The position numbers were made by a program, and so were the translations under genes. Source: an uncultured Bacilli bacterium (lineage in GTDB: Bacteria > Bacillota_I > Bacilli_A > RF39 > UBA660). From it: a stretch of DNA of 64,000 nt. Of the stretch, positions 1 through 64,000 are shown piece after piece. Within the stretch, counting starts at the first letter, position 1, and each line of letters opens with the position of its first letter. The notes beneath the pieces were generated by a model. The model did no database searches. It saw nothing but the letters and a program-made list of their open reading frames with translations, and was not told where the DNA came from. The stretch spans positions 21,214 to 85,213 of the forward strand of contig CAKPMC010000004.1 of NCBI GenBank assembly GCA_934167875.1, given 5' to 3'.

Positions 1-175
1 GCAAAATAACTTCAATAATACTAATAATTTGATTAGTTATATTACTACTAGTAAAAATAGTATAAAACATATTAGTAACAGTAGAAACTAAAGCTAAAGC
101 TAAACAAAAGTAAATAAATATTTGTAAAAATCTCTCTTTTTTGGTATTACCAATTCCATCAAAATTATTATTCAT
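1..175 (-). CDS. hypothetical membrane protein, N-terminal part (gene continues beyond window start)
   Basis: Reverse-complement ORF starts with ATG near 175, preceded by a GAGGGA RBS. It translates to MNNNFDGIGNTKKERFLQIFIYFCLALALV..., which is hydrophobic and open to the window edge. Confidence 0.45.
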   Translation of the reverse strand, partial: MNNNFDGIGNTKKERFLQIFIYFCLALALVSTVTNMFYTIFTSSNITNQIISIIEVIL

Positions 176-321
176 AACATCCCTCTATTCTATAAATATT
201 ATATAATAATTATTTAATTCTAACAAGTTAATAAAAAGTTGAATTATGGTAAAAAATGAAAATTTAGTGAAATGTTTTATTACTAATAGAAATTGTGATA
301 TAATAACTACATTAGAAATGA

Positions 322-2229
322 GTGTTGTATATGAAAAAAGTAAAACAGTTATTAAATAATGTAGTAGTTAGAAATTTATTTATTATAGCTGGAATGTTTA
401 TGTCATTTTATATTTTAGATGTAGCATTAAGAATATTTTCTAATCAATATGTTGGATTTTATCGCTGGATTCATTATTCACCAAATCTATTTACATTTAG
501 TTGGATATTTTTATTTATAGGAGTTTTATATCTCTTACCTAAAAAGGCCAAAATGATTACTTATAGTATTTTAGTAATAATAAGTAATATACTAGTTTAT
601 GCTGAGTATTTACATTATAGTATTTTGAAACGCTTTTTTACTTTCAGTGATATTTTACTAACCAAAGAGGGTAGCGATTACTTTTTATATGCTATCAGTA
701 AAACAAGTTTTAAAATTATTTTAATAATTATTATTTCCTTATTATGCATGGTAATTACTTTATATTTAATTAAGAAAACAGAAGAAATAAGTAAAAATAA
801 ATATTATTATTTAAGTATGATATTGTTAACTATCGCTTTAGTAAGTGGTACTAGAATGTTAGCTATACATAAACTAGGAAAAGCTTCTGATCCACTAACA
901 TGGGAAGCATCATATAAACCTAAAAACGTTTATTTAGACTTTAATAATCAAAATAAGAGTTTAGAAACAAGTGGTATATACGAATTAATATTTAGAAGTA
1001 CATATTTATATTTTAAAGATAATGTTTTATTAAATAAAAATAAAATGATTGATGAAATTAATGACGAAATTAACACTAATAAAAAGTTATCTTCACTTGT
1101 CATGAGTAATGTTGATGATGATAATTATTATGGTATTTTAAAAGGTAAAAACGTTATTTATGTTTTGATGGAATCAATAGACTCTTGGTTAGTAACTAAA
1201 GATGTAATGCCAACTTTATATAATTTGGAGCAGACAGGTCTTAATTTTACTAATCGATACTCACCATCATTTGGTGGCGGTCAAACTATAAATTCAGAAT
1301 TTGCCATGAACACTGGTTTATATGCTGTAGAAAATAGTAAAGCTATATATAATTATGATAAAAATGACTTTTCAGCATCACTAGCTAATAAGCTTAAAGA
1401 AAATAATTATAGTGCCATATCTATTCATACTAATACAGGAAGTTTTTATAATCGAACTTATTTTCATCAAGCACTAGGTTATGATAAACATTATGCTCTA
1501 GCAGATATGGGAAATATTAATCATACAGACTATAATTATTATAATGATAGTAGTTTAGTTAAAAATGATGAAGTTTATAATTTAATAGTAAGGGAAGAAC
1601 CATTCTTCAGTTTTATAATATCATACTCAGCTCATGTACCATATGATGATACTAATGATAGATGTATAAGTAACCCTTATAATCTAAATGTAGAAGGTAA
1701 TAAAGAATTATCATGTATTCGTAATTTAGCTCACGAAACTGATGAAATGTTAAGAATACTAATTGAAAGACTTAAAAAAGATAATTTATTAGATAATACT
1801 GTTTTAGTTTTAGCTACTGATCATTATGCTTATGGTTATGGTGATCAAGCTTCTATAAAAAAATATAAAAATACTAATAATGATTATCTACTACAGAAAG
1901 TACCATTAGTAATATGGAGTCCTAATTTAAAACATAATAATATTGATACATTAATGGATACAGCTGATATCCTACCAACCTTACTATATATGATGGGAAT
2001 AGATTATAATGAAAATTATTATATAGGAACCAATGTATTTAGTAGTAATCATGATAATTTTGTTTACTTCTCAAGTGACACTTTCTATGATGGAAAAACA
2101 TTATATGATAGTAATACCAAAAATATTAATAATGTTAATATTGATGAGACTATAAAAACTATTAGGAAGAAAATAGATTTAAATAATAAGTTTATTATTA
2201 GTGATTACTTTAAGTCAGTACGCGATTAA
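322..2229 (+). CDS. LTA synthase (LtaS)-family protein / sulfatase-domain phosphoglycerol transferase; N-terminal multi-TM domain plus extracytoplasmic sulfatase domain
   Basis: 635 aa with 5 N-terminal TM helices. The C-terminal domain carries sulfatase/LtaS-like motifs (YVLMESIDSW, SPSFGGGQTINSEFAMNTGLY, LATDHYAYG). The exact start is uncertain (alternative start; internal ATG at 331). Confidence 0.7.
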   Translation: MLYMKKVKQLLNNVVVRNLFIIAGMFMSFYILDVALRIFSNQYVGFYRWIHYSPNLFTFSWIFLFIGVLYLLPKKAKMITYSILVIISNILVYAEYLHYSILKRFFTFSDILLTKEGSDYFLYAISKTSFKIILIIIISLLCMVITLYLIKKTEEISKNKYYYLSMILLTIALVSGTRMLAIHKLGKASDPLTWEASYKPKNVYLDFNNQNKSLETSGIYELIFRSTYLYFKDNVLLNKNKMIDEINDEINTNKKLSSLVMSNVDDDNYYGILKGKNVIYVLMESIDSWLVTKDVMPTLYNLEQTGLNFTNRYSPSFGGGQTINSEFAMNTGLYAVENSKAIYNYDKNDFSASLANKLKENNYSAISIHTNTGSFYNRTYFHQALGYDKHYALADMGNINHTDYNYYNDSSLVKNDEVYNLIVREEPFFSFIISYSAHVPYDDTNDRCISNPYNLNVEGNKELSCIRNLAHETDEMLRILIERLKKDNLLDNTVLVLATDHYAYGYGDQASIKKYKNTNNDYLLQKVPLVIWSPNLKHNNIDTLMDTADILPTLLYMMGIDYNENYYIGTNVFSSNHDNFVYFSSDTFYDGKTLYDSNTKNINNVNIDETIKTIRKKIDLNNKFIISDYFKSVRD

Positions 2230-2262
2230 AAGTTAATGTCTAAAAAACATTAACTTTTTTTC
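2230..2262 (+). terminator. rho-independent terminator after the LtaS-like gene
   Basis: Hairpin aagttaatgt-ctaaaaa-acattaactt followed by a T-run. Confidence 0.65.
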
Positions 2263-2304
2263 TATATAATGTGATAGAATAAAAATATAGAAAGTAGTGA
2301 TAAC

Positions 2305-3945
2305 ATGAAAAAAGTAAAAGAAACAAGTATTTATCTTTTAATACTAATGAGTACTATTTTAATAGGGACAACTCTATTGTTTATGTGTAAAATAGGTTTA
2401 ACTATGTATCATCTTCCACTATTTATTATTCTAACTACAGTATTTTATTATATATTAAGAAAGAAAGATAGTATTACTGATATTATAAAGGTAGTAATTC
2501 TTTCTCTATTAATAATAATAGTAAGTACTTTAATATCTAGTTTTATGTACGATCGTTCCAGTGATGGTAATACTTATCATAAAGATGCAATAGGAGTACT
2601 AAAAGAAGGATATAATCCTGTTTATGAATCAAGTAAAGATTTTATAGAAAGACGAAATGATCCAAGCAAAGAATTAACTGCATATAGTATTTGGACTGAT
2701 CATTATGCAAAAGCTAATTGGATTATCGCCAGTAATTTTTATAGCTTAACTAATAATATTGAATCAGGTAAAGCTATGAATTTAATTAGTATGTATATCA
2801 TATTTGGTTTTATGTTTACTAGTATTTCTTTAGTCTTAGATAAGAAAAAATCTTTTATCTTGGCATTGATAATAACTATAAATCCCATAACTGCATCACA
2901 AATGTTTACATATTATAATGATCAACTTGTATGTTTATATTTATTTTTATCTATCTTATTTTTAATTAAATTAGACCACAATATAAAAGATAAAGAAACA
3001 TGGCTATTTTATATATTAACATTTATTATTTTAGCTAATATGAAATTTAACGGTTTAGGTTATCTTTTAGTATTTAGTTTTCTATTTGTATGTAGATATT
3101 TATATAAAGCTTATAAGCATAAAGAATTTGCTATCTTATTTAAAAAACTATCAATTATCTATATACCATTATTTATAATATCTCTATTAATAGTAGGTTA
3201 TCCAACATATGTAAAAAATACATTAGATCATAATAATCCCTTTTTTCCTCTATATGATAAAAATGGTGAGGATATCATCACAGCTCAACAACCTCGAAAA
3301 TTTTTAAAAATGAATAATTTAGAAAAACTATTTTATGGTACTTTTTCTAAAGCTAATAATTTAAGAGAAAACGATAATACTGATTTAAAAATACCATTTA
3401 CTATTTATAAAAGTGAATTATCACCTGCATGTTCAAATGATTTAAGAATTAGTGGTTGGGGAATATTCTTTAGTGGTTTACTATTATGTAGCATTATTAT
3501 TTTAATAAAATATTATAAGAATTATAAAAAAGAAAGTTGGATTTTATATACTTTAGCTATAACTAGTATCTTAATGATAGCAATGAGTGAATCATGGTGG
3601 GCTCGTTATACGCCACATTTTTACTTGTTTATTATTTTATCAATTTATATACTATTTAAATATAATAAATGTAAATTTATAAATATAATCTATTTATCTA
3701 TTATCATCATTAATACTTTAATTCCATTAGCTGGAAATAGTTATTATACTTTAAAAAATAGTATTCAAATTACTAAAGATTTAAATAATTTAAGAGGTAA
3801 AGAAATCTTAGTAAATATTAATGGTATGAATGGTATTATCTATAATTTAAAAGATCATGATATTAAATATATATTAAGTAATGAAACTAAATCAAATGAA
3901 TTATATTATCATTATCTAACTTATCAGGAGAAAACTTATGAATAA
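2305..3945 (+). CDS. polytopic integral membrane protein of the polysaccharide locus (function unknown; possibly polymerase/transferase)
   Basis: 546 aa with at least 10 hydrophobic helices. It overlaps the next gene by 8 nt, which suggests translational coupling. Confidence 0.4.
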   Translation: MKKVKETSIYLLILMSTILIGTTLLFMCKIGLTMYHLPLFIILTTVFYYILRKKDSITDIIKVVILSLLIIIVSTLISSFMYDRSSDGNTYHKDAIGVLKEGYNPVYESSKDFIERRNDPSKELTAYSIWTDHYAKANWIIASNFYSLTNNIESGKAMNLISMYIIFGFMFTSISLVLDKKKSFILALIITINPITASQMFTYYNDQLVCLYLFLSILFLIKLDHNIKDKETWLFYILTFIILANMKFNGLGYLLVFSFLFVCRYLYKAYKHKEFAILFKKLSIIYIPLFIISLLIVGYPTYVKNTLDHNNPFFPLYDKNGEDIITAQQPRKFLKMNNLEKLFYGTFSKANNLRENDNTDLKIPFTIYKSELSPACSNDLRISGWGIFFSGLLLCSIIILIKYYKNYKKESWILYTLAITSILMIAMSESWWARYTPHFYLFIILSIYILFKYNKCKFINIIYLSIIIINTLIPLAGNSYYTLKNSIQITKDLNNLRGKEILVNINGMNGIIYNLKDHDIKYILSNETKSNELYYHYLTYQEKTYE

Positions 3946-5086
3946 AAAACTAAATTTATTAGTTATCATTTTCTTATTATTAAATCCTATATTAGATGTA
4001 ACTAGTTTTTTAAACTTACCATTTAGTATTATCATAAGAAGTTTGTTTTTAGTTAGTATAGTATTATATTTATTTATAAATAAAAAGGAATTAAAACTAT
4101 TAATACCATTATTAATATTTAGTATTATTAGTTTTATCTACCAATATTTCTATTTGAAATTTGGTTTAACTGAAACAGTATCATCAATTTTTAAATTTTT
4201 ATATTTACCAGTTTCAATATTATTTTTTAAAAACTATTCATTAGCTGCTGAAAAAAGTAAAATTGAAACTATTATTTTAATTACTTATTTAGGAATCTAT
4301 TTATTTTCATATCTTTTTAAAATAGGGGCTAATGCTTATTTACCTACCGATGGTAAAAGTGGTTTTAAAGGTTTATTTTCATCAATCAATGAATTTAGTG
4401 CTATCATAGTATGCTTACTTCCTATTGCGGTTAATTATTTGAGATCAAAGAAAAACTATAAAGTATTAATTATAATTCTTATTTGCAGTTCAATAGCTAG
4501 TCTATTAATAGGAACAAAGGTATTAATGGGTGGCATTATTTTTACTATCTTATATTTAATATGGAATGAAAAAAATTTTTTTCTAAGACAAAGTAAAAAA
4601 ATCAAAATAATGGTTATTTCCTTATTTGTTATTTTAATAACGATTAGTGGCTTTTTATTTACTAAAACTAGAACTTATAAAAATATGCAAGTTCAACAAG
4701 ATTTCTTTAAAGTAGATAATATTTTTTCTCTTGAATTTATTAATAGGGTAATTTATAACGACAGATTAACATTTTTAGATGATAATTATACTTACTATAA
4801 AAATCAAAATATAGATAAAAAATTATTAGGTATATCTATTAATAATAACGATATTAAAATGGTTGAAATAGATATCTTTGATATTTTATTTAGATATGGT
4901 ATAGTAGGTATTATATTATTTGTTAGCAGTATTATAACTATTAACTTTAAAGAAATAAAAGTTTATGATAAGATTTCAATGATACTACTAGTTATTATTT
5001 CACTAACTTCTGGTCATGTTTTAATATATCCAGCTGTTAGTATCTATTTTTCACTAGCTGTAGCTAAAGATAAAGAAGGTGATTGA
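3938..5086 (+). CDS. O-antigen polymerase/ligase (Wzy/WaaL)-like membrane protein
   Basis: 382 aa, multi-TM with a larger periplasmic-type loop near the C-terminus. Its position between a membrane protein and a GT2 gene fits a polymerase. Confidence 0.4.
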   Translation: MNKKLNLLVIIFLLLNPILDVTSFLNLPFSIIIRSLFLVSIVLYLFINKKELKLLIPLLIFSIISFIYQYFYLKFGLTETVSSIFKFLYLPVSILFFKNYSLAAEKSKIETIILITYLGIYLFSYLFKIGANAYLPTDGKSGFKGLFSSINEFSAIIVCLLPIAVNYLRSKKNYKVLIIILICSSIASLLIGTKVLMGGIIFTILYLIWNEKNFFLRQSKKIKIMVISLFVILITISGFLFTKTRTYKNMQVQQDFFKVDNIFSLEFINRVIYNDRLTFLDDNYTYYKNQNIDKKLLGISINNNDIKMVEIDIFDILFRYGIVGIILFVSSIITINFKEIKVYDKISMILLVIISLTSGHVLIYPAVSIYFSLAVAKDKEGD

Positions 5087-5960
5087 CTTGAAAACAGGTT
5101 TAATAATTATTCATTATAATGACTATGAATCAGTAAAAAAACTAATAGATAATGTAAAAGATTATAAGGTATTGGATAAAATTATTATTTATGATAATCA
5201 CTCTAAAGAGGATATTATAAAAAAATTAAAGAAACTATCTTCTGGTAAAATAGAAGTAGTTGTTAATGATGAAAATAAAGGTTATGCTTATGCTATCAAT
5301 GATGCCAGTAAATATTTAATTAATAAATTAGGAAAATGTAATATTATCATTTCAAATAGTGATATTATTATAGATAAAGAAGAAGATATAAAGGATTTGA
5401 TTAAATTATTAAATAAAAAAGATGTTGGTTTAGTAGCACCAACTATTTTAGAAAAAGGTCATTTGAATAGAGGATGGAAAAATCCTGGGCCTATATTAGA
5501 TAGTATGATGAATTTAATTTATGTACATCGCTTCTTTAGAAAAAAATATGTTTTTTATAAAGAAGAACACTATACTGGTGATACAAGCTATATCGATGTG
5601 GCCAGTGGTTGTTTCTTTTTAATGAAATCAGATATTTTAGAAAGTATTAACTATTTAGATGAAAATACTTTTCTATATTATGAAGAAAATATTCTAGCTA
5701 AAAAATTATTAAAAATTAATAAAAAAGAGCTACTAGCAAATAATATTATCGTTATTCATAATCATTCAGTATCTATTGACAAAAATATCAATAAAATAAA
5801 AAAATTAAAACTACAAAAGAAAAGTCAGTATTATTTTCAAAAAACATATAACCATGCCAATTTATTTGAAAGATGTTTATTAAAAGCTAGTGCTTTTATT
5901 AGCAGAATAATTTTAGCAGTAGTTTATTTTATAAAAGATTTGATTAAAAGGTCACATTAA
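5079..5960 (+). CDS. glycosyltransferase family 2
   Basis: N-terminal GT2 signature (IIIHYNDYES...IIYDNHSKED). GTG start overlaps the upstream stop. Confidence 0.65.
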   Translation: MIDLKTGLIIIHYNDYESVKKLIDNVKDYKVLDKIIIYDNHSKEDIIKKLKKLSSGKIEVVVNDENKGYAYAINDASKYLINKLGKCNIIISNSDIIIDKEEDIKDLIKLLNKKDVGLVAPTILEKGHLNRGWKNPGPILDSMMNLIYVHRFFRKKYVFYKEEHYTGDTSYIDVASGCFFLMKSDILESINYLDENTFLYYEENILAKKLLKINKKELLANNIIVIHNHSVSIDKNINKIKKLKLQKKSQYYFQKTYNHANLFERCLLKASAFISRIILAVVYFIKDLIKRSH

Positions 5961-6004
5961 GAATTAAAATTTATATATTTTTATAAATTGAATAATATTT
6001 ATAG

Positions 6005-6054
6005 AACCAATTTTAAATTTCCATTAGATAGATTTTTAAAATTGGTTTTTGTTT
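6005..6054 (+). terminator. 13-bp perfect inverted repeat hairpin followed by a T-run (terminator or regulatory hairpin)
   Basis: aaccaattttaaa...(16-nt loop)...tttaaaattggtt followed by tttgtttt. Confidence 0.45.
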
Positions 6055-6058
6055 TGAA

Positions 6059-6350
6059 TTCAATATGGAGAAAATCAAGAATTATTGGTACAATTCAGAT
6101 AGAAAAAAGGTTAATGAATATAAGCATTTAATTATGCTTGATTTAGATCAAGATAACCTAGATAAAATATCGATAGGGGATGATAAAGAAGATAGCTTAT
6201 GAAGATGGACTTGAACAAGGCACTGAACAAAGAAATATAGAAATAGCCAAAAATCTTATAAGTTTAGGTACAATTACATTAGAAGATATATCTAAAACTA
6301 CAGGATTAAGTGTAGAAAAATTAACTAATTTAAGTAGCGCAAAATAAAAT
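6059..6350 (+). pseudogene. remnant of an Rpn/YhgA-family (putative transposase / PD-(D/E)XK nuclease) gene; C-terminal tail only
   Basis: A short ORF ends ...EDGLEQGTEQRNIEIAKNLISLGTITLEDISKTTGLSVEKLTNLSSAK*. This matches the C-terminal motif of the intact Rpn-like gene at 52555 (EGIAEGKKKQQHEIAKKMINKGMDLSSIFELTGLSIEEIKKL). The upstream part is interrupted by stop codons. Confidence 0.5.
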
Positions 6351-6353
6351 TAT

Positions 6354-6382
6354 TCGACAAATTCTAATTTTTATCATATAAT
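6354..6382 (+). promoter_or_regulatory. sigma-A type promoter for glmS leader (TCGACA - 17 nt - TATAAT)
   Basis: Near-consensus -35 and -10 hexamers with a 17-nt spacer, located just upstream of the ribozyme. Confidence 0.55.
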
Positions 6383-6404
6383 GTAGTAAAGCTTTATCAT
6401 AGAA

Positions 6405-6560
6405 AGGATAAGATAAAGTTAGCGCCAGGTCCTAAGTGATGACGAGGATAGTAATTATCGAAATACTCGGCGGATGTTACTACGTAATAATGGAAACGTT
6501 AGAATTATTGAAAAAACAAAATCAATATTGTAACAAATAATAATTCTCCATATTTTTTTG
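6405..6560 (+). ncRNA. glmS ribozyme (GlcN6P-responsive self-cleaving riboswitch) in the glmS 5' leader
   Basis: Conserved core AGCGCCAGGUCCUAAGUGAUGACGAGGAUAGUAAUUAUCGAAAUACUCGGCGGAUG. It matches glmS ribozyme consensus elements (AGCGCCAG...GACGAGG...UUAUCGAA...UCGGCGGAUG) and lies directly upstream of glmS. Confidence 0.75.
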
Positions 6561-6576
6561 TATGGAGGATTTTTAT

Positions 6577-8355
6577 ATGTGTGGAATTATTGGATACATA
6601 GGAAAAGATAAATGTATTCCTAATATTATTAGTGGTTTAGAGTCTCTTGAATATAGAGGCTATGACAGTAGTGGTATTGCCTATATGTTAAATGATAAGA
6701 TAAAAATAGAAAAAGAAGTAGGCAAAATAGAAAATTTAAAAAAGATAATTAATATTGATGAAGAAAGCTATCTAGGAATTGGTCATACTAGATGGGCTAC
6801 TCATGGAAAACCATGTAAAGTAAATAGTCATCCACATCAAAGTGGTAAAGTAACACTTGTCCATAATGGTATTATTGAAAATTATGAAGAATTAAAAAAG
6901 AAATTAAAAGATTATAATTATATTAGTGAAACCGATAGCGAAGTTGTTGCAGCCTTAATTGATTATCTTTATAAACAAGAAAAAGATATGATAAAGGTAT
7001 TAAATAACTTGAAAGATTATTTAATAGGTAGTTATGCTTTAGGTATATTAATAGAAAATGATGATAAATTATATGCTATTCGTAAAAATAGTCCTTTAAT
7101 TATAGGTGTAAGTGAAAATGGTAATTTTATAGCTAGTGATGTACCTGCTATATTAAAATATACTAATAAGTATTATTTATTAGATAACGATGAATATGTT
7201 ATTTTAGAAAAGGATAAAGTAACTATCTATAATAATGGTAAGATAGTAAAAAAAGAATTACTTACTTTTGAAGGCAGCATGGACAGTGCTATGAAAAATG
7301 GCTATGACCACTTTATGTTAAAAGAAATTTATGAGCAAAAGGAAGTAATTACAAAAACAATAAAAAAATATTTAGATATTAATAACTTAAATGAGTTATT
7401 AAACGGTCTAGAAGATTATACTGGTATTGATATTATAGGTTGTGGTAGTAGTTATCATGTTGGTTTAGCTAGTAAAAGTTTAATTACTAAATATGGAAAA
7501 ATACCAGTAAATGTAGAAATAGCATCAGAATATCGCTATACAGAACATTTTTATACTAAAAATCATTTAGTTATTTTAATCAGTCAATCTGGTGAGACAG
7601 CTGATAGTTTAGCTGTTTTAAGACAAGTAAAAGAGAAGAATATTGCTACTTTAGCTATCGTAAATGTAGTGGGTTCATCTATTGCTAGAGAATCAGATAA
7701 AGTAATATATACCAAAGCTGGTCCAGAAATATCAGTAGCTACAACTAAAGCTTACTCTTGTCAATTTATTATTTTATCTTTAATAGCCTTCTACTTAGGT
7801 CTAAAAAACAATTTACTAAAAGAAGAAGATATAAAAGTATATTATGATTTAGAAAAAGAAATAGCTAAGATTTTAGAAGTTACTAGCGACACCGAAGAAG
7901 TAGCTAACATGATTCATGATAAAAAAGATATTTTCTATTTAGGAAGAAAAATTGATTATAGTTTGTGTATGGAAGCATCTCTTAAATTAAAAGAAATAAG
8001 TTATTTGCATAGTGAAGCTTATGCTGCTGGTGAATTAAAACATGGTACTATTAGTTTAATTGAAGAAAATACACCAGTAATTAGTATTATTACCGATGAC
8101 TCTATTGCTTTAAAAACACTTAGTAATGTAAAAGAAGTATGTGCTAGGGGTGCTATGAGTATTATTATTAGTAATCAAAAAATAGAAGATAAAAATGTTT
8201 ATCAAAAATTAATATTAGTATCTAAAGTATCAGAATTTATTGAACCACTTTTAGTAATAATTAAGTGTCAATTAATTGCTTACTATGTAGCTAAAATGAA
8301 TGGTTGTGATATTGATAAACCAAGAAACTTAGCTAAAAGTGTAACTGTTGAATAA
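6577..8355 (+). CDS. glmS: glutamine--fructose-6-phosphate aminotransferase (isomerizing)
   Basis: Starts MCGIIGYIG (N-terminal Cys of class-II glutamine amidotransferases). Two SIS domains follow, and the C-terminal ...KSVTVE is typical of GlmS. The track ORF begins 15 nt upstream; the real start is taken as the ATG of MCGIIG. Confidence 0.92.
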   Translation: MCGIIGYIGKDKCIPNIISGLESLEYRGYDSSGIAYMLNDKIKIEKEVGKIENLKKIINIDEESYLGIGHTRWATHGKPCKVNSHPHQSGKVTLVHNGIIENYEELKKKLKDYNYISETDSEVVAALIDYLYKQEKDMIKVLNNLKDYLIGSYALGILIENDDKLYAIRKNSPLIIGVSENGNFIASDVPAILKYTNKYYLLDNDEYVILEKDKVTIYNNGKIVKKELLTFEGSMDSAMKNGYDHFMLKEIYEQKEVITKTIKKYLDINNLNELLNGLEDYTGIDIIGCGSSYHVGLASKSLITKYGKIPVNVEIASEYRYTEHFYTKNHLVILISQSGETADSLAVLRQVKEKNIATLAIVNVVGSSIARESDKVIYTKAGPEISVATTKAYSCQFIILSLIAFYLGLKNNLLKEEDIKVYYDLEKEIAKILEVTSDTEEVANMIHDKKDIFYLGRKIDYSLCMEASLKLKEISYLHSEAYAAGELKHGTISLIEENTPVISIITDDSIALKTLSNVKEVCARGAMSIIISNQKIEDKNVYQKLILVSKVSEFIEPLLVIIKCQLIAYYVAKMNGCDIDKPRNLAKSVTVE

Positions 8356-8547
8356 AATTTATAGAATCAATAACCATATATATATTATTATATTATTAAT
8401 AATAAAAATTAGATTAAAACAGCCATGATTAGATGACATAAAAAGAGTGTATGATAAAGTAAATAATCTAAATATTTGATAACCATTTTAAAATTTTATG
8501 AATTGTTAATAAATAAAAAACAATTAAATACTATAGAAGTAGGTAAA

Positions 8548-8585
8548 AAAACGTCATATTTCTTGAGATATGTCGTTTTTTGTTT
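8548..8585 (+). terminator. rho-independent terminator (probable glmS 3' end or attenuator before the ABC transporter genes)
   Basis: aacgtcatat-ttcttgag-atatgtcgtt followed by TTTTTTGTTTT. Confidence 0.5.
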
Positions 8586-8636
8586 TATACTTATTATAGC
8601 TATTCATTAGAAGTAAAAAATAGAAAGAGTGATAAT

Positions 8637-9389
8637 ATGAGTAAAAAAAGTAAGCAAACATCTACTATTGCAATTAAAGTAGAACATGTGTCTAAACAAT
8701 TTAAATTGTTTTATGATAAACACTATACACTAAAAGAAAAACTTGTTTTTTGGAAAAGTAAAAAATCTGAATTACATAAAGTATTAAATGATATTAACTT
8801 AGAAATAGAAAAAGGTGAGTCTGTCGCTTTAATAGGCGTTAATGGTAGTGGAAAAAGTACACTCTTAAAATTAATGACTAAAATTATATATCCAACATCA
8901 GGAGAAATTCAAATAAATGGTAAATTAACATCACTGTTAGAACTAGGAGCCGGTTTTCATCCTGATTTTACAGGTAGAGAAAATATTTATTTTAATGCCT
9001 CTATTTTTGGATTAACTGCCAAAGATATAGATTCAAGAATTAGAGAAATAATAGATTTTTCAGAATTAGGTGATTTAATAGATAGTCCTGTTAGAACATA
9101 TTCATCCGGCCAATATATGAGGCTTGCATTTTCAGTAGCAATTAATGTTGATGCTGAAATACTATTAATAGATGAAATTTTAGCCGTTGGCGATCAACAC
9201 TTCCAAGATAAATGCTTTAATAAACTAATGGAGTTAAAGAATAGTGGAAAAACTATAGTCATAGTAAGCCATAGCCTAGGATCAATTCAAAGATTTTGTG
9301 ATAGGGCAGTATGGTTGAATAATGGTAGAGTTCAAATGGATGGAGAAATAGATAAAGTAATTTCAGAATATTTAAAGGTGTGTGGATAG
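8637..9389 (+). CDS. ABC transporter ATP-binding protein, polysaccharide/teichoic acid export type (TagH/Wzt-like)
   Basis: Walker A GVNGSGKST, signature YSSGQYMRLAF and Walker B ILLIDE. Start chosen at MSKKSKQ (track ORF starts 57 nt earlier, inside the terminator). Confidence 0.8.
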   Translation: MSKKSKQTSTIAIKVEHVSKQFKLFYDKHYTLKEKLVFWKSKKSELHKVLNDINLEIEKGESVALIGVNGSGKSTLLKLMTKIIYPTSGEIQINGKLTSLLELGAGFHPDFTGRENIYFNASIFGLTAKDIDSRIREIIDFSELGDLIDSPVRTYSSGQYMRLAFSVAINVDAEILLIDEILAVGDQHFQDKCFNKLMELKNSGKTIVIVSHSLGSIQRFCDRAVWLNNGRVQMDGEIDKVISEYLKVCG

Positions 9390-10170
9390 TATGAAAAATT
9401 TAATAAATAATTTATATAATTATCGCCAATTATTAAAAAGTAATGTAAAAAAAGAAATAAGAGGTAAGTACAAAGGATCATTTCTTGGAGTTTTATGGTC
9501 ATTTGTAAACCCATTGCTGACAACCTTAGTTTATGCAATTGTATTTCCAATAATATTGAAAAATCCAGAACCACATTACGTTACTTTTATTGTAATTGGT
9601 ATTCTTCCATGGACATATTTTACAACAGTAATTATGCAAGGAACAACAACGGTATTAATGAATGCAGGAATCATAAAAAAAGTGTATTTTCCAAGGGAAA
9701 TATTACCAATCTCGATAAATTTTAGTGGATTAGTAAATTTCTTGATTTCATGTTTAATAATATTTATATTTTTAATTTGCAGTGGTATAGGATTTAGCTG
9801 GTATATATTATTTTTACCACTAATAGTAATAACACAATTCATTCTACAACAAGGAATAATTTTTATTACAAGTGCTATTAATGTATATATTAGGGATGCA
9901 GAATATATTATAAATTTCATAATTAGTATGTTATTTTATGCAACACCAATTTTATACTCATCAGAATTATTTATTAATAGTTCATTAGAGTGGATAATGT
10001 ATTTAAACCCAATGGCTACAATTATTAACTGCTATAGAGATATCCTATTTTATCAATCAATACCACATATAAAGTCACTATTAGTAGTATTAATAGGAAG
10101 TTGTATTCTATGTTTCATTGGACTAAAAGTATTTAAAAAATTAGAAAAAGGTTTTGCAGAAGAAGTATAG
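9382..10170 (+). CDS. ABC-2 type transporter permease (TagG/Wzm-like)
   Basis: 262 aa with 6 TM helices. It overlaps the ATPase gene by 8 nt. Family assignment rests on TM topology and the 8-nt coupling to the upstream TagH-like ATPase; no ABC-2 motif was read. Confidence 0.75.
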   Translation: MDSMKNLINNLYNYRQLLKSNVKKEIRGKYKGSFLGVLWSFVNPLLTTLVYAIVFPIILKNPEPHYVTFIVIGILPWTYFTTVIMQGTTTVLMNAGIIKKVYFPREILPISINFSGLVNFLISCLIIFIFLICSGIGFSWYILFLPLIVITQFILQQGIIFITSAINVYIRDAEYIINFIISMLFYATPILYSSELFINSSLEWIMYLNPMATIINCYRDILFYQSIPHIKSLLVVLIGSCILCFIGLKVFKKLEKGFAEEV

Positions 10171-10185
10171 AAAGCAGGTGTTTGA

Positions 10186-11025
10186 ATGTTATGCTTTATT
10201 ATTTTACATTATAAGAACATAAGTGAAACGATAGAATGCTTAAAAATGTTAAAAAAAATTATTAATAATAATGAAGCATCTATTGTAGTTGTTGATAATA
10301 ACACATTAAATGCAGAAGAAGTTTTGAAAATAAAAAAATACACAAATGATATTTTAATACTCGATAAAAATTATGGATTTGCAAAAGGAAATAATAAAGG
10401 AATAGAGTATGCTAGGAAAAAATATAATCCTAATTTTTACTGCGTTATTAATAATGATGTATTTATTGAACAAAAAGACTTCATTGACAAAGTTAAAAAG
10501 ATTTATGAAAAATATAAATTTGATATGTTAGGGCCAAAAATAGATTCTCCAACTGGCGAATCAGTCAATCCGTTCCCTGTATTCAAAGATAAGAAAACAA
10601 TAGAATCGGAAATAAAAAAATGTAGAAAACTAATTAAAATTTATAATTCTTCGGTATTAACTAGTTTACTAAATTTATACATGAAAATAAAAAGAATATT
10701 TAAAAGAAATATAATCAAGCCTAAAAATGGTGATAAAACATTACAAAATGTTGCTTTACATGGATGCGCTATAATTTTTTCAAAAAAGTATATTGAAAAA
10801 TATGATGAGGGATTTTATAATGAAACGTTTTTATTTCATGAAGAAGAATTTTTGTATCAACGAATATTAAAAGATAATTTAATTAGCATCTATGAGCCAA
10901 CATTGCATGTCTTTCATAAAGAGGGTTCAAGTATTAAAAATAATTATAAAAAAATTAGAAAAAGTAAATTTTTTAGAGAAAAAGAAAGACTAAAATCTTT
11001 ATTATTATTATCAAAACAGATGTAG
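10186..11025 (+). CDS. glycosyltransferase family 2
   Basis: N-terminal IILHYKN...VVVDNNT plus a DxD-type region. Confidence 0.6.
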   Translation: MLCFIILHYKNISETIECLKMLKKIINNNEASIVVVDNNTLNAEEVLKIKKYTNDILILDKNYGFAKGNNKGIEYARKKYNPNFYCVINNDVFIEQKDFIDKVKKIYEKYKFDMLGPKIDSPTGESVNPFPVFKDKKTIESEIKKCRKLIKIYNSSVLTSLLNLYMKIKRIFKRNIIKPKNGDKTLQNVALHGCAIIFSKKYIEKYDEGFYNETFLFHEEEFLYQRILKDNLISIYEPTLHVFHKEGSSIKNNYKKIRKSKFFREKERLKSLLLLSKQM

Positions 11026-11036
11026 GGGGAAAATAT

Positions 11037-14000
11037 ATGGAAAAAATAATTGTTAAGAAAATAGAAGTAGAAAAAAATGACATAAGAATAGACTACAAAG
11101 TAACAGAAGGATTAAAAAAATATTTTAATTTAGAAAATAAATTTCACGTTCATTACTATGAAGATATATCAGCTGTTCCAGAAGAAGTTGCTGTAATTCC
11201 ATTTGTATCTAATGTATTACCAATAATATGGTTAACAAATTCAGAATTAGTAATAGATAGTCTAGAGGAAAAGTATGCAAATTCTCTAGATAAAACAAGA
11301 ATAGCATTTAACAAAATGTATAAAACAGATATTTTTAAAGGCAAAGTGACGGTTAAAAAGAAAAAAAGAATAAAACCATTAGATACAGAAGAAAATATTT
11401 CTGTATTTTATAGTGGAGGTGTAGATTCAACATCATCTTTAGTAAGTTGCCTAGAAAATAAGAAAAGACCATTGCTAATTACAATTTGGGGTACTGATGT
11501 ATGGGATAATAACATAGAGGGATTTGAGTCTTTAAAGAAGAATGCAGAGGATTGTGGAAAAAAATATAATTTAAAAAATATGTTTATAAAAACCAATTTT
11601 AGAAAATTTATTTATGAACATGAGTTAACAAAGGATCTTTTAACAGGAAAAATTAATGATAGTTGGTGGCGTGGAATCCAACACGGTATTGGTTTAATAG
11701 GACATGTTGCACCATATGCATATACAAAAAATATAAAACTCCACTATATTCCAGCAACATTAAATAGTAAGAATATTGGTTCAACTTGTGGTTCATTTCC
11801 AACAATAGATGAAAGTGTAAAATATATGAATTGTTCTATATGCCACGAAGGATATGAGTTGGACAGATTAGATAAAGTAAATCATATAACTAGCTATTTT
11901 GAAAAGCAAAATGAAACTTTTCCACTAAGAGTTTGTTACATGGATAAAGGAAGTAAACTTAATTGTTGTCAATGTGAAAAATGTTATCTGACAATTATGG
12001 AATTAATTTCATTAAAAAAAGATCCAAATAAATGGGGATTTACAGTAAATAAAGAAACAATGAATGATATTCCAAAATATTTATATGAAAAAGCCTCAGA
12101 TAGTCCAATAAATGTAGAAATATGGAATAGAATAAAACAAGAAATGGATAAAAACAAAAAAGTATTAGGAAAACACAAAGAATTAGATTGGATATACAAG
12201 TACACACCGGAGCAGGCTTATATAATTAGATTGCCAAAATTATCAGTAATAGTTCCAGTTTATAATACTGGCAAATATTTGGAAAAGTGCTTAGATTCAT
12301 TGCTTTCACAAGATTATCAAAATTTAGAAATTATCGTTGTAGAAGATTGCTCAACAGATAATAGTAGAGAGGTATTAAAAAAATATAATAAAGAAAATAA
12401 GATAAAAATATTCTATAACGCAAAAAATAGTGGCTTATCTTTCACAAGAAATACAGGATTAAAATATGCTACAGGTAAGTACATAGGTTATATTGATTCA
12501 GACGATTATGTTGACAATAACTATTACAGCACTATGATGTCAAAGGTAATAAACGATAATGCCGATGTAGTAGTCTGTGATATGAAAACAGTCTATGAAA
12601 ATGAAAATAATAGAGAAGTTATTAACAGATGCTATGACATTGAACAAGACAAACTAGGATTTGTAAACACTGGTCTAGCAGCGTCAGCATGTAACAAAGT
12701 TTTTAAAAGAGAGTTGATAGAAAAATACGAATTTTCTGTTGGAAAAGTTAATGAGGATTTGGCTGTGGTTTTACCAGCAATTATAAATGCGAATAGAGTA
12801 TCATATGCAGATGGTATTTACTATTATTATATTCAAAGAAATAATTCAATTCAAAATTCAAGGTTTTCAGATAAAAAATTTGATATATTCTATGGAGTCG
12901 ATTTAACTTTAAAGAGAATAGAAAACTGTGAAAACTATGATAAGATATCACAAGCTATAATTTATAATCAAATTATTGTTTTACTTATTTATATAATTCC
13001 TAAAGAAAAAAATATATCTAGAAGATATCATATCTTAAAGAAATTTAATAAATTATCACAAAAATATGAAATTAGAAGAAATATATATTTATGGAGATTC
13101 TTAGAGCAATGTGGTAAAAAACACAGAATCTATTATAAAGCATTATTTAAATTAAATTGTCAAAAATTATATTTATTTTCGAATTTACTTATTTCAAATT
13201 ATGATTTAGCTAAAAATATAAAATCAAAAAAAACTGTAATTAAAGATGTTAACAAAAATGATTTAATAAAAATGGCTAAAAAACAAAATAAACTTAAGGT
13301 ACAAGATATAAAAATATCAGTTGTAATTCCTAATTACAACTATGAAAGATTTCTATATCAAAGACTATATTCTATCTTGTATCAAAAGGTAAAGATTCAT
13401 GAAATTATTATCTTAGATGATTGTTCTAAAGATAATAGTAGGAATTTAATTGATGATATAGTTGATACATTATCACCTTATATAAACATAAAGAAAATCT
13501 ATAATGATACGAATTCTGGATCTGCTTTTAAACAATGGCATAAAGGTTTTAATATTACGGAAGGTGATTATGTATGGATTGCTGAAGCTGATGATTATTG
13601 TACAAATAAATTTTTAAAGACAGTAATTATGCCAATTAAAAGCAATAATAATATAGCAATTAGCTATAGTGATACCGCTTTTATTAACGCAGAAGGAAAT
13701 ATAATTTTAAAAAGCATCAAGCCAGAAATAGACATACAAAAAACAGGGCATTGGGATAAATCATACATTAATAGTGGTATAGATGAAATAAAAAATTATT
13801 CTTATTTAAATTGTACAATTGCAAATGTATCATCATGTCTAATAAAAAAAGGCGATTATAGCAAATTTTTAAAAGAATCTGGTAATTATAAACAAGCAGG
13901 AGATTGGCTATTTTATATTAATGTTATTAAAAATGGTAATATAGCGTATAGTAATAAAGTATACAATTATTATAGAGTTCATGGTAATAATGTTAGCTCA

Positions 14001-14150
14001 ACAATGAATCGTAAAAAACATATAGATGAAATAAATAAAATCTACCAATATGTAAATAATGAATTTAAGTTAACAAAAAAACATGAAAAGAAAATGAAAG
14101 AAAGAATAAAATTTTTAACTAATGTCTGGGGGATAAATAATGAAAAATAG
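11037..14150 (+). CDS. multidomain protein: N-terminal PP-loop (SGGxDS) N-acetyl-sugar-amidotransferase-like domain fused to two tandem GT2 glycosyltransferase domains
   Basis: FYSGGVDSTSS PP-loop near residue 125 and a Cys cluster CCQCEKCY. GT2 domains begin LSVIVPVYNTGKYLEKCLDSLLSQDYQNLEIIVVEDCSTDNS and ISVVIPNYNYERFLYQRL...IIILDDCSKDNS. Confidence 0.6.
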   Translation: MEKIIVKKIEVEKNDIRIDYKVTEGLKKYFNLENKFHVHYYEDISAVPEEVAVIPFVSNVLPIIWLTNSELVIDSLEEKYANSLDKTRIAFNKMYKTDIFKGKVTVKKKKRIKPLDTEENISVFYSGGVDSTSSLVSCLENKKRPLLITIWGTDVWDNNIEGFESLKKNAEDCGKKYNLKNMFIKTNFRKFIYEHELTKDLLTGKINDSWWRGIQHGIGLIGHVAPYAYTKNIKLHYIPATLNSKNIGSTCGSFPTIDESVKYMNCSICHEGYELDRLDKVNHITSYFEKQNETFPLRVCYMDKGSKLNCCQCEKCYLTIMELISLKKDPNKWGFTVNKETMNDIPKYLYEKASDSPINVEIWNRIKQEMDKNKKVLGKHKELDWIYKYTPEQAYIIRLPKLSVIVPVYNTGKYLEKCLDSLLSQDYQNLEIIVVEDCSTDNSREVLKKYNKENKIKIFYNAKNSGLSFTRNTGLKYATGKYIGYIDSDDYVDNNYYSTMMSKVINDNADVVVCDMKTVYENENNREVINRCYDIEQDKLGFVNTGLAASACNKVFKRELIEKYEFSVGKVNEDLAVVLPAIINANRVSYADGIYYYYIQRNNSIQNSRFSDKKFDIFYGVDLTLKRIENCENYDKISQAIIYNQIIVLLIYIIPKEKNISRRYHILKKFNKLSQKYEIRRNIYLWRFLEQCGKKHRIYYKALFKLNCQKLYLFSNLLISNYDLAKNIKSKKTVIKDVNKNDLIKMAKKQNKLKVQDIKISVVIPNYNYERFLYQRLYSILYQKVKIHEIIILDDCSKDNSRNLIDDIVDTLSPYINIKKIYNDTNSGSAFKQWHKGFNITEGDYVWIAEADDYCTNKFLKTVIMPIKSNNNIAISYSDTAFINAEGNIILKSIKPEIDIQKTGHWDKSYINSGIDEIKNYSYLNCTIANVSSCLIKKGDYSKFLKESGNYKQAGDWLFYINVIKNGNIAYSNKVYNYYRVHGNNVSSTMNRKKHIDEINKIYQYVNNEFKLTKKHEKKMKERIKFLTNVWGINNEK

Positions 14151-15447
14151 AAAATATGGATTAGTTGTCTTTGATAAAACTCAAAATTTGGGCGATGATA
14201 TTCAGAGCTATGCTGCTATACAATATTTGCCACAAATTGATTATTATATTGAAAGAGAATGTTTGAATGAATTTACATCACAAAATGGTGAAATAGTAAA
14301 CGTTATAATGAATGGCTGGTATATGCATGATATAACTTCAATGCCACCATCACCATTTATTAATCCCCTATTTATTTCAATCCATTTTACTGATCATTTG
14401 TATAATGAGTGTCCTGAATATTTAAGTGGATACTTTCTAGATTATCTAAAAAAACATGAACCTATAGGGTGCCGTGACGAAGTTGTTAGAAAATATTTAA
14501 CAGATAATAATATTAAAAATTATTGGTCTGGTTGCTTAACATTAACTATTAAAAAGTTTCCTAATGTAGAAAAAGGAAATTACATTTGTGCTGTAGATTT
14601 AGATGATGAGGAATTATCGCATTTAAGAAAGCTTACAAATAAAGAAATTAGAATAATTACACATAAATTAGATGATAGTGTAAATTCAAAGATTTCATAT
14701 GAAGAGCGTATGCATAATGTTGAAGAAACATTGAAAGTATATCAAGGGGCATCATTGGTAGTAACAACAAGATTACACTGTGCGCTGCCTTCATTAGCAC
14801 TAGAAACACCTGTAATAATGATACATGATAGTAATAATATAGACAAAGTTAATAGAATTGGTGTATTTTTAGAATTGATTAATCACACATCAAAAAACAA
14901 TTTTATATTAGGAAAATTTGATGACTTAATTAAAAATCCAAAAGATAATTCAAATGATTATTTAGAAATAAGAAAAAAAATTAAGTCAATTGTCAGTGAA
15001 TTTATAGACAACGGATGTAAGGATTATTCAGAGAATCAACAAAATGTTAAGTTATATAAAAAATATTTTGTTGAGCAAAAAAAATATATTGTTAATCTTT
15101 TAAGGTTATCTTTTGAAAAAACATTAAGTTTAAGTAAGCAAGATTATATGAATTGGATTGATAATATAAATATAGAAAAAGAACAAACTATTAGTAAAAT
15201 AGATAAAGATAATCAAAAAAGGGAATATGAATTAAATAGGCAATTAAATAAATACATGTTGCGTGATGAAACTGTAAATAAAGAGCTGGAAGTAGCGATA
15301 AATAATTACTTAAAAATAGTTAATAAAAAGCAACAAGAGATAGATAAATTATACCAACAACTAAATACGATAACTACATCGAAGGGGTATAGATATTTAG
15401 AAAAATTTAGAAAGATAAAAGGAAGATTATTAAGAAGAGGTAGGTAG
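14140..15447 (+). CDS. polysaccharide pyruvyl transferase (CsaB-like) family protein with C-terminal coiled coil
   Basis: N-terminal ...QNLGDDIQSYAAIQYL resembles the PS_pyruv_trans NLGD motif. ~300-aa catalytic-size region followed by a K/E-rich helical tail. Confidence 0.45.
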   Translation: MKNRKYGLVVFDKTQNLGDDIQSYAAIQYLPQIDYYIERECLNEFTSQNGEIVNVIMNGWYMHDITSMPPSPFINPLFISIHFTDHLYNECPEYLSGYFLDYLKKHEPIGCRDEVVRKYLTDNNIKNYWSGCLTLTIKKFPNVEKGNYICAVDLDDEELSHLRKLTNKEIRIITHKLDDSVNSKISYEERMHNVEETLKVYQGASLVVTTRLHCALPSLALETPVIMIHDSNNIDKVNRIGVFLELINHTSKNNFILGKFDDLIKNPKDNSNDYLEIRKKIKSIVSEFIDNGCKDYSENQQNVKLYKKYFVEQKKYIVNLLRLSFEKTLSLSKQDYMNWIDNINIEKEQTISKIDKDNQKREYELNRQLNKYMLRDETVNKELEVAINNYLKIVNKKQQEIDKLYQQLNTITTSKGYRYLEKFRKIKGRLLRRGR

Positions 15448-15448
15448 T

Positions 15449-16474
15449 ATGAAAGAGAAGAAAAAAATAGCTTTAGTAGTAGATGCTGATAATTGGGCAT
15501 TTGCCAATATTGCAAAAAACATTACTAAAAATTTATCTGAACAATATGATTTCAAAATCATACCAATTATTAACCTAGATAATAATCTAGCAAAGGTATA
15601 TATTGCTGCCGACGATTGTGATTTAATTCATTTCTTTTGGCGAGGAAATATTATAGGTGAATTTGATGAAGGATTTAAGTGGTATGTTGAACACCTTGGC
15701 TTTACTTTAAGTGAGTTTAAACAAAAATATATGAATAAAATAATAACTACAGCTGTTTATGATCACTTATTTTTAGATGATGAAATAAATATTACTGAAC
15801 AAATATTTTCCAATTGTAATAAATATTATGTTTCTTCAAATATTCTAAAAAAAATTTATAAAAAACTTGATATTAAATATTATCCAAAATGTGTTATTAC
15901 AGATGGTGTTGACTTAGATAAATTTTTTCCTCAAAGATTAGAAAGATTTTTAAATTTAGAAAATAGAAAAATAAAAATCGGATGGGTAGGAAATAGTGCA
16001 TGGGCCAGTGATAAAGAAGATTTTAAAGGTGCAAATACTATTTTAAAACCAGTATTAAAAGAATTGATAGAAGAAGGGTATCCAATTGAAGAATATTTTG
16101 CAGATAGACAAGTAAGAATGATTCCACATGATCAAATGGTTGACTACTATTCTGACATCGATATATTGATATGCACATCTAAGTGTGAAGGAACACCAAA
16201 TCCAGTATTGGAAGCAATGGCATGTGGAGTACCTGTTATTTCTACTAGGGTTGGAATTGTTCCTGACGCATTAGGAAATAAACAAAAACAATTTATCTTA
16301 AAAGAAAGAACTAAAGAATGTTTGAAAGAAAAAATTATATATTTATTAAATCACAAAAAAATTTTTCAGGAATTAAGTGAAGAAAATCAACAAGAAATAA
16401 AAGATTGGACTTGGCAGAAAATTTCAAAAAAATTTCAAGATTTTTTTGATGAATATTTAAATAATAAAGAATAG
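15449..16474 (+). CDS. glycosyltransferase family 1 (GT4-type)
   Basis: C-terminal EGTPNPVLEAMACGVPVISTRVG motif (E-x7-E GT1 signature). Confidence 0.7.
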   Translation: MKEKKKIALVVDADNWAFANIAKNITKNLSEQYDFKIIPIINLDNNLAKVYIAADDCDLIHFFWRGNIIGEFDEGFKWYVEHLGFTLSEFKQKYMNKIITTAVYDHLFLDDEINITEQIFSNCNKYYVSSNILKKIYKKLDIKYYPKCVITDGVDLDKFFPQRLERFLNLENRKIKIGWVGNSAWASDKEDFKGANTILKPVLKELIEEGYPIEEYFADRQVRMIPHDQMVDYYSDIDILICTSKCEGTPNPVLEAMACGVPVISTRVGIVPDALGNKQKQFILKERTKECLKEKIIYLLNHKKIFQELSEENQQEIKDWTWQKISKKFQDFFDEYLNNKE

Positions 16475-16487
16475 GAAAAGTTTTGAT

Positions 16488-18071
16488 ATGAAAAAAAGCA
16501 AAAAAAATTCTAAGAAGATGGTCAGTAATCCAATTAAAAAAATTAATATATTAATCTCATCACTACAAAAAATAGATTTAAAAAAAATATGGAGTTTAAT
16601 GTTTTTTTGTTGCTTATGTTGGTTCTTTTTAATATGTATATTAGACGCTGGTTATACATTCAATCCATTATTAATAATTTTAGGTATAACTACCGCGGTA
16701 ATATTATTAACCAAAATATATAAAACAATTCAAAAAAAATTTAAAAATTTAAGTGATAAAAAGGCCTGGATTTTTTATACAATTGTTGTTTGTTTAATGA
16801 TAACTATACAAGCAGTAATAGGATATTTAGTTAGGACAAACCCAAGTTGGGATCTAGGTATAGTCATAAAATCAGCACAAGAAATTGTAAAATACGGTCA
16901 TTCAACTGATATGGCTGGCTATTACATTCAAGCACCAAATAATATATTGATAACACTATTGATTGCATTAACAATTAAAGTATTTTCTTTTATTGGAATT
17001 GTAAACATAAATATAATAACTTTGATTGTGAACATTATTTTCATTCAATTATCAATCTTTCTTTTATTTAAACTTACAAAAAAAATCTATGACAACTATA
17101 CAGCTTGTTTTGTATTAATTTTGATGTTTATGTTTTTACCTATTTATCCATATTCGACGATTATGTATACAGATACAATGAGTATGTTTTTACCAATTGG
17201 ATTTTTATATTTATTTCAAAAATTAGATGATGTAGACATAAATAAAAAATTTATAATAATTTCTATAATTATTGGTTTTTTCAGTTTTATTTCATTAAAT
17301 TTAAAGGTTACAGCTTTAATAGTAGTAATGGCTACTGTTATAAATGAAATAATAAATAAGAAATTCAAAAAGATAGTCTGTGTCTGCCTAATAGCAATAT
17401 GTAGTTTTACATTATTCGAAACGGTATTTACGACAATTGTAAAAAAAACAAATGTTATGGGTCTTGATTACAAATTAACAAAATCAATACCTTATACTCA
17501 TTTCATAATGATGGGAATGTATAATATGGGTGCCTTTGATTCTGGAGAGTGGCAATTTACTCTAAATCTTCCTGATTATAATACTAGAAAGAAAGAAAAT
17601 ATAAAAGTTATAAAATCGAGACTTAGTCAGTACAAAACACAAGGCTATATAAAATTTCTAAACTATAAAGTAAAACAGCAAACTTGGGGATCAGGAACAT
17701 ATGATTTTGAAAATATCTTATCTTCATATCAGGTCGATAATAACATTGCTCATCAGTTTTTATTATCAAATGGTAGATATTATAATGCTGTTTACTATTA
17801 TTGCCAAATATTTCATTTTACGATGTTATTTTGTATATTAGCATCTATTTTATATAGCATAAAAATTAGAGAAAAAATTGAAACTTTAAACATTGCAAGA
17901 CTAAGTATGTTTGGATTATTATTATTTTTACTAATTTGGGAAACAAGATCAAGATATATGTTAAACTATATTCCAGTATATCTATTAATAACGGTTAGTG
18001 GAGTAATATCTTTATCAAATAATTCAAAAAAAATAAAAAAAATATTATTTTTAAAAAATGAGGAGAAATAA
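16488..18071 (+). CDS. polytopic membrane protein, putative GT-C-fold glycosyltransferase
   Basis: 527 aa with more than 10 TM helices. Periplasmic-loop motifs sit near the N-terminus. Located within the glycosyltransferase operon. Confidence 0.35.
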   Translation: MKKSKKNSKKMVSNPIKKINILISSLQKIDLKKIWSLMFFCCLCWFFLICILDAGYTFNPLLIILGITTAVILLTKIYKTIQKKFKNLSDKKAWIFYTIVVCLMITIQAVIGYLVRTNPSWDLGIVIKSAQEIVKYGHSTDMAGYYIQAPNNILITLLIALTIKVFSFIGIVNINIITLIVNIIFIQLSIFLLFKLTKKIYDNYTACFVLILMFMFLPIYPYSTIMYTDTMSMFLPIGFLYLFQKLDDVDINKKFIIISIIIGFFSFISLNLKVTALIVVMATVINEIINKKFKKIVCVCLIAICSFTLFETVFTTIVKKTNVMGLDYKLTKSIPYTHFIMMGMYNMGAFDSGEWQFTLNLPDYNTRKKENIKVIKSRLSQYKTQGYIKFLNYKVKQQTWGSGTYDFENILSSYQVDNNIAHQFLLSNGRYYNAVYYYCQIFHFTMLFCILASILYSIKIREKIETLNIARLSMFGLLLFLLIWETRSRYMLNYIPVYLLITVSGVISLSNNSKKIKKILFLKNEEK

Positions 18072-18072
18072 A

Positions 18073-19077
18073 ATGAAAGTATTAGTTACAGGCGGTATGG
18101 GATACATTGGTAGTCATACTGTTGTTGAATTATTAGAAAATAATTATGAAGTAATAATTGTTGATAATTTAGTAAATTCTAAAATAGATGTTTTAGATAA
18201 AATAGAAAAAATAACTGGCAAGAGACCAAAATTTTATCAATATGATCTATGTAATTATGAAAATTTAGAAAGCATATTTAAAGAAAATAAAATCGATGTA
18301 GTAATTCATTTTGCTGGTTTAAAAGCAGTAGGTGAAAGTTGTGAAAAACCTTTACTTTACTATCAAAATAATTTAGTATCAACTATGAATCTATTAGAGA
18401 TAATGAGTAAATATAATTGTAAAAGAATTGTTTTCTCATCTAGTGCTACAGTGTATGGTAGTCCTAAATCATTACCAATTAAAGAAGATTTTCCTTTATC
18501 AACAACCAATCCATATGGTTCAACAAAGTTATTTATTGAATATATTTTAAAAGATTTATATAAATCAGATCCAACTTGGAGTATAGCTATACTAAGATAC
18601 TTCAACCCAATTGGTGCTCATGAATCATATTTACTTGGTGAAAATCCAAATGGTATTCCTAATAATTTAATGCCATATATAATGAAAGTTGCTACCAAAG
18701 AACTAGATCATTTGAATATTTTTGGTGATGACTATAATACTAAAGATGGTACTGGAGTTAGGGATTATATCCATGTAGTGGATTTAGCTAAAGGTCATAT
18801 TAAAGCAGTAGAAAAAGTTTTAAGTGAAAATAAAATAGATTGTTACAATTTAGGAACAGGTACAGGATATAGTGTACTAGAAATGGTAAATTTATTTAAA
18901 AAAGTTAATGATGTTGATGTACCATACCAAATAGTAGAAAGACGTAGTGGTGATATTGCTGAATGTTATGCTGACCCAACTTATGCTAAAAAAGAATTAG
19001 GATTTATAGCAGAAAAATCTTTAGAAGATATGGTAAGAGATAGTTATCAATATATATTGCACTGCAAATCTGAATAA
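18073..19077 (+). CDS. galE: UDP-glucose 4-epimerase
   Basis: MKVLVTGGMGYIGSH Rossmann motif and YxxxK (YGSTK). AGGAG RBS before the ATG at 18073. Confidence 0.9.
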   Translation: MKVLVTGGMGYIGSHTVVELLENNYEVIIVDNLVNSKIDVLDKIEKITGKRPKFYQYDLCNYENLESIFKENKIDVVIHFAGLKAVGESCEKPLLYYQNNLVSTMNLLEIMSKYNCKRIVFSSSATVYGSPKSLPIKEDFPLSTTNPYGSTKLFIEYILKDLYKSDPTWSIAILRYFNPIGAHESYLLGENPNGIPNNLMPYIMKVATKELDHLNIFGDDYNTKDGTGVRDYIHVVDLAKGHIKAVEKVLSENKIDCYNLGTGTGYSVLEMVNLFKKVNDVDVPYQIVERRSGDIAECYADPTYAKKELGFIAEKSLEDMVRDSYQYILHCKSE

Positions 19078-19098
19078 TTATTTAAAAAGGAGATAATT

Positions 19099-20226
19099 TT
19101 GAAAAGTAGTAGAATTGACTGGGTTGATATATATAAAGGAATATTAATATTTTTGATGGTATTAGGACACAGCTGTAACATTTTTTTATTACCATGGATA
19201 TATGGATTTCATATGGCAGGCTTTTTTTTCATATCAGGTTATACCACAAATTATGATAAATATGATTTTGTAACCTATATTAAGAAAAAAACAAAGAGTT
19301 TGTTAGTCCCGTTTATTGGAATAAATGTCTTTTCATTTATTATCCAATTGCTTTTAAATTTAACAGGATTATATAATGTATACTATAATAATCAATTTTC
19401 TTTCACAAGTTTAATCAATTTTTTTAAATATTTTTCAACATTTGATTTAGCAGGTGCTAGTTGGTTTTTATTTGTTTTATACATAGCAAGTATATTATCA
19501 AAATTACTTTATGATATTATAAAAGGTTATAATGTAAAAGATAATATATCAATACATTTAATTATTTGTTTTATTATTTTTATTATTTTTTATTGCCTAT
19601 TTTATAGAACAGGAGAAAAAATATCATATTTTTTAGATTTAATACCAATATCAACTTTCTTTTTATCACTTGGTACTTTTGCTTTTAATAAAAACATGCT
19701 AATTAAAAATAAATATAATAATATTATAAAAATATTGTTATGCTGTTTTTATATCACAAATATTAGTTTTTATAATCAACCAACTGATTGGGCTGGAAGA
19801 ATTTTTCCCCCATTATATATATTATTATTCAATTCACTTGGTGGAATATTATTGTTAATAGGAATAAGTAAAATTATTGTTTTTCTAAAGAATAAGATAA
19901 AATTAATTTATATATTTTTAAATTATTTAGGTAAAAACACTTTAGAAATACTAAAATATCATTTTTTGAGTTTTAGAGTAATCTTTACTATATTATATGT
20001 ATTTAAATATTTAGATATTTCAAAATTAAAATGCCTAGTTCCCCCGTATTATGGATTTATTGAAACATTATTAACTGCAGTTATTGCGGTAATTTTTTCA
20101 TTACTTTTTTCAATTTGTATAAATTATATTTATAAGATCATGAAAAAAGTAATAAACAATTTTATCAATAAGATACCAGAAAAATATAATTTTATAGCAT
20201 TAATTAAAAACATTAAAATACAATAA
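19099..20226 (+). CDS. acyltransferase family 3 (OatA/O-acetyltransferase-like) membrane protein
   Basis: N-terminal RIDWVDIYKGILIFLMVLGHS motif and about 10 TM helices. TTG start. Confidence 0.7.
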   Translation: MKSSRIDWVDIYKGILIFLMVLGHSCNIFLLPWIYGFHMAGFFFISGYTTNYDKYDFVTYIKKKTKSLLVPFIGINVFSFIIQLLLNLTGLYNVYYNNQFSFTSLINFFKYFSTFDLAGASWFLFVLYIASILSKLLYDIIKGYNVKDNISIHLIICFIIFIIFYCLFYRTGEKISYFLDLIPISTFFLSLGTFAFNKNMLIKNKYNNIIKILLCCFYITNISFYNQPTDWAGRIFPPLYILLFNSLGGILLLIGISKIIVFLKNKIKLIYIFLNYLGKNTLEILKYHFLSFRVIFTILYVFKYLDISKLKCLVPPYYGFIETLLTAVIAVIFSLLFSICINYIYKIMKKVINNFINKIPEKYNFIALIKNIKIQ

Positions 20227-20332
20227 TTAATAATAAAAAAAAGAAAAAACTAAAAAATTTTTCTTTTTTTTAGATATTTTAAAAAAAACTTAAATAATAC
20301 TATTAGAACCAATTAATGAGAGGGGGATAATT

Positions 20333-22450
20333 ATGAAAAAAACATTAATGGTTTTAATAGTATTGTTTTCTTTATTTATAGTACCAAACTTTAAAGTAAA
20401 TGCCTTAACCGATAGTTTTTATGTGAAAGAATACTTAAACAGTGAATATATTGTAAAAATAAAAGGTCAAACAGGTAAGTATGAACAGATGAGAGCATTC
20501 AGGAGAAAAAGTGATAATAGAATTGCTTATTGTTTAGAATTATGGGAAGGAATAAATGAAAATAAAACTTTAACTGGTTATGATGACGAACAGTATAATC
20601 ATGCTAACATAGATTATTCAAGTTGGGAAAAAGTAATGTTAATATCTTATTATGGATATGGTTACCAAAATCATACTGAACAAAAATGGATTGCGATAAC
20701 TCAATTTATGATTTGGAAAACTTTATCGCCAGATAGTACTTTATATTTTACTGATACCTTAAATGGTAAAAAAATAAATAAATATGAACAAGAAATGGCA
20801 GAAATAAATAACCTGATTAAAAATCATGCAACTATACCATCATTTGATAATCAAACTTTTAATACACGATATAAAGAAGATTATCAAATAATAGATGCCA
20901 ATAACATTTTAGATAAATATGATATAACTGGTTATAATACTAATAAAGTTAGTAAAGTAAATAATACCTTAACTGTAGCTACTACTGAAATAGGTGAGAA
21001 TATCGTTATCTTAGCTAACTCCGGTAAAAATTATAATAATAATCCAACAGTTTATATTGATCCTGCTGGTCAAGATTTATTAATATCAGGTAATTACATT
21101 CCTATTTATTCAGTAGTAAGATTTAACCTACCTGAAGGAAACATTACTGTTACTAAATTAGATAAAGATACTAATACTAAACTACCTCAAGGTAATGCCA
21201 GTCTTAATAATAGTAAATTTATTTTAATGGATAAAGATAATATGATAGTTTCAACTAAAACAATCACTAATAACAGCGAATTAACATTTGAACATCTAGG
21301 ATATGGTACTTATTATCTCAAAGAAATAGAATCAGGAAAGGGTTATCTTTTAAATGATAACGTTATTAAAATAGAAGTAAATAATAATTATGAAAATATT
21401 AATTTTTATAATCAGGTTATTAAAGAAAAAATCATCATAAAAAAATATATAAGAAATACTATAACTAATCAAATAGCCATAGAGGAGGGAGCCATTTTTT
21501 CTATCTATAATTCTAATAATGAAAAAATAACTACCTTTAAAACAGATGAAAATGGAGTATATGAATTAACTTTACCATATGGAGATTATTTACTAAAACA
21601 AGATTATGGTATGATAAATCATTCTTATATAAAAGATATTTTAATATCTATAAATAATAATGGTAATACACAATATCTTAATCTTTATAATGATGAACTA
21701 ACTGCTAAAGTAAAGGTAATTAATACAGATAGTGATTCTAATCTACCTATATTAGAAAGTGGTGCTTCTTTTAAAATAAAAAAATTAGATGGTGATATAG
21801 AAACTTTAATAACCAATGGTAATGGCTTTACCAATGAATTATTACTATCAAGTGGTAAATATCAATTAGAACAGATTTCTTCTGTTGATGGTTATGATAT
21901 TAATAAAAACATATTTGAATTTGAAATAACTGCAGATACTAATTTCATTAATGATAATGGTAATAACCTAATTGAATTAACTGTTCCTAATGATAAGTTA
22001 AAAGGTAAAATAAAAGTTATTAAAAAAACAGAATATTATTTAAATGATATTTTAACAGATACCAAAATAGAAGAATTAAATGATATAACTATTTATGCAA
22101 ATGATGATATTTATTCTAAAGATGAAATTAAACTATATGAAAAAAATAATATAGTTACTTCAAATTTATATTTTGGTACATATTATTTAATTAATCCAGT
22201 AACAAATGCTAAAATAGAATTAATTATCGATACTCCAAGTACCAGAAAAGTAGAAATTATTGAAAAAATATATGAATATGAAACTAAAGATAAAGAGGAA
22301 TCTGATCCAATAAAATCAGACTATGAAGAAATAATAACTAATGTACCTAACACTTACCAAAAGGAAACTATTTCTTATCTTAGTTCTTTACTAATACTTA
22401 CTGGTTTTATTTTAAATAAAATGGAGAAAAAACATGAAACTCATAAATAA
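20333..22450 (+). CDS. sortase-anchored surface adhesin with Cna-B-type (Y-x-L-x-E...G-Y) repeat domains; possible thioester-like N-terminal domain
   Basis: Signal peptide present. Three to four Y.L.E....GY motifs (GTYYLKEIESGKGY, GDYLLKQDYGM, GKYQLEQISSVDGY). The C-terminal sorting signal is NVPNTY followed by a hydrophobic stretch and a KKHETHK tail. The protein has a single Cys in YCLE and a TQFMIW motif. Confidence 0.65.
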   Translation: MKKTLMVLIVLFSLFIVPNFKVNALTDSFYVKEYLNSEYIVKIKGQTGKYEQMRAFRRKSDNRIAYCLELWEGINENKTLTGYDDEQYNHANIDYSSWEKVMLISYYGYGYQNHTEQKWIAITQFMIWKTLSPDSTLYFTDTLNGKKINKYEQEMAEINNLIKNHATIPSFDNQTFNTRYKEDYQIIDANNILDKYDITGYNTNKVSKVNNTLTVATTEIGENIVILANSGKNYNNNPTVYIDPAGQDLLISGNYIPIYSVVRFNLPEGNITVTKLDKDTNTKLPQGNASLNNSKFILMDKDNMIVSTKTITNNSELTFEHLGYGTYYLKEIESGKGYLLNDNVIKIEVNNNYENINFYNQVIKEKIIIKKYIRNTITNQIAIEEGAIFSIYNSNNEKITTFKTDENGVYELTLPYGDYLLKQDYGMINHSYIKDILISINNNGNTQYLNLYNDELTAKVKVINTDSDSNLPILESGASFKIKKLDGDIETLITNGNGFTNELLLSSGKYQLEQISSVDGYDINKNIFEFEITADTNFINDNGNNLIELTVPNDKLKGKIKVIKKTEYYLNDILTDTKIEELNDITIYANDDIYSKDEIKLYEKNNIVTSNLYFGTYYLINPVTNAKIELIIDTPSTRKVEIIEKIYEYETKDKEESDPIKSDYEEIITNVPNTYQKETISYLSSLLILTGFILNKMEKKHETHK

Positions 22451-22994
22451 GGGATTAATTATTTCCTTACTTGGAGTATTTCTATTTAGTTATCAAAATA
22501 TTACTAATCATAAAAAAATAGAAAAAGAAGAAAACAAGATATTTCAAACTTTAGCTAAAGAAACTGGTTATAATTATAAAGATAACGATACATATGATGG
22601 AATCATCGAAATACCACAAATAAATCTGCAAAAGGGTTTCTACCAAAAAAATGATAAAAGAAATAATATCAATGAAAATATAACTATCCATAATATGTCA
22701 ACTTATCCAAACGAAGATAATTCCAATCTTATTCTAATGGCACATTCTGGAAATGGTGAAAAAGCTTACTTTAATGATTTACCAAAGTTAAATACTGATA
22801 GTTTAATAAAAATATATTATCAAAATATTAAATATACTTATAAAATAGATAAGTATTATGAAGTACCTAAAACTGGTGATGTTTCTATAAAAAGAAATAT
22901 AAATAAAAAAACAATAACTCTAATTACTTGTAGTCAACAAGATAAGACTAAGCAATTAGTATACATAGGATACTTAATAGATGAAACAAAATAG
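22434..22994 (+). CDS. sortase (small class-B-like)
   Basis: N-terminal TM, a His motif LILMAHSG and the catalytic Cys motif TLITC. Confidence 0.7.
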   Translation: MKLINKGLIISLLGVFLFSYQNITNHKKIEKEENKIFQTLAKETGYNYKDNDTYDGIIEIPQINLQKGFYQKNDKRNNINENITIHNMSTYPNEDNSNLILMAHSGNGEKAYFNDLPKLNTDSLIKIYYQNIKYTYKIDKYYEVPKTGDVSIKRNINKKTITLITCSQQDKTKQLVYIGYLIDETK

Positions 22995-23008
22995 GAATAG
23001 CTATCAGG

Positions 23009-23422
23009 CTATTCCTTTATAAATCCATTAGTTTTAAATTTAGAAACAATTCTATCTTTAGAAACACTACCATTTATTCTAGATGATACAGTTTCTTCAA
23101 CTCCATCTTTATAGAAGATAACAGTAGGAGTACCAGTAATACCAGTCTCACTAAATAAACTATTTTCTTCTTCTTCAGTTATATGATCAGTATTAATAAA
23201 TTTAACTTCAACTTTATAACTATTAGCTACATCAGTTATTTTAGGTTTAAAGTTTATACAAGCACTACAATCAGTTCTCATAATTTCTAAAATAAACGTT
23301 TCTTTATTATCAAGTAATTCTTTATATTCCTTATAACTAATTTCCTTCATATAATCTTTTCCACAACCAGTCATTAGTAATAAACAAACTACTAATACAC
23401 AAAATTTAACTATTCTCTTCAT
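23009..23422 (-). CDS. thioredoxin-fold lipoprotein (CxxC thiol-disulfide oxidoreductase)
   Basis: Lipobox LLMTGC, the active site DCSACINF (CxxC) and a cis-Pro region GTPTVIFY. This is the only minus-strand gene in the island. Confidence 0.7.
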   Translation of the reverse strand: MKRIVKFCVLVVCLLLMTGCGKDYMKEISYKEYKELLDNKETFILEIMRTDCSACINFKPKITDVANSYKVEVKFINTDHITEEEENSLFSETGITGTPTVIFYKDGVEETVSSRINGSVSKDRIVSKFKTNGFIKE

Positions 23423-23527
23423 AATGCACCTCTCATAAAGTATAACACAAATCTATAAGTTTTACCTCTTTTTTTTAATCACAATTAATGCTATAATATA
23501 GCTAGAATAAAAATAGGAGGCTATACT

Positions 23528-25093
23528 ATGATACTTAGAAAACCGTATGCTTTTTTAATAAAGTATTTTCAAAAGATTAATATTCTACTACTCATCCTAG
23601 TTAGCTATGTCTTTTATAAGAACTTAAAAATATACCAATTTGCTAAAACATACTTAGCTACCGGTATTTATAATTCAAGTATTGATCCTATTAGTAACTA
23701 CGCTAATACTTATGTTTATTTAGCCTTTATATTTATCATTGTAATTAGTTTTATCCTAATTTATTTATTAAGACATAAGGATAAACCATATGCTAGTTAT
23801 GTTTTTGTTTTAGTATCTAATGTTATTGCCTTTGCTTTTTTCTTATATACTAGCCATTATTTTACTTATACAGTAACAGAAGGATATAATTTAGTAGCAA
23901 TTAGAGTAGTAAGAGATTTACTATTTATATCAACATTACCTTACTATCCAATGATATTTATTCTATTAATTCGTTCTATTGGTATTGATCTTAAAAACTT
24001 TGGTTTCCAAGAAGATAAAGAATTTGCTGAAATAAATGAATCAGATAGAGAAGAAGTAGAAGTACAAGTTGCTTTTAATAAAGATAGACTTATTCGTAAA
24101 ATAAAAAATAAGCTTCGCTATTTAAAATACTTCTTTTTAGAACACAAGTTTTCTCTTACGATAGTATTTGTTTTAATATTATTTATATTTGGTTATAACT
24201 TTTATAATTATTTTTATGTTGAAAATAAAGTTTATTCTATGAATGAATCATTTAATAGTAATTATTATCGTATTACTGTTAAAAACACTTACTTAACTGA
24301 TAAAGATTATGCTGGTAATATTGTATCAGAGACCGGTAAATTTTTTATAATTGCTCAAGTTCAAATTCAAAATTTATTAAGTTCTTCCAGAGATTTTGAT
24401 ATTGAAAAAATGTTATTGTTTATAGACCAAGATTATTATGTTCCAACTACTAAATATAATGTTCATTTTAGTGATATGGGTAATACTTATGAAAATAAAA
24501 GTATTAAACCTAAAGAAACAGTTACTTATTCCTTAATATATGAAGTAAAAAAGCCTAATTCAAAAGCTAACTTTTTACTAAAATATCAAGATGTTTTAGC
24601 TAAAGATGGTAAATTAATTGGTGTTAAGATGAAAGTATTAGATATTAGTACATTTAAAACTAAAGGTAATTTTACTTATCCAGAACAAGCAACTATTCCA
24701 ATTAATGAAGAAACTAGCATGACTTTTAGTTTTGATAAAATGGATATAACAGAAAGTAGTACTTATCGTTATCAATCATGTTTACCAGATTCATGCCCAA
24801 TTTATGAAAAAACTATAACAGCTCCATCTGGATATAAAATATTATATTTGAGAGGAAATTTTGGTAGTAATACCACTCAAGAATATTTGGATTTTCTAAA
24901 AAAATATGGTAAAATTCGCTATTCTAAAGATGGTAAGACTTACCAAAGTAATATTAAATTTGCTGTTACTGGAGCATATCAAGGTAGACATATTTATATT
25001 TCCATCCCGGATAGCATAGCTGATGCTGATTCCATATCATTTGTTTTTACTATTCGTACTTACCAATACTTCTATAAGTTAAAAGGAGAATAA
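23528..25093 (+). CDS. membrane protein with C-terminal extracytoplasmic DUF4352-like (Ig-like) domain
   Basis: 4-5 N-terminal TMs. The segment KFFIIAQVQIQN...DQDYYVPTT...ETVTYSLIYEV resembles the DUF4352 fold pattern. Confidence 0.4.
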   Translation: MILRKPYAFLIKYFQKINILLLILVSYVFYKNLKIYQFAKTYLATGIYNSSIDPISNYANTYVYLAFIFIIVISFILIYLLRHKDKPYASYVFVLVSNVIAFAFFLYTSHYFTYTVTEGYNLVAIRVVRDLLFISTLPYYPMIFILLIRSIGIDLKNFGFQEDKEFAEINESDREEVEVQVAFNKDRLIRKIKNKLRYLKYFFLEHKFSLTIVFVLILFIFGYNFYNYFYVENKVYSMNESFNSNYYRITVKNTYLTDKDYAGNIVSETGKFFIIAQVQIQNLLSSSRDFDIEKMLLFIDQDYYVPTTKYNVHFSDMGNTYENKSIKPKETVTYSLIYEVKKPNSKANFLLKYQDVLAKDGKLIGVKMKVLDISTFKTKGNFTYPEQATIPINEETSMTFSFDKMDITESSTYRYQSCLPDSCPIYEKTITAPSGYKILYLRGNFGSNTTQEYLDFLKKYGKIRYSKDGKTYQSNIKFAVTGAYQGRHIYISIPDSIADADSISFVFTIRTYQYFYKLKGE

Positions 25094-25094
25094 T

Positions 25095-26903
25095 ATGAAA
25101 AAAAAGAAAAGAATTATTAAATTCATTATATTAGTATTAATAAGCTTACTTTTAATATTAAGTGGTATTATCTCTTGGAATGTTTATTTTTCCAAACAAA
25201 AGTTATTTGTTGATCAAGAAAAGTTATTTCTAAATGAAGTAAAACACTATTATGATTTAAATAAACAATATTTACCTAAAAAGGGTGAAACTAGAGAAAT
25301 GACTCTTCAAAATTTATATGATATTAATTATATTGATGGTCTCTATATACCTAAAACTAAAACTTTATGTGATAGTAATAGTTGGGTAAGAGTATACCAT
25401 AATGATAATGATGAATATGAATATACTACATATTTAAAATGTGGTAAATATGAAACAAAAGTAGATCATATTGGACCTAAAATAACTTTAAATGGTGATA
25501 TGCAATTAGTAATAGCACTAGGTAGTACTTATGAAGAATTAGGTGTAGCTAGTGTAGAAGATAATATTGATGGTAAAATTGATACTTCTAAAGTAATAAT
25601 AGAATCAAATGTAGATACTTCTAAGCTAGGTAGTTATGAAGTAACTTATACTATAAGAGATAAAAATTATAATAAAACAGTTGTAACTAGAACAGTAATA
25701 GTAGCTAATAATTTAACTGAAGTAGTAAAAAAGAATACTGATGCTACAGGTTATTATAAAGGATTGAATCAAAATAATTATTTATTATATTCAGGAATGT
25801 TATTTAGAATAGTTAAAGTTAATGAAGATGGTAGTATTAAATTAATAACAGATGAAGCTATTACTAATTTAAGAGCTGATTATGATAATTATGAAAATTC
25901 AAACGTTGATACTTGGTTAAAAGAAGTATATTTAAAAAGTTTAAATAAAACAGATAAATACTTAGTAGACAGTACATACTGTGTAGGTAATATAAATTCA
26001 ACTACTGATTATACTACTGAATGTAGTAGTACCATTACATCAAAAGTAGGCTTACTAAATATTAGTGATTATTATAATACACTAGCTAATAATAATTCAT
26101 CTATACATACATCACGATATATGTTAGCTAATAAAGTAGATAATAACTATTTATCTGCCCCAATTACAGATAAAGATATAACTGTGACTACAAAAATATT
26201 AGCACCAATTAGACCTGTTATTACATTAAAAGCTAATTTATATCTATTAAGTGGCAATGGAAGTAGTGATAACCCATATAAATTAGATGATTACAGTTAT
26301 GCTAAAGCAAATGACTTATTAAGCAGTAGAATAGTTGGTGAATATGTTCAATATTCTGGTCTATCATTTCGTATTATAGGAATTGATTCTAATAAAAATG
26401 TGAGATTAATTATGGCAGATCCATGGGTCGTTCAACCTAAAAATAAAGCTTTAACATTGAGTATAGAAAATTTAAGTAATACAAGATTTAATTTGACAGA
26501 AGAAAATAATCCAGGATACATTTTAAATAATGATTATTTAGACTATATTGATACAAAATCAATAGTTGATACAGAATATGAAATTCCAACAACAGTTGAT
26601 GAAGTAAATTACAATGACTATCAAACAACACCAATTAAAGCTAAAATTTTATTACCAAAAACTTATGAATTATTTGCTAGTAGCGGCAATAGTAAGGAAA
26701 ATATGATATCGTCATATATGTATATTGATTCAACAGATAATTCTAATACGGTATATGCAATAAATGGTGCAACTGGCAATGTTTTTGAATTTAATACTCA
26801 AGCCTTATCAGAATATAGAATACGTGCTGTACTAACTATAAAAGGTGATTTAAAAATATCAAGTGGCAAAGGAACAATTAATTCCCCATATTTATTAAAG
26901 TAG
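25095..26903 (+). CDS. N-terminally membrane-anchored extracellular protein, unknown function
   Basis: A single N-terminal TM followed by a 570-aa hydrophilic, Asn/Thr/Tyr-rich domain. Confidence 0.4.
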   Translation: MKKKKRIIKFIILVLISLLLILSGIISWNVYFSKQKLFVDQEKLFLNEVKHYYDLNKQYLPKKGETREMTLQNLYDINYIDGLYIPKTKTLCDSNSWVRVYHNDNDEYEYTTYLKCGKYETKVDHIGPKITLNGDMQLVIALGSTYEELGVASVEDNIDGKIDTSKVIIESNVDTSKLGSYEVTYTIRDKNYNKTVVTRTVIVANNLTEVVKKNTDATGYYKGLNQNNYLLYSGMLFRIVKVNEDGSIKLITDEAITNLRADYDNYENSNVDTWLKEVYLKSLNKTDKYLVDSTYCVGNINSTTDYTTECSSTITSKVGLLNISDYYNTLANNNSSIHTSRYMLANKVDNNYLSAPITDKDITVTTKILAPIRPVITLKANLYLLSGNGSSDNPYKLDDYSYAKANDLLSSRIVGEYVQYSGLSFRIIGIDSNKNVRLIMADPWVVQPKNKALTLSIENLSNTRFNLTEENNPGYILNNDYLDYIDTKSIVDTEYEIPTTVDEVNYNDYQTTPIKAKILLPKTYELFASSGNSKENMISSYMYIDSTDNSNTVYAINGATGNVFEFNTQALSEYRIRAVLTIKGDLKISSGKGTINSPYLLK

Positions 26904-26910
26904 GTGTCTT

Positions 26911-27684
26911 ATGAAAAGCAGAAAAAAAATTATAGTAATTTTAGTGATTTTTATAATTGCAATAATTTTCTTAGTTATATCAATAAAAAAAATTACAACA
27001 AAAAAAGCTGATAACCAATTAATGAATTTAAATTTTAAAAGTAGGGTATCAGAACTAGAAAACTTTGATAGCAAGGATTATTCAAAAATAGGTTGGCTAC
27101 AGGTACAAGGTACAACTATTGACTTACCAATTTTAGATTTTAGAAGTGCTACTGATAATAGTATTAATTATTCCTATGCTTGGCTAAATTCCAATTATAA
27201 CACTGGAGAAAATCGCCAAGTAATTAATGGGCATAACATTTTAAATGTGTCATCAACGCCATTAATTAATGATGAGAATTTGACTGATTTTGAACCGTTA
27301 ATGGCATTTACATACGCAAGTTTTGCCAAAGATAATTTATATATTCAATATACAAAAGATAATCAAGATGAAATATATTTAATATATGCTGTTGGATTTT
27401 ATGATTATTTATATGATAGTGATTATAGTTACAATGACAAAGAAAAACTGACTAAATACATAAATGATGTAAGAGAAAATAGTATATACGATTACGAAAT
27501 AGATGTTAATTCAGATGATGATTTAATAGTATTAAAAACATGTACAAGATACTTTGGAGCAACAGAAAAGCAATCTTTTACTATTAACGCAAGAAAATTA
27601 AGAAAAAATGAAGAAATAGTTAAATATAAAGTAACAACGAATAAGTTATTTGATGAACTACTTAATAATAGCAAAAAAGGTTAA
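26911..27684 (+). CDS. sortase (class-B-like)
   Basis: N-terminal TM, GWLQVQGTTIDLPIL, His motif VINGHN, and the catalytic Cys in LIVLKTCTR. Confidence 0.7.
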   Translation: MKSRKKIIVILVIFIIAIIFLVISIKKITTKKADNQLMNLNFKSRVSELENFDSKDYSKIGWLQVQGTTIDLPILDFRSATDNSINYSYAWLNSNYNTGENRQVINGHNILNVSSTPLINDENLTDFEPLMAFTYASFAKDNLYIQYTKDNQDEIYLIYAVGFYDYLYDSDYSYNDKEKLTKYINDVRENSIYDYEIDVNSDDDLIVLKTCTRYFGATEKQSFTINARKLRKNEEIVKYKVTTNKLFDELLNNSKKG

Positions 27685-27741
27685 AAAATATTTAAAAAAC
27701 ATTTGAACTATGATATACTTTATTAAGATATAGAGGTGTTT

Positions 27742-30654
27742 ATGAAAAAAATAACATATATACTAACAATTTTATTTTTATTAATTAGTTTTCCAAATAT
27801 AGCAGAAGCAAAAAAAAATGATTCACAACTTAATGTTTGTCTTAATAATAGGTTGTATTCTGTTCTATATGACTCTACTAAGCCAATTACTAGAAATATG
27901 ATAGGAATTGGTGAAGATGGTAAACCCAGAATTATTAATGACGGCACATTAGATGAATATGAAATAACTTTTACTGAACTTGGTACTAAATGTCGTAACG
28001 ATGGGGATAATATTATCAACTGTCCAGAAGATGGCTCTATCTATACATATAAAAATATAAGAACAGCATATTTAAATGACGATACAGAAACAGAAACAAC
28101 AACTATTAATAGTGATAACATAATTCTTAATTTCAACCAATCAACAGGAAAATTTAATGTCACAATAAAAGATAAATTTAATGATAAAGTTTATATAAGA
28201 TATGTATCAGATGAAAAAAATTTGAATGTTTCAGACGATGATGATATATCTAGATACTTGAATCAATTTTTAAATAGAAGTAATGGCAATTATTACATAA
28301 ACGGTGTTGATGGACAATCTATCGTTTATTTAGAGTTTTATATAAAAGATTCTAATTCTAAATGTAAGGATACCTATATTGGATATATTTCTTTTTCATT
28401 ACCATCAGCTTATGATTATGAACTTGATAATCCAGCACTTTCATCTCCGAGTGACTATGGATGTGATGCCGTTAAAAATTATAAACCAGATGCTATGAAA
28501 ATTGATAGCGATGAATATAAAAACTTATTATCACCCATGAAGGAAAATTATATACATGAATGCTATACAGATAAAAAATTATCGTTTGGTTCGATAGGAA
28601 TAGGTGGATCAACACTAAAAAATACAATAAATAGTAAACTAGAAAAATTAAAAGATCTATTTTCTGATTACCAAATTTCTGAATCAAAAAATGGTAAGAT
28701 ATGTACTGATTTATATTCTACTTCACCTAAAGTAACATATGCAAGTAGTGGAAAGTACTGGGCTATGGTATGTACAGAAAAATATACTGCTACAGGCGAT
28801 GAAGCAAAATTGGTAAAAGCTGGTGAAGGATTTGAATATCAAGCAAATTATACAATAACTAGGCAGTGTAAATTAAGCCAAATTTCAAAACCAACTAAAT
28901 TGCCTAAATGTGAATATGAACTCCACCATTCATGCGATTGGAATATGAGTAATGGTACTAGAAAAGGTTGTAGTGGTGCCGATTGTGACGGTGGACCTAA
29001 TGACGATTTTGATATATGTGTTAAAGAATGTGATAATGGAAAATATTCACAAGAATGTATAAATGCTTGCTACCAATCAGTTTATAGTTCAGATAGAAAA
29101 TTAAGTATTTCAAATTCATCTTTAAAAAAAGATGGCAGAATACAATTTGTATCCCTTCAACACTCACAAACCTTCACACAATCTAATACAAATATTTCAT
29201 GTACAACAGCATATGGAAGAGCTGGATACTTAATTTATTACCAATGGCCAGCAAGTGGAACACCAAAGGTAAGTGGTACAGCCTGCTTTAGTACTAATTT
29301 CTGTGCTGGAAAAGGTGCTGGTGCCTGTACATTTAATACTTATAAAACACCTGATAATTGTGTGGAAGATCCAGAAACAACATATAAAAACGCATTGGCA
29401 GCATCAAAATCTGAATATGAAGCATATATAAATTATCAACAAAGTTCAGTTCCTTCTGGAACATATACTTATCAAATTACGGACTCATTTTTAAAAACTG
29501 GTAAAAAAACAGGAAATGAGGATAATAGTACCCCATATGTATTTGAAGTAAAAAGTAATGATAATTTTGACCCAAAAGTTAAAGTTGATAAATCAGAATC
29601 TAAGACAGGATCTGACTACAAAACTGAAACATTAGGCAATAGTGGCGGTGAATCAGTAAGTTATTATGAAAACTATACTGTCAAAGCAGATATTAAAACA
29701 AGTCTACCTTTATCATATGTTAATAAAATAACAGGTGGAACGGTTTATAAATCTGATGAAACAACTAAAAATAATGCATATGAAATTTATCAGAACGAAT
29801 CTGGTACTCGTAAATTGAGAAAAGTTCAGCAAGAAGGGACATCACCAACATCTGAATCTCATCCAATTACTGAGTTTATCGCATCACGCTATTATCATCA
29901 AGATAACGAGAGAAAATACTACACAAGCATTTGGAGCCAGAATACTAATGTTTTAATTCTTGAAAATAGAGTTTATCTAAAACCTAGAAATGATGTTAAT
30001 ACTAATTATAATATCAAGGTAATAAGTTCTAGTGTGGGTGCTGGAAATTTTGGATCTACTATAGATTGCTACTATGGTGTATACAACAGTTATTACTGTG
30101 ATAATAAAGACGATTGTCCAGTACCAGAATGTAAAGAAAATTGTCCTGATCCAACAGGAATTCAATATATATATCGTGTTATTGATTTAACTGATGTTTT
30201 CCCAAATGATAGAAATCCTAGATGGAATTGGACAAGCAGTGCTGCTAGAAAAGCAAGTGAAACTCGTATAGGATACAATATTGATCCAATTGCTAAAACT
30301 AAAGATATTGAGTCAAAAGGAGAATCAATTTATACTGATCAAAGCGAAACTGACTATGAATTCTATTTAACTAGAGAGAATATAAGAAATATACGTGACT
30401 ATAATAAGCATGTTAAAGACTATAATAATGATGGTTCCAACAATTATTTAGATTATAATATGAGCTGTTATATAGATGCTAAAGGCAGACAAATCTGTAC
30501 TAGCAGATTTTTAGATAATATAAATGGAAATAGTGGTTCAGAAGAATCTTCTAATTATATTACTTATGGATCACAATTCACAATTGACAGTAGAAAAGCT
30601 CTAGCTGGATGCAATGATGCTATAGGTCAATCATGTAATGATAAATACAATTAG
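27742..30654 (+). CDS. large secreted cysteine-rich protein (about 40 Cys), unknown function
   Basis: Signal peptide ...FPNIAEA/KKND. Paired Cys occur throughout (CPEDG, CDGGPNDDFDICVKECDNG, CPVPECKENCPDP). No sorting signal is present. Confidence 0.5.
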   Translation: MKKITYILTILFLLISFPNIAEAKKNDSQLNVCLNNRLYSVLYDSTKPITRNMIGIGEDGKPRIINDGTLDEYEITFTELGTKCRNDGDNIINCPEDGSIYTYKNIRTAYLNDDTETETTTINSDNIILNFNQSTGKFNVTIKDKFNDKVYIRYVSDEKNLNVSDDDDISRYLNQFLNRSNGNYYINGVDGQSIVYLEFYIKDSNSKCKDTYIGYISFSLPSAYDYELDNPALSSPSDYGCDAVKNYKPDAMKIDSDEYKNLLSPMKENYIHECYTDKKLSFGSIGIGGSTLKNTINSKLEKLKDLFSDYQISESKNGKICTDLYSTSPKVTYASSGKYWAMVCTEKYTATGDEAKLVKAGEGFEYQANYTITRQCKLSQISKPTKLPKCEYELHHSCDWNMSNGTRKGCSGADCDGGPNDDFDICVKECDNGKYSQECINACYQSVYSSDRKLSISNSSLKKDGRIQFVSLQHSQTFTQSNTNISCTTAYGRAGYLIYYQWPASGTPKVSGTACFSTNFCAGKGAGACTFNTYKTPDNCVEDPETTYKNALAASKSEYEAYINYQQSSVPSGTYTYQITDSFLKTGKKTGNEDNSTPYVFEVKSNDNFDPKVKVDKSESKTGSDYKTETLGNSGGESVSYYENYTVKADIKTSLPLSYVNKITGGTVYKSDETTKNNAYEIYQNESGTRKLRKVQQEGTSPTSESHPITEFIASRYYHQDNERKYYTSIWSQNTNVLILENRVYLKPRNDVNTNYNIKVISSSVGAGNFGSTIDCYYGVYNSYYCDNKDDCPVPECKENCPDPTGIQYIYRVIDLTDVFPNDRNPRWNWTSSAARKASETRIGYNIDPIAKTKDIESKGESIYTDQSETDYEFYLTRENIRNIRDYNKHVKDYNNDGSNNYLDYNMSCYIDAKGRQICTSRFLDNINGNSGSEESSNYITYGSQFTIDSRKALAGCNDAIGQSCNDKYN

Positions 30655-30664
30655 GAGGTAAACC

Positions 30665-31099
30665 ATGAGTAAAGGAATGACTATTGTAGGAATTATAATT
30701 ATTGGTGTATTAACACTATTTGTTGTTAATATCGTTCAAAACTATCAAAATGGTAGTGAACTTGATTTCTATTTGCTACAAGAAACAACAGAAGCAGCAA
30801 TGCTTGATGCTGTTGACTTAGGATACTATCGTTCTAGTGGTGGTATCCTAAGAGTAGATAGAGAAAAATTTCTAGAAAGCTTTGTTAGAAGATTTGCTGA
30901 AAGCGTAAATCAAGATAGAAATTATAAAATAAAAGTTATCGACTTCAATGAAACACCACCCAAAGTAAGTATCCAAGTTGGTTCAAGTACTGTTGCTACT
31001 TTTGCAGGTGACAGTTTTGATATAGTTACAAAAGTAGATGGAATATTAGAAACAAAATATTATGAAGACAGACTACTTAAAGATGTCGTAGAAGAATAA
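30665..31099 (+). CDS. pilin/pseudopilin-like small membrane-anchored protein (TadE/TadF-like candidate)
   Basis: 144 aa. A short polar N-terminus is followed by a single hydrophobic helix (MSKGMTIVGIIIIGVLTLFVVNIV) and then a hydrophilic domain. First gene of the Tad-like cluster. Confidence 0.35.
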   Translation: MSKGMTIVGIIIIGVLTLFVVNIVQNYQNGSELDFYLLQETTEAAMLDAVDLGYYRSSGGILRVDREKFLESFVRRFAESVNQDRNYKIKVIDFNETPPKVSIQVGSSTVATFAGDSFDIVTKVDGILETKYYEDRLLKDVVEE

Positions 31100-31115
31100 G
31101 AAAGGGGAAAATAAT

Positions 31116-31976
31116 ATGAAAGGTAATTTTTCAATGACTATTAAAAAGTTCTTAACTAATAAGAACACTGTTACTATTGTTGGGGTACTATTAGCAATAG
31201 TAATTCTATATGTTGGATATAACTACCGTGTTAAATCAGCAATTAATCCAATTAAAGTACCATATGCAAAACAAACTATAAATCCTAAAACTAAAATAAC
31301 TAGTGATATGATAGGAAGTATTGAGGTACCACCATCAATGCTAAAAGGTAAAGCTATTACCGATGTATCAAAAATAGTTGGTAAGTATGTTAGTGCTGAT
31401 ACTATCATACCAGAAGGAAGCTTATTTTATAGCGCAGCTGTTAAATCAGCTAGCGAAATGCCAGATTCAATTATCTATAATTATCCAGATGGTTGGGTAT
31501 TAGTTAATATGAGTGTTAACACTACTAATACTTATGGTAATAAAATCTTCCCAGGTAATTACATTGATATATATGTAAAAGCCGTAAATAAAATAGATGA
31601 AGATAATATGACTAGTGAAACCAAAGATAAAATCATGGTTGGTAAATTATTAGAAAATGTTAAAGTAATCGATGTAGTAGATGCAAATGGTGATAGTGTA
31701 TTCGAAAATCTTGAAGATATTAAAACACCATCTCAAATCATCTTTGCTGTACCAGAAGAATATCATATCTTACTTCGTAAAGCTATGTATTTAAGAACAT
31801 ATGAAGTAACATTAATTCCAGTACCAACTGCTGAATCATTAAAAGAAAATCCTGGTGAAGTAACTATTTCTAATGAAGCTTTAAAGAATTTCATTAATAA
31901 AGTAACTGTTTGGGATATAAATGTAACAGAAGATAATAATGGAAACATTAATATAGATTTAAATGGAAATCAATAA
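31116..31976 (+). CDS. cpaB: Flp pilus assembly protein CpaB/RcpC-like (SAF-domain protein)
   Basis: N-terminal TM followed by a beta-rich SAF-like domain and a C-terminal domain. The 286-aa size and position upstream of the CpaF ATPase fit CpaB. Confidence 0.55.
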   Translation: MKGNFSMTIKKFLTNKNTVTIVGVLLAIVILYVGYNYRVKSAINPIKVPYAKQTINPKTKITSDMIGSIEVPPSMLKGKAITDVSKIVGKYVSADTIIPEGSLFYSAAVKSASEMPDSIIYNYPDGWVLVNMSVNTTNTYGNKIFPGNYIDIYVKAVNKIDEDNMTSETKDKIMVGKLLENVKVIDVVDANGDSVFENLEDIKTPSQIIFAVPEEYHILLRKAMYLRTYEVTLIPVPTAESLKENPGEVTISNEALKNFINKVTVWDINVTEDNNGNINIDLNGNQ

Positions 31977-32003
31977 TAAAAAGAATAAAAAGGGGAAAAT
32001 ATT

Positions 32004-33521
32004 ATGAAAGAGAATATGTTTGAGCAACTCGATTTTGGGGCTTTTAAAGAGTATATTGATAATGATGATATTACCGATATATCATATACAAATAATGGTC
32101 AAATTTGGCTACGTTCTTTGGAAAAAGGTTCTTATCGAGTAGAAAATCCCAATATAACTAATGCAGCTGTTGAAAAGTTAGCATTCCAATGTTCCAATGT
32201 TATGGGAACTACTTTCAATAATGCTAATCCCTTTTTGGATGCAGAAAGTCCTGAACTTCGTATGAACTTCGTTCACGAATCAATAGCTACTAATGGTATT
32301 GCTTTAGTTATTCGTAAAACTCCAGCTAAGATTCGTTTAAAAGAAGAAAACTTATTAAAAGAAGATTACGTAACTAAAGATATTCATGACTTTCTAATCC
32401 AATGTGTATTAGGACATTGTAATATAATTGTTTGTGGAGAAACTGGTAGTGGTAAAACTGAGTTTGTTAAATACTTAGCTAGCCATACTAAAGAAAATGA
32501 AAAAATAATAACCATCGAGGATACACTAGAACTTCACTTAGATAAAATATATCCACATCGTGATATAGTAGCTATGAAGACAAATAATATTGCTTCATAT
32601 TCTGATGTATTAGTTACCTGTATGAGACAAAATCCTAAATGGATACTATTATCAGAAGTACGTAGTGCTGAAGCCGTTAGTGCAGTTCGTAACTCAATAT
32701 CATCAGGACATAATATTTTATCAACAATCCACTCAGATAAAGCTAGTGCAATACCACATCGTATGTATTCACTTATGGAAACAGATATAGATGTAGAACA
32801 ATTCTTAAATACAATCTATCGTTATGTTCAACTTGGTGTACATATCAAAGCATATTATAGTCAGAAATATGGTAAGTTTCATCGTGAAATAGATGAAATA
32901 ACAGAATTTTATATTGATGAAGAAACTAATAAACCAATTTATAATACTATTTATCAAAAAACAATGACTGGTAAAGTAGTTAAGAAAAATCCAAGTAAAC
33001 ATTTACTTGACTATTTATTAGGACAAAATATTGATGTTAGTAATACTGCTTTTGGTGATGATGTAGGTAAGGAAAAAGATGGCGAAATTAACATGGATAA
33101 AATAGTAGAAGCTGAAAATAGTAACAGCGTTGAAACTAAACAGCCAGAAAATAAACCTATGCCAGTAGATACTAATGATAATCAAGCACCAGTTGAAGAA
33201 GGTAACAAACCAGTTATAAATAGTAGTAATAATTATGAAGTAAAAACACCAGTAATTAGTCCTGAAGTAAAACCTACAACTACTGAAATAAAACCACAAC
33301 CTTCAACTATACCAGTAACTAATACATTAGCTACAAATGATGTAGTACCACCTGTTATTCCTAACGTAGTATCAACACCAGACATAAAACCATCAGGTCC
33401 AATTAGACCTACACCAGATCAGGTAGTACAAATACCAAATCAAAATAATAATTCAAATATTAGTCAATTTTCAATAAATGACATCTTAGCAAATTCAGGA
33501 GATCATAGTAATAATCAGTAA
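32004..33521 (+). CDS. cpaF: Tad/Flp pilus assembly ATPase CpaF/TadA (VirB11/GspE superfamily) with ~140-aa Pro/Thr/Val-rich disordered C-terminal extension
   Basis: Walker A GETGSGKTEF, IEDTLEL (Asp box), Walker B ILLSEVR and a His box STIHS. The C-terminal 140 aa (PVEEGNKPVIN...KPTTTEIKPQPSTIPV...) is low complexity. Confidence 0.8.
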   Translation: MKENMFEQLDFGAFKEYIDNDDITDISYTNNGQIWLRSLEKGSYRVENPNITNAAVEKLAFQCSNVMGTTFNNANPFLDAESPELRMNFVHESIATNGIALVIRKTPAKIRLKEENLLKEDYVTKDIHDFLIQCVLGHCNIIVCGETGSGKTEFVKYLASHTKENEKIITIEDTLELHLDKIYPHRDIVAMKTNNIASYSDVLVTCMRQNPKWILLSEVRSAEAVSAVRNSISSGHNILSTIHSDKASAIPHRMYSLMETDIDVEQFLNTIYRYVQLGVHIKAYYSQKYGKFHREIDEITEFYIDEETNKPIYNTIYQKTMTGKVVKKNPSKHLLDYLLGQNIDVSNTAFGDDVGKEKDGEINMDKIVEAENSNSVETKQPENKPMPVDTNDNQAPVEEGNKPVINSSNNYEVKTPVISPEVKPTTTEIKPQPSTIPVTNTLATNDVVPPVIPNVVSTPDIKPSGPIRPTPDQVVQIPNQNNNSNISQFSINDILANSGDHSNNQ

Positions 33522-33532
33522 GGAGGGTAACT

Positions 33533-34426
33533 ATGGAACTACTTATTTTATTAGCCATTGCCTTATTTGTAATGTTATATAGACAATATCGTGGGCAAAA
33601 CGTATATAAATTCATAACAGAACAAGCAGGAATGGTATATGATAAATTTGCTCCTTATTCTTTTAAGGTAGTAAGAGAGAAAACTAAAGAATTAGGTCAG
33701 GAATATACACCAAAACAGTATATTCTTCAGAGTGTAGTATTTACTATATTTGCAGCGGTTATTTCTTATTTATATTTTTATAATATTTTTATATCCCTTA
33801 TATATGTAATAATAGCCAATGCATGTATTCCATACTTAGCTTACTTAAGATGTAAAAGAGTATATAGTGAATTTATATTTGAACAAATCCAAGTATATAC
33901 TACTAATACTATTATGGAATTTGCTACTACTCAAAGTTTTGTTAAATCACTAGAAGGAGTAGCAGCCAGTGGAGTATTAGAAGATCCAGTACTAACTGAT
34001 GTTAATATGATGATTTCTATGGCATATGAAAATGGTTCTATTGATGAATCAGTAGAATATATGAGTTCTAAATATCCATATTATATAGTTAAAAATATGC
34101 ATCAATTATTCTTACAGATTACTAAAGAAGGAGCTAAAGATTCAGGAGAATCACTTGAAAATATGCAACTTGATATCGATATGCTTGTTGAAAGTGTATA
34201 TCGTGATCGTATTGATAGAGCTAACTTCCATAAATCATTCTTAAAATATGGTGTTATGTTGTACTTAATGGTAATGCTAGTTCAATATCTGTTAGGAAAA
34301 GAAACCTATATAGCTATTTTAAGTAATCCACTTATGATATGTATTCTTCATGGTATTTTAATAATCAACAGTTATTTTCTTCTAAAAGGAGAAAAATATT
34401 ATAACGAGAATGTAGGTGGAGAATAA
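33533..34426 (+). CDS. tadB: Tad pilus assembly inner-membrane protein TadB-like (T2SS-F family)
   Basis: 297 aa. One N-terminal TM, a cytoplasmic helical domain, then 2-3 C-terminal TMs. Directly follows cpaF. Confidence 0.6.
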   Translation: MELLILLAIALFVMLYRQYRGQNVYKFITEQAGMVYDKFAPYSFKVVREKTKELGQEYTPKQYILQSVVFTIFAAVISYLYFYNIFISLIYVIIANACIPYLAYLRCKRVYSEFIFEQIQVYTTNTIMEFATTQSFVKSLEGVAASGVLEDPVLTDVNMMISMAYENGSIDESVEYMSSKYPYYIVKNMHQLFLQITKEGAKDSGESLENMQLDIDMLVESVYRDRIDRANFHKSFLKYGVMLYLMVMLVQYLLGKETYIAILSNPLMICILHGILIINSYFLLKGEKYYNENVGGE

Positions 34427-35211
34427 TGGAAGTAATTATTTGTGGAGCTCTTATCTTAGGAGTATTACTTTATAATAAAACAGTAGATGGTAAAAAGTTT
34501 GTTCAAGATAATCAAGATATTTTCTACTTACTAAAAGAAAGTGATTATGACTTCTTAGTAGCTGCCAAATATGGTGAAAAAGTTGATCCTAATGTTTTAT
34601 TTAATAAAAGATTAAAAATGGCTTTTATTACTATGGTAATATTTCTATTTATATTTTTAACAGAATTATCAGTTCTTAATGTTGTTTTATCATTATTTGT
34701 TGGTTATATTGTTTTTAAATCTAATTATACATCTTTAAAAAAGTATTATAAGAAACATTTACATGATATAGATGTAATGTTGCCATACTATTTAAAGGGT
34801 CTAGAAATTTTAATTCAACATTATACTGTACCAGTAGCATTAGCTAAATCAATAGATGATGCACCAGAAATATTTAAACCTGGACTAAGAAATCTAATTG
34901 CTAAAATTGATGCAGGTGATTATAGTATTGATCCATATATGGAATTTGCTAATGAGTATCCTGTTAGAGATTCAATGCGTATGATGAGATTACTATACCG
35001 TTTAGGTTTAGGTAAACAAGAAGATAAACAAGAAAGATTATTAATGTTTTCAAGAACAGTTTCTAACTTACAAGCTAAGGCAAGAGAAACCAAGTATAAA
35101 GAAAGATTAAATCATATGGAAAGTCAAACTATGATAATGCTAGTAGCAACAGGTGCTGGTGTTATGGTACTTATCCTAATATCTATGCTTTATATGTTCC
35201 AGAATATTTAG
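34426..35211 (+). CDS. tadC: Tad pilus assembly inner-membrane protein TadC-like (T2SS-F family)
   Basis: 261 aa with the same topology as the preceding gene. Its start abuts the tadB stop. Confidence 0.6.
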   Translation: MEVIICGALILGVLLYNKTVDGKKFVQDNQDIFYLLKESDYDFLVAAKYGEKVDPNVLFNKRLKMAFITMVIFLFIFLTELSVLNVVLSLFVGYIVFKSNYTSLKKYYKKHLHDIDVMLPYYLKGLEILIQHYTVPVALAKSIDDAPEIFKPGLRNLIAKIDAGDYSIDPYMEFANEYPVRDSMRMMRLLYRLGLGKQEDKQERLLMFSRTVSNLQAKARETKYKERLNHMESQTMIMLVATGAGVMVLILISMLYMFQNI

Positions 35212-35218
35212 TATAATA

Positions 35219-35246
35219 AAAGTCAGAGTAATAGCTCTGACTTTTG
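35219..35246 (+). terminator. rho-independent terminator after tadC-like gene
   Basis: agtcagag-taatag-ctctgact followed by TTTT. Confidence 0.6.
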
Positions 35247-35276
35247 GATATAATTATGCATTAAAAGGAGTAGTAC

Positions 35277-36590
35277 ATGAACAAAAAAAATATATTGATA
35301 TATTTAACTTTTGTAATACTATTAATCATTGTCTCATGTTTATCTCAAACGGAATTAGATGGAGTTTGGGGTTATGGTTTTAGTTACAACATAGCTAGTG
35401 GACTTATTCCATATAGAGACTTTAATATGGTAGTAGGTCCATTATATAGTATTATTTTTTCAATATTTATAAAAATATTTGGGAATTATTTTTTAGTATT
35501 TTCTATACAAAGTGCACTTATATATGGATTAATTATGTTACCAATATATAAAAAGATAGGTTGGAAATCCATTTATATAATATTACTACTGGGATGTTGT
35601 TTAACAACTTTTGGTTATAATACTTTTTGTGCCATGTTAGTATTACTAATAATGTGTATAGAAGATAGTGATTATAAGTATAAAACAATGCTAACAGGAA
35701 TATTAATTGGTACAATAATAATGACAAAACACAATATTGGTATTTGCTTATTATTAGTATTTTTATTAATTAATTATAAAAAGAAACTACAAGTTTTAAG
35801 TGTTTTAATTCCAATAATTCCAACAATTATTTATTTAATTGTCAACAATACCTTTTATTCATATATTGATTTTTGTTATCTTGGACTTGGTAAATTTTTA
35901 GATAATTTATATATAGATATTTTCACAATTCCTATAATAATTTATGTCATATATTTTATAATAAAAAATTATAGAATAAATAAAGATAAAATAATTCTTT
36001 ATTTATTAGCATTTCAAGTAATGGTATTTCCAATATTTGATCAGGGGCATATTTTACCAGCATTGATTCCATTTACATACTATATATTTGCTAAAAACGA
36101 ATATCCAAAAGTAAAATTTTATTTAAGCTATTTTATTATAATAGGAATATCAGTTAATACTATTTCCAACTTAGTATTAACAAAAGTATATATGAATAAT
36201 GATTATTTATTTTTACAAAGAGTAAAAACTGAAACCATAACATATCTTGATAATTACTCAAAATACCTAGAGAAAAACAAAGATAAAAAAATATATTTAT
36301 TACTAGATAATGCATATTTAATAAAAATATATCGCAATGAAAATCCAACTTTTTATGATTTAATAAATATGGGAAATTTAGGTAGTAATGAGCAAAAGTA
36401 TATAGACAATATGTCAAAGGAATGTGCTAATAAGAAGTGTATGTTTATTTTAGATAAAAGATACTTTGTAAAAAAATTATATGGTGAACAAAGATCAGAA
36501 ACATTTAAAAAATATACCATAAATAATGCTAATTATTTAGAAACATTACCATCTGGAGATAGAGTATATGTTAATTATGTAAATGAATAA
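35277..36590 (+). CDS. polytopic membrane protein (about 11 TM) with C-terminal soluble domain; possible GT-C-like glycosyltransferase within the Tad cluster
   Basis: 437 aa. The first extracytoplasmic loop has ELDGVWGYGFSYN...PYRDF. Extremely AT-rich. Confidence 0.3.
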   Translation: MNKKNILIYLTFVILLIIVSCLSQTELDGVWGYGFSYNIASGLIPYRDFNMVVGPLYSIIFSIFIKIFGNYFLVFSIQSALIYGLIMLPIYKKIGWKSIYIILLLGCCLTTFGYNTFCAMLVLLIMCIEDSDYKYKTMLTGILIGTIIMTKHNIGICLLLVFLLINYKKKLQVLSVLIPIIPTIIYLIVNNTFYSYIDFCYLGLGKFLDNLYIDIFTIPIIIYVIYFIIKNYRINKDKIILYLLAFQVMVFPIFDQGHILPALIPFTYYIFAKNEYPKVKFYLSYFIIIGISVNTISNLVLTKVYMNNDYLFLQRVKTETITYLDNYSKYLEKNKDKKIYLLLDNAYLIKIYRNENPTFYDLINMGNLGSNEQKYIDNMSKECANKKCMFILDKRYFVKKLYGEQRSETFKKYTINNANYLETLPSGDRVYVNYVNE

Positions 36591-36672
36591 TATAAAAAAA
36601 ATTAAAAAATATAGTAAAGTTTAAAAAATATGATATAATAAAAATGTATATATAATAAAGGAGGAGTTATTA

Positions 36673-36858
36673 ATGAAAGAAGCAACTGGAGAATTAAATA
36701 TGACAGTAGTTACTATTATAGCTATAGGTGCAGTAATTGCATTCTTCTGGTTCATGTGGCCACAAATAAGAAATACTATTCAAGGAACTTGGAATGGTAT
36801 AGATTCAGGAAAAGATTGCATTAAAAATCCAGATAGTTGTAATACAAAAGCTGAATAA
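36673..36858 (+). CDS. Flp-type pilin candidate (61 aa, single TM, C-terminal Cys pair)
   Basis: MKEATGELNMTVVTIIAIGAVIAFFWFMW... is a short polar leader ending in Gly, followed by a hydrophobic helix. Strong AAGGAGGAG RBS. Confidence 0.4.
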   Translation: MKEATGELNMTVVTIIAIGAVIAFFWFMWPQIRNTIQGTWNGIDSGKDCIKNPDSCNTKAE

Positions 36859-36893
36859 TATAAAGATTTAATTGTTAGAAAAGCGGTGATAGT

Positions 36894-37415
36894 GTGAAAG
36901 ATGCTATAAGTGGTGCATTGACACTACAAATAATTTTAATATTTATGATTATTATTAATTGTTACTTAGCTTTTAGTGTTAATTACACTAAAGCTTTTCG
37001 TATTAAGAATGAAATACGTAACATTATTGAAAAGAACGAAGGATTAACCTGTTCAGCAGTAAATCAAATAAATGATTTAATGTTGAAGGTTAATTATGGC
37101 GTTCAAAGCGGTGAAAGAAAATGCCCTGAAGATTATGAAACAGCAGCACTAAATAATGGATTATTCTGTTATAAATACCAAAAAGTAGATGTAACAGGTA
37201 CATCAAATCAAGGTTCAACATATAAAGGAGCTTATTATACGGTACTAACATTTGTTGATGTAGATATACCAATATTTAATAAAATATTTCCTGAAATAGC
37301 TCTTTTAAATGAAACTTTCACAAGTAAAGGTGAAACATCATTGATTTACTCTTCAGGAGAAATTGGTAGTGGATTACCAGATGATTGTTCAAAAAGTTCC
37401 ACTGCTAGCGAATAG
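36894..37415 (+). CDS. TadE-like pseudopilin candidate
   Basis: MKDAISG/ALTLQIILIFMIIINCYLAFSV N-terminus of prepilin-like topology, followed by a 140-aa hydrophilic domain. GTG start. Confidence 0.4.
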   Translation: MKDAISGALTLQIILIFMIIINCYLAFSVNYTKAFRIKNEIRNIIEKNEGLTCSAVNQINDLMLKVNYGVQSGERKCPEDYETAALNNGLFCYKYQKVDVTGTSNQGSTYKGAYYTVLTFVDVDIPIFNKIFPEIALLNETFTSKGETSLIYSSGEIGSGLPDDCSKSSTASE

Positions 37416-37429
37416 AAAAAGGTGAAATT

Positions 37430-38404
37430 ATGAATGTAATTATATCTAATGAAAGACAAGCAGAATTAGCAAACCTAGATATTGAAATTATAAAATCTAT
37501 TCATGGCGTATTTGAAGTAGATGAGTTAATTCAAATGTTTTCTAATTTCTTCTTTGGAAGAATGATACTTGATTTAACTGCATTAAAAGACTATAAAGAT
37601 GTACGTAATTTACAGAAATTATCAATGTCATTAGATGTTGAAAAAATTATAGTTTTACTTCCAGATACACCAGAGTGTTTAGCACCTAGATTCCTATCTA
37701 GATTAATTTCAATGGGAATCTATAACTTCACCACTAATATAGATGGCGTTAATTATCTATTAACTAATCCAAATACATATCGTGATGTTGCTCATCTACA
37801 TCAAATTGATGAACAACCAGAACCACAAGTTATAAACAATGTTGGAGTAGCTATGGGTGGTAACAGTAGTACAATTTTATCTACTGGTGGAAATTATATT
37901 TTAGGAATTAAAAATGTAACCGAACATTCAGGTGCTACTATGTTAACATATATGCTTAAAAATGTTATTAAGGATATGGGAAGAAGTTCATTAGCAATAG
38001 AAGTTGATAAACGAGATTTTGTTTACTTCAATGATAAAGATATGATATCTATAGATAATGCTAATCTAGCTAATGAAGTTTTAAAGCATAGAGATACCAA
38101 TGTAATTATAATTGATTTAAATAAAGAAGGCAGTGAAGATGTATGTAATGAAGTACTATACTTAATTGAACCTTCTACTATTAAATTAAATAAATTAATG
38201 AGAAGAGATCGTAAAGCTTTTGAAAAATTAGCAGGCAAAAAAGTAATCCTTTCTCAAAGTATCTTATCAGATAGTGATATCAAAGAATTTGAATATGAAG
38301 CAAATATAAAAGTTTTCTTTGTTATGCCACCATTAGATGAGAGAAGCAAAAATACCGAAGTTTTACAAGATTTACTAGCTAGACTTGGAATAAGCAACTA
38401 CTAG
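37430..38404 (+). CDS. TadZ/CpaE-like protein: N-terminal receiver-like domain plus ParA/MinD-fold domain with degenerate Walker A
   Basis: The N-terminus has a CheY-like alternating pattern (KIIVLLPDTPE). The GVAMGGNSST segment replaces the KGGxGKT P-loop, and VIIIDLNKEGS is a Walker-B-like hhhhD segment. Confidence 0.4.
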   Translation: MNVIISNERQAELANLDIEIIKSIHGVFEVDELIQMFSNFFFGRMILDLTALKDYKDVRNLQKLSMSLDVEKIIVLLPDTPECLAPRFLSRLISMGIYNFTTNIDGVNYLLTNPNTYRDVAHLHQIDEQPEPQVINNVGVAMGGNSSTILSTGGNYILGIKNVTEHSGATMLTYMLKNVIKDMGRSSLAIEVDKRDFVYFNDKDMISIDNANLANEVLKHRDTNVIIIDLNKEGSEDVCNEVLYLIEPSTIKLNKLMRRDRKAFEKLAGKKVILSQSILSDSDIKEFEYEANIKVFFVMPPLDERSKNTEVLQDLLARLGISNY

Positions 38405-38407
38405 TAA

Positions 38408-38436
38408 TTGTCAAAAAATGTAAATAATTTTATAAT
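38408..38436 (+). promoter_or_regulatory. sigma-A promoter (TTGTCA - 17 nt - TATAAT), with a second TTGACT-17-TATTAT just downstream
   Basis: Near-consensus hexamers immediately upstream of the VirB2-like gene. Confidence 0.5.
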
Positions 38437-38496
38437 ATATTGACTAATAAAGCCAATTATTATATTATTTAATTAGTATTAAGGAGGGAATTTGTT

Positions 38497-38826
38497 ATGA
38501 ATTTAGTACAAATAATGTCTTGTCCTAGTGACTTAGTTCCTATTTTTAAATTTTTAAAGAATGGAATTTATCCTATTATCCAAATAGGTATCCCAATCAT
38601 TTTAATTATTATGGGAAGTATTGATTTAGGAAAAGCTGTAATGTCTAGTGATGATAAAGAAATCAAAGGAGCAACAAGCAAGTTAATCAAACGTGCAATT
38701 GCTGCTGTAGCTGTATTCTTTGTTACAACAATCGTTTCATTATTAATGAATTTGTTTGCTTCATCTGGTTCTGATATTGATACAGGTTCAACAAACTGGG
38801 CAGATTGCTGGACAAAATTAGATTAA
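38497..38826 (+). CDS. small two-TM protein, VirB2/TrbC-pilin-like T4SS subunit candidate
   Basis: 109 aa with two hydrophobic helices separated by a charged loop (GSIDLGKAVMSSDDKEIKGATSKLIKR). Flanked by a strong promoter and terminator. Paralogous to the C-terminus of the next gene. Confidence 0.45.
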   Translation: MNLVQIMSCPSDLVPIFKFLKNGIYPIIQIGIPIILIIMGSIDLGKAVMSSDDKEIKGATSKLIKRAIAAVAVFFVTTIVSLLMNLFASSGSDIDTGSTNWADCWTKLD

Positions 38827-38842
38827 TAAATTGAATTAAAAT

Positions 38843-38875
38843 AATAGTAAAATCATTTTACTATTATTTTTTTTA
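38843..38875 (+). terminator. rho-independent terminator after the VirB2-like gene
   Basis: aatagtaaaa-tca-ttttactatt followed by ATTTTTTTT. Confidence 0.7.
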
Positions 38876-38921
38876 TGATATAATTACCTTGGTATATTAT
38901 AATTTCAAGGAGTGTAACTTT

Positions 38922-40259
38922 ATGAAAAAACTTAACAAAATCATATTTTATTCAATATTTTTAACTTTTTTAATAATCACAAATGGTGATAACGTATATG
39001 CAGATGTAGCTTGGCCAGGAGTAGATAGCAGCCAAATACCAAGTAATTATAAAGGCATGGAGTATTGTGTTTATACAACCCAGAATGTTTATTTAGATAC
39101 TTCTGGATTTGAAAAACTTAGTAAATGGTATTCAAATAAAAGTTACATTTTAATTCATGATAGTAAAAATAATGAAATTAAATTTTTAGACAGAAAAGGT
39201 ACAGTAGTAACTACAGCAAGTGAATATGCCTGGGCAACTGGTGGAATTAATCAAAATATATATTTTTCACAAAATTTATATAACTATTTAGTACCAAATG
39301 GGGAATTACAGTGTAAGAAACTATATTTTTATGAACGAAAAAAAGGTTCAAATTTATTTTCAAATTCAGGTTCACTCGAAATATTAACAGATGTCAGTGA
39401 ATATTTTGGAGCAAATTATAATAGTGAGGATTATGGAGTTCAAATTCTACAGCAAACTGGTGTTGAGGGAACAAGATACGGTGAAAATTGGTGTAAAGTT
39501 AATTATGAAAAATTAAAAGCTATTACTGAACCATATTATAGTCAAATTGATTCAATTAATAATGCATACTATCAAATGTCAGAACAAAAAGAATATCAAA
39601 TTGGTGATGCCAAAAAAGGAAAAGAGTATTTAGCATCTGCTAAAGCTCTAAATGAAAATGCACGAAATGCTATTGCTGATTTGCACTTAAATGATCAAAA
39701 TAGTGATGTTAATGTTTCTAATTGTGATGCCACTTTTAATAATGAATATCAAAAAATAATTCAAAACTTAGAGTCTGCTTTGAAACAATTTAGTACATAC
39801 CAAAGAACTATAAATAGTAAACTAACCTCAGCTAAAAATAGCGGTAAGATTACGGAAGAGGAATATAAAAAAGAAAAAGAAGAAATGGATGGTCTAAAAA
39901 CAGAAACAGATACAGCATTAGAAGAGTGGGAAGAATATCGAAAAAATATTAATTTTGGTAAAAAGATAGAAGATGCTGGTTGCGAAGGGTTGCTTGGAAA
40001 AGATCTATTAGATGACATTTCTCAAGTATTAACGTGGGTAAGAATTGCAGTACCTATTTTAGTTATCTTACTTGGAAGTACTGATTTCGCAAGAGCAGTA
40101 TTATCAGATGATCAGCAAGAGTTAAAAAAGGCAACTAGCAGATTTGCTAAACGTTGTATTATTGCTGTAGCTATTTTCTTCATACCATCTATAATAATGT
40201 ATTTATTAAGTTTCATAGATAAAATATATGATGTCTCTTGTGACATAAGGTTATGGTGA
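38922..40259 (+). CDS. secreted coiled-coil protein fused to a C-terminal VirB2-like two-TM domain
   Basis: Signal peptide, a central E/K-rich coiled coil, and a C-terminus LGSTDFARAVLSDDQQELKKATSRFAKRCIIAVAIFFIPSII that is paralogous to the 109-aa protein (MGSIDLGKAVMSSDDKEIKGATSKLIKRAIAAVAVFFVTTIV). Start placed at MKKLNK after an AAGGAG RBS. Confidence 0.5.
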   Translation: MKKLNKIIFYSIFLTFLIITNGDNVYADVAWPGVDSSQIPSNYKGMEYCVYTTQNVYLDTSGFEKLSKWYSNKSYILIHDSKNNEIKFLDRKGTVVTTASEYAWATGGINQNIYFSQNLYNYLVPNGELQCKKLYFYERKKGSNLFSNSGSLEILTDVSEYFGANYNSEDYGVQILQQTGVEGTRYGENWCKVNYEKLKAITEPYYSQIDSINNAYYQMSEQKEYQIGDAKKGKEYLASAKALNENARNAIADLHLNDQNSDVNVSNCDATFNNEYQKIIQNLESALKQFSTYQRTINSKLTSAKNSGKITEEEYKKEKEEMDGLKTETDTALEEWEEYRKNINFGKKIEDAGCEGLLGKDLLDDISQVLTWVRIAVPILVILLGSTDFARAVLSDDQQELKKATSRFAKRCIIAVAIFFIPSIIMYLLSFIDKIYDVSCDIRLW

Positions 40260-42379
40260 TGTTAATGAACAATTTAATTTTTACAATGGCTAGTCGTGGT
40301 TGGGCATGGAATATTATCCGTTCACTATTTGGATGGTTAGATTCAGTTGCATACTTTTTATTTTCATCAGTAATGCAATTAATTTTTGATATTATATCTG
40401 TCACATCTGATCCAGCCTTTAATAATTTTTACAATGGTATACACTCAAGAATATATGCAATAATTGCCATATATATGTTATTTAAAATAACAATTTCATT
40501 GTTAACCTATTTAGTTAATCCTGATTCAATGAATGACAAAGAACGTGGCGTTGGTAAAATGGCAACTAGAGTTATAGTAGCGCTAGTAATGCTAATTGCC
40601 TTTCCTAATGCATTTTCATTTATTAATAAAATTCAACCTCATATTATAGAAGCAATTCCACGTGTTATTCTCGGAACAGAAACTACATCTTCTAGTGATA
40701 GCAGTGGTAGTGATTTAAGCAGTCAAATGGGGGATGTTGGAAAACAAATAGCTTTTGATACCTACAATGGTGTTTGGTTTAACGATAATTGTGCAGACAG
40801 TAATAATACAGATGCAGGCAAGTGTTTTGCTTATACAGATGATAGTGGAAAAGCTACAGTAGCAGTTGCTGTTGACCATATCAATGATGCAGCTGATGGT
40901 GATTCAGGTCAGTATAGATACAATTATTATCCATTAGTTGGATTTGTCACAGCTTTAATCATGACTATTATTTTACTTGGATATTGTGTTGATATATCCA
41001 TTCGTGTATTCAAATTAATAATTTTACAAATTATAGCGCCAATTCCAATCATTAGCTATATAGATCCAAAATCATCAAAAGATGGTGCATTTTCTAAGTG
41101 GTTAAAGATGGTTGGAAGTGTTTATTTAGATGTATTTATAAAACTAGCAATTATTTACTTTATTTTATTAGTTATATCTGAGTTAATAACAAGTGGTACG
41201 ATTGCTAATTTGACATTAAGTTTGTTTGGCAAACAAGGTACTTTCCGTTCAGGAATGGTAATGGTAGCTCTAGTTATGGGATTGTTCTTTTTTGCAAAAG
41301 AAGCACCAAAATTTATTGCCGATGCACTTGGAGTTAAAATGAGTGAAAATAGTCACTTATTTGGTGGACTTAGTAAGATAGCAGCCGCAGCAACTTTAGG
41401 GGCAGGTGCTATTGGTTCAGGAATTGCATCAGGTAGATCAAGCTTTATGGCTGATGAAGCTAATGGAAAAAATCATAATGTTGGACGTATATTTAAAAAT
41501 GTTGGTGCAGGCCTAGTTGGTGCAGCATCAGGACTTGGAACAGGTGCAAACGCAGCCTTGAATGCCAAAGATCATCATGCTAAAGCAGCTATGGATGCTA
41601 TGATAAAGCGTAACGCTAAAGTAAGTGCAATAGGAGCAGAGGGTGGTACTACTCTTGGAGGAGCAGCATCACTTATGGAAACTATGTTTACAGGTCAGAC
41701 ACCAATCGAGAGAATGGAAGCTGATTGGAAAAAACAAGAAGAAGCAATTAAATACGATAAGCAAAAAAATGCTGAACGTAAAGCCATCATGGATAGGGCA
41801 TCATCTAAAGGCTTGGAAAGTTATAAAACATCAGGAAATATAAGTAATTTTCAAGGAGCAAGTGGAAAAATATATAATTTGGACAATGCAAATGCCGCAA
41901 GTTATAATTCAGTTCTTGAAGCTGCAATGTCTGGTAATGGTATTTATCATACTTATTCTAATGGATATGGTGCCACATTTACACAGGAACAATATAATGC
42001 ACTAAGTGATGATCAAAAAGCTAATTGGACAGAAAGTGGTTCATTCTTTGATTTCAATGGTCAGTCTATTGATATAAGAGATGCAAAAATGTTGCAACAT
42101 GAAATTAACGATGCCAATATAGCTGATTATGCTGAACAAGCTTTAGCAGGTACAATAGATGATGCTGTTATTACTGGAGCAGACGAAAGATTTGCAGCTG
42201 CTAATAATGGTGTCGGTGTAGAAAGAACCTTCGGTGGTGCTGATGGTCTAAAAGCTACATTTGGAAGAGTTAATAATAACATTACTAGTCGTGAATTAGA
42301 AATTGCTAATCAGAAAAATGATCAAAATGTTAAGCGCCAACAAGCTAACAATAAAGTATTTAATAAGAATGGCAATTAG
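40253..42379 (+). CDS. VirB6/TrbL-like polytopic T4SS membrane protein with Gly/Ala-rich C-terminal domain (Tn916 Orf15 / TcpH-like)
   Basis: At least 7 TM helices in the first 370 aa, then a 330-aa hydrophilic G/A/N-rich domain. Positioned before the VirB3/VirB4 genes. Confidence 0.55.
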   Translation: MVMLMNNLIFTMASRGWAWNIIRSLFGWLDSVAYFLFSSVMQLIFDIISVTSDPAFNNFYNGIHSRIYAIIAIYMLFKITISLLTYLVNPDSMNDKERGVGKMATRVIVALVMLIAFPNAFSFINKIQPHIIEAIPRVILGTETTSSSDSSGSDLSSQMGDVGKQIAFDTYNGVWFNDNCADSNNTDAGKCFAYTDDSGKATVAVAVDHINDAADGDSGQYRYNYYPLVGFVTALIMTIILLGYCVDISIRVFKLIILQIIAPIPIISYIDPKSSKDGAFSKWLKMVGSVYLDVFIKLAIIYFILLVISELITSGTIANLTLSLFGKQGTFRSGMVMVALVMGLFFFAKEAPKFIADALGVKMSENSHLFGGLSKIAAAATLGAGAIGSGIASGRSSFMADEANGKNHNVGRIFKNVGAGLVGAASGLGTGANAALNAKDHHAKAAMDAMIKRNAKVSAIGAEGGTTLGGAASLMETMFTGQTPIERMEADWKKQEEAIKYDKQKNAERKAIMDRASSKGLESYKTSGNISNFQGASGKIYNLDNANAASYNSVLEAAMSGNGIYHTYSNGYGATFTQEQYNALSDDQKANWTESGSFFDFNGQSIDIRDAKMLQHEINDANIADYAEQALAGTIDDAVITGADERFAAANNGVGVERTFGGADGLKATFGRVNNNITSRELEIANQKNDQNVKRQQANNKVFNKNGN

Positions 42380-42399
42380 AAAGGAATGTGTGATATAAA

Positions 42400-42723
42400 G
42401 TGAATGATAATTATTTGATTCCTGCTAATACGAAAAGAGGACAATTAATATTAGGATTGTTTACTCCAATTGACTTAATAATCTTTTTAGGTGGATTGGC
42501 AGTAACCTTCCTTCTAATATCGATTTTACCAATGGATATTACTTGGGTAGCAATACTTTCAGTAGCACCGGGTATAATTTGTTCATTATTAGTTGCTCCA
42601 GTTGCCTACTACCATAACGTTAGGCAGCTAATTATTGAAATATATAAGTATTTTTCAGGAAGAAATCGTTTTGTATGGAAGGGTTGGTGTTTTCTAGATG
42701 AATCAGAAGATAAATCAAAGTAA
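42400..42723 (+). CDS. VirB3-like / PrgI-family small T4SS membrane protein
   Basis: 107 aa with two TM helices (LILGLFTPIDLIIFLGGLAVTFLLISIL...VAILSVAPGIICSLLVAPVAYY). Immediately upstream of, and overlapping, the VirB4 gene. Confidence 0.55.
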   Translation: MNDNYLIPANTKRGQLILGLFTPIDLIIFLGGLAVTFLLISILPMDITWVAILSVAPGIICSLLVAPVAYYHNVRQLIIEIYKYFSGRNRFVWKGWCFLDESEDKSK

Positions 42724-43249
42724 ATGGACTGAAGATTGGATAAATATTCAATCAATTACCAATGGTATGATTGTTTTACCAAATCAAGAAAAAGTATCAG
42801 GAGTAAAAATAACTCCACGTAATATCTTTATCCTAGATGAAGAATCACAAACAAGTGTATTAATAGCACTTAAGAATTTTTATAATACAATAGATTATGA
42901 GTTTTGGTTAGTTGTTGCCGATAGACCAGTTGATATATCAGTATATCTATCACAATTGCAACTTCAATACCAAAATCAAACTAATCAACAAGTAAGAAAA
43001 TTAATTAGTCAAGATATTCAAAAAGGTAATTACTTCATGAATAATAATGTTGTTGATACCGAATATTTCATCTTATTCAAAGAAAAAAATGTTGAACTTA
43101 TGCAAAAGAAGATTCGTTCTCTTATAAGCGGACTTTCAACAGCAGGTCTAATAGCTAGTCAAACTAGTAATGAAGATCTAAGAATAATACTAGATAATTT
43201 CTTAAACGGTGGTTCAACCACTACATTTGGGACGGTGATGCCTCTATGA
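42698..43249 (+). CDS. VirB4-family T4SS ATPase, N-terminal fragment (split gene)
   Basis: Typical N-terminal region of Gram-positive VirB4 proteins (IVLPNQEKVSGVKITPRNIFILDEESQ). Ends at a TGA that overlaps the ATG of the next ORF. Confidence 0.55.
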   Translation: MNQKINQSKWTEDWINIQSITNGMIVLPNQEKVSGVKITPRNIFILDEESQTSVLIALKNFYNTIDYEFWLVVADRPVDISVYLSQLQLQYQNQTNQQVRKLISQDIQKGNYFMNNNVVDTEYFILFKEKNVELMQKKIRSLISGLSTAGLIASQTSNEDLRIILDNFLNGGSTTTFGTVMPL

Positions 43250-45033
43250 GTATTTTCAAATCTGAAGTTGCTCCAAAAGGACTACAATTTAATCCAGGAG
43301 ATTTCGTTGTTAGCGGTAAATATGCTACTATCTTAACAGTAGTATCTTACCCTAAATACATTTATCCAGGATATTTATCATCACTAACAAGTATGTCTGG
43401 TATAAAGGTAGTTGCAAAACATATACCAGTACCTTTTTCAACAATGTCTAAAATGTTAAATAAACAAATTGCTGACTTAAAAACTAGATATCAAGATGAA
43501 AGAGATAATACTATTCGTGAAAGAATTAGACTTGATTATGAATCATTAGAACAATTCATAACTATGTTAGCTGGAAGTCAAGCTAAAATATTTGATTATC
43601 AAATGCATATCATGATTACAGCTGATAGCAGAGAAGATCTTGAATTAAAGAAAATAAATGTTAAAAACTACTTAGATGCTATGGAAATGAAAGGTGTTTC
43701 ACTTCGATTTGAACAGGAAAAGGTTCTTAAATCAATAGTACCAATTTTTCCTAAACAAGATGTAGAAAATCGTATTGGTACACCAATACCATCACCAACC
43801 ATTGCAGCAATGTATCCGTTTATCTTTGATAGTATAAAAGATCCAGGATTATCTACTTTATTAGGTGTTGATTTTTCTGGAGGTGTTATCTTATTTAATC
43901 AATTCTTATATCAAATTAAAAAAGAAAACAACCGTAATAATGCTAACCTTATAATTTTAGGTACTTCAGGATCAGGTAAATCAACAGCAGCTAAACTAAT
44001 GTTAAGAAGCCATATTCGTAATGGCTACCAGATAGTAGCAATTGATCCAGAAAATGAATTATATGAAATGGCTACAAACTTTGGTGGTGAATCAATCGAC
44101 CTTGGTAAAGGTGGGGAATATGGAATGGTTAACCCACTTCAAATCGTAATTGATGCTGATGAAGATGAAATTAAACAAGGATTAGGTTATACCGTTTTAA
44201 CTAGAACACTTCAATTCCTAAAAGGATTTATGAGATATTATGATCCATCTATTGAAGAAGATGTCCTAACTATGTTTAGTGAAGTAGTTCAAGATACATA
44301 TCGTCGTTTTGGTATCGATTTCAATAGTGATTTCTATAATTATCAAGCAAGTGATTATCCAACATTCTCAGATGTTTATGCAACTATTAAAGGCAGATTA
44401 TTATCTATGACAGATCAAACTCAGGAACGTACTATTATGGAAAAACTTGAATTAAAAGTAAGACCACTAACTCAAGAGTTAAAATATTATTTTGATGGTC
44501 ATACTACGGTTAATCCTAATACTGATTTTATTGTCTTTAATATAAAAGAATTAATGAATTCTGCTGATAATATTCGTAATGCTTTATTCTTTAACATTTT
44601 AAAATATGCTTGGGGCTTATGTCTTGATAAAAGCATAAATACATGTTTAATGGTAGATGAAGCCCACGTATTATTATCAGGAAGTAATGCTCTAGGAGCT
44701 GAATTCTTATCTCAAGTTCAACGTCGTGCTCGTAAATATAATACAGGTTCAATTATCATTACTCAACAACCTAGTGATTTCGCAGCACCTAGCGTTATTA
44801 TGCATGGTAAAGCTATATTCGATAATGCATCTTATTATTTAGTAATGGGCTTAAAGAAACAAGCAGTTGATGACTTAGGCAAATTAATTGATTTAAATGA
44901 AAATGAAAAAGAAAGTATAAAACGTTATTCACAAGGGGAAGCATTATTTGTTTGTGGAAATCGTCGTATGCGTATTAACGTTATTTTAACTCCAGAAGAA
45001 CTAGAATCATTTGGTTCAGGTGGAGGTTTATAG
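43246..45033 (+). CDS. VirB4-family T4SS ATPase, C-terminal ATPase part (Tn916 Orf16 / TcpF / PrgJ-like)
   Basis: Walker A LGTSGSGKST and Walker B LMVDEAHVLL. Combined with the upstream ORF the length is about 778 aa, typical of VirB4. The frame stays open upstream of the ATG. Confidence 0.8.
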   Translation: MSIFKSEVAPKGLQFNPGDFVVSGKYATILTVVSYPKYIYPGYLSSLTSMSGIKVVAKHIPVPFSTMSKMLNKQIADLKTRYQDERDNTIRERIRLDYESLEQFITMLAGSQAKIFDYQMHIMITADSREDLELKKINVKNYLDAMEMKGVSLRFEQEKVLKSIVPIFPKQDVENRIGTPIPSPTIAAMYPFIFDSIKDPGLSTLLGVDFSGGVILFNQFLYQIKKENNRNNANLIILGTSGSGKSTAAKLMLRSHIRNGYQIVAIDPENELYEMATNFGGESIDLGKGGEYGMVNPLQIVIDADEDEIKQGLGYTVLTRTLQFLKGFMRYYDPSIEEDVLTMFSEVVQDTYRRFGIDFNSDFYNYQASDYPTFSDVYATIKGRLLSMTDQTQERTIMEKLELKVRPLTQELKYYFDGHTTVNPNTDFIVFNIKELMNSADNIRNALFFNILKYAWGLCLDKSINTCLMVDEAHVLLSGSNALGAEFLSQVQRRARKYNTGSIIITQQPSDFAAPSVIMHGKAIFDNASYYLVMGLKKQAVDDLGKLIDLNENEKESIKRYSQGEALFVCGNRRMRINVILTPEELESFGSGGGL

Positions 45034-45059
45034 AAAAGTAGTAAAGGCAGGTGAGCTGT

Positions 45060-47804
45060 ATGGATGAAGAACAAGAAAATTTAGAAAAGCAAAAGCAAGC
45101 TGATAATAATCAAAAGACAGCTCACGTTGCTGGTAAAGCAGCAGCAACTTACTATGGAGGAGCTGCTGGTGGTCAACTATATGATGCAGCAAGTAAAACT
45201 AAAGTAGGGCAAGCAATAGAAAAGAATGCAGCTAAAAATATCAGTAACAATCCTGCTTTAAATAGAGCCAGTCAAAAGTTAAATGATGTTGGCGCTATGG
45301 ATGCCGCTGACAAGGGAATTGATTTAGCTGGTGGCAGTATGGGCAAGGGGGCACCTAATCCATCAGGTGGTGGCATGAACAAGCCAGGACTATCACCATC
45401 TACAGGTAGTGAAGGTGGTAAACCAGGTTTAGATCAAGGTAATAAAACTTCTAATTCTGGAGAGTCATCAAATTCAAATACAAATACCTCAGGTGGTAAA
45501 AAGAAATTAAACAATCTTTTCGGAAGTGGCGAAGGTAATGCCGATAGCTCAGATAGTTCAACTGAAAATGAAAGTTATGCTAGCAAAATATTTAAATTTA
45601 TAAAAAGTCATCCTAAACCATTCATCTCTATGGGTGGTGGTTTTCTACTAATATTAGTACTAATCATAGCAGTTATTTCGATAGCTGATTCGGTAGTGGG
45701 TGGCGTTATTGATTTTTTCAACAACGTAAAAGACACACTAATAGGTTTCTTCACAAAAGATGAAGAAGAATTAATGAATGATTATTATGATACATTAAAA
45801 AATACTCAAATAGATATCAATGAAGATTATAGTGTTTGTATTGATGTAAATTTAATAACAGCTGCTCTTACAGTTAATGTAGCTGCTGATGATTTTGTTA
45901 ACGATGGTGAACAGATTGATCCATCTGGAGACGGCGACACTACAACTAATGAAGATGGTACTCAATCTACTAAACCATATAAAAAAATGACAAAGCAAGT
46001 AAAACTTTTAGCATATATGCAACTTATGACTAGTAAATATGGTTTAGATAAAAGTTATAAAGAAACTAATGGTAGTTATTGTAGTAGTGACAATAAAACG
46101 CCAGTGTTAGTAGATAGTAGCAAAGTAAATGATTATGAAGGTGAAAAAACACCTTGGGTAAGTATAGATAGTTCAAATTTTGATTTAATATCTAGACATG
46201 ATTTGGGTGAAAATCTTAACTTTAAATTATTAAAAACAACGTCAGAAAAAAATTATGCCTATTATTTATATTATCCTAAATATAATTCTGATGGTAGTTG
46301 TGATGATTCATATGCTAAAGGTGCATTACCAGAAGAGAAAAAAGAGTTAAGTATAGGTGATTTAAAGACAAAAGAAGATTCTGTTTTCTACTGGAATTTA
46401 ATTAACTCATTTATACCAGATTATTATAAAGACTATTTACCAGATAAAGATGCTGCTAATTATGATGAAGCTGTAAAGAAAATAGCTGATGATATATATC
46501 TATTATATGCTGAAACAGGACCTAGCCAAACATGTGCTAGTAGTTATCAAGGACCATCTAGTCTATGTCCAAATGGTATAACCGTAGTTGGTAAAGATGG
46601 TAATGCTAGTACAATCGATTTTGAAGAATACATAGCTGGAGTTGTTTCAAATGAAGCTTATAGTAGTGAAGGAATGGAAGCACTAAAGGCACAAGCAGTA
46701 GCAGCTCGTACCTATGCTATTAATTTAACTAATTATTGTGAAAAAACTATTTCTAATAGTACCAATGCTCAAACATTTACCAAAGATATTAATGATAGAG
46801 CACGAGAAGCAGCAACCTCAACCGCTGGTGAAATACTAGTGGATTCAAATGGTAAAATCTTTGGAGCTCAGTATGATTCTTTCTGTTATGATGATAAAGA
46901 CTGTCCAGATGCTAAGAAAAATGCTGATGGAACATATTCAGTTACTTATACCAAAGTTCCTAATGGAGAAAAACATGTAATTACTTTAAGTGATCCTAAA
47001 CAATATGGAAGAATAACGCATGGTAAAGGACATGCTCATGGTATGAGTCAGTTATTATCATATCAAATGGCAAAAGAAGGAAAAACTTATCAAGAAATAT
47101 TATCTTATTTCTATTCAGATGGTGTAACAATTAATTTAGTATTATCACCAACTACTACTGAAGGTGGTACGATTATTAATAAACCAATTGAACACTATTT
47201 AAGTGCCGTTGGAACCAACATTAATAATATGAATCAAACTATCTATAGCCAAGTAAGAAAAGCAGGAGTTGGAACTAGAGAAGGTGTTGTGGCAGCTGCC
47301 GTAACCTTAATTAATAACTTCTATTCACAAACAGGATATCTTCTTCCATATGAGTTATATCCTAGTGGTAAATATTCAGGATATGGAATGGATCCAAGTT
47401 GGGGTACTAACACAGGAAGATCCGATTATCCTTCAAATGGTTTAGATTGTAGTGGCTTTGTTTCATGGGCTATTCATAATGGTGGCTTCAAGTACGAAGT
47501 AAAAAGTGCTAAAGGATGGGGCGATTCCAGCGCAAGAAGACCTTGGACTAAAGGAATGACTGATACCTCAGCTAAACCAGGTGATTTAATCTATAACGCA
47601 CCTCAAAGTGCTAATGGTACTACAGGTCATATTAGAATGATAGTTGAAGTTACCAAAGAAGGTTATGTTGTAGCTGAAGCAAGTTCTAGAAAAAATGGTG
47701 TTAGAATCAAAACCATTTCCTTTACAAGTACAGGTAATTATTATTTAGTTAATATGGATAACTATTATGCCAGTGCTACAAAAGTAACAGATTACCCACA
47801 ATAG
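45060..47804 (+). CDS. T4SS-associated cell-wall hydrolase: N-terminal G/S-rich region, TM, SpoIID/LytB-like domain and C-terminal NlpC/P60 peptidase (CwlT/TcpG/Orf14 analogue)
   Basis: SpoIID-like EYIAGVVSNEAYSSEGMEALKAQAVAARTYAIN and NlpC/P60 Cys-His region GLDCSGFVSWAIHNGG...TGHIRMIV. One TM near residue 200. Confidence 0.7.
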   Translation: MDEEQENLEKQKQADNNQKTAHVAGKAAATYYGGAAGGQLYDAASKTKVGQAIEKNAAKNISNNPALNRASQKLNDVGAMDAADKGIDLAGGSMGKGAPNPSGGGMNKPGLSPSTGSEGGKPGLDQGNKTSNSGESSNSNTNTSGGKKKLNNLFGSGEGNADSSDSSTENESYASKIFKFIKSHPKPFISMGGGFLLILVLIIAVISIADSVVGGVIDFFNNVKDTLIGFFTKDEEELMNDYYDTLKNTQIDINEDYSVCIDVNLITAALTVNVAADDFVNDGEQIDPSGDGDTTTNEDGTQSTKPYKKMTKQVKLLAYMQLMTSKYGLDKSYKETNGSYCSSDNKTPVLVDSSKVNDYEGEKTPWVSIDSSNFDLISRHDLGENLNFKLLKTTSEKNYAYYLYYPKYNSDGSCDDSYAKGALPEEKKELSIGDLKTKEDSVFYWNLINSFIPDYYKDYLPDKDAANYDEAVKKIADDIYLLYAETGPSQTCASSYQGPSSLCPNGITVVGKDGNASTIDFEEYIAGVVSNEAYSSEGMEALKAQAVAARTYAINLTNYCEKTISNSTNAQTFTKDINDRAREAATSTAGEILVDSNGKIFGAQYDSFCYDDKDCPDAKKNADGTYSVTYTKVPNGEKHVITLSDPKQYGRITHGKGHAHGMSQLLSYQMAKEGKTYQEILSYFYSDGVTINLVLSPTTTEGGTIINKPIEHYLSAVGTNINNMNQTIYSQVRKAGVGTREGVVAAAVTLINNFYSQTGYLLPYELYPSGKYSGYGMDPSWGTNTGRSDYPSNGLDCSGFVSWAIHNGGFKYEVKSAKGWGDSSARRPWTKGMTDTSAKPGDLIYNAPQSANGTTGHIRMIVEVTKEGYVVAEASSRKNGVRIKTISFTSTGNYYLVNMDNYYASATKVTDYPQ

Positions 47805-47813
47805 GAGGATATA

Positions 47814-48551
47814 ATGAAAAAGAAAATATTTATATTAACATTTTTACTCCTTTGTGTAACAGGTTGTAATGCTAATTACGATATAGAAATATATAATAAT
47901 CAAGTAAAAGAGGATATGCAATTTGTTGAATTAGATTCATCAGTTTGGGATAGTGAGGTACAATATGGCCTTAGTTACCGTAACTTATTAGAAGCTTCAA
48001 TTGATTATCCATATCCTGCTTTTAATGATGCTGTAGTAGATGAAGATGATACCATTAAATTAGAAGGTGTTGAATATTATGATAATACTTTAATATCAGA
48101 TAATCTTAAATTAGGACAAAGATTAAAATATAATAAATTTACTTTAAATGATTTCAGTAAGTCATCAATAGTTAGAAAATGTTATCAATATTTTACTGTT
48201 AAAGAAGAGGAAGATAATATAATAATTTCTACATCACTAGAAAACCTATGCTTTAGTGAATATCCAATCTTAGACAGAATAACTATAAATCTAAAAACAA
48301 ATCATAAAGTAGTTAGTAGTAATGCAACCAAGGTAAAAGGATATCACTATACATGGGATATTACTAGAGATAATAGTAGTGATAGTGCTATTTCAATTAC
48401 TCTTAAAAAAGATGATTATATTTTCAATTATGAAAATGAATTCATTAAAAAAATTATTTACATTGTTCTAATAGTTGGTATAATACTAAGTGTTAGTAGT
48501 ATATGTTACTTTTACTTTAAAAATAAGAATAAACGATTAAATGAAATCTAG
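47814..48551 (+). CDS. lipoprotein with C-terminal TM anchor, unknown function
   Basis: Lipobox LLCVTGC. Hydrophobic helix IIYIVLIVGIILSVSSICYF near the C-terminus. Confidence 0.45.
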   Translation: MKKKIFILTFLLLCVTGCNANYDIEIYNNQVKEDMQFVELDSSVWDSEVQYGLSYRNLLEASIDYPYPAFNDAVVDEDDTIKLEGVEYYDNTLISDNLKLGQRLKYNKFTLNDFSKSSIVRKCYQYFTVKEEEDNIIISTSLENLCFSEYPILDRITINLKTNHKVVSSNATKVKGYHYTWDITRDNSSDSAISITLKKDDYIFNYENEFIKKIIYIVLIVGIILSVSSICYFYFKNKNKRLNEI

Positions 48552-48561
48552 GAGGTAGTAT

Positions 48562-50835
48562 ATGAAATTAAAGTTTAAAGCAGATGCAACTGATGTATTA
48601 ATATTTGTAATATTTGCTATATTTTTATTCTATATAGTTTGCTTAGGAGTACTTAATTTTCCTGAGTTAGCACTAAATGGACATTTTTATGGACTAAATC
48701 CATTTCCTGCTTTAGCACCTGACAGGATTGTTACAACTTTAGTTTTTTATCTTATCTTCCTAGCTGCTATTTTTGCATCTGTATCATCATATTTCTTTGA
48801 AAGAGAAAGTGGTTTTGGTTTCTCAACAGAAAAATCTTCAAAAGGTTACAGTCATTGGGCCAAAGAAAAAGAAATTAAAAGTGATAACGGTGTTGAAATG
48901 GTAAAACCAACAGCTGATAAGTCAGAATATGCTGGTATACCACTAATTATAAAAAAAGATGAAGTATGGGTAGATAACGGTGAGTATCACTCATTAGTAA
49001 TAGGAGCTACCGGATCAGGTAAAACTCAAACTGTTATTTTTCCTACTGTAGAAGTTTTAGCTAAGAAAAGAGAATCAATGATTATCACTGACCCTAAAGG
49101 TGAAATCTATGAAAAAACTTCAAATATGCTACGTGACAAAGGTTATGATGTCTTAGTACTTAACTTCCGTGATCCACAAAATGGTAGTGCTTGGAACCCA
49201 TTATCTCTTCCATATCGTATGTATAAATCAGGAAATCAAGATAAAGCTATTGAGTTATTAGATGACCTAGCTGCTAATATTCTTTATGAAGAAAAAAGTG
49301 GTAATGCTGATCCATTCTGGGAAAAAACATCAGCTGATTATTTTGCAGGACTTGCTCTTGGTATGTTTGAAGATACCACAGAAGATAAAGTAAATATTAA
49401 TAGTATTAGTTTAATGACAACTGTTGGTGAAGAAAAATTTGGCGGTTCTACATACATTAAAGAATATTTCAATACTAAAGATCCTAGTAGTCCAGCATAT
49501 ACAAATGCCAGTGGTACTATAATGGCACCTAGTGAAACTAAAGGAAGTATCATTTCTGTATTTAAACAAAAAATAAAATTATTTGCATCTCGTGAAAATT
49601 TATCAGAAATGTTAAGTCATAGTGATATAGATCTTGAAACTATTGGTGAAAAACCTACAGCCTTATTCATTATCATTCAAGATGAAAAGAAAACTTACCA
49701 TCCATTAGTTACAATTTTATTAAAACAATGTTATGAAACATTAATAGCTACAGCTCAAAAACATGGTGGAAAATTACCAGTTAGAACTAATTTCTTACTA
49801 GATGAGTTTGCTAATATGCCACCACTTAAGGATATAACTACAATGATTACAGCAGCCCGTAGCCGTCAAATTCGTTTTACAATGATAATTCAAAACTTTG
49901 CTCAATTAGATCAAGTGTATGGTAAAGAAAATGCAGAAACTATCAAAGGTAACTGTGGAAATATTATTTACTTAATAACAACCGAATTAAAAGCTCTAGA
50001 AGAAATCAGTAAAATGTGTGGTGAAGTAAAATCTAAGAAAGATGATAAAACAGCTTCAACACCACTTGTTACTATAAGTGATTTGCAACGTATGAAACAG
50101 TTTGAAGTAATTATTATGCGTATGCGTAAGAACCCTTTCAAAACTAAATTTGTTCCATATTATCAAATGGATTTTGGTAAAAAATATGCTAAAGCTGAAT
50201 ATCCAGAGCGTACTAAGGAAGAAGTTCATACTTTTGACTTAAGAGAATATGTAAAAGAAAAGAAAAAAGAAAAATTAATGCAAATGATGAATGATCCTCA
50301 ATCAGCTCCAATGGGTGGTATGCCAAACGGTATGCCTGGTGGTTTTGGAATGCCAAATATGAATTCATTCCCTCAAGGCGGTATGTTTGGACCTCGATCA
50401 ACACCTATGCCAGATAATAGACCAAATTCTATGAGTTCCAATAGTGAAATGGGAAATGGTGCTGGAATTAATGTAGATGATATTATTAAGAAAATTGATG
50501 CTAAAATCGCTGAAATTGAAAAAGAGGAACAACAGAAAAAACAACAGAATAATATTACTGAAGAGCCAAAATCAACAATTGAACCTAAATTAGAAGTCAA
50601 GGAAGAAAAAGTCCCTGATACCACTCCTAAAGAAAAATTAACAATTGATGATCTATTAAAACCATCTTCAAATCAAGAAATTATTCCAAAAGAAGAAAAT
50701 TTAAAAGAAGACAAAAAGTTAGAGGAAATGGTACCAGTTAATGAACCTAAACCAATAATTCATGAAGAAAAAATACCACCTAAAGAAGATAATATTAGTG
50801 ATGATCAATTCTTTGATGATTTCTTTGATGATTAA
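48562..50835 (+). CDS. type IV coupling protein (VirD4/TraG family) with long disordered Met/Gly/Pro- and Glu/Lys/Pro-rich C-terminal tail
   Basis: Two N-terminal TMs, Walker A VIGATGSGKTQ and Walker B FLLDEFANMPP. The C-terminal tail contains PMGGMPNGMPGGFGMPNMNSFPQGGMFGP repeats. Confidence 0.8.
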   Translation: MKLKFKADATDVLIFVIFAIFLFYIVCLGVLNFPELALNGHFYGLNPFPALAPDRIVTTLVFYLIFLAAIFASVSSYFFERESGFGFSTEKSSKGYSHWAKEKEIKSDNGVEMVKPTADKSEYAGIPLIIKKDEVWVDNGEYHSLVIGATGSGKTQTVIFPTVEVLAKKRESMIITDPKGEIYEKTSNMLRDKGYDVLVLNFRDPQNGSAWNPLSLPYRMYKSGNQDKAIELLDDLAANILYEEKSGNADPFWEKTSADYFAGLALGMFEDTTEDKVNINSISLMTTVGEEKFGGSTYIKEYFNTKDPSSPAYTNASGTIMAPSETKGSIISVFKQKIKLFASRENLSEMLSHSDIDLETIGEKPTALFIIIQDEKKTYHPLVTILLKQCYETLIATAQKHGGKLPVRTNFLLDEFANMPPLKDITTMITAARSRQIRFTMIIQNFAQLDQVYGKENAETIKGNCGNIIYLITTELKALEEISKMCGEVKSKKDDKTASTPLVTISDLQRMKQFEVIIMRMRKNPFKTKFVPYYQMDFGKKYAKAEYPERTKEEVHTFDLREYVKEKKKEKLMQMMNDPQSAPMGGMPNGMPGGFGMPNMNSFPQGGMFGPRSTPMPDNRPNSMSSNSEMGNGAGINVDDIIKKIDAKIAEIEKEEQQKKQQNNITEEPKSTIEPKLEVKEEKVPDTTPKEKLTIDDLLKPSSNQEIIPKEENLKEDKKLEEMVPVNEPKPIIHEEKIPPKEDNISDDQFFDDFFDD

Positions 50836-50842
50836 TAATTAT

Positions 50843-50874
50843 AAGAATAGCTATTTTACTAGCTATTCTTTTTA
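50843..50874 (+). terminator. rho-independent terminator after T4CP gene
   Basis: aagaatagcta-ttttac-tagctattctt followed by TTT. Confidence 0.65.
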
Positions 50875-50921
50875 AGTATTAGAATTAGATTTTCAGCATA
50901 TAATATATTGGAGTTGATTAT

Positions 50922-51239
50922 ATGTATGATTCTATTGACATTAATGGAATAGATCAAATTCATATTACTACTACCAATACACAACAATCTAATTCTAGAA
51001 TATTAATAGATATTAGAGACAAATATGAATATATTTTAGGAAATATTAGTAATTCAGTTAATATTCCATATAATTATTTAGCCCTTTTACCAGAAAATTA
51101 TTTAAATAAAACCTCAATTTATTACATCTATTGCGATTGTGGTAAAAAAAGTAGAAAACTTTGCTTATTTCTAAATCAATTAGGTTATAAAACTATAGAT
51201 TTAACTGGTGGTTATAAAAATTATCATAAACATGACTAA
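50922..51239 (+). CDS. single-domain rhodanese-like protein
   Basis: 105 aa. Motif LIDIRDKYEY and the active-site loop YCDCGKKSRK. Confidence 0.55.
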   Translation: MYDSIDINGIDQIHITTTNTQQSNSRILIDIRDKYEYILGNISNSVNIPYNYLALLPENYLNKTSIYYIYCDCGKKSRKLCLFLNQLGYKTIDLTGGYKNYHKHD

Positions 51240-51295
51240 ATTGTAACGAAAATTACTGCATTAATATTATATAATATTGGTGTGGTGATTTTTAT

Positions 51296-52405
51296 ATGAG
51301 TGAATATTTAGAAATAATTAAAACATCTTTTATTTTTTTTCCAGTTATAGCCTTTATATTTACTATTCCTTATATATTAATTCAATATCATAAATATGGT
51401 TCCATTTATTATTTAAGGGTAATAATTGTTTACTCATTTATCCTATACTTATTAACGGCCTATTTCTTAGTTGTTTTACCATTGCCAAGCATTGAAACAG
51501 TAAGTAAATTAACTACTCCAACAACGCAGTTAATACCATTTAAGTTTGTTCAGGATTTTATTAATGAAACTTCATTATCAATCACTAACATTCATACATA
51601 CATTAAAGCATTATTAGAGCCTTGTTTCTATGTAGTAATATATAATATACTATTATGTCTACCATTTGGAATATACATGCACTATTACTTTAAAAAGAGT
51701 CTAAAGAAAACAGTTCTGTGTACATTTTTATTAAGTTTATTTTTTGAATTAACACAATTAACAGGTTTATATTTTATCTATCCTAGAGGTTATCGTTTAT
51801 TCGATGTTGATGATCTAATTTTAAATACCTTTGGAGGTTTACTTGGCTATTATATTGGAAAATTATTTATAAAAATTTTACCAAATAGGGATAGAATAGA
51901 TGAAAAGTCATATCAGTTAGGTCATAAAGTATCTTTTTTAAGAAAATTAGTAGCCCTTAACATAGATCTGTTCCTATTAGCAGCAACTATTTCTATTTTA
52001 TCTATCTTTACCGCAAACCGTTATTTATATTATTTTTTGATTATTGTATATTATATATTAATTCCAATAATTACTAATGGTAAAACACTATCGTATATAT
52101 TTTTGAACTTAAAAATAGATGGTAATGATATTAAATCTAAAAAATATCAAATATTAGTAAGACAAATATTATGGCTATTAGAAATGGTACTTCCTATGTT
52201 ATTAATTGAAATAATAGATAAATATATATCTAATTTATCAATTACTTATATACTTCTAATAACACTAATTATATTTAATTATTATTTAATAATATTAATA
52301 AAAGTATTTCTGAAAAAAACATTAATTTATGAAAAACTAAGTAAAACTCACATAGTTAGTACTATAAATGAAAAACTTGAAAAAGATAAAAAAATAACTG
52401 ACTAA
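51296..52405 (+). CDS. VanZ-family / RDD-family membrane protein
   Basis: VanZ-like motif FELTQLTGLYFIYPRGYRLFDVDDLILNTFGGLLGY. The C-terminal half has RDD-like TM helices. Confidence 0.5.
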   Translation: MSEYLEIIKTSFIFFPVIAFIFTIPYILIQYHKYGSIYYLRVIIVYSFILYLLTAYFLVVLPLPSIETVSKLTTPTTQLIPFKFVQDFINETSLSITNIHTYIKALLEPCFYVVIYNILLCLPFGIYMHYYFKKSLKKTVLCTFLLSLFFELTQLTGLYFIYPRGYRLFDVDDLILNTFGGLLGYYIGKLFIKILPNRDRIDEKSYQLGHKVSFLRKLVALNIDLFLLAATISILSIFTANRYLYYFLIIVYYILIPIITNGKTLSYIFLNLKIDGNDIKSKKYQILVRQILWLLEMVLPMLLIEIIDKYISNLSITYILLITLIIFNYYLIILIKVFLKKTLIYEKLSKTHIVSTINEKLEKDKKITD

Positions 52406-52554
52406 ATATATTATAAGAAGCAAATTATTTAAGAATTTGTTTCTTTTTTTTTAACTTTTTTAATAATTTCTTAGATATTTATAAAAAAATAGAAATAATA
52501 CTATTGTGAGTAAAGACGTCTTACTTCAAAAAATATAAATAAAAGAGGAATGAT

Positions 52555-53379
52555 ATGTTAAAAGATGAAATAAGAAACATGAAAATAGATGTAATGAATG
52601 ATGCATTAGCTAAAGCTCTTTTAAGAAGCGAAGAAGCAAGAGAAGTAGTAGCAACATTTATAAGTAAAGTAGCAGGAATAGATAAAGAATTATTAATTAA
52701 TGCGAAATATGTAGGAGGAGAAATACCAAAGAAAAAGATATATGAAAAAAATAAAGAATCAGATGTGATGGTTTTAATAGATGAGAATCATAGGATAATA
52801 GTAGAAATAAATAGAAATAGTACTAATTATATATTTGATAAGAATTCATCATATGCTATGGCAAGTATTATAGAGATGACTAGGCCAAGAAATACTAGAT
52901 TTCCAACAGTAATATTAATAAACTTAGATAATTTTAATAAGTATCATACTAAGTTACCAGTATTAACATTTGTACCAAGAGATGAAGAAGGAAATATAGA
53001 GACAAATTTATATAAATCAATACATATAATACTTGAAAATATAGTTAACCAAGAGTATACTATAGATAACGAAATAGTTAAGTTTGCGAAACTATTGAGA
53101 GCTAAAAGTATAGAAGAGTTAGAAAAAGAATTCAAGGAAGATGATAATTATATGAAAGCGGTAAATAAGATAGAAGAGTTATTAATGGATCCTAATTTTG
53201 CTGGAGCATATGATGTAGAAGAAAGAAGAGCTTTTGATATGGAAGATATGCGTCTTACTGGTAAAAAGGAGAAACAGCTTGAAATAGCTAAAAAGATGTT
53301 AAAGGATATAACAGATTATAATTTGATTGCTAAATACACAGGCTTATCAATAGAAGAAATAAAAGAATTAAAAGTTTAG
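52555..53379 (+). CDS. Rpn/YhgA-family recombination-promoting nuclease / putative transposase (PD-(D/E)XK)
   Basis: 274 aa with DVMVLIDENHRIIVEIN (D...E.N core). The C-terminal tail LEIAKKMLKDITDYNLIAKYTGLSIEEIKELKV is typical of this family. Confidence 0.5.
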   Translation: MLKDEIRNMKIDVMNDALAKALLRSEEAREVVATFISKVAGIDKELLINAKYVGGEIPKKKIYEKNKESDVMVLIDENHRIIVEINRNSTNYIFDKNSSYAMASIIEMTRPRNTRFPTVILINLDNFNKYHTKLPVLTFVPRDEEGNIETNLYKSIHIILENIVNQEYTIDNEIVKFAKLLRAKSIEELEKEFKEDDNYMKAVNKIEELLMDPNFAGAYDVEERRAFDMEDMRLTGKKEKQLEIAKKMLKDITDYNLIAKYTGLSIEEIKELKV

Positions 53380-53393
53380 TAAAGCTTAATCTA

Positions 53394-53731
53394 CTATAGA
53401 TAACGAAATAGTTAAGTTTGCGAAACTATTGAGAGCTAAAAGTATAGAAGAGTTAGAAAAAGAATTCAAGGAAGATGATAATTATATGAAAGCAGTAAAT
53501 AAGATAGAAGAATTATTAATGGATCCTAATTTTGCTGGAGCATATGATGTAGAAGAAAGAAGAGCTTTTGATATGGAAGATATGCGTCTTACTGGAAAGG
53601 ATGAAGGGATAGCAGAAGGTAAAAAGAAGCAGCAGCATGAGATAGCTAAAAAGATGATTAATAAGGGTATGGATCTTTCTTCTATTTTTGAATTAACAGG
53701 CTTATCAATAGAAGAAATAAAAAAATTATAG
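53394..53731 (+). pseudogene. tandemly duplicated 3' segment of the Rpn-family gene carrying an alternative, more canonical C-terminal tail
   Basis: About 205 bp at 53061-53268 is repeated at 53394-53601 with about 3 mismatches. The copy then continues ...GKDEGIAEGKKKQQHEIAKKMINKGMDLSSIFELTGLSIEEIKKL*. It has no start codon or RBS of its own. Confidence 0.55.
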
Positions 53732-53754
53732 ACTAGCCTAAAATACTGTTAAGT

Positions 53755-53796
53755 AACACCGATATGTAGTAATTTAACTATTATCGGTGTTTATTT
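53755..53796 (+). terminator. hairpin plus T-run terminator
   Basis: aacaccgata...tatcggtgtt followed by TATTTTGG. Confidence 0.45.
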
Positions 53797-53820
53797 TGGT
53801 AAAAAAATAGCAAAAAAATC

Positions 53821-53849
53821 TTTATTTCTTACTGATTCTATGCTATAAT
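53821..53849 (+). promoter_or_regulatory. extended -10 promoter for typA (TGcTATAAT)
   Basis: tgctataat with a weak TTTATT -35 located 17 nt upstream. Confidence 0.4.
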
Positions 53850-53880
53850 CATCAAGAAACTTATGTAGGAAGTGAAATTT

Positions 53881-55695
53881 ATGAAAAAAAGAAATATAGC
53901 TATAATTGCCCATGTTGACCATGGAAAGACTACTTTAGTAGATCAAATTTTAAAGTCAAGTGGAACTTTTAGAGAAAATGAAGATGTTTCTCAAATATCA
54001 ATGGATTCTAACCAACTTGAAAAAGAGCGTGGAATAACTATTCTAGCTAAAACAACAGCTATCAATTATAAGGATTATCGTATCAATATCATGGATACCC
54101 CAGGACATGCTGATTTTGGTGGCGAAGTAGAACGTATTATGAATATGGTAGACGGCGTTTTATTAGTTGTTGATGCTTATGAGGGAACAATGCCACAAAC
54201 TAGATTCGTTTTAAAAAAGGCATTAGAGGCTGGAGTAAAACCACTTGTAGTTATCAACAAGGTAGATAAACCTAGTGCTAGAGTAAAACAAGTAGTAGAT
54301 GAAGTATTAGACTTATTCATTGAATTAGGTGCTGATGATGATCAATTAGATTTCAAAGTTGTATATGCTAGTGCTATTAATGGTACATGTAGCTTAGACC
54401 CAGATATTAATACTCAAACTCCAGGATTTAATGAATTATTAGATTTAATTATTGATGAAATACCAGCCCCATCTGGTAGTGCTGATGAACAATTACAATT
54501 TCAACCAGCATTACTAGACTATAATGAATTTGTAGGAAGAATTGGTATTGGTAGAGTTCATAATGGAAAAATTAAAGTAGGACAAATGGTATCATGTATA
54601 CGTTTAGATGGTAGTGTTAAAAACTTTAGAATTCAAAAATTATTTGGTTTCTTAGGAATGAAAAGATTAGAAATAGAAGAAGCAGAAGCAGGAGATATCA
54701 TAGCTGTAGCAGGTCTTGCTGATATATCAGTAGGAGAAACAATTTGTAATCAAGGTGAACATTTACCACTTCCTAAACTTCATATTGATGAACCAACATT
54801 ACAAATGACATTTGCTACAAATAGTTCACCATTTGTTGGTAAAGAAGGTAAATTCTTAACAGCACGTCAAATTGAAGATAGACTAAACAAAGAACTTCAA
54901 AGAGATGTAAGTTTAAGAGTTGAACAATTAGATGGTGAAAGCTTCTTAGTATCAGGTCGTGGAGAACTTCATTTATCTATCCTAATTGAAAACATGCGTC
55001 GTGAAGGATTTGAATTACAGGTATCTAAACCACAGGTTATTGTAAAAGAAGTAGATGGCGTTAAAATGGAACCATTTGAAGATTTACAAATCGAAGTACC
55101 AGAAGATTGTGTTGGACCAGTAATTGAACAATTAGGTACTCGTGGTGGTATTATGGAAAATATGGCTAACTATGAAAATCAAGTTAGATTAACTTATATT
55201 ATTCCATCACGTGGTTTAATTGGATTTACTACTGACTTTATGACTATGACTAAAGGTTATGGTATAATAAATCATACATTTAGAGAATATATGAAACAAG
55301 AAAGCGTAAACATTGGTGAAAGAAAACTTGGTGTTTTAGTTTCAACTGAACAAGGTAAATCATCAGCTTATGCGTTAGGACAATTAGAAGATCGTGGTAT
55401 CATGTTTATTGAACCTGGTGTTGAAGTATATGAAGGTATGATAGTTGGTGAATGTAACCGTGACAATGATCTAGCAGTTAACGTTGTTAAAGGAAAACAA
55501 TTAACTAATACTCGTGCAGCTAGTGCTGATAAGACAGTCGTATTAAAAAGACCACGTCCTATTACTCTAGAAGGAGCATTAGATTATATCAATAGTGATG
55601 AATTAGTAGAAGTTACACCAGTTAGTATCCGCCTACGTAAGAGAATCTTAGATACAGAACAAAGAAAGAAATTTGATGCTAGAAAAGCTTCTTAA
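53881..55695 (+). CDS. typA: translational GTPase TypA/BipA
   Basis: [18 protein letters not shown]1 motif and DTPGHADF, with EF-G-like domains through to the C-terminus. AGGAAGTGA RBS before the ATG. Confidence 0.92.
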
Positions 55696-55706
55696 TAAAT
55701 AAAAAT

Positions 55707-55733
55707 AAGGTTGATTTTATCAACCTTTTATTG
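55707..55733 (+). terminator. rho-independent terminator after typA
   Basis: aaggttgat-ttt-atcaacctt followed by TTATT. Confidence 0.6.
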
Positions 55734-55810
55734 TGTCTCAATTTAAAAATAAAATATACATCTACCATGATATATGATATAATACATTTATAATAAAAGG
55801 GGCGATAAAT

Positions 55811-56569
55811 ATGAATCAAAATGAACCACAAAATAACATTCAAAATAATAATCAAATCAATAATGTAGTTGAAAACAATACTTTAACTGAACCAAGTAAT
55901 GTAGAAAATCCTAATCCAACTCCAATAGCTGAAGTTAAAGTAGAACAACCTAACATGGAACCAAAAACACCAAATAAAAGCAATAAAGTATCAACTATAT
56001 TACTAATACTACTATTTATTTTCTTCTTTGCTTTAGTAATGGGTATGCCATATATTAATAATTTTATTAATAACTTAAATAAAGATAAAGGTATATCTGA
56101 AATAGAACAAAAAGCTAAACAAGAAGAAGAAAAACAAAAACAAGCAGAAAAAAACAATCAACCAACCACTAATCTAGAAGAAAAGTTAACTACTTTAACA
56201 TGTACTATATCAACCTCAACCAACCCTAATTATAAATTAACTCAGACTCAAAAGTTCGACTATAATAAAGATAATCAAATAATAACTAGTTCTAATATTT
56301 ATGATTATACCTTTACATCATTAGATGAAACATATCAAAGCCTAAAAAAGAAATGCGATGAAGATAGCTTAAAGTATATTAATAATGAGGGTTATACTAT
56401 GTCTTGTAACTACAGCGATAATAGTATTGAAATAAGTGATACTTTTGAACTAGAAACATTTAAAACCATAACTGATGGTACAACCGTAATAGAAGCCAAT
56501 ACTAGTTATAAACAAGATATAAATACTGTAAAAAGTAATCTTATTAATCAAGGATATACTTGTAAGTAG
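55811..56569 (+). CDS. membrane-anchored protein with N-terminal Asn/Gln-rich low-complexity region
   Basis: MNQNEPQNNIQNNNQINNVVENN..., a TM at about residue 60 (ILLILLFIFFFALVMG), a K/E-rich helix and a C-terminal domain with 4 Cys. Confidence 0.45.
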   Translation: MNQNEPQNNIQNNNQINNVVENNTLTEPSNVENPNPTPIAEVKVEQPNMEPKTPNKSNKVSTILLILLFIFFFALVMGMPYINNFINNLNKDKGISEIEQKAKQEEEKQKQAEKNNQPTTNLEEKLTTLTCTISTSTNPNYKLTQTQKFDYNKDNQIITSSNIYDYTFTSLDETYQSLKKKCDEDSLKYINNEGYTMSCNYSDNSIEISDTFELETFKTITDGTTVIEANTSYKQDINTVKSNLINQGYTCK

Positions 56570-56636
56570 ACGTTCATAAACGTCTTTTCTTTTTCCTAAA
56601 ATATGCTATAATATTTAAGACGAATAGGAGATTACC

Positions 56637-57113
56637 ATGAAAAAGAAAATACTACTTATTAGTTTTATTATTCTAATAATAGATCAATTTATTAAACATC
56701 TAGTTATGACATCATTAATCTATAGGAAAACATATTCTATAATTTCTAACTTCTTCTACTTAACTTATGTTAAGAATACAGGAGGAGCCTGGAGTATATT
56801 ATCAGATAATATTATTTTTTTATTAATAGTTAGTATTATATGTATAATTGGACTTATTATTTATTTATTCAAAAAGAATAATATTTCTAAACTAGAATGT
56901 ATTTATTATAGTTTATTATTTGGTGGCATAATAGGTAATTTGATAGATCGTATTTTCTATAAAGGCGTAATTGATTATATTGGTTTTATTTTTGGTAATT
57001 ATTATTTTCCAATATTTAATATTGCAGATATATGTATAGTATGTGGAATACTATTATTATTAATAGATGGATGGATAGGTGATGAAAATGGAATTAGAAG
57101 TAACAAAAGATAA
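56637..57113 (+). CDS. lspA: lipoprotein signal peptidase II
   Basis: VKNTGGAWSIL and FPIFNIADICIVCG motifs. Four TM helices. Confidence 0.85.
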   Translation: MKKKILLISFIILIIDQFIKHLVMTSLIYRKTYSIISNFFYLTYVKNTGGAWSILSDNIIFLLIVSIICIIGLIIYLFKKNNISKLECIYYSLLFGGIIGNLIDRIFYKGVIDYIGFIFGNYYFPIFNIADICIVCGILLLLIDGWIGDENGIRSNKR

Positions 57114-57978
57114 TGTTAGAATTGATCAGTATCTTGCTGATAATTTAGATATTAGTCGTAGTAAAATTCAAAAATTAATTAAACAGGGTAAAATACTAGT
57201 AGATGGTAAAGAAACATCAAGTAGCTATCAAGTTAAAACAGGAAATATTATAGAAGTAAATGATGAATTAGATTTTACCATTTCTATAACAGGTGAAAAT
57301 ATTCCTTTAGATATCATCTATGAAGATCAGTATTTATTAGTAATTAATAAACCATCTGGTATGGTAGTTCATCCAGCACCAGGTAATTATACAGGTACTT
57401 TAGTAAATGCCTTAATTTATCACTTCAATTTTGATAATACTAATATCCGTCCTGGAATAGTTCATAGAATTGATAAAGATACAAGCGGTTTATTAGTAGT
57501 AGCTAAAGATGAAAAAACACATGAATTACTAAGCAACATGATAAAGAATAAAAAAGTAGAACGTACTTATTGGGCATTAGTAGATGGAATTATACCTCAT
57601 GAAACAGGAACCATTGATGCACCAATAGGTAGAGATATAGACAATCGTCAAAAAATGAAAGTTACAGATATTAATGCCAAAGATGCTATTACTCATTTTA
57701 GAGTTTTAAAACGCTTTCCAAAAGCTAATCAAACTTTGATTGAATGCAAACTAGAAACAGGAAGAACTCATCAAATACGTGTTCACATGGCCTTTATTGG
57801 TTATCCAATATATAACGATCCCGTTTATGGTAAAAGAAAAAATACTACCGCTTTTGGTCAATTTCTTCATTCTAAAAAAATATCTTTTATTCATCCAATC
57901 ACTAATGAATTAATAGAAAAAGAAGTTGATTTACCAAAAGAATTTCAAGAATATTTGGATGAAATTAATGTACAATAA
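57079..57978 (+). CDS. rluD: RluA-family 23S rRNA pseudouridine synthase (RluD-like) with S4 domain
   Basis: S4 domain RIDQYLADNL..SRSKIQKLIKQG and catalytic HRIDKDTSGLLVVAKD. The exact start is ambiguous (several in-frame Met codons). Confidence 0.8.
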   Translation: MMKMELEVTKDNVRIDQYLADNLDISRSKIQKLIKQGKILVDGKETSSSYQVKTGNIIEVNDELDFTISITGENIPLDIIYEDQYLLVINKPSGMVVHPAPGNYTGTLVNALIYHFNFDNTNIRPGIVHRIDKDTSGLLVVAKDEKTHELLSNMIKNKKVERTYWALVDGIIPHETGTIDAPIGRDIDNRQKMKVTDINAKDAITHFRVLKRFPKANQTLIECKLETGRTHQIRVHMAFIGYPIYNDPVYGKRKNTTAFGQFLHSKKISFIHPITNELIEKEVDLPKEFQEYLDEINVQ

Positions 57979-58022
57979 AACATATTTATTATATACTATC
58001 TAATAGGAAGTGAGGTAAAGTA

Positions 58023-59165
58023 ATGAACGAAACTATAAATAGAAAAGACTTAATAGTGATGAAATTACTTCATTATTTTATAACAGAAAGAAATTATAGT
58101 CCCATTATTCTTCAAGGTGCTGAAGATGAAATATGGTTAGAAAATTTAAATGATGATAAATACCAAATAGTTCGTGTTGTTTCTAACTATATTCATAATG
58201 ATGAACAATTAGATTTTGACTTATATAAAACTAAACGTATTGTATCAAAAATAAAGAAGAAAACTTTCTCATTTAGTATGAATGTTTTAACACTATATAC
58301 GGATCTTGGTGATAATGTTAATTTAGATAAAATTACTAACATGGATTGTGCTTACATCTATGATGAAAATGATATTGAAAAGTATAAATTTATTACAGAA
58401 CATTATAAAAAAATAAAAGAGAAATTAATTTTTACTGAAGAAGGACTACAATTATTTATAAAAATCACTAATGATATAAATCAAAAAAATAAATTAGAAG
58501 CTGAAAAAGCAGAAGAAGTATTTAAAAAGAAAAAACCAATTATTACTTATACCTTAATTACTTTAAATGTTTTAATCTATTTATTATCTATATTATTTGG
58601 TAATTATAATGAAATATTAAATAAGTTTTGTTTATATGGACCAAGTATTAGAAACTATGGAGAATATTATCGTTTAATTACTAGTGGTTTTCTACATGGT
58701 AATATCATTCATTTAGTATTTAACTGTTATGCTTTATATATTATTGGTAGTCAAATAGAAAGTACCATGGGTAAAACAAAATTTACTATTATCTATTTTT
58801 TCTCATTACTTATGGGAAACTTAACTTCAATTACTTTTAATAATTATCCAAGTATTGGTGCTAGTGGAGCTATCTTTGGTTTAATGGGAAGCTTATTATA
58901 TTTCGGTTATCATTATCGTATATATTTAGGTAGTACATTAAAAAGTCAAATTGTTCCTCTAATTTTAATCAATTTATTATATGGAGCATTAGATAGTAAT
59001 ATTGATAATTTTGCCCATATAGGTGGATTAATTGGTGGATTTATAATAACTATGGCCTTAGGAGTAAAATTTAAGAGCCAAAAAAGTGAAAAAATTAATG
59101 GTACAATAGTTTCCATAATCATTACTTGCTTTATGATATACATGGCTTTATTTATAGAGAGATAG
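58023..59165 (+). CDS. rhomboid-family intramembrane serine protease with ~180-aa N-terminal cytoplasmic extension
   Basis: GASGAIFGLMG (GxSG) and AHIGGLIGG (His) in TM helices. Confidence 0.8.
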   Translation: MNETINRKDLIVMKLLHYFITERNYSPIILQGAEDEIWLENLNDDKYQIVRVVSNYIHNDEQLDFDLYKTKRIVSKIKKKTFSFSMNVLTLYTDLGDNVNLDKITNMDCAYIYDENDIEKYKFITEHYKKIKEKLIFTEEGLQLFIKITNDINQKNKLEAEKAEEVFKKKKPIITYTLITLNVLIYLLSILFGNYNEILNKFCLYGPSIRNYGEYYRLITSGFLHGNIIHLVFNCYALYIIGSQIESTMGKTKFTIIYFFSLLMGNLTSITFNNYPSIGASGAIFGLMGSLLYFGYHYRIYLGSTLKSQIVPLILINLLYGALDSNIDNFAHIGGLIGGFIITMALGVKFKSQKSEKINGTIVSIIITCFMIYMALFIER

Positions 59166-59180
59166 TTCTCTCTTTTTCTT
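59156..59180 (+). terminator. rho-independent terminator after rhomboid gene
   Basis: agagaga-tagt-tctctct followed by TTTTCTTT. Confidence 0.55.
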
Positions 59181-59234
59181 TACACTAATATCAAAATGAG
59201 TTAAAATTAAATTAGTAAAATAGGAGGAAGTAAT

Positions 59235-61136
59235 ATGATATGTAAAGCCAGAAAACAAGCATTCACATTAATAGAAATGTTAGTAGTTATAGTAATAATT
59301 GGTATATTATTAGCTATAGTAATTCCATCAGTATCAGCAATTATTAGTAATCGTAGTAAAAAACTATATAAAACCCATATGGAATTAGTCGAAAAAGCAA
59401 CAACATTGTATGCTGATCAATATAAAGGTGAATTATTAGCCGATGATACTAGTTGTTTTCTAATTAATTATACTAATCTTTTAAATGATAATTTAATTAA
59501 AGAAGATGAAATAAAGTGTGAAGGTTATATTGTTTTGGAGAAAAGCGGTAATAATAAAAGTTTAAATTCAAGTTATTACTTAACTTGTGTTGATAAAAGC
59601 AATAATAAATTAAGTAATAGTAACAATGTACCAACAGGATGTAAAGGCTTTAATGGTAAATTTAAAATGGAATATGCTATATATAAAGATAGTAATCATA
59701 CCATTACATATGATGGCACTGAATATGTAAAGGATGCCTATTTAGTATTAAATGCCAAGAGTCCTTATAATGTTCCAATATCATATTATGAATATAATTT
59801 AGGTACTGATGGTAATTGGACTAAAATAGAATCAAATATTAATCTAAGTACAATTGATAATTTAAAAAATTATACTGGTAGTATTCATATAAGGGCAGTA
59901 GATCAAGAAATGAACACTTCTACTGATAAGGTTTTAAATATAAAAATGGATAATGCTGGGCCTAATTTTAATACTAATACAACAGGTTCATATTTAGAAA
60001 AAGAAATGACTATAAATGATGTTAAAGATAATGGAATAGGTTTATTAGCAGATAACCCATATTCATTTGATGGTGGCAATACTTGGGTAAATTATTCAAG
60101 TAATAAATATGTTGAAGATACTACGGTTAATGTTTGTGTAAAAGATAAGTTAAATAATATTAATTGTAAACAAGTAATAATTTCTGGTATAGATAGGGTG
60201 GTTCCAACTATTAATGCTAAAGCAAGTGAAACCAAAATACTTAATACTGATAGTAATAAAGTAACTGATTATTTTAATATAAAATATGGTAATAGTGGTG
60301 GAAACACAGTATGTAAAGTTGGTACTAAAGTAGTTAATAATGTAAATGAACTTACTTTAGGTATTAATACTGTTACTTGTACAGCTACTGGTAATAATGG
60401 CTTGACTAGTTCTGCTACTACTAAATTTATTCATCAGTACTATGCTGATAGTAAATGTAGTCAGGGAAAATTGGATAGTAAGAAAACTACTTGTAGTTAT
60501 TCAGTAAAAACAGGAACTAAAACAACGTATAATTGTAATAGTTATCCGGGGTATACATTAAGTGGAGGTAATTGTGTTAAAACAACTACAGTAACAAATA
60601 CTGATACTAAAGAGGCTACATGTACTTTATATAAATCATGTACATTATATAGTTACAGTGGTTCCGGCGTATGTACAGATGGTGGAACAAAATCAGCTTC
60701 ATATGGTTATAGCTATACTAGTGCGGCACTTGCAAAAAGCTCTTGTGAAAATAAAATTTATGCCTTATGTAATACTAAGGTTAAAAGTACTCATTGTACT
60801 ACAAATTCTAAAACAGGAAGACAATCAGGATGTGGTACTGAATCTGCATCTGGTTCTGCCTGTGCCAATGCTGGTAGTAAGAAGTGTCCAGATGGTTATA
60901 CAATGAGTGGGACTACTTGTACCAAAACTACTACTACAACTCAAACGGATACTAAGCAGGCTACCTCAGTAACAGAAGATGTTTATAATACCACATATTA
61001 TATGCCAACATATTCATGTCCAACAACAGGAACTAATACAAGTACTAATACTACAGTTTCTCCTGAGTTAGGTACTGTTAGCTGTCCTGGTAATAAATGT
61101 AGTTCAGTTCCACTTTGTACTTTTAAGGAGAATTAA
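59235..61136 (+). CDS. large type IV pilin-like protein (prepilin-type N-terminal methylation domain) with Cys/Thr-rich repeated C-terminal modules
   Basis: N-terminus MICKARKQA/FTLIEMLVVIVIIGILLAIVIP is a class-III signal with Glu at +5, but with Ala rather than Gly at -1. The C-terminus contains a repeated motif GYT[LM]SG..C.KTTT.T.TDTK.AT. Confidence 0.65.
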   Translation: MICKARKQAFTLIEMLVVIVIIGILLAIVIPSVSAIISNRSKKLYKTHMELVEKATTLYADQYKGELLADDTSCFLINYTNLLNDNLIKEDEIKCEGYIVLEKSGNNKSLNSSYYLTCVDKSNNKLSNSNNVPTGCKGFNGKFKMEYAIYKDSNHTITYDGTEYVKDAYLVLNAKSPYNVPISYYEYNLGTDGNWTKIESNINLSTIDNLKNYTGSIHIRAVDQEMNTSTDKVLNIKMDNAGPNFNTNTTGSYLEKEMTINDVKDNGIGLLADNPYSFDGGNTWVNYSSNKYVEDTTVNVCVKDKLNNINCKQVIISGIDRVVPTINAKASETKILNTDSNKVTDYFNIKYGNSGGNTVCKVGTKVVNNVNELTLGINTVTCTATGNNGLTSSATTKFIHQYYADSKCSQGKLDSKKTTCSYSVKTGTKTTYNCNSYPGYTLSGGNCVKTTTVTNTDTKEATCTLYKSCTLYSYSGSGVCTDGGTKSASYGYSYTSAALAKSSCENKIYALCNTKVKSTHCTTNSKTGRQSGCGTESASGSACANAGSKKCPDGYTMSGTTCTKTTTTTQTDTKQATSVTEDVYNTTYYMPTYSCPTTGTNTSTNTTVSPELGTVSCPGNKCSSVPLCTFKEN

Positions 61137-61137
61137 T

Positions 61138-61620
61138 ATGAAAAAGAAAACTAAGTTAGTTGCTTTGATTTTAATAGTATTAGCAATTTTATTAATAGTA
61201 TTAGGAATTGTTTTAAATAATAAAAAAACAGATAATTCACCTAGCGATAATAACAAAACTAACGATAATATTACTCCTAAATTAGGAATAGTTGTATGTA
61301 CAAGAAATGCTGATGATAATGATAATTTCACTTATATAGAAGAAGATACTATAAATAGTGATAAAGATGGTAATTTTACTAATGATGTTAGTAAACAGAT
61401 ATATAAGTATAAAGATGAAAATGTTTATCAGCAACTTAAAAATGGCCAAATTGATTTAAATGATGGTACTGAAATATCATATAATGATTCAGAAAAAGCA
61501 ATTATATATACTAAAATAATAACAGATGTTTATAATAGTAAAAATGAAAAAGTTGATATAACGATAAAAGAATATCAAGAGGCATTAGAAAATAATGACT
61601 ATACATGTGTAGAAAAATAA
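61138..61620 (+). CDS. small N-terminally anchored extracytoplasmic protein, unknown function
   Basis: TM MKKKTKLVALILIVLAILLIVLGIVL followed by an Asn/Asp-rich domain. The start is 2 nt after the pilin-like gene stop. Confidence 0.45.
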   Translation: MKKKTKLVALILIVLAILLIVLGIVLNNKKTDNSPSDNNKTNDNITPKLGIVVCTRNADDNDNFTYIEEDTINSDKDGNFTNDVSKQIYKYKDENVYQQLKNGQIDLNDGTEISYNDSEKAIIYTKIITDVYNSKNEKVDITIKEYQEALENNDYTCVEK

Positions 61621-61651
61621 ACCATTAAATGAAATTGATTTAAATAATGAT

Positions 61652-61680
61652 TAACTTGTTAGTGATAACAAGTTTTTATT
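61652..61680 (+). terminator. rho-independent terminator
   Basis: taacttgtta-gtga-taacaagttt followed by TTATT. Confidence 0.6.
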
Positions 61681-61737
61681 ATAATTAAATTGAAAAAAAA
61701 CACTTAACATGTTATCATATTATCATGAGGTGATAAT

Positions 61738-61983
61738 ATGGATTCAAACACAACCCTATATTCGGTAGAAGAGTTTAATAATGCTTCTGTAGAAATTATA
61801 TTAGAAGAAGTTTCTCTAGCATTAAAAGAAAAAGGTTATGATGCTATTAATCAATTAGTTGGTTATTTAATGTCTGGTGATCCTGGTTATATTTCATCTT
61901 ATAAAAATGCTAGAAATAAAATTACTAGTATTGATCGTAGTAAAATTCTTGAATTTTTGCTTCATAAGTCTCTAGGTGAGTAA
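61738..61983 (+). CDS. ireB: IreB-family (UPF0297/DUF965) regulatory protein
   Basis: 81 aa with GYLMSGDPGYISSYKNARNKI. Conserved gene order ireB-ruvX-DUF1292-mltG as in Bacillus yrzL-yrrK-yrzB-yrrL. Confidence 0.8.
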   Translation: MDSNTTLYSVEEFNNASVEIILEEVSLALKEKGYDAINQLVGYLMSGDPGYISSYKNARNKITSIDRSKILEFLLHKSLGE

Positions 61984-61984
61984 T

Positions 61985-62401
61985 ATGAGATACTTAGGGC
62001 TTGATTTAGGTACCAAAACACTTGGCTTAGCATTATCAGATCAGTTAGGAATGATAGCTACTAGCTACAAAATATTAAGACATAACGAAGATTATGATAG
62101 TTTAATTCCTATGCTTAAAGAAGTAGTAGAAGATAACGATGTAAAAGCCTTAGTATTAGGATTACCTAAAAATATGAATAATTCAATAGGTGAAAGAGGC
62201 GAAATAGCTTTAAAATTTAAAGAAAAACTAGAAAGTGCCTTCAATTTACCAGTTTATATGCAAGATGAAAGACTTACTACCAGACAAGCAGAAAATCTAT
62301 TAATTTCAAATGATACAAGTAGAAAAAAGAGAAAAAAGGTAATAGATAGCCTAGCAGCTACGATTATACTTCAAAGTTATTTAGATAGAAGGGAAAAATA
62401 A
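61985..62401 (+). CDS. ruvX: Holliday-junction resolvase-like / pre-16S rRNA nuclease YqgF
   Basis: MRYLGLDLGTKTLGLALSD N-terminus. AGGTGAG RBS. Confidence 0.85.
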   Translation: MRYLGLDLGTKTLGLALSDQLGMIATSYKILRHNEDYDSLIPMLKEVVEDNDVKALVLGLPKNMNNSIGERGEIALKFKEKLESAFNLPVYMQDERLTTRQAENLLISNDTSRKKRKKVIDSLAATIILQSYLDRREK

Positions 62402-62402
62402 T

Positions 62403-62729
62403 ATGAAAGAAAATACTTTTAAAATGATTACTGAAGATGGACAAGAAGTTACTTGTAATGTCTTATTTACTTTTGATAGTGAGGAAACTAAAAAAAGTTA
62501 TATAGCTTATACCGATAATACTTATGAAGCTGATGGTAGTATTAAAGCTTATGCTGCTGTATACCATCCAGAGGATTTAAATAAAGGATTCGAACCAATT
62601 GAAACAGAAAAAGAATGGAAGGTAGTAGAAACAATTCTTCAAACAATTCAAGAAGAAGTTCGTAATAAAATGAATCAAAGTAGTACTGATAATAATACTG
62701 ATAGTGAAGGAACAAGTAGCGAGCAATAA
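62403..62729 (+). CDS. DUF1292 (YrzB-like) protein
   Basis: 108 aa and acidic. Sits at the conserved position between ruvX and mltG. Confidence 0.7.
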   Translation: MKENTFKMITEDGQEVTCNVLFTFDSEETKKSYIAYTDNTYEADGSIKAYAAVYHPEDLNKGFEPIETEKEWKVVETILQTIQEEVRNKMNQSSTDNNTDSEGTSSEQ

Positions 62730-62753
62730 AGCTCGTTATTTGTTGTCAATGCT

Positions 62754-63833
62754 ATGAAAACATTTCGTAATGTTGCCTTAGGTATACTAATTAGTACTAC
62801 TATAATTATTATAGGTTGTTGCCTTTTTTATAATCATCAATTATCAGCAGTAAGTAATTCAACTGAGATTATTGAAATAGAAATTCCTAATAAGACTAGT
62901 ACAAAAGGAATTGCTACAATTTTAAAAGAAAAGAAATTAATTCGTGATGAAAAAATATTTTTAATTTATGTTAAGTTAATGAAAGCAAATAATATGAAAG
63001 CCGGTTATTATGATTTCACACCTAATATGGGCGTAAAAAAAATAGTTGAAGCTCTTCAAAATGGTTCTAAAAAGAATCCAAATGAAATAGAAATTACTTT
63101 CAAAGAGGGTATTACTATGCGTGATATAGCTAAAGTAATATCAACAAATACTAATAATACCTATGATGAAGTTATAGAAAAATCAAACGACACAACATAT
63201 ATTGATTCACTAATAAAAAAATATTGGTTTATTACTGATGATATAAAAAATAATGATATTTATTATAAATTAGAAGGATATTTATTTCCTGATACCTATC
63301 GTTTTAATAATAAAGACGTTAGTGTAGAAGAAATATTTAATAAAATGATTAATGAAATGTCAACGGTATTAGAACCATACAAGAAAGATATAGAAAAAAG
63401 TAATTTGTCAATTCATGAGATATTAACTTTAGCTAGTATGGTAGAAAAAGAAGCGGCTACTGAATCAGTTAGAGGACAGGTAGCAAGTGTATTTATAAAT
63501 CGTATTAAAAGAGGTATGAGTCTAGGTAGTGATGTAACTACTCGTTATGCTTTTAAAATAGATAACCCTAAACAAGTGCTTACAAAAGTTCAATATAATA
63601 CTAGGAATCCATATAATACTAGAATAACGGATGGTAGTATGAATGGTAAATTACCAGTAGGACCTATTTGTGCATTGTCTAAGTCAAGCATTAAAGCTAG
63701 TGTTTACCCAGATAATACTGATTATTTATATTTTATAGCTAATATTAAAACTCTCGAAACCTTCTTCTATAGTAATTCGAGTGGTTTCGAACAAAAGAAA
63801 AATGAGCTTCAAAGTGTAAACGGAGGATTTTAA
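62754..63833 (+). CDS. mltG: endolytic murein transglycosylase MltG (YceG family)
   Basis: N-terminal TM, a LysM-like region, and YceG motifs (LEGYLFPDTYRF, ASMVEKEA). Confidence 0.85.
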   Translation: MKTFRNVALGILISTTIIIIGCCLFYNHQLSAVSNSTEIIEIEIPNKTSTKGIATILKEKKLIRDEKIFLIYVKLMKANNMKAGYYDFTPNMGVKKIVEALQNGSKKNPNEIEITFKEGITMRDIAKVISTNTNNTYDEVIEKSNDTTYIDSLIKKYWFITDDIKNNDIYYKLEGYLFPDTYRFNNKDVSVEEIFNKMINEMSTVLEPYKKDIEKSNLSIHEILTLASMVEKEAATESVRGQVASVFINRIKRGMSLGSDVTTRYAFKIDNPKQVLTKVQYNTRNPYNTRITDGSMNGKLPVGPICALSKSSIKASVYPDNTDYLYFIANIKTLETFFYSNSSGFEQKKNELQSVNGGF

Positions 63834-63835
63834 AA

Positions 63836-64000
63836 TGAATACAACTTATGCAGATATTAGAGAAATAAAAAAATATGCGCTTGATAATAAAGTACCAATT
63901 ATGGTAGATGCAGGAATTGACTATTTAACTACCTTTATTATCAAACATCAAATAAATAGCGTATTAGAAATTGGAACAGCCATTGGTTATTCTGCTATAA
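63836..64000 (+). CDS. SAM-dependent O-methyltransferase (YrrM-like), 5' part; gene continues beyond window
   Basis: MNTTYADIREIKKYALDNKVPIMVDAGIDYLTTFIIKHQINSVLEIGTAIGYSA. Synteny with yrrL(mltG)-yrrM. Confidence 0.6.

What the first reader, a model, noticed from the sequence alone, without database searches (positions are those of the whole stretch)
20280..53800. Island carries VirB4, VirD4, VirB6 and a hydrolase but no recognisable relaxase, integrase, replication initiator or oriT
Both flanks are clearly core chromosome: the polysaccharide locus and acyltransferase on the left, typA on the right. Within about 33 kb I find no tyrosine or serine recombinase, no MOB relaxase (MobT/Rep_trans, MOBP, MOBQ or MOBV) and no Rep gene. 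The only DNA-acting genes are Rpn-family nuclease genes at the right border. This may be a domesticated or immobilised T4SS used for something other than self-transfer, such as protein secretion, DNA release, or adhesion and biofilm. Alternatively it may use a novel DNA-processing enzyme, or be mobilised in trans.
Basis: inference. Interest (0 to 1): 0.7.

Follow-up and report, generated by a model that had tools for sequence, protein, structure and literature searches.

The report
Clade-wide relaxase-less T4SS with pilus
This is not a recently acquired mobile island but a conjugation-type secretion machine joined to a Tad-like pilus, with all of its DNA-mobility genes gone, that is inherited vertically in hundreds of species of an uncultured, small-genome gut lineage (order RF39), so it probably serves the cell itself rather than a mobile element.

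Summary
VirB4, VirD4, a VirB6-like protein and a SpoIID+CHAP hydrolase are present. No relaxase, integrase or Rep is detectable anywhere in the 64 kb window. The three ORFs named as possible hidden relaxases are not relaxases:
- 37430 is a ParA/MinD-fold, TadZ-like protein.
- 23528 is a membrane protein with DUF4352 beta-sandwiches.
- 25095 is an Ig-like surface protein.

The 'island' framing does not hold. The conserved unit is 23009-51239. It is a Tad-like pilus module (CpaB, T2SSE ATPase, two platform-like proteins, Flp-like pilin, TadZ-like) fused to a Gram-positive T4SS. The T4SS part has VirB2-like proteins, VirB6, a PrgI-like protein, split VirB4, hydrolase and VirD4. The same gene order recurs in all of about 80 species-level genomes examined, and at least 502 carry a VirB4 relative. 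These include RF39 members. VirB4 identity (median 79%) tracks the housekeeping protein TypA. Flanks are housekeeping genes with no recombinase.

The closest mobile relatives share only 28-34% VirB4 identity. They are B. thuringiensis plasmid pBMB68, which has the same composite module plus a MobP3 relaxase, and a Thomasclavelia ramosa ICE with a serine recombinase.

Best reading: an anciently domesticated conjugation apparatus, analogous to the relaxase-less T4SS of Patescibacteria. Its substrate is unknown.

The parts
20333..22450 (+). TED/SpaA-domain surface adhesin with a C-terminal sorting-signal-like tail. Accessory, found only in the closest relatives.
   Evidence: Pfam SpaA E=2e-27 and TED E=5e-7. 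Present in L171 and L174-L179, absent at this position in L172 and L173.
22434..22994 (+). Sortase paired with the adhesin (accessory).
   Evidence: Pfam Sortase E=7e-16.
22993..23016 (.). G+C-containing hairpin between the sortase gene and the convergent thioredoxin gene. Terminator-like.
23009..23422 (-). Lipoprotein-type thioredoxin, TraF-like. Left end of the conserved unit. Inferred to form disulfides in the Cys-rich secreted parts.
   Evidence: Pfam Thioredoxin E=8e-12 and TraF E=5e-5. Lies upstream of the cluster in L093, L112-L116, L172 and others.
23528..25093 (+). Polytopic membrane protein with two extracytoplasmic-type beta-sandwich (DUF4352) domains. Not a relaxase.
   Evidence: AF2 model pLDDT 82. 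Foldseek hits to YxkC, YjhA, CD630_09570 and YcdA, E=6e-6 to 1e-4. Pfam DUF4352 E=9e-5.
25095..26903 (+). Membrane-anchored Ig-like surface protein. Not a relaxase.
   Evidence: Pfam Bact_surface_Ig-like E=1e-18 and DUF6273. N-terminal TM segment.
26911..27684 (+). Divergent class-B-like sortase.
   Evidence: NCBIfam sortase_srtB E=5e-9 and Pfam Sortase E=2e-4, both below cut-off. A ...LKTC... motif is visible in the sequence.
27736..30654 (+). 972-aa secreted protein with 31 Cys. Candidate pilus-associated adhesin (inferred).
   Evidence: Signal peptide and Cys count. A large ORF sits in the same position before DUF5411 in relatives and in pBMB68.
30665..31099 (+). DUF5411 protein with a pilin-like N-terminal TM segment.
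   Evidence: Pfam DUF5411 E=8e-48. The same family precedes the CpaB-like gene in pBMB68.
31116..31976 (+). CpaB/RcpC-like pilus assembly protein.
   Evidence: Pfam RcpC E=2e-6 and SAF. NCBIfam pilus_cpaB E=1e-8. 32% identical to the pBMB68 SAF protein.
32004..33521 (+). T2SSE-family secretion ATPase (TadA/CpaF/FlaI/VirB11 group) with a low-complexity C-terminal tail.
   Evidence: Pfam T2SSE E=3e-27. PDB best hits FlaI, CpaF and VirB11, all near E=1e-17.
33533..35211 (+). Two polytopic membrane proteins in the TadB/TadC (platform) position.
   Evidence: No Pfam or PDB sequence hit. Homologous to the two genes after the ATPase in pBMB68, E=2e-8 and 1e-5. 65-71% median identity across species.
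35277..36590 (+). Variable polytopic membrane protein. Not part of the conserved core.
   Evidence: No family hit. Only 45% identical in same-species contigs and absent in most species.
36673..36858 (+). 61-aa Flp-like pilin candidate.
   Evidence: N-terminus MK(A/E)ATGELN(L/M)T followed by a hydrophobic helix, near-invariant in 31 species: 6 columns identical in all, 12 more in at least 90%.
36894..37415 (+). Minor-pilin-like protein with an N-terminal G-x hydrophobic helix. Often duplicated in relatives.
   Evidence: No family hit. hhalign to pBMB68 DUF4320 was not significant.
37430..38404 (+). TadZ/CpaE-like protein: receiver-like N-domain plus a ParA/MinD-fold domain with a degenerate Walker A (…HSGATM…). 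Not a relaxase.
   Evidence: AF2 model pLDDT 74. Foldseek top hits FleN, MinD and ParA, prob 1.0. Alignment A3. Aligns over the P-loop region to the pBMB68 AAA ATPase.
38497..38826 (+). VirB2-like two-TM hairpin protein.
   Evidence: Pfam T4SS_pilin E=5e-4 and NCBIfam Mbov_0395 pilin-like E=0.03, both below cut-off. Two TM segments.
38838..38870 (.). Perfect 16-nt palindrome just after the VirB2-like gene. Possible attenuator (inferred).
38889..40259 (+). Secreted coiled-coil protein with a C-terminal VirB2-like two-TM domain. Hypervariable, and multi-copy in some species.
   Evidence: Pfam T4SS_pilin E=0.009 at residues 377-438. 61% identity between strains whose VirB4 is 100% identical. 3-4 paralogues in L142, L160 and L161.
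40253..42379 (+). VirB6-like polytopic channel protein with a long C-terminal extension.
42400..42723 (+). VirB3/PrgI-like two-TM protein.
   Evidence: Position and two TM segments. Shares the N-terminal YLIPxN motif with pBMB68 PrgI, but hhalign is weak (prob 22%).
42698..45033 (+). Split VirB4: a 183-aa N-domain ORF overlapping the 595-aa ATPase ORF.
45051..47804 (+). VirB1-type bifunctional cell-wall hydrolase (SpoIID + CHAP/NlpC-P60), membrane-anchored.
47814..48551 (+). Lipoprotein with a C-terminal TM segment. Role unknown.
48562..50835 (+). VirD4 coupling protein with a low-complexity C-terminal tail.
   Evidence: 31% identical to pBMB68 VirD4.
50843..50870 (.). 11-bp-stem hairpin after virD4. 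Terminator-like.
50922..51239 (+). Single-domain rhodanese, conserved next to virD4 in 42 of 80 species loci. Right end of the conserved unit.
51296..52405 (+). VanZ-family membrane protein. Not part of the system and variable between strains.
   Evidence: In L006 only 87 nt separate the rhodanese stop from the 35-nt motif, which leaves no room for the 1.1-kb VanZ gene, although the window's rhod-VanZ spacer was not aligned to it. Absent in L008-L014.
52555..53731 (+). Rpn/PDDEXK_2 gene plus a duplicated 3' fragment. A repeat that breaks short-read assemblies. Not part of the system.
   Evidence: Contigs L001-L005 all end at or just before this gene.
20270..20304 (+). Left copy of a 35-nt direct repeat. 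The right copy is at 52471-52505.
52471..52505 (+). Right copy of the 35-nt direct repeat, about 50 nt upstream of the Rpn gene.

Best explanation
The region is an anciently chromosome-fixed ('domesticated') descendant of a Firmicutes conjugation module. That module type combines a Tad-like pilus with an MPF-FATA-type T4SS. The mobile versions, plasmid pBMB68 and the Erysipelotrichales ICEs, carry a relaxase, primase, SSB or recombinase. Here every DNA-processing and integration gene is gone and only the envelope machine remains. It is inherited vertically as a core trait of a large lineage of small-genome gut Bacilli that includes order RF39.

Proposed mechanism. Steps 1 and 2 are inferred from homology and gene order; step 3 is speculative.
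1. The T2SSE ATPase, two platform-like membrane proteins, CpaB-like protein and an ATPase-dead TadZ-like organiser assemble a filament from the 61-aa Flp-like pilin and minor pilins. The large Cys-rich secreted protein, the Ig-like protein, a sortase-B-like enzyme and an extracytoplasmic thioredoxin supply and mature the adhesive parts that contact another cell.
2. The SpoIID+CHAP hydrolase opens the wall. VirB6-like, PrgI-like and split VirB4 form the membrane channel. The VirB2-like proteins form its extracellular part.
3. VirD4 feeds in a cytoplasmic substrate that is not the locus's own DNA: protein, or nucleic acid handled by factors encoded elsewhere.

Cytoplasmic motors are very conserved, while surface parts vary even within a species. 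That pattern fits a machine that must recognise variable partners.
For: No mobility genes:
- No relaxase, integrase or Rep in 64 kb.
- MobP3 has no homologue in the window.
- All proteins without a TM segment or signal peptide are accounted for.
- 37430 has a ParA/MinD fold. 23528 has DUF4352 beta-sandwiches.

Vertical inheritance:
- At least 502 species genomes carry a VirB4 relative. The top 80 share 76-96% identity and the same gene order.
- The upstream half is conserved in long metagenome loci.
- VirB4 identity tracks TypA identity: 94/94, 91/90, 87/86 and so on, r=0.96.
- The family is a single 50%-identity cluster. The next representatives are at 44%, 41% and then 35% or lower.
- Flanks are housekeeping genes that differ between genera, and no recombinase is present.
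- All same-species contigs shown have the junction occupied.

Ancestry:
- pBMB68 has the same composite module, homologous gene by gene at 22-32% identity, plus a MobP3 relaxase.
- The T. ramosa relative lies in an ICE with SSB, Toprim primase and a serine recombinase.

Selection pattern:
- Median identities are VirB4 79, TadB-like 71, VirD4 67 and T2SSE 66, against p456 36, VirB6 32 and hydrolase 33.
- Within one species, 36.6-41.6 kb is 84% identical while 42.4-52.5 kb is 99% identical.

Precedent: the relaxase-less chromosomal T4SS of Patescibacteria (PMC12102498, PMC12857230).
Against: - No functional data exist, and the substrate is unknown.
- Whole genomes could not be scanned, so a relaxase encoded elsewhere is not excluded.
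- VirD4 keeps the TrwB_AAD_bind domain (E=2e-24). That is compatible with DNA substrates.
- A 35-nt direct repeat (20270-20304 and 52471-52505) brackets most of the region and is far above chance (0 of 2000 shuffles). This is what att sites would look like.
- The TadB/C, VirB6, PrgI and VirB2 assignments rest on weak or sub-threshold similarity plus position.
- No prepilin peptidase was found in the window.
- Universality within RF39 was not measured.
- Only 25 of the 43 Pfam families hit by recurrent neighbours were displayed, and the 59 singleton neighbours (A2) were not scanned.
Confidence: 0.72

Rival explanations
1. The machine still moves DNA. It would be a host-encoded conjugation or DNA-release apparatus, serving chromosomal DNA or mobilisable elements. 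The relaxase and oriT would be supplied in trans from elsewhere in the genome or from small mobilisable elements. Alternatively it would use a relaxase-independent route, as proposed for mycoplasma chromosomal transfer.
For: - VirD4 is always present in the cluster and is well conserved: 71 of 80 loci, median 67% identity. It carries the TrwB_AAD_bind domain.
- All of its relatives with known context are conjugative elements.
- T4SS proteins give their best NCBIfam hits to mycoplasma ICE families Mbov_0395/0396/0397.
- RmuC lies downstream in 34 species loci.
Against: - No relaxase, oriT-like site, SSB, primase or partition gene occurs in or next to the cluster in any locus examined.
- Conservation at the level of TypA across hundreds of species is unusual for a gene-transfer function.
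- Whole genomes were not searched.
Confidence: 0.2
2. It is a cryptic but still self-transmissible ICE. Its relaxase and integrase would be novel enzymes hidden among the unannotated ORFs, and the 35-nt direct repeats would be its att sites.
For: - The 35-nt direct repeat at 20270-20304 and 52471-52505 is far above chance.
- An Rpn-family PD-(D/E)XK gene sits just outside the right copy.
Against: - All unannotated ORFs are membrane or secreted proteins, or are identified by fold.
- The repeat occurs only in this species. Its right copy lies at the start of the multi-copy Rpn repeat where assemblies break, so it is more likely part of that repeat or a shared promoter.
- Rpn and VanZ are absent from relatives that have the same cluster next to typA.
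- The junction is occupied in every same-species contig shown.
- Divergence tracks TypA.
Confidence: 0.03
3. It is a decaying remnant of an ICE with no present function.
For: It lacks all mobility genes.
Against: - All of about 27 genes are intact here, and the same set is intact in about 80 species.
- VirB4 has 79% median identity, and the motors evolve as slowly as TypA.
- Only one split ORF was seen: the VirD4 tail in L004.
Confidence: 0.02

Closest known systems
Conjugation module of Bacillus thuringiensis plasmid pBMB68 (NZ_CP010581; typed conjugative, MOBP)
   Same: The composite architecture is the same:
- VirD4, TrbL/VirB6, PrgI, a VirB4-N-like ORF, VirB4 and an NlpC/P60 hydrolase.
- Then a large secreted ORF, DUF5411, a SAF/CpaB-like protein, an AAA (TadZ-position) ATPase, the T2SSE ATPase and two membrane proteins.

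Homology is gene by gene: VirD4 31%, VirB4 29%, CpaB 32%, T2SSE 29%, platform proteins 22-23%.
   Different: - The plasmid has a MobP3 relaxase directly upstream of virD4, a primase-domain protein and replicons. The window has none of these.
- Module order is inverted: T4SS then pilus on the plasmid, pilus then T4SS here.
- Identities are below 33%.
- The plasmid's TadZ-position ATPase keeps a GK(A)T P-loop. Here the lysine is lost.
Chromosomal T4SS of Patescibacteria/Saccharibacteria (PMC12102498; PMC10633639; review PMC12857230)
   Same: - A monoderm, MPF-FATA-derived T4SS that is chromosomal and clade-wide in small-genome uncultured bacteria, and usually has no relaxase.
- Split VirB4 (TrsD-like N-domain ORF + VirB4), PrgI-like, VirB6-like, wall hydrolases and VirB2-like pilin genes that can be multi-copy and sequence-divergent.
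   Different: - The phylum is different (Bacillota).
- Here VirD4 is always inside the cluster. In Patescibacteria it is mostly elsewhere, and it is non-essential in S. epibionticum.
- Here the T4SS is physically fused to a Tad-like pilus module.
- A phylogenetic link between the two VirB4 clades was not tested. The named outgroups I could recover are Erysipelotrichales and a Mycoplasmatota plasmid.
- Essentiality is unknown here.
ICE of Thomasclavelia ramosa (Erysipelotrichales) carrying the nearest named VirB4 (34% identity)
   Same: The core order is the same: VirB6-like, small TM protein, VirB4-N ORF, VirB4, hydrolase. Sortase-dependent SpaA adhesins lie next to the T4SS, as do the adhesin and sortase at 20333-22994.
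   Different: The ICE has SSB, a Toprim primase and a serine recombinase at its border with core genes. No Tad-like module lies within 10 kb. Its distribution is that of a mobile element.
Tad/Flp (type IVc) pili, e.g. Caulobacter Cpa
   Same: CpaB-like protein, a CpaF/TadA-group ATPase (PDB CpaF E=2e-17), two platform-position membrane proteins, a TadZ/CpaE-like ParA-fold protein, and short pilin plus minor pilins.
   Different: - No T2SSF Pfam match for the platform proteins.
- No prepilin peptidase in the window.
- The pilin N-terminus (MKxATG|ELNxT) differs from the Flp G|xxxxEY motif.
- The ATPase is equally close to archaeal FlaI and to VirB11.
- As a monoderm system it has no secretin.
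Mycoplasma ICE (MICE) T4SS
   Same: The best NCBIfam hits of the VirB2-like, VirB6-like and VirB4-N proteins are to Mbov_0395, Mbov_0396/MMCAP2_0566 and Mbov_0397, in the same order.
   Different: All these hits are far below the family cut-offs. MICEs are mobile (DDE recombinase) and have no Tad-like module.

Membership tests
Integrative and conjugative element (ICE) | Relaxase (any MOB class) encoded in the element | tested here: not met
   Pfam and NCBIfam on all ORFs of 80 aa or more in the window. tblastn with the pBMB68 MobP3. Fold searches of 37430 and 23528.
Integrative and conjugative element (ICE) | Integrase (tyrosine, serine or DDE recombinase) at a border | tested here: not met
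   None in the window (same calls). None at the cluster borders in L171-L173 or among recurrent neighbours. Rpn/PDDEXK_2 lies outside the conserved unit and is not conserved.
Integrative and conjugative element (ICE) | Flanking direct repeats (att) and presence/absence polymorphism | tested here: inconclusive
A 35-nt repeat exists but is confined to this species and tied to the Rpn repeat. No empty site was found in same-species contigs.
Integrative and conjugative element (ICE) | T4SS with VirB4 and a coupling protein | tested here: met
Monoderm (MPF-FATA-type) T4SS | VirB4 ATPase of the Firmicutes type | tested here: met
   PDB 4AG5 E=5e-54. 2674 plasmid records match, mostly from Enterococcus, Bacillus and Staphylococcus.
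Monoderm (MPF-FATA-type) T4SS | VirD4-type coupling protein | tested here: met
   T4SS-DNA_transf E=3e-61.
Monoderm (MPF-FATA-type) T4SS | VirB1-type bifunctional peptidoglycan hydrolase | tested here: met
   SpoIID + CHAP/NlpC_P60.
Monoderm (MPF-FATA-type) T4SS | VirB6-like and VirB3/PrgI-like membrane proteins | tested here: inconclusive
   VirB6: sub-threshold NCBIfam hits and 6 TM segments. PrgI: shared N-terminal motif only, hhalign prob 22%. Gene order matches pBMB68.
Monoderm (MPF-FATA-type) T4SS | VirB8-like (NTF2-fold) component | not tested
Tad/Flp pilus | TadA/CpaF-group ATPase | tested here: met
   It is equidistant from FlaI and VirB11.
Tad/Flp pilus | TadB/TadC (T2SSF) platform proteins | tested here: inconclusive
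   No Pfam or PDB hit. A paralogy test gave hhalign prob 10%. Homologous to the pBMB68 genes in the same position.
Tad/Flp pilus | CpaB/RcpC and TadZ/CpaE | tested here: met
   CpaB: below the curated cut-offs. TadZ-like: ParA/MinD fold with a receiver-like N-domain.
Tad/Flp pilus | Flp pilin with the G|xxxxEY motif and a dedicated prepilin peptidase | tested here: not met
   The pilin candidate has MKxATG|ELNxT instead. No Peptidase_A24 hit in the window.
Domesticated, relaxase-less chromosomal T4SS (Patescibacteria type) | Chromosomal, clade-wide, vertically inherited, no associated relaxase | tested here: met
Domesticated, relaxase-less chromosomal T4SS (Patescibacteria type) | VirB2-like pilin genes in a monoderm T4SS | tested here: inconclusive
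   T4SS_pilin E=5e-4 and 9e-3, below the gathering score. Two-TM hairpin topology.
Domesticated, relaxase-less chromosomal T4SS (Patescibacteria type) | Required for growth or for an epibiotic lifestyle | not testable with these tools
   The organisms are uncultured.
Domesticated, relaxase-less chromosomal T4SS (Patescibacteria type) | VirB4 belongs to the Patescibacteria VirB4 clade | not tested
   No Patescibacteria sequences were available for a tree. The named outgroups found are Bacillota and Mycoplasmatota.

The most novel reading that the evidence does not exclude
The Tad-like pilus plus T4SS supercluster would be a lifestyle organ of RF39 bacteria, a Bacillota counterpart of the essential Saccharibacteria T4SS/pilus pair. 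These small-genome, never-cultured gut bacteria would use it to attach to other cells and to take or exchange macromolecules. That would explain both their unculturability and the TypA-like conservation of the motor proteins.
Probability: 0.2. Interest if true: 0.9.

Novelty: new variant of a known kind. Interest (0 to 1): 0.68.

Why it matters
A recent review (PMC12857230) calls it a long-standing open question whether Gram-positive T4SSs have evolved for anything other than conjugation. It treats Patescibacteria as the one monoderm group with an essential, possibly pilus-forming T4SS.

This locus points to a second, independent case. It lies inside Bacillota, in RF39, which one HiFi-metagenome study describes as 154 human-gut species with no isolate (10.1101/2022.02.09.479829). 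The system is conserved across hundreds of species, fused to a Tad-like pilus, and stripped of every mobility gene.

This gives a concrete handle on RF39 biology: a partner-contact machine with hypervariable surface parts. It also gives a natural comparison, mobile versus domesticated versions of one module, for asking how conjugation systems are co-opted. I found no paper in the searchable library that links RF39 to a T4SS.

Tried and rejected
- **Profile searches against PDB.** Profiles of 37430 and of the TadB- and TadC-like proteins found nothing useful.
- **hhalign comparisons.** TadB-like vs TadC-like, p173 vs DUF4320 and p107 vs PrgI were all weak.
- **First structure job.** I rebuilt the alignment from protein-search hits.
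- **Metagenome scan.** A scan with the 972-aa secreted protein found nothing. I replaced it with a T2SSE alignment.
- **Promoter and terminator scans.** They gave no excess over shuffles and only three useful hairpins.
- **Inverted-repeat scan.** It gave no convincing oriT candidate.
- **Exact look-up of TypA.** It failed, probably because the called gene uses a different start codon.
- **Cluster-member look-ups for outgroups.** They returned few names and none from Patescibacteria.
- **Rfam.** It found only the glmS ribozyme.
- **G+C as evidence of foreign origin.** Rejected, because the higher G+C of 28-34 and 39-51 kb equals that of typA.
- **The 35-nt repeat as an att site.** Rejected for the reasons given under the rivals.
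- **A first mistyped motif pattern.** It gave zero hits and was corrected.

Full report
**1. What is in the region**

The window has about 25% G+C. Every long ORF between 20.3 and 53.8 kb is on the + strand except a thioredoxin gene.
- VirB4 at 43246-45033.
- VirD4 at 48562-50835 (T4SS-DNA_transf, E=3e-61).
- A SpoIID + CHAP/NlpC-P60 hydrolase at 45051-47804.
- A VirB6-like polytopic protein at 40253-42379, supported only by sub-threshold NCBIfam hits to the MMCAP2_0566, pLS20_p028 and Mbov_0396 families and six predicted TM segments.

VirB4 is firmly of the Firmicutes type; its best solved relative is 4AG5 at E=5e-54. It is split: the 183-aa ORF at 42698-43249 is its N-domain (PF26593 TraC-like; Mbov_0397 family, E=5e-13).

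It contains:
- DUF5411 (E=8e-48).
- A CpaB/RcpC-like protein.
- A T2SSE ATPase that is equally close to FlaI, CpaF and VirB11.
- Two polytopic proteins in the TadB/TadC position.
- A 61-aa Flp-like pilin (36673-36858) whose N-terminus MK(A/E)ATGELN(L/M)T is nearly invariant in 31 species.
- A minor-pilin-like protein.
- The 324-aa product of 37430.

Upstream lie a lipoprotein thioredoxin (TraF-like), a membrane protein (23528), an Ig-like surface protein (25095), a sortase-B-like protein and a 972-aa secreted protein with 31 cysteines. Between the pilus and T4SS parts sit two VirB2-like proteins, 38497 and the C-terminus of 38889 (T4SS_pilin E=5e-4 and 9e-3, both below threshold).

**2. Is a relaxase, integrase or Rep hidden there?**

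Pfam and NCBIfam scans of every ORF of 80 aa or more in the whole 64 kb found none. A hydropathy scan shows that the conserved unit has only five proteins without a TM segment or signal peptide: the T2SSE ATPase, 37430, the two VirB4 pieces and a 105-aa rhodanese.

- **37430.** The AlphaFold model (pLDDT 74) has a receiver-like N-domain and a C-domain whose best structural matches are FleN, MinD and ParA (prob 1.0). The Walker A lysine is lost (…HSGATM…). This is a TadZ/CpaE-like organiser.
- **23528.** The model (pLDDT 82) is a helical membrane domain followed by two beta-sandwiches. These match the Bacillus/Clostridioides DUF4352 proteins YxkC, YjhA and CD630_09570 (E=6e-6 to 3e-5).
- **25095.** It has a signal anchor and a Bact_surface_Ig-like domain (E=1e-18).

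**3. Is it an island?**

No. The evidence comes from five comparisons.
- **Number of relatives.** A protein search with VirB4 returned more than 7000 homologues, and the best 120 were all at least 81% identical.
- **Species genomes.** One genome per GTDB species was scanned. Their titles are uncultured Bacilli or 'Tenericutes', Clostridium sp. CAG:710, Ca. Onthousia and Ca. Faecimonas. Ca. Faecimonas is GTDB genus CAG-877, order RF39 (PMC8035907).
- **Gene order.** In these loci the order is conserved: CpaB, ATPase, two platform-like genes, Flp-like pilin, minor pilin, TadZ-like, VirB2-like, p456, VirB6, PrgI-like, VirB4-N, VirB4, hydrolase, lipoprotein, VirD4, rhodanese. In long metagenome contigs the upstream part is conserved as well: [thioredoxin], 23528-like, Ig-like, sortase-B-like, large secreted protein, DUF5411.
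- **Divergence.** Where typA is on the same locus, VirB4 and TypA identities to the window are almost equal (94/94, 91/90, 87/86, 87/85, 87/88, 87/86, 87/86; r=0.96). This is what vertical descent predicts. Among 1.84 billion cluster representatives, the whole family collapses into one 50%-identity cluster. The next full-length representatives are at 44% and 41%, and everything else is at 35% or lower.
- **Borders.** They are housekeeping genes that differ between genera, and no recombinase is present:
  - Left: polysaccharide genes here and in L171; rpsP…uppS-cdsA-rseP in L172; cdaA-ybbR in L173.
  - Right: typA in the near relatives; DedA- and RmuC-like genes in many others.

Every same-species contig shown that carries the identical acyltransferase has the cluster right next to it.

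The conserved unit in the window is therefore 23009-51239. The adhesin and sortase pair (20333-22994) is shared only with close relatives. VanZ is strain-variable. The Rpn gene is a repeat at which short-read contigs end. The raised G+C of the region (30-36%) equals that of typA (33%) and reflects conservation, not foreign origin.

**4. Where it came from**

The nearest plasmid-borne VirB4s are only 28% identical. The best hit is the conjugative B. thuringiensis plasmid pBMB68, which has the same composite module. Its gene order is:
- MobP3 relaxase, VirD4, a small ORF, TrbL, PrgI, a VirB4-N-like ORF, VirB4, an NlpC/P60 hydrolase;
- then a large ORF, DUF5411, a SAF/CpaB protein, an AAA ATPase, the T2SSE ATPase, two membrane proteins and DUF4320.

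BLASTP links the parts gene by gene at 22-32% identity, but the relaxase and the primase have no counterpart in the window.

The nearest named outgroup VirB4 (34%) is from Thomasclavelia ramosa. There it lies in a textbook ICE with SpaA pilins and sortase, SSB, a Toprim primase and a serine recombinase at the border. Another outgroup is on a Mycoplasmatota plasmid.

The window's system is therefore a derivative of a mobile module. It kept the envelope machine and lost every DNA-processing and integration gene.

**5. How it most likely works**

Shown: gene content, order, conservation and the absence of mobility genes.

Inferred from homology:
- A Tad-like filament with adhesive accessory proteins makes contact with another cell. 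The extracytoplasmic thioredoxin is inferred to form disulfides in the Cys-rich secreted parts, and a sortase-B-like enzyme is part of the module.
- The hydrolase opens the wall.
- VirB6-like, PrgI-like and VirB4 proteins form the channel, and the VirB2-like proteins form its outer part.
- VirD4 recruits a cytoplasmic substrate.

Speculative: the substrate.

The selection pattern is informative. Motors are very conserved (median identity VirB4 79%, TadB-like 71%, VirD4 67%, ATPase 66%). Exposed parts are not (p456 36%, VirB6 32%, hydrolase 33%). Within a single species, strains whose VirB4, hydrolase and VirD4 are 99-100% identical have p456 and VirB6 at only 61-65%. Their DNA identity is 84% over 36.6-41.6 kb but 99% over 42.4-52.5 kb. 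Some species carry three or four p456 paralogues. That is the signature of a surface that must match, or evade, variable partners.

Other small features:
- A perfect 16-nt palindrome follows the VirB2-like gene.
- Hairpins at 22993-23016 and 50843-50870 bracket the long gene string.
- A near-consensus promoter-like site (38408-38436) precedes the T4SS half.

**6. Comparison with what is known**

The closest functional analogue is the Patescibacteria T4SS (PMC12102498; PMC12857230). It is also monoderm, MPF-FATA-derived, chromosomal, clade-wide and mostly without a relaxase. It also has a split VirB4 (TrsD), a PrgI-like protein and arrays of divergent VirB2-like pilins, and it is essential for epibiotic growth of Southlakia.

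The differences here are the host phylum, a VirD4 that is always in the cluster, and physical fusion to a Tad-like pilus. Whether the two VirB4 clades are related was not tested.

I found no paper connecting RF39 with a T4SS, and the RF39 genome papers I opened do not mention one. I therefore rate this as a new variant of a known kind.

**7. Remaining doubts**

- Whole genomes could not be scanned, so a relaxase elsewhere (DNA transfer in trans) remains a live rival.
- A 35-nt direct repeat at 20270-20304 and 52471-52505 is well above chance (score 21 against 14 or less for all other intergenic pairs; 0 of 2000 shuffles). It is found only in this species. Its right copy sits where the Rpn repeat begins, so I read it as part of that repeat or as a shared promoter, not as an att site. 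This is not proven.
- Several component assignments (platform pair, VirB6, PrgI, VirB2) rest on weak similarity plus position.
- No prepilin peptidase was seen in the window.

Noticed in passing
window 20270-20304 and 52471-52505: A 35-nt imperfect direct repeat (TTAGATATTT..AAAAAAA...AAATAATACTATT) lies in two intergenic regions 32.2 kb apart. It is far above chance and is seen only in same-species contigs. The right copy is about 50 nt upstream of the Rpn gene, where assemblies break. It could be the end of the Rpn repeat unit or a shared promoter or operator.
   Followed up: partly
window 52555-53731: The Rpn/PDDEXK_2 gene is followed by a 99%-identical tandem duplicate of its 3' part (53058-53264 = 53392-53598). 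Five independent same-species assemblies end at or just before this gene, so it is probably multi-copy in the genome.
   Followed up: partly
window 36600-41620 (compared with L004/L005): There is a within-species hypervariable segment. DNA identity is 84% here against 99% for 42.4-52.5 kb. p456 and VirB6 are 61-65% identical between strains whose VirB4 is identical. This suggests allelic replacement or diversifying selection on the exposed T4SS parts.
   Followed up: partly
window 35277-36672; L001-L005 729-3437: A strain-variable cassette lies between the TadC-like gene and the Flp-like pilin gene. The polytopic membrane protein is only 45% identical in other strains, which also carry an extra 456-461-aa gene on the opposite strand that is absent from the window.
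   Followed up: no
window 59235-61136 (and 61138-61620): A 633-aa protein with a prepilin N-terminal methylation motif (N_methyl, E=7e-8) lies in the core right flank, followed by an unannotated 160-aa ORF. It may belong to a separate type IV pilus or competence-pseudopilus system.
   Followed up: no
window 6410-6555: A glmS ribozyme/riboswitch (Rfam RF00234, 65 bits) lies upstream of glmS (6562-8355).
   Followed up: no
L099, L106, L135, L144, L162: In some metagenome contigs the Tad-like module (DUF5411, CpaB, ATPase, two platform-like genes) is not followed by the T4SS genes. The two modules can therefore occur apart.
   Followed up: no
L007-L086, about 9-11 kb downstream of virB4: In 30-34 species the genes after rhodanese are a DedA/VTT-family membrane protein and an RmuC-family protein. 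Several relatives also carry SpoVA genes nearby, so at least some members of the clade look like spore formers.
   Followed up: no
window 50922-51239: A single-domain rhodanese with an active-site-like CDCGKKS loop is conserved directly after virD4 in 42 of 80 species loci. Its link to the secretion system is unexplained.
   Followed up: no

Follow-up and report, generated by a model that had tools for sequence, protein, structure and literature searches.

A cysteine-rich exported protein family encoded in a Tad-like and type IV secretion gene cluster of uncultured gut Bacilli

We describe a large cysteine-rich protein, Cys970, that is predicted to be exported by the Sec pathway without a membrane or cell-wall anchor, and whose gene belongs to the syntenic core of a chromosomal supercluster in which a Tad-like machine (type IV filament) is joined to a type IV secretion system (T4SS). 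Its roughly 31 cysteines in all likelihood form about 15 mostly local disulfides, two of which would staple a twin-CX3C helix hairpin, and one conserved cysteine, most likely C321, very probably remains unpaired. Cys970 is probably the surface adhesin of the cluster.

An exported cysteine-rich family

The gene was analysed within a window, the whole stretch of 64,000 nucleotides to which all positions refer. It is an uninterrupted plus-strand open reading frame (ORF) that starts at 27736 (GTG) or 27742 (ATG) and ends at 30654, so the 972-residue frame of the first-pass annotation is real (972 amino acids from GTG, 970 from ATG). Features of the gene are listed below.

27742-30654, plus strand: cysteine-rich secreted protein Cys970, 970 amino acids, 31 cysteines, founder of an uncharacterised family
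27742-27810, plus strand: Sec signal peptide, residues 1-23, with predicted cleavage between AEA and KK
28702-28704, plus strand: codon of C321, the best candidate for an unpaired cysteine from conservation and segment parity
29017-29070, plus strand: invariant twin-CX3C motif (C426-X3-C430-X8-C439-X3-C443) within 'GPNxDFDxCVxxCDxGKYxQxCINxCY'
30199-30231, plus strand: non-cysteine motif FPNxRxPRWNW (residues 820-830), in the best-conserved C-terminal region

Read from its sequence, the N terminus is a Sec-type signal peptide (MKKITYILTILFLLISFPNIAEA followed by KK). The family consensus likewise appears to keep a hydrophobic core and then a VxA cleavage site, and this family-wide retention supports the earlier view of the protein as secreted or extracytoplasmic. 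None of 83 homologues has a C-terminal sorting signal or hydrophobic tail; the C terminus of Cys970 is a conserved GCNN...C loop. We rejected Cys970 as a sortase substrate, as the combination of an LPXTG-like motif, hydrophobic stretch and basic tail is absent from the 83 homologues, and as a type IV pilin or pseudopilin, as it carries a classical Sec signal peptide rather than a prepilin leader and has no N_methyl match.

The family comprises 624 clusters at 50% identity, with 127 loci in GTDB species, all of them uncultured low-GC gut Bacilli or 'Tenericutes'. Cys970 has no family match in Pfam, NCBIfam (E <= 0.01) or PHROG, neither Cys970 itself nor the family profile matched any sequence in the PDB, and a word-indexed homology search with the alignment as profile recovered the same 21 proteins as before. 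Pfam scans gave nothing recurrent in seven longer relatives and no family that recurs at E <= 0.05 in 51 members, and there is therefore no informative fusion. Plasmids and viral contigs yielded no relatives, and an origin from a phage or plasmid was rejected on this ground. Paralogy with the other cysteine-rich protein, at 59235, was not supported (23% identity over 104 amino acids, E = 0.007).

Structure prediction followed by Foldseek, which the first-pass annotation had proposed, gave a model with a pLDDT of 82 but no fold match: searches of the PDB with the pLDDT-66 and pLDDT-82 models, and a search of BFVD, returned FN3-like noise only (best match, a phage tail protein; E = 1.4e-3, TM 0.09). 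The predicted structure is structural-looking and beta-sandwich-rich, and its sole fold-level resemblance is to FN3/Ig-like sandwiches. As it matches no known fold, Cys970 is a good target for structural biology.

Firmicutes normally exclude cysteine from their exported proteins (PMC2823432). An exported family of about 600 clusters with 25-50 cysteines per protein, in Bacilli strictly associated with the gut, clearly departs from this exclusion and implies an efficient, unstudied oxidative-folding capacity in these uncultured lineages.

Cysteine pairing, a candidate free thiol and sequence divergence

The count of 31 cysteines replaces the earlier estimate of about 40, and both of the paired-cysteine motifs quoted at that time are present, at C415-C443 (CDGGPNDDFDICVKECDNGKYSQECINAC) and C792-C801 (CPVPECKENCPDP). 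Cysteine makes up 3.2% of Cys970 versus 1.07-1.18% in the other 43 ORFs of the window (binomial P = 1e-6 to 1e-7), and 0-0.7% of the other exported proteins of the module. About 27 of the 31 are retained in relatives down to 24-37% identity.

Several features of the sequences point to cysteines that form disulfides, as first proposed, rather than bind zinc. CxxC is absent (none of the 30 cysteine-cysteine spacings equals 3). The twin-CX3C motif, invariant in 126 of 126 sequences, lies on predicted helices at residues 421-431 and 437-448, a hairpin with a small-Tim/CHCH-like architecture, for which we claim no homology to Tim proteins. Cysteines also come and go in pairs: 909-919 (phi 0.97), 957-965 (0.91), 241-274 (0.74) and 410-415 co-vary in the family, and C344 and C376 are lost together among relatives. 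Finally, 11 of the 14 segments hold an even number of cysteines, and 9 of these are even in 83-100% of sequences. The predicted disulfides would very probably create a rigid multi-domain scaffold on which surface residues are free to vary.

Zinc-ribbon and zinc-knuckle readings were rejected, there being no CxxC or CxxH pairs and no conserved histidine in the family alignment. In their reduced state, CX3C motifs of the small Tim type are able to bind zinc. High cysteine density alone would suit binding of zinc or Fe-S, but such binding, or a cytoplasmic location, is highly improbable given the lack of zinc-ribbon spacing, the conserved signal peptide, the pairwise gain and loss of cysteines and the absence of a family-wide histidine.

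The number of cysteines in the mature protein is odd in Cys970 (31) and in about 87% of its mature relatives (109 of 123 cluster representatives, P = 2e-19; 61 of 72 genome loci, P = 1.5e-9), which implies one conserved free thiol. C321 is retained in 125 of 126 relatives and is the sole cysteine of segment 300-334 in 111 of 126 sequences; the count in this segment is odd in 94% of sequences, with even counts in the flanking segments. The odd-cysteine rule provides a simple, testable biochemical handle. The first-pass annotation had overlooked the odd count.

Cys970 has the lowest conservation of all genes of the module, at 0.09 bits per residue versus 1.1-1.5 for the ATPase and platform. Between two strains that are 98% identical, it has accumulated 22 nonsynonymous and 33 synonymous changes; the machinery genes of the same pair show 1-2 and 7-8, respectively. 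Variation is greatest in the N-terminal 300 residues and in residues 560-720, and conservation is highest in residues 331-390, 421-450 and 811-930. The non-cysteine motifs GPNxDFD, FPNxRxPRWNW and DYEF are invariant in the family, and F820, P821, R824, N829 and W830 are invariant or near-invariant. Relaxed constraint could be an alternative explanation for the high divergence.

A conserved supercluster of Tad-like and T4SS genes

Gene order is conserved in about 75 loci drawn from different species: a membrane protein, an Ig-like protein, a SrtB-like sortase, Cys970, a DUF5411 protein, a Tad-like ATPase set and a T4SS like that of mycoplasma integrative conjugative elements (ICEs). In the window, the genes around Cys970 are as follows.

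20333-22994, plus strand: accessory thioester-domain (TED+SpaA) adhesin with its own sortase, outside the conserved module
23009-23422, minus strand: thioredoxin-fold lipoprotein, 137 amino acids, CSAC active site, lipobox LLMTGC, divergently transcribed
23528-25093, plus strand: polytopic membrane protein, 521 amino acids, DUF4352-like ectodomain, first gene of the conserved module
25095-26903, plus strand: N-terminally anchored surface protein, 602 amino acids, Ig-like and DUF6273 domains, 4 conserved cysteines
26911-27684, plus strand: divergent class-B-like sortase, 257 amino acids, directly upstream of Cys970
30665-31099, plus strand: DUF5411 protein (Pfam DUF5411, E = 8e-48), 10 bp downstream of Cys970
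31116-35211, plus strand: RcpC/CpaB-like protein, TadA/CpaF/VirB11-type ATPase and two polytopic proteins in the TadB/TadC position
36673-37415, plus strand: 61-amino-acid Flp-like pilin (MKEATG/ELNMTVV...) and 173-amino-acid TadE-like protein
37430-50835, plus strand: T4SS half, with a 324-amino-acid protein, VirB2-like pilin, 456-amino-acid protein, VirB6-like protein, 107-amino-acid protein, split VirB4, SpoIID+CHAP hydrolase, 245-amino-acid lipoprotein and VirD4

The sortases and Tad genes that the first-pass annotation had placed beside Cys970 are both there. The SrtB-like sortase adjoins the cysteine-rich gene in 73 of 79 loci. It scores below cut-offs (Pfam, 21.3 versus 26.6; TIGR03064, 35.7 versus 153.75), its best PDB matches are to C. 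difficile SrtB (E = 1.6e-6), and its residues H108, C211 and R213/R228 show conservation of 95% or more. A second sortase (22434-22994) accompanies the TED+SpaA adhesin, a pair found only in two loci (L001 and L018). Two cysteines of the 521-amino-acid protein, C418 and C423, are conserved, and the DUF5411 protein has a conserved N terminus (MSKG followed by MTIVGIIIIGVL) that looks prepilin-like. A promoter scan was uninformative because the DNA is so AT-rich, and it gave fewer sites than shuffled sequence did.

Downstream, DUF5411, the RcpC/CpaB-like protein and the secretion ATPase follow Cys970 directly. The RcpC/CpaB-like protein scores 27.9 bits for RcpC (cut-off 28.8) and 21.8 for SAF (cut-off 21). 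The ATPase matches Pfam T2SSE (E = 2.9e-27) and is classed as TadA/CpaF-type; CpaF, FlaI and VirB11 are equally close to it in the PDB, and its top NCBIfam matches are VirB11 and 'TadA family conjugal transfer-associated ATPase'. Neither protein in the TadB/TadC position has a T2SSF, other Pfam or PDB match, and hhalign relates the two with a probability of 8.8%. The pilin-like ORF has an invariant N terminus, as listed above, without the Flp EY motif, and the scanned ORFs of the window include no prepilin peptidase (A24/TadV). The putative 'Tad' identity of the machine is thus far incomplete.

VirB4 of the T4SS half has the mycoplasma ICE family Mbov_0397 as its best NCBIfam match, the VirB6-like protein matches MMCAP2_0566, Mbov_0396 and pLS20_p028, and VirD4 matches the CD1115 family above cut-off. 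This complete T4SS had gone unnoticed in the first-pass annotation. In nearly all loci of sufficient length, the Tad-like half adjoins the T4SS half. The family matches liken the system to mycoplasma ICE/MPF-FATA elements. Unlike those, it is joined to a Tad-like module and occupies a shared chromosomal site in several species, and the scanned ORFs of the window encode no relaxase, integrase or DDE transposase. An integrative conjugative element was rejected on the absence of these genes from the scanned ORFs, the housekeeping genes that flank the cluster, the shared site and the lack of relatives on plasmids or viral contigs.

The thioredoxin-fold lipoprotein (Pfam Thioredoxin PF00085, 45.6 bits; cut-off 23.5), has its own terminator-like hairpin at 23016-22993, and no other credible gene of the island lies on the minus strand, as previously stated. 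Its syntenic, divergent arrangement is conserved in 35 loci, and CxxC is retained in all 35 orthologues, with a TGC or SGC lipobox. Matches to TIGR01295 (PedC/BrcD; 26.7 bits, cut-off 120) and TIGR02738 (TrbB; 18.3 bits, cut-off 132) are below cut-off, there is also a weak TraF match, and precomputed 'PedC-like' Pfam matches exist for orthologues. The gene had been proposed to encode a dedicated oxidoreductase for Cys970. Its synteny agrees with that proposal, but about 24 loci (about 40%) have no thioredoxin gene within +/-10 kb and their Cys970 homologues are equally cysteine-rich (33.7 versus 32.1 cysteines in the comparison of the two sets of loci, P = 0.21), so thioredoxin presence shows no correlation with cysteine load. 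Conserved cysteine pairs also occur elsewhere in the module, in the VirB2-like pilin, the 602-, 521- and 173-amino-acid proteins and some pilins. The lipoprotein is therefore better described as a module-level helper than as a proven dedicated partner. No DsbB, VKOR or CcdA partner was found among the window ORFs, and the hosts of the cluster are presumably strict gut anaerobes. A 180-amino-acid monothiol thioredoxin-like protein near many loci was set aside as a housekeeping neighbour encoded between U32 peptidase and TrmL genes.

It is possible, if unlikely, that the lipoprotein is not an oxidase of Cys970 and acts as a reductase that guards free thiols (C211 of the sortase and the lone cysteine) or as a general helper of the module. 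The module does encode a sortase with one essential cysteine, Cys970 with its conserved odd cysteine and the other cysteine-pair proteins; moreover, the XX dipeptide of CxxC varies among orthologues (SA, TA, PA, SH, PY and IN), and the closest solved relatives are reducing thioredoxins. Against this, the locus lacks a CcdA- or DsbD-type electron supplier, and the weak similarity extends to the PedC/BrcD and TrbB isomerases.

Helpers of oxidative folding in Gram-positive bacteria include MdbA of Actinomyces and Corynebacterium (sortase pilins), BdbDC of B. subtilis (ComGC) and PedC/BrcD (bacteriocins). In these systems it is established that disulfide-bonded pilus or secreted proteins require an extracytoplasmic thioredoxin-family protein (see also PMC9974433). 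The arrangement here is similar, with such a protein encoded beside a predicted disulfide-bonded pilus or secreted protein, but the known substrates have one or two disulfides, whereas Cys970 would need about 15, and the PedC/BrcD model scores the lipoprotein well below its cut-off.

Possible roles of Cys970 at the cell surface

We read Cys970 as a disulfide-stabilised adhesin or pilus-associated surface subunit of the Tad-like/T4SS cluster, and regard the full explanation, mechanism included, as evenly balanced between right and wrong. Once exported, the protein would fold oxidatively, helped in the clade of the window by the divergent lipoprotein, which would act as oxidase or isomerase for Cys970 and the other cysteine-pair proteins of the module. 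Its conserved central and C-terminal regions would dock onto pilin-like partners (DUF5411, the 61-amino-acid Flp-like pilin and the 173-amino-acid protein), and the hypervariable N-terminal and middle domains would provide a contact or adhesion surface that brings the T4SS to its target, in the manner of mating-pair or host-cell attachment. Through its lone thiol, Cys970 may bond to another molecule, whether a second copy in a homodimer or a partner. Of the roles suggested earlier (pilus tip, adhesin or effector), an adhesin or pilus-associated role fits the extreme evolutionary rate, and a secreted effector is less favoured. Searches found no homology or fold match of Cys970 to any adhesin, and the PilY1/PilC, TraN, TadG and vWA adhesin families gave no profile match to its family. 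Cys970 is the most variable and probably the outermost part of the supercluster, and hence the likely determinant of the cell or surface that the machine engages. More than 100 prevalent, uncultured species of gut bacteria (RF39/RFN20-like) carry the supercluster.

Known systems offer partial parallels. Like the PilY1/PilC tip adhesins, Cys970 is a large Sec-exported non-pilin encoded beside minor-pilin-like genes; unlike them, it has no PilY1/PilC Pfam match or solved-fold match, and its contact with pilins is a proposal. The same holds for the conserved docking part and variable exposed part that it would share with PilY1/PilC and with the PilV systems of R64/TP114. The conjugative thin pilus of R64/TP114, with its PilV adhesins, is a type IV filament encoded with a conjugation-type T4SS, as here (PMC9045228); its machine is of type IVb and ours is Tad/VirB11-like. 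An uncharacterised operon predicted in Roseburia, Ruminococcus and Eubacterium (CpaF-PilC-DUF5411-internalin-like; Miller et al. 2022, PMC9523054) also combines DUF5411 and a CpaF-type ATPase with a presumed surface-interaction (internalin-like) protein, but neither the Cys970 family nor any sortase, thioredoxin or T4SS figures in its description.

That Cys970 is instead a surface or wall-spanning T4SS component that works independently of a pilus, as a mating adhesin or channel cap comparable to F TraN or enterococcal PrgB, seems unlikely. The contiguity of the two halves would suit this, as would the F plasmid, in which TraN, a variable mating-pair adhesin, has 22 cysteines (TraU, 11; TraH, 6) and is paired with a system-encoded thioredoxin-like isomerase, TrbB (PMC11315126). 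TraN/TraU/TraH with TrbB/TraF and the cluster described here both place a thioredoxin-fold protein beside unusually cysteine-rich extracytoplasmic components of a transfer system, and the lipoprotein gives weak TraF and TrbB matches. However, the Cys970 gene always sits in the Tad-like half beside DUF5411, not among the VirB-like genes; one locus (L004) keeps the block from the thioredoxin to the TadC position with no detectable T4SS genes downstream; and neither TraN nor PrgB matches. The F-plasmid system further differs in that no sequence or family relation links the two, in that the host here is monoderm and the helper a lipoprotein, and in that many loci here lack the thioredoxin.

We consider it less likely still that Cys970 is secreted cargo, an enzyme or effector that the Tad-like machine pushes through the wall as a type II secretion pseudopilus does. 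The Sec signal and missing anchor agree with such a role, the invariant GPNxDFD, FPNxRxPRWNW and DYEF motifs could form an active or binding site, and Miller et al. put the related Clostridia operon in a 'secretion-related' class (PMC9523054). Against it stand the lack of a detected catalytic domain, of a conserved histidine and of an immunity-like partner gene, the structural-looking model and the single copy at a fixed operon position.

A bolder extension of the adhesin reading, which we hold to be improbable, is that Cys970 represents a new class of disulfide-knotted, thiol-armed adhesin in which C321 or a nearby partner-less cysteine bonds covalently to another molecule. The target of the bond would be a molecule of the target cell, a second copy, or the preceding membrane-anchored SrtB-like enzyme, which would tether the anchorless protein. 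In reduced-genome gut Bacilli (RF39/RFN20-like), the combined, relaxase-less machine would then serve not classical conjugation but an obligate attachment and exchange between cells, as has been proposed for Patescibacteria.

A cysteine-rich exported protein family

The cysteine-rich protein under study, Cys970, is encoded on the plus strand by an uninterrupted open reading frame (ORF) that runs from 27736 (GTG) or 27742 (ATG) to 30654; a metagenomic protein with 98% identity (P0001) begins at the ATG, which gives 970 amino acids. It contains 31 cysteines (positions 33, 84, 94, 208, 241, 274, 321, 344, 376, 390, 398, 410, 415, 426, 430, 439, 443, 487, 515, 521, 529, 540, 776, 786, 792, 797, 801, 909, 919, 957 and 965), fewer than the 'about 40' of the first-pass annotation, and both of the cysteine motifs quoted there. 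At 3.2% of residues, versus 1.07–1.18% in the remaining 43 ORFs of the window (P of about 1e-6 to 1e-7), the enrichment is real and statistically solid; the remaining exported proteins of the island, the gene cluster around Cys970, contain 0–0.7% cysteine. The protein is exported: its N terminus (MKKITYILTILFLLISFPNIAEA/KK) reads as a classical Sec signal peptide, and no lipobox, prepilin leader or C-terminal anchor occurs in the sequence.

A word-indexed search with Cys970 returned 21 relatives, all metagenomic and unnamed, with identities down to 29%. Scanning 1.84 billion cluster representatives in full with HMMER recovered 624 clusters at E ≤ 1e-3 (562 at E ≤ 1e-10), and GTDB, at one genome per species, holds 127 encoding loci, 76 of which were kept. 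The hosts are nearly all metagenome-assembled genomes labelled uncultured Bacilli, 'Tenericutes', Mycoplasma sp. CAG:877, Erysipelotrichaceae, Ca. Scybalousia or Ca. Faecimonas, and are RF39/RFN20/ML615J-28-type relatives of mycoplasmas as described previously (PMC10868615); the G+C content of the window is 21–34%. Firmicutes normally keep cysteine out of the proteins they export (PMC2823432), a rule to which the Cys970 family is an exception. Cys970 had no family match in Pfam, NCBIfam or PHROG, nor did its longer relatives and 51 members in a Pfam scan; PDB sequences gave no match by phmmer or profile, and no relatives were found on PLSDB plasmids or IMG/VR contigs.

A second cysteine-rich exported protein (59235–61136, plus strand; 633 amino acids, 27 cysteines, 4.3%) is encoded outside the island amid housekeeping genes. 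Its N terminus carries a prepilin methylation motif (Pfam N_methyl, E = 7e-8), and it has no detectable relationship to Cys970 (E = 0.007 over 104 amino acids). Its presence shows a more general tolerance of the organism for cysteine-rich exported proteins.

Probable cysteine pairing, an odd cysteine and rapid divergence

The AlphaFold model of Cys970, which reached pLDDT 66 with 16 sequences and pLDDT 81.9 (pTM 0.67) with 79 diverse relatives, predicts a string of beta-rich domains.

Predicted regions of Cys970 (AlphaFold model, ATG numbering)
Residues 28–230, 316–400, 471–540, 574–700 and 725–781: beta domains
Residues 231–306: helical region
Residues 421–448: helix hairpin
Residues 544–566: long helix
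Residues 815–970: alpha/beta C-terminal region

The cysteines read as disulfides rather than metal sites, and several observations favour that reading. CxxC accounts for none of the 30 successive cysteine spacings, and the family alignment contains no conserved histidine. The motif C426-X3-C430-X8-C439-X3-C443 is invariant (126/126 family sequences) and falls on two predicted antiparallel helices, 421–431 and 437–448. A twin-CX3C layout is that of the two disulfides that staple small-Tim/CHCH-type hairpins, which Cys970 resembles in architecture only. Variable cysteines are gained and lost jointly (909–919, phi 0.97; 957–965, 0.91; 241–274, 0.74; 410–415), C344 and C376 are likewise lost jointly among relatives, and the co-varying pairs lie on adjacent strands in the model. 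When the alignment is split into 14 segments, most have an even number of cysteines in 83–100% of sequences.

After removal of signal-peptide cysteines, the total is odd in 109 of 123 family cluster representatives (P = 2e-19) and in 61 of 72 full-length homologues from genome loci (P = 1.5e-9). Three regions carry odd numbers: segment 300–334, in which C321 is the sole cysteine (odd in 94% of sequences); segment 760–780, in which C776 is the sole cysteine (99%); and the stretch 450–759 overall. C321 itself is present in 125 of 126 sequences. Presumably two of these three pair together, leaving the third unpaired; should bonding be mostly local, C776 would pair into 450–759 and C321 would be the free thiol.

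Cys970 is by far the least conserved gene of the module, with a median of 0.09 bits per residue across loci, compared with 1.0–1.6 for the ATPase, platform, DUF5411 and pilins and 0.5–0.6 for the 521- and 602-amino-acid proteins and the sortase. Relative to L001, the locus of a 98%-identical strain, it differs by 22 nonsynonymous and 33 synonymous changes, versus 1–2 and 5–8 in machinery genes. Residues 1–300 and 560–720 are the most variable, and 331–390, 421–450 and 811–930 the least. A rigid cysteine scaffold with a fast-changing surface looks like the pattern of exposed receptor-binding proteins, and we infer an adhesin role.

The conserved module and its chromosomal setting

The order of genes in the module is strictly conserved across about 75 loci, the Cys970 gene included.

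Gene order of the module (conserved synteny)
Genes 1–4: 521-amino-acid polytopic protein, 602-amino-acid Ig-like/DUF6273 surface protein, 257-amino-acid SrtB-like sortase, Cys970
Genes 5–9: DUF5411, RcpC/CpaB-like protein, secretion ATPase, two polytopic proteins
Then: 61-amino-acid pilin-like ORF, 173-amino-acid protein, 324-amino-acid protein, VirB2-like pilin
Then: 456-amino-acid protein, VirB6-like protein, remaining genes
In the window, after the VirB6-like gene: split VirB4, SpoIID+CHAP wall hydrolase, lipoprotein, VirD4, ending at 50835

The core of the first-pass annotation, a disulfide-rich exported protein tied to a pilus-like system, holds. [quoted passage not shown] The label 'Tad cluster' should read 'Tad-like', because the ATPase resembles CpaF, FlaI and VirB11 to the same degree, the two proteins in the 'TadB/TadC' positions have no T2SSF match and the scanned window ORFs include no prepilin peptidase. 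NCBIfam groups the T4SS with mycoplasma ICE and Gram-positive systems: VirB4 scores 343 bits to the Mbov_0397 family, the families hit by the VirB6-like protein are MMCAP2_0566, Mbov_0396 and pLS20_p028, and VirD4 scores 316 bits to the CD1115 family (cut-off 250).

Housekeeping genes flank the island on both sides (wall-polysaccharide genes and GalE on the left; rhodanese, VanZ, TypA and LspA on the right), the module occupies the same site beside U32 peptidase and TrmL in several species, and no relaxase, integrase or transposase was found among the window ORFs scanned. These features argue for a chromosomal machine without a relaxase, and no demonstrable ICE; such a machine has likewise been reported for the T4SS of Patescibacteria (PMC12102498). 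From 23528 to 36900 the plus strand shows no terminator-like site, and intergenic gaps are 0–66 bp, consistent with one long operon.

The 257-amino-acid neighbour upstream of Cys970 is a predicted divergent class-B-like sortase. Its best PDB matches are C. difficile SrtB (E = 1.6e-6), and across 76 homologues the residues H108, C211 and R213/R228 each show conservation of 95% or more. It adjoins the Cys970 gene in 73 of 79 loci; the Cys970 homologues have no sorting signal and end in a conserved GCNN...C loop.

Several further features were observed in and around the cluster.

Additional features (L numbers, loci encoding Cys970 relatives)
Window 19099–20226, plus: Acyl_transf_3 gene, between GalE and the adhesin gene
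Window 20333–22994, plus: thioester-domain (TED + 3x SpaA) accessory adhesin
Window 32004–33521, plus: secretion ATPase
Window 35277–36590, plus: 437-amino-acid protein, between the TadC-position and pilin genes
Window 42698–43249, plus: 183-amino-acid N-terminal part of VirB4 (Mbov_0397 model positions 99–276)
Window 43246–45033, plus: 595-amino-acid VirB4 ATPase (model positions 297–893; 4-nt overlap)
Window 52555–53379 (plus), L004 1333–2157, L002 17311–17679: PD-(D/E)XK 'Rpn-type' nuclease/transposase genes or fragments
L028 2426–2968, L058 2496–3059, L069 3253–3780, and others: monothiol thioredoxin-fold gene

The TED adhesin has an odd sorting region (..TNVPNTYQKE.., a hydrophobic stretch, KKHETHK) and its own 186-amino-acid sortase, which overlaps the 3′ end of its gene; it lies outside the conserved module and is limited to the lineage of the window strain (L001) and L018. 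The Acyl_transf_3 gene is missing at that place in L001, which points to an insertion or deletion between strains at the island's left edge. The ATPase has a low-complexity C-terminal tail of about 165 residues (about 340–505), rich in Pro, Asn, Thr and Val, which is missing from CpaF and VirB11 structures and differs in length by locus (products of 416–576 amino acids). The 437-amino-acid protein is predicted to contain many membrane helices and matches no family. Only 5 of about 75 loci encode it, and it diverges rapidly (15 nonsynonymous and 15 synonymous changes versus L001); modification of pilins is one function it might have as an enzyme. The division of VirB4 into two ORFs appears to be conserved and not the result of a frameshift, because the distant L006 also has a separate 181-amino-acid 'TraC-like' gene. 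'Rpn-type' genes recur near or inside the cluster in three loci examined and, with integrase and relaxase absent, may be relevant to its movement. The monothiol thioredoxin-fold protein (175–187 amino acids, membrane-anchored) has one active-site cysteine (C-R-x-F for CxxC; CKSC in L074). In many species its gene separates those for U32 peptidase and TrmL and lies immediately upstream of the module; it appears to be a neighbouring housekeeping gene, and it marks a shared chromosomal insertion site.

The thioredoxin lipoprotein and a possible mechanism

Window 23009–23422, minus: thioredoxin lipoprotein (Pfam Thioredoxin, 45.6 bits; active site CSAC; lipobox LLMTGC; own terminator-like hairpin)

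An iterative search of all ORFs of 83 loci found orthologues of this lipoprotein in 35, always divergent from the 521-amino-acid gene and always with a CxxC (CSAC, CTAC, CPAC, CSHC, CPYC and others), which argues well for its membership of the module in the clade of the window. Its proposed status as a thioredoxin 'dedicated' to Cys970 is weakened: about 24 loci whose upstream sequence is long enough have no orthologue within ±10 kb, the Cys970 homologues of these loci have no lower cysteine load (32.1 versus 33.7, P = 0.21) and conserved cysteine pairs occur in other module proteins, namely the VirB2-like pilin (an invariant cysteine near each terminus), the 602-amino-acid protein (four cysteines), the 521-amino-acid protein (C418, C423), the 173-amino-acid protein and some pilins. 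The lipoprotein is best seen as a putative module-level folding helper, with Cys970 probably its heaviest client. It may act as an oxidase, an isomerase or a reductase, and no DsbB, VKOR or CcdA partner is seen in the window.

Export, family membership, synteny, the conservation and parity of the cysteines and the rate of evolution are established here, and the disulfide map, the docking and the adhesin role are inferred from them. Sec exports Cys970, and we hypothesize that oxidative folding would form about 15 disulfides, with the thioredoxin lipoprotein as a helper in this clade. The conserved central and C-terminal parts may then bind pilin-like partners, with DUF5411 foremost among the candidates. 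The DUF5411 gene starts 10 bp 3′ of Cys970, and the N terminus of its product (MSKG/MTIVG...) appears prepilin-like. Contact of the variable domains with a target could bring the T4SS into apposition, and the free thiol may make an intermolecular bond.

The nearest functional parallels are F-plasmid TraN/TraU/TraH with TrbB, where the system encodes a thioredoxin-like isomerase alongside cysteine-rich T4SS components (PMC11315126), PilY1/PilC-type non-pilin tip adhesins, conjugative type IV pili that bear variable adhesins (R64, TP114) and the Gram-positive folding helpers MdbA, BdbDC and PedC. Profiles gave no membership in the TraN/TrbB, PilY1/PilC, R64/TP114-type adhesin or MdbA/BdbDC/PedC families. 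A related DUF5411 and CpaF operon in Clostridia is predicted only (PMC9523054).

The VirB2/T4SS-pilin-like protein (38497–38826, plus strand; 109 amino acids) has homologues in about 50 loci, with one invariant cysteine near the N terminus (..CPxDL..) and another at the C terminus (..DCW..). A disulfide could join its two ends, by analogy with the head-to-tail cyclisation of VirB2/TrbC.

What the first reader, a model, noticed from the sequence alone, without database searches (positions are those of the whole stretch)
30665..50835. Complete Tad/Flp-type pilus machinery adjacent to a Gram-positive T4SS conjugation-like module
One uninterrupted same-strand block of about 20 kb first encodes pseudopilin-like, CpaB, CpaF/TadA, TadB, TadC, Flp-like pilin, TadE-like and TadZ-like proteins. 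It then runs straight into VirB2-like, VirB6-like, VirB3-like, VirB4, cell-wall hydrolase and VirD4 genes. Gram-positive conjugation systems are generally considered pilus-less and rely on surface adhesins. A dedicated Tad pilus physically coupled to the mating-channel genes suggests a pilus-assisted mating-pair-formation or DNA/protein translocation system. This would be analogous to thin type IV pili of IncI plasmids, but built from Tad parts. I am not aware of this architecture being characterised.
Basis: partly seen in the sequence, partly recalled or inferred. Interest (0 to 1): 0.9.

Follow-up and report, generated by a model that had tools for sequence, protein, structure and literature searches.

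The report
Chromosomal Tad-like plus T4SS hybrid locus
The Tad-like pilus genes and the Gram-positive type IV secretion genes are really there and are kept together across many species of uncultured, small-genome gut Bacilli (order RF39). The locus is a fixed chromosomal system with no relaxase in sight, and it is related to a little-studied module already present in Bacillus plasmids such as pLS20 and pXO1.

Summary

**Strongly identified:**
- T2SSE-family ATPase
- VirB4, conserved as two translationally coupled genes
- VirD4
- SpoIID+CHAP hydrolase
- DUF5411 protein

**Supported only by profile-profile or fold evidence:** TadB/TadC-like platform proteins, CpaB, a TadZ-like protein with a degenerate Walker A, two VirB2-like pilins, and VirB6.

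**Not verified:** the "Flp", "TadE" and "VirB3" labels. No prepilin peptidase lies in the locus, so "complete" is not shown.

**Extent and conservation:** The conserved unit is larger than reported, about 23.0-50.8 kb. It keeps the same gene order in 56 of 64 related genomes with enough flank. It sits at a fixed chromosomal site next to a rhodanese gene, and its core genes are under purifying selection. No relaxase or integrase was found in the window, and no relaxase homologue in 2.7 Mb of related loci.

**Precedent:** Homologous Tad-like modules sit beside T4SS genes in pLS20, pXO1, pBMB64 and about 370 Bacillaceae plasmids. The architecture is therefore not unprecedented. The papers I could search call only the ATPase "VirB11" and leave the other genes unknown.

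**Best reading:** a domesticated pLS20/pXO1-type mating-pair apparatus, analogous to the relaxase-less chromosomal T4SS of Patescibacteria. This is a new variant of a known kind.

The parts
23009..23422 (-). Membrane-anchored thioredoxin-like protein at the upstream edge of the conserved unit
   Evidence: Pfam Thioredoxin E 7.5e-12. N-terminal hydrophobic segment. Present in the same place and orientation in 26 related loci.
23528..25093 (+). 521-aa protein with a polytopic N-terminus and an extracellular C-terminal domain
   Evidence: About 5 hydrophobic segments. Weak DUF4352 hit. Conserved in 70 loci. dN/dS 0.2-0.45.
25095..26903 (+). 602-aa membrane-anchored surface protein with an Ig-like domain
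   Evidence: Bact_surface_Ig-like E 1.3e-18. Conserved in 74 loci. An Ig-like protein also precedes DUF5411 in the Priestia plasmid. Fast-evolving, dN/dS 0.3-0.8.
26911..27684 (+). 257-aa divergent sortase-like protein
   Evidence: Weak Sortase hit E 2.4e-4. GH and LKTC motifs are visible in the sequence. Conserved in 75 loci. Substrate unknown; no LPXTG motif was found in the neighbouring proteins.
27736..30654 (+). 972-aa secreted protein with 31 cysteines, a candidate adhesin or tip component
   Evidence: Signal peptide and 31 Cys. Conserved in 78 loci but only about 31% identical. dN/dS 0.3-0.76.
30665..31099 (+). DUF5411 protein with an N-terminal hydrophobic helix, a pseudopilin-like candidate
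   Evidence: PF17424 E 8e-48. Conserved in 80 loci. A DUF5411 gene sits directly upstream of CpaB in the Priestia plasmid as well. dN/dS about 0.08-0.2.
31116..31976 (+). CpaB/RcpC-like protein with a SAF domain
   Evidence: RcpC E 2.4e-6, SAF E 2.8e-4, TIGR03177 E 9.8e-9. The positional counterpart upstream of the CpaF/VirB11 gene in pXO1 is annotated CpaB.
32004..33521 (+). Secretion ATPase of the TadA/CpaF-FlaI-VirB11 group, with a low-complexity C-terminal tail
   Evidence: PF00437 E 2.9e-27. VirB11, TadA, TrbB and FlaI models all match below their cut-offs. PDB hits to FlaI, CpaF and VirB11 are all about 1e-17. The best plasmid hits are pLS20-family 'tadA' / gene 37, about 33% identity. 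There are 7380 homologues; the top 120 are 66-99% identical.
33533..34426 (+). TadB-like platform protein, a distant T2SSF relative
   Evidence: No direct Pfam or PDB hit. hhalign to the Bacillaceae plasmid family gives 99.2%, E 9.4e-20. Members of that family hit T2SSF at E 3.4e-5, 7e-4 and 9e-3. Topology is 1+2+2 hydrophobic segments. dN/dS 0.06-0.16. The AF2 model failed, pLDDT 45.
34426..35211 (+). TadC-like second platform protein
   Evidence: hhalign to the gene after TadB in the Priestia plasmid gives 97.2%, E 3e-11. Similarity to the TadB-like profile is only weak, 38.7%. Conserved in 81 loci.
35277..36590 (+). 437-aa polytopic membrane protein; a variable insert, not part of the conserved core
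   Evidence: No family hit. About 10 hydrophobic segments. Present in only 3 of 84 related loci.
36673..36858 (+). 61-aa pilin-like protein with a short leader and one hydrophobic helix
   Evidence: The invariant N-terminus MK(E/A)ATGELN(M/L)TV(V/I)T is followed by a hydrophobic stretch, and the C-terminus is variable. Found in 71 loci. Bacillaceae plasmids carry 47-89-aa single-helix proteins in the same position, in 2-3 tandem copies in pXO1-like plasmids. No Flp G/XXXXEY motif.
36894..37415 (+). 173-aa DUF4320-like protein, a minor-pilin candidate
   Evidence: The N-terminus M(R/K)DAxGG is followed by a hydrophobic helix. hhalign to DUF4320 proteins of pXO1, pBMB64, the Priestia and Exiguobacterium plasmids, plus the pLS20 positional counterpart, gives 90.9%, E 1.2e-6 over 72 residues.
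37430..38404 (+). TadZ-like two-domain protein: an N-terminal alpha/beta domain plus a ParA/MinD-fold domain with a degenerate P-loop
38497..38826 (+). VirB2-like T4SS pilin, 109 aa with two transmembrane helices
   Evidence: T4SS_pilin E 5e-4; Mbov_0395 pilin-like E 0.03. Two hydrophobic segments. Found in 72 loci. It fits the size, topology and position criteria of ter Beek et al. 2025.
38889..40259 (+). 456-aa secreted protein whose C-terminal 96 residues form a second VirB2-like domain
   Evidence: hhalign of the VirB2-like profile to residues 361-456 gives 98.9%, E 2.1e-17. T4SS_pilin E 0.009. The N-terminal part evolves fast, dN/dS 0.4-0.6.
40253..42379 (+). VirB6-like polytopic channel protein
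   Evidence: MMCAP2_0566 family E 1.9e-12; pLS20_p028 family E 6.2e-8; Mbov_0396 E 1.3e-7; all below their cut-offs. About 6-7 hydrophobic segments.
42400..42723 (+). 107-aa membrane protein in the VirB3/PrgI position
   Evidence: Hydrophobic region 14-71. Conserved in 55 loci. hhalign to PrgI/DUF5592 gives only 8.5%, with a shared YLIPxNxK motif. The identification rests on position only.
42698..43249 (+). N-terminal part of VirB4, encoded as a separate gene
   Evidence: Matches positions 99-276 of the Mbov_0397 VirB4 model, E 4.9e-13. The separate ORF overlaps the next gene by ATGA or TAATG in 24 of 24 related loci. dN/dS 0.05-0.18.
43246..45033 (+). ATPase part of VirB4
   Evidence: Mbov_0397 family E 1.9e-102 over model positions 297-893; CD1110 family E 1.3e-49. 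AAA_10 and TraG P-loop hits.
45051..47804 (+). Bifunctional cell-wall hydrolase, the VirB1 analogue
   Evidence: SpoIID E 3e-15; CHAP E 1.7e-6; NlpC/P60 E 5e-5. SpoIID_LytB 98.6 bits, above the cut-off.
47814..48551 (+). 245-aa lipoprotein with a C-terminal membrane anchor; poorly conserved
   Evidence: Lipobox LLLCVTGC and a C-terminal hydrophobic segment. Detected in 14 of 80 VirD4-centred loci. No family hit.
48562..50835 (+). VirD4-type coupling protein
   Evidence: T4SS-DNA_transf E 2.9e-61. CD1115 family 316 bits, above the cut-off of 250. It ends the locus in 80 metagenomic relatives and is followed by rhodanese in 47 of them.
20333..22994 (+). Thioester-domain/SpaA adhesin plus sortase; a variable accessory, not part of the conserved core
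   Evidence: TED and SpaA domains; Sortase E 6.7e-16. Found in only 1 related locus. The pLS20 Tie adhesin occupies the analogous position.

Best explanation
The stretch from about 23.0 to 50.8 kb is one vertically inherited chromosomal locus of an uncultured, small-genome gut bacterium of the Bacilli order RF39. It encodes a composite cell-envelope machine.

**First half (inferred roles).** A TadA/VirB11-family hexameric ATPase works on two TadB/TadC-like membrane platform proteins. With CpaB-like and TadZ-like partners, it assembles a short filament or pseudopilus. The filament would be built from a roughly 55-aa pilin-like subunit plus minor subunits (DUF5411, DUF4320-like). It may be decorated by fast-evolving surface proteins.

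**Second half (inferred roles).** A monoderm (MPF-FATA-type) type IV secretion channel is built from two VirB2-like pilins, VirB6, a two-gene VirB4 and a wall hydrolase, and is fed by a VirD4 coupling protein.

**Origin and function (inferred).** The machine descends from the mating-pair apparatus of pLS20/pXO1-type Firmicutes plasmids. It has been fixed on the chromosome without a detectable relaxase. I therefore think it makes cell-to-cell contact and translocates a substrate (DNA or protein) to or from neighbouring cells, rather than spreading a mobile element.

**Shown versus inferred.**
- Shown: gene identities at the stated levels, conserved synteny, chromosomal context, purifying selection, and homology to the plasmid modules.
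- Inferred: filament formation, cooperation of the two halves, and the substrate.
For: - **Gene identities:**
- **Synteny:** the order Trx-521-Ig-257-Cys-DUF5411-CpaB-ATPase-TadB-TadC-pilin-173-TadZ-VirB2-456-VirB6-107-VirB4N-VirB4C is kept in related genomes. VirB6/VirB4 lies within reach in 56 of 64 loci, at 61-91% ATPase identity.
- **VirD4 end:** VirD4-centred metagenomic loci show the same T4SS order upstream and a conserved rhodanese flank in 47 of 80.
- **Lineage:** loci come from Ca. Faecimonas (GTDB CAG-877), Mycoplasma sp. CAG:877 and 'Tenericutes' MAGs. Ca. Faecimonas is placed in RF39, with a 1.4 Mb genome at 28% GC (PMC8035907).
- **Context:** housekeeping and polysaccharide genes flank the locus and there is no tRNA.
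- **Selection:** core genes have dN/dS 0.05-0.2 and surface proteins 0.3-0.8.
- **VirB4 split:** conserved in 24 of 24 loci.
- **TadB/TadC link:** to the plasmid family and to T2SSF.
- **TadZ-like fold:**
- **Pilin-like N-termini:**
- **Plasmid modules:** the same module sits beside T4SS genes in pLS20, pBMB64, a Priestia plasmid and pXO1, in differing orders, and in 368 plasmids overall.
- **Precedent:** Patescibacteria carry a chromosomal, relaxase-less MPF-FATA T4SS (PMC12102498).
Against: - No prepilin peptidase lies in the locus, and no homologue of the pXO1-like candidate gene was found.
- The pilin lacks the Flp motif.
- TadB/TadC are linked to T2SSF only transitively, and the AF2 model of TadB failed.
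- The TadZ-like P-loop lacks the lysine.
- The ATPase scores slightly better against VirB11 than against TadA models.
- In a minority of relatives, such as L005, housekeeping genes follow the Tad-like block and a VirB2-like gene, so the halves can be separated.
- The relaxase search covered only the window ORFs scanned with Pfam, plus tblastn with three relaxase types in the flanks. It did not cover whole genomes.
- A promoter-like site in the 93-nt gap before the VirB2-like gene allows separate transcription of the two halves.
- There are no expression or imaging data.
Confidence: 0.55

Rival explanations
1. The 'Tad-like' half is not a pilus machine. It is a T4SS-specific energising sub-assembly: a VirB11 homologue with dedicated membrane partners. 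It helps assemble the VirB2/VirB6 channel or its short VirB2 pilus, and no type IV-filament-type fibre is exported.
For: - The best NCBIfam match of the ATPase is VirB11 (122 bits, against 97 for the TadA family).
- The pLS20 literature calls the homologue VirB11 (PMC8557374).
- No prepilin peptidase lies in the locus.
- There is no Flp motif.
- VirB2-like pilins are present and, according to a 2025 preprint, form the pilus in most Gram-positive T4SS.
Against: - Canonical VirB11 does not work with GspF/TadB-type platform proteins. Here two such proteins, a CpaB/SAF protein, a ParA/MinD-fold TadZ-like protein and small single-helix subunits with an invariant short leader all accompany the ATPase.
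- The ATPase is as close to CpaF and FlaI as to VirB11.
- pXO1-like plasmids carry 2-3 tandem copies of the small subunit gene, as expected for a major structural subunit.
Confidence: 0.25
2. It is a genuine integrative conjugative element, or the MPF module of one. Its relaxase, oriT and recombinase lie outside the window, as in Mycoplasma ICEs, and it moves itself or chromosomal DNA between RF39 cells.
For: - VirD4 is present and well conserved.
- VirB4 and VirB6 match Mycoplasma ICE families best.
- The homologous plasmid systems are conjugative.
- GC content is higher in the 28-51 kb windows (about 0.23-0.34; 0.29-0.34 across 39-51 kb) than in most of the flanks (about 0.20-0.27; the TypA region downstream reaches 0.32).
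Against: - No relaxase or integrase family hit was found in the window ORFs scanned with Pfam. The short ORFs at 61976-63833 were only read, not scanned.
- tblastn with MobP2, MobP3 and replication-relaxation proteins found nothing in 2.73 Mb of related loci.
- The locus has the same neighbours (rhodanese, then TypA) in many species, and sequence identity falls gradually, which indicates vertical descent.
- No tRNA or repeat boundary was seen.
Confidence: 0.12
3. Two independent systems, an adhesion pilus and a T4SS, that are merely neighbours.
For: - In L005/L006 and a few other loci the T4SS genes are not adjacent.
- A strong promoter-like match lies in the gap at 38408-38436.
Against: - The two blocks are adjacent in 56 of 64 genomes.
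- The association is kept in distant plasmids even though the gene order is rearranged.
- A VirB2-like gene stays attached to the Tad-like block even where the other T4SS genes are absent.
Confidence: 0.06

Closest known systems
Conjugation operon of Bacillus subtilis plasmid pLS20 (pLS20 family)
   Same: - The order is adhesin, small N-terminal-helix protein, CpaF/VirB11-family ATPase (gene 37; best plasmid tblastn hit, 33% identity), two membrane proteins with TadB/TadC-like topology (genes 38, 39), a DUF4320-like gene 40, and a 47-aa single-helix gene 41.
- This is followed by a small two-helix protein, a roughly 440-aa protein with a C-terminal transmembrane segment, VirD4, VirB6 (p028 family), a DUF5592 protein and VirB4.
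   Different: - pLS20 is a plasmid with a MobP2 relaxase and regulatory genes, and VirD4 precedes VirB6.
- pLS20 has no annotated CpaB or TadZ-like gene in the stretch shown.
- The window locus is chromosomal with no relaxase found, and its VirB4 is split.
- In the papers found, genes 38-47 are 'unknown' and no Tad relationship is discussed.
Tad-like clusters of pXO1 (B. anthracis), pBMB64-type B. thuringiensis plasmids and a Priestia koreensis plasmid
   Same: DUF5411 or DUF4320, CpaB/SAF, CpaF/VirB11, a TadB homologue (hhalign 99.2%), a TadC homologue and small pilin-like genes lie near PrgI/VirB4/VirD4 genes.
   Different: - The plasmids have a canonical AAA_31 TadZ-type ATPase between CpaB and CpaF (E 1.5e-14). 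The window instead has a P-loop-degenerate TadZ-like gene after the pilins.
- The distance and order relative to the T4SS genes differ.
- The plasmids are annotated as carrying relaxases; pBMB64 and the Priestia plasmid show the gene in the stretch fetched.
Chromosomal MPF-FATA type IV secretion system of Patescibacteria (PMC12102498)
   Same: A monoderm-type T4SS (VirB4, VirB6, VirB2-like pilins, often a T4CP) is conserved on the chromosome of small-genome bacteria, mostly without a relaxase. It is proposed to have been co-opted for a non-conjugative role, and type IV pili are also important for the lifestyle.
   Different: - The phylum differs.
- In that paper the T4P genes are not described as fused into the T4SS locus, and 'Tad' is not mentioned.
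- No epibiotic lifestyle is known to me for RF39.
Canonical Tad/Flp (type IVc) pili (Aggregatibacter, Caulobacter, Bifidobacterium)
   Same: A TadA/CpaF-group ATPase, two single-domain platform proteins, CpaB/RcpC, a ParA/MinD-type TadZ/CpaE, very small pilins and minor pilin-like proteins.
   Different: - There is no Flp G/XXXXEY motif and no TadV/CpaA peptidase in the locus.
- The platform proteins are too diverged for Pfam.
- The TadZ-like P-loop is degenerate.
- The locus is fused to a T4SS.
Thin type IV pilus of IncI plasmids (R64, TP114) and of PAPI-1
   Same: A type IV-filament machine encoded alongside a T4SS promotes mating-pair formation (my knowledge; summarised in PMC12857230).
   Different: Those are type IVb pili of diderm bacteria with PilV adhesins. 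The homology here is to Tad/archaeal-type components, in a monoderm.
Ups pili plus the Ced DNA-import system of Sulfolobales
   Same: An archaeal-type type IV pilus cooperates with a VirB2/VirB4/VirB6-like apparatus for chromosomal DNA exchange without a relaxase. Papers listed, not read in full: PMC9905601 and PMC11868833. The rest is my knowledge.
   Different: - Ced imports DNA and has no VirD4.
- The genes are not in one locus.
- These are archaea.

Membership tests
Tad/Flp (type IVc) pilus system | TadA/CpaF-type secretion ATPase | tested here: inconclusive
   The T2SSE domain is clear. No TadA, CpaF or VirB11 equivalog cut-off is reached. The VirB11 model scores 122 bits and the TadA-family model 97. 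CpaF, FlaI and VirB11 are equidistant in the PDB.
Tad/Flp (type IVc) pilus system | Two TadB/TadC platform proteins with a T2SSF domain | tested here: inconclusive
   There is no direct T2SSF hit among 25 homologues and no PDB hit. The link is transitive: hhalign 99.2% to a plasmid family in which 3 of 7 members hit T2SSF below the gathering score. The AF2 model is unusable.
Tad/Flp (type IVc) pilus system | Flp-type prepilin with a G/XXXXEY processing motif | tested here: not met
   The small protein has an invariant MK(E/A)ATGELNxTVxT N-terminus and no EY motif.
Tad/Flp (type IVc) pilus system | Dedicated prepilin peptidase (TadV/CpaA, peptidase A24) | tested here: not met
   No A24 hit in any ORF of the locus. 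No homologue of the pXO1-like candidate membrane protein was found in the window or in 164 related loci. A canonical type IV prepilin at 59235 implies that a PilD/ComC-type enzyme exists elsewhere in the genome. The whole genome could not be tested.
Tad/Flp (type IVc) pilus system | CpaB/RcpC | tested here: inconclusive
   RcpC scores 27.9 bits against a gathering score of 28.8. SAF scores 21.8 against 21. TIGR03177 scores 34.8 against 71.
Tad/Flp (type IVc) pilus system | TadZ/CpaE: receiver-like N-terminal domain plus a MinD/ParA ATPase domain | tested here: inconclusive
   The two-domain fold is predicted with high confidence, and the C-terminal domain is ParA/MinD-like. The match to 3fkq is no better than to other ParA proteins. 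The Walker A lysine is missing.
Monoderm (MPF-FATA) type IV secretion system | VirB4 ATPase | tested here: met
   Mbov_0397 family E 1.9e-102 and CD1110 family E 1.3e-49, though below the equivalog cut-offs. It is encoded as two conserved genes.
Monoderm (MPF-FATA) type IV secretion system | VirD4-type coupling protein | tested here: met
   CD1115 family scores 316 bits against a cut-off of 250; PF02534 E 2.9e-61.
Monoderm (MPF-FATA) type IV secretion system | VirB6-like polytopic protein, VirB1-like hydrolase and VirB2-like two-helix pilin next to VirB6 | tested here: met
   VirB6-family hits at E 1e-12 to 1e-7. SpoIID+CHAP hydrolase. A VirB2-like protein plus a fused paralogue.
Monoderm (MPF-FATA) type IV secretion system | VirB3/PrgI-like and VirB8-like subunits | tested here: inconclusive
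   The 107-aa protein is in the right position, but hhalign to PrgI gives only 8.5%. No VirB8-like protein was recognised; the 245-aa lipoprotein is unassigned.
Self-transmissible conjugative element (plasmid or ICE) | Relaxase (and oriT) associated with the T4SS | tested here: not met
   No relaxase family hit in the window ORFs scanned. No tblastn hit for three relaxase types in 2.73 Mb of related loci. oriT and whole genomes were not tested.
Self-transmissible conjugative element (plasmid or ICE) | Integrase or recombinase, and variable insertion with defined ends | tested here: not met
   No integrase was found. The only transposase-like gene (PDDEXK_2, 52555) lies outside the locus. The rhodanese flank is the same in 47 of 80 relatives. 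There is no tRNA.

The most novel reading that the evidence does not exclude
RF39 gut Bacilli, which have genomes of about 1.4 Mb, keep as a core, vertically inherited organelle a fusion of a Tad-like filament machine and a monoderm T4SS that has lost its link to a mobile element. They would use it for obligate cell-to-cell interaction: taking DNA or metabolites from neighbouring gut bacteria, delivering effectors to them, or exchanging chromosomal DNA among themselves. This would be a convergent counterpart of the T4SS/T4P dependence of Patescibacteria. It would also make the unexplained 'VirB11 plus unknown genes' block of pLS20 and pXO1 a Tad-type mating filament.
Probability: 0.3. Interest if true: 0.8.

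Novelty: new variant of a known kind. Interest (0 to 1): 0.62.

Why it matters
- **A different kind of filament.** Gram-positive conjugation has been described as pilus-less. VirB2-type pili were proposed for these systems only in late 2025. A second, Tad-type filament module embedded in the same loci would add a different kind of filament to that picture. In the 2021 pLS20-family paper the homologues of the platform and small-subunit genes (38-41) are listed as 'unknown'.
- **A tractable test system.** Such a module could explain features such as efficient liquid mating of pLS20. Because pLS20 is genetically tractable, the idea can be tested directly.
- **RF39 biology.** RF39 is a widespread, uncultured gut lineage with small genomes. 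A roughly 28-kb machine conserved under purifying selection in 1.4-Mb genomes is likely to be central to its lifestyle, and may hint at dependence on other cells.
- **T4SS domestication.** It would be a second, independent example, after Patescibacteria, of a conjugation-type T4SS domesticated on the chromosome.

Tried and rejected
1. Megablast of the 20-kb block against plasmids found no match.
2. Direct Pfam, NCBIfam and PDB-sequence searches of the TadB-, TadC- and TadZ-like proteins, alone and as 25- to 45-member alignments, gave nothing significant.
3. AF2 of the TadB-like protein with a shallow MSA (80-100% identity) gave pLDDT 45, so it was not used for fold search.
4. The third homologue search, with the Priestia plasmid TadB as query, returned only the query itself.
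5. I suspected that the 181-aa membrane protein after the pilin genes of a pXO1-like plasmid was a TadV-type peptidase. Pfam did not support this, and it has no homologue in the RF39 loci, so I make no claim.
6. DUF5411 showed no detectable relationship to DUF4320 or to the 173-aa protein.
7. The TadZ-like profile against the plasmid AAA-type TadZ gave 1.4% probability.
8. The VirB2-like profile against pLS20 gene 45 gave 3.6%.
9. The 107-aa protein against PrgI gave 8.5%.
10. The TadB-like profile against the TadC-like profile gave only 38.7%, so paralogy is not demonstrated.
11. Ten literature searches found no paper on an RF39 T4SS, or on a Tad-type module in Gram-positive conjugation. The library lacks most subscription journals, so absence is weak evidence.
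12. dS is near saturation (about 1), so the dN/dS values are only rough.

Full report
**1. What is in the window**

The window is AT-rich (GC 0.20-0.34), and nearly every ORF of 90 aa or more is on the + strand.

From 30665 to 50835 the ORFs abut or overlap. The largest gap is 93 nt, at 38404-38497.

Family searches give firm identities for these genes:
- DUF5411 (30665, E 8e-48)
- a T2SSE secretion ATPase (32004, E 2.9e-27)
- VirB4 (43246, Mbov_0397 family, E 1.9e-102)
- a SpoIID+CHAP/NlpC hydrolase (45051)
- a VirD4 coupling protein (48562, CD1115 family, 316 bits against a cut-off of 250)

Weaker but consistent hits identify:
- CpaB/RcpC+SAF (31116)
- a VirB2-like pilin (38497, T4SS_pilin E 5e-4)
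- a VirB6-like protein of the pLS20_p028/MMCAP2_0566 families (40253)

The ORF at 42698-43249 matches the N-terminal part of VirB4 (model positions 99-276). The ORF at 43246-45033 matches positions 297-893, so VirB4 is encoded in two frames.

**2. Context**

Upstream, 1-20.2 kb is a polysaccharide and glycosyltransferase locus. Next come:
- a thioester/SpaA adhesin with its sortase
- a thioredoxin on the - strand
- two surface proteins
- a sortase-like protein
- a 972-aa secreted protein with 31 cysteines

Downstream of VirD4 lie rhodanese, VanZ, a PD-(D/E)XK transposase, TypA/BipA, LspA, RluD, a rhomboid protease and a canonical type IV prepilin.

There is no tRNA. No relaxase, integrase or replication family appeared in any of the ORFs scanned. 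This is chromosomal DNA, not an obvious island.

**3. Relatives**

The ATPase has thousands of homologues in metagenomes. The best 120 are 66-99% identical.

A scan of one genome per species found at least 574 genomes encoding a relative. The 80 loci kept come from 'uncultured Bacilli/Tenericutes' MAGs, Ca. Scybalousia, Ca. Faecimonas and Mycoplasma sp. CAG:877. Ca. Faecimonas is GTDB genus CAG-877, order RF39, with a 1.4 Mb genome at 28% GC (PMC8035907). A TadB-like protein 100% identical to the window's is named from a 'Tenericutes bacterium' MAG.

tblastn of the window proteins against these loci shows one conserved order: Trx(-), 521, Ig, 257, Cys-rich, DUF5411, CpaB, ATPase, TadB-like, TadC-like, pilin-like, 173, TadZ-like, VirB2-like, 456, VirB6, 107, VirB4N, VirB4C.

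- Of 64 loci with at least 10.5 kb downstream of the ATPase start, 56 have VirB6/VirB4 in reach.
- A metagenome scan centred on VirD4 gave 80 loci. They carry the same T4SS order upstream, and 47 carry a rhodanese gene downstream.
- The 437-aa membrane protein occurs in only 3 loci, and the thioester adhesin with its sortase in only 1.
- In a minority of loci, such as L005/L006, the Tad-like block and a VirB2-like gene are followed by housekeeping genes.

The VirB4 split, with an ATGA or TAATG overlap, is present in 24 of 24 loci. It is a real two-gene arrangement and not a pseudogene.

Pairwise dN/dS (NG86, with dS near saturation) gives:
- 0.05-0.2 for DUF5411, ATPase, TadB/TadC-like, TadZ-like and VirB4
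- 0.3-0.8 for the Cys-rich, Ig-like, 456-aa and VirB6 proteins

The pattern is a conserved core with fast-evolving exposed parts.

**4. Are the Tad labels right?**

*ATPase.* It is as close to FlaI and CpaF as to VirB11 in the PDB, all about 1e-17. It scores slightly higher with the VirB11 model than with the TadA-family model.

*TadB-like protein.* It gave no Pfam hit in any of 25 homologues and no PDB hit. tblastn did find the genes immediately downstream of the CpaF/VirB11 gene in Bacillaceae plasmids. One of these is annotated 'type II secretion system F family protein'.
- Profile-profile comparison gives 96.6% probability to that protein, and 99.2% (E 9.4e-20, 249 columns) to an alignment of seven plasmid homologues that includes pXO1 and pLS20 gene 38.
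- Three of those seven hit Pfam T2SSF below the gathering score, at E 3.4e-5, 7e-4 and 9e-3.

*TadC-like protein.* It aligns to the next plasmid gene at 97.2%.

I accept both as diverged platform proteins, but the link is transitive. My AF2 model of the TadB-like protein was unusable, with pLDDT 45.

*The 61-aa protein.* It has an invariant N-terminus, MK(E/A)ATG-ELN(M/L)TV(V/I)T, followed by a hydrophobic helix and a variable tail. This looks like a short class-III-type leader but is not the Flp G/XXXXEY motif.

*The 173-aa protein.* It has M(R/K)DAxGG plus a hydrophobic helix. It aligns to DUF4320 proteins of the plasmid modules at 90.9%, E 1.2e-6. It is not TadE by any test.

*TadZ-like protein.* It has no sequence-level hit. 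With a 45-sequence MSA, AF2 gives pLDDT 91.4 and two alpha/beta domains.
- The conserved P-loop region (G..N.T..AG.T) has no lysine, so it is probably not an active ATPase.

*Prepilin peptidase.* None is in the locus. The canonical prepilin at 59235 (KQAFTLIEM) implies one elsewhere in the genome.

**5. The T4SS half**

Beside VirB4, VirD4, the hydrolase and VirB6, the C-terminal 96 residues of the 456-aa protein are a paralogue of the 109-aa VirB2-like protein (98.9%, E 2.1e-17). The system therefore has a free VirB2-like pilin and one fused to a fast-evolving extracellular domain.

The 107-aa protein sits where VirB3/PrgI would be, but it is not significantly similar to PrgI.

VirB4 and VirB6 match Mycoplasma ICE families best. 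This places the system in the monoderm MPF-FATA group as defined by Guglielmini et al. (PMC4027160).

**6. Is the architecture known?**

The same module lies beside T4SS genes in several plasmids:
- pLS20: adhesin, ATPase 'tadA', two membrane proteins, small proteins, then VirD4-VirB6-VirB4 and a relaxase
- pBMB64: T4SS first, then SAF-AAA-ATPase-membrane proteins-DUF4320
- a Priestia plasmid: relaxase, VirD4, Ig-like protein, DUF5411, SAF, CpaF/VirB11, T2SS F
- pXO1: DUF4320, CpaB, AAA ATPase, CpaF/VirB11 and a TadB homologue, about 12 kb upstream of PrgI/VirB4

The TadB homologue occurs in 368 plasmid records. pXO1-like plasmids have two or three tandem 67-aa pilin-like genes.

The association is therefore old and widespread in Firmicutes, and annotation pipelines already name parts of it.

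In the literature I could search:
- The pLS20-family paper calls gene 37 'putative VirB11' and lists genes 38-47 as unknown. It states that Gram-positive elements form no conjugative pili (PMC8557374).
- A 2022 review of B. cereus-group conjugation mentions only VirB11.
- A 2025 T4SS review discusses T4P-T4SS hybrids only for IncI and PAPI-1, and does not contain 'Tad' or 'pLS20'.
- A December 2025 preprint reports VirB2-like pili in most Gram-positive T4SS.

I found nothing on RF39.

The closest conceptual parallel is the chromosomal, mostly relaxase-less MPF-FATA T4SS of Patescibacteria (PMC12102498).

**7. Interpretation**

The conserved synteny, the fixed chromosomal site and purifying selection argue for one vertically inherited, functional system. 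So does the recurrence of the Tad-like and T4SS association in rearranged form on distant plasmids. It most likely derives from a pLS20/pXO1-type mating-pair apparatus.

A tblastn search with MobP2, MobP3 and replication-relaxation proteins found nothing in 2.73 Mb of RF39 loci. I therefore favour a domesticated contact-dependent transfer machine over a self-transmissible element, but whole genomes were not available to me.

Three points are inferences, not results:
- whether the first half exports a filament or only energises the channel
- what the substrate is
- whether the two halves are co-transcribed

On co-transcription, the best promoter-like match in the scanned 22.9-41 kb stretch lies in the 38.4-kb gap, and no + strand terminator-like site is there.

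**8. Verdict**

The labels 'complete', 'Flp', 'TadE' and 'VirB3' are not established.

It is wrong that this is an island-borne conjugation system, and wrong that the architecture has no precedent.

I rate it a new variant of a known kind, of moderate to high interest.

Noticed in passing
window 42698-45033; L025-L085: VirB4 is encoded as two translationally coupled genes: an N-terminal domain of about 181-191 aa and an ATPase part of about 596 aa. They overlap by ATGA or TAATG, and the arrangement is conserved in 24 of 24 related loci. It is a stable split, not a frameshift error.
   Followed up: yes
window 38889-40259: The 456-aa secreted protein carries a C-terminal VirB2-like two-helix domain that is paralogous to the neighbouring 109-aa pilin (hhalign 98.9%). 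Its N-terminal part evolves fast. It may be a pilin-anchored adhesin or tip protein.
   Followed up: partly
window 23009-23422 (-) and 27736-30654: A membrane-anchored thioredoxin-like gene on the opposite strand is conserved at the edge of the locus. Nearby is a 972-aa secreted protein with 31 cysteines. This suggests dedicated extracytoplasmic disulfide formation for a surface component.
   Followed up: no
window 26911-27684: A divergent sortase-like protein with GH and LKTC motifs is conserved in 75 related loci. None of the neighbouring proteins shows an LPXTG-type sorting signal, so its substrate is unknown.
   Followed up: partly
window 35277-36590: A 437-aa polytopic membrane protein with no family hit is inserted between the TadC-like and pilin-like genes. 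It is present in only 3 of 84 related loci. It may be a GT-C-type modifying enzyme, but this was not tested.
   Followed up: partly
window 20333-22994: A thioester-domain/SpaA adhesin with its own sortase sits just upstream. It is found in only one relative, but it is analogous to the Tie adhesin at the start of the pLS20 conjugation operon.
   Followed up: partly
window 59235-61136: A 633-aa protein with a canonical type IV prepilin N-terminus (KQAFTLIEM; N_methyl E 6.9e-8), which is unusually large for a pilin. It implies a separate type IV pilus or competence system and a PilD/ComC peptidase elsewhere in the genome.
   Followed up: no
window 33050-33521: The ATPase has a low-complexity C-terminal tail of about 150 residues, rich in P, T, N and Q. 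The tail varies in length among homologues; many cover only 70-80% of the query.
   Followed up: no
window 28000-51000: GC content is about 0.23-0.34 in the 28-51 kb windows (0.29-0.34 across 39-51 kb), against about 0.20-0.27 in most of the flanks. The TypA region downstream also reaches 0.32. This could reflect stronger protein constraint or an old foreign origin.
   Followed up: no
L170:4669-5421 and L168:17671-18153 (pXO1-like plasmids): Two or three tandem, nearly identical 67-aa pilin-like genes follow the TadB/TadC homologues, and a 181-aa polytopic membrane protein comes next. I suspected the membrane protein to be a TadV-type peptidase, but Pfam did not support that.
   Followed up: partly
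window 50922-51239: A single-domain rhodanese gene follows VirD4 in the window and in 47 of 80 relatives, sometimes after an extra Ig-like gene. It may be only a syntenic flank, or it may be functionally linked.
   Followed up: no
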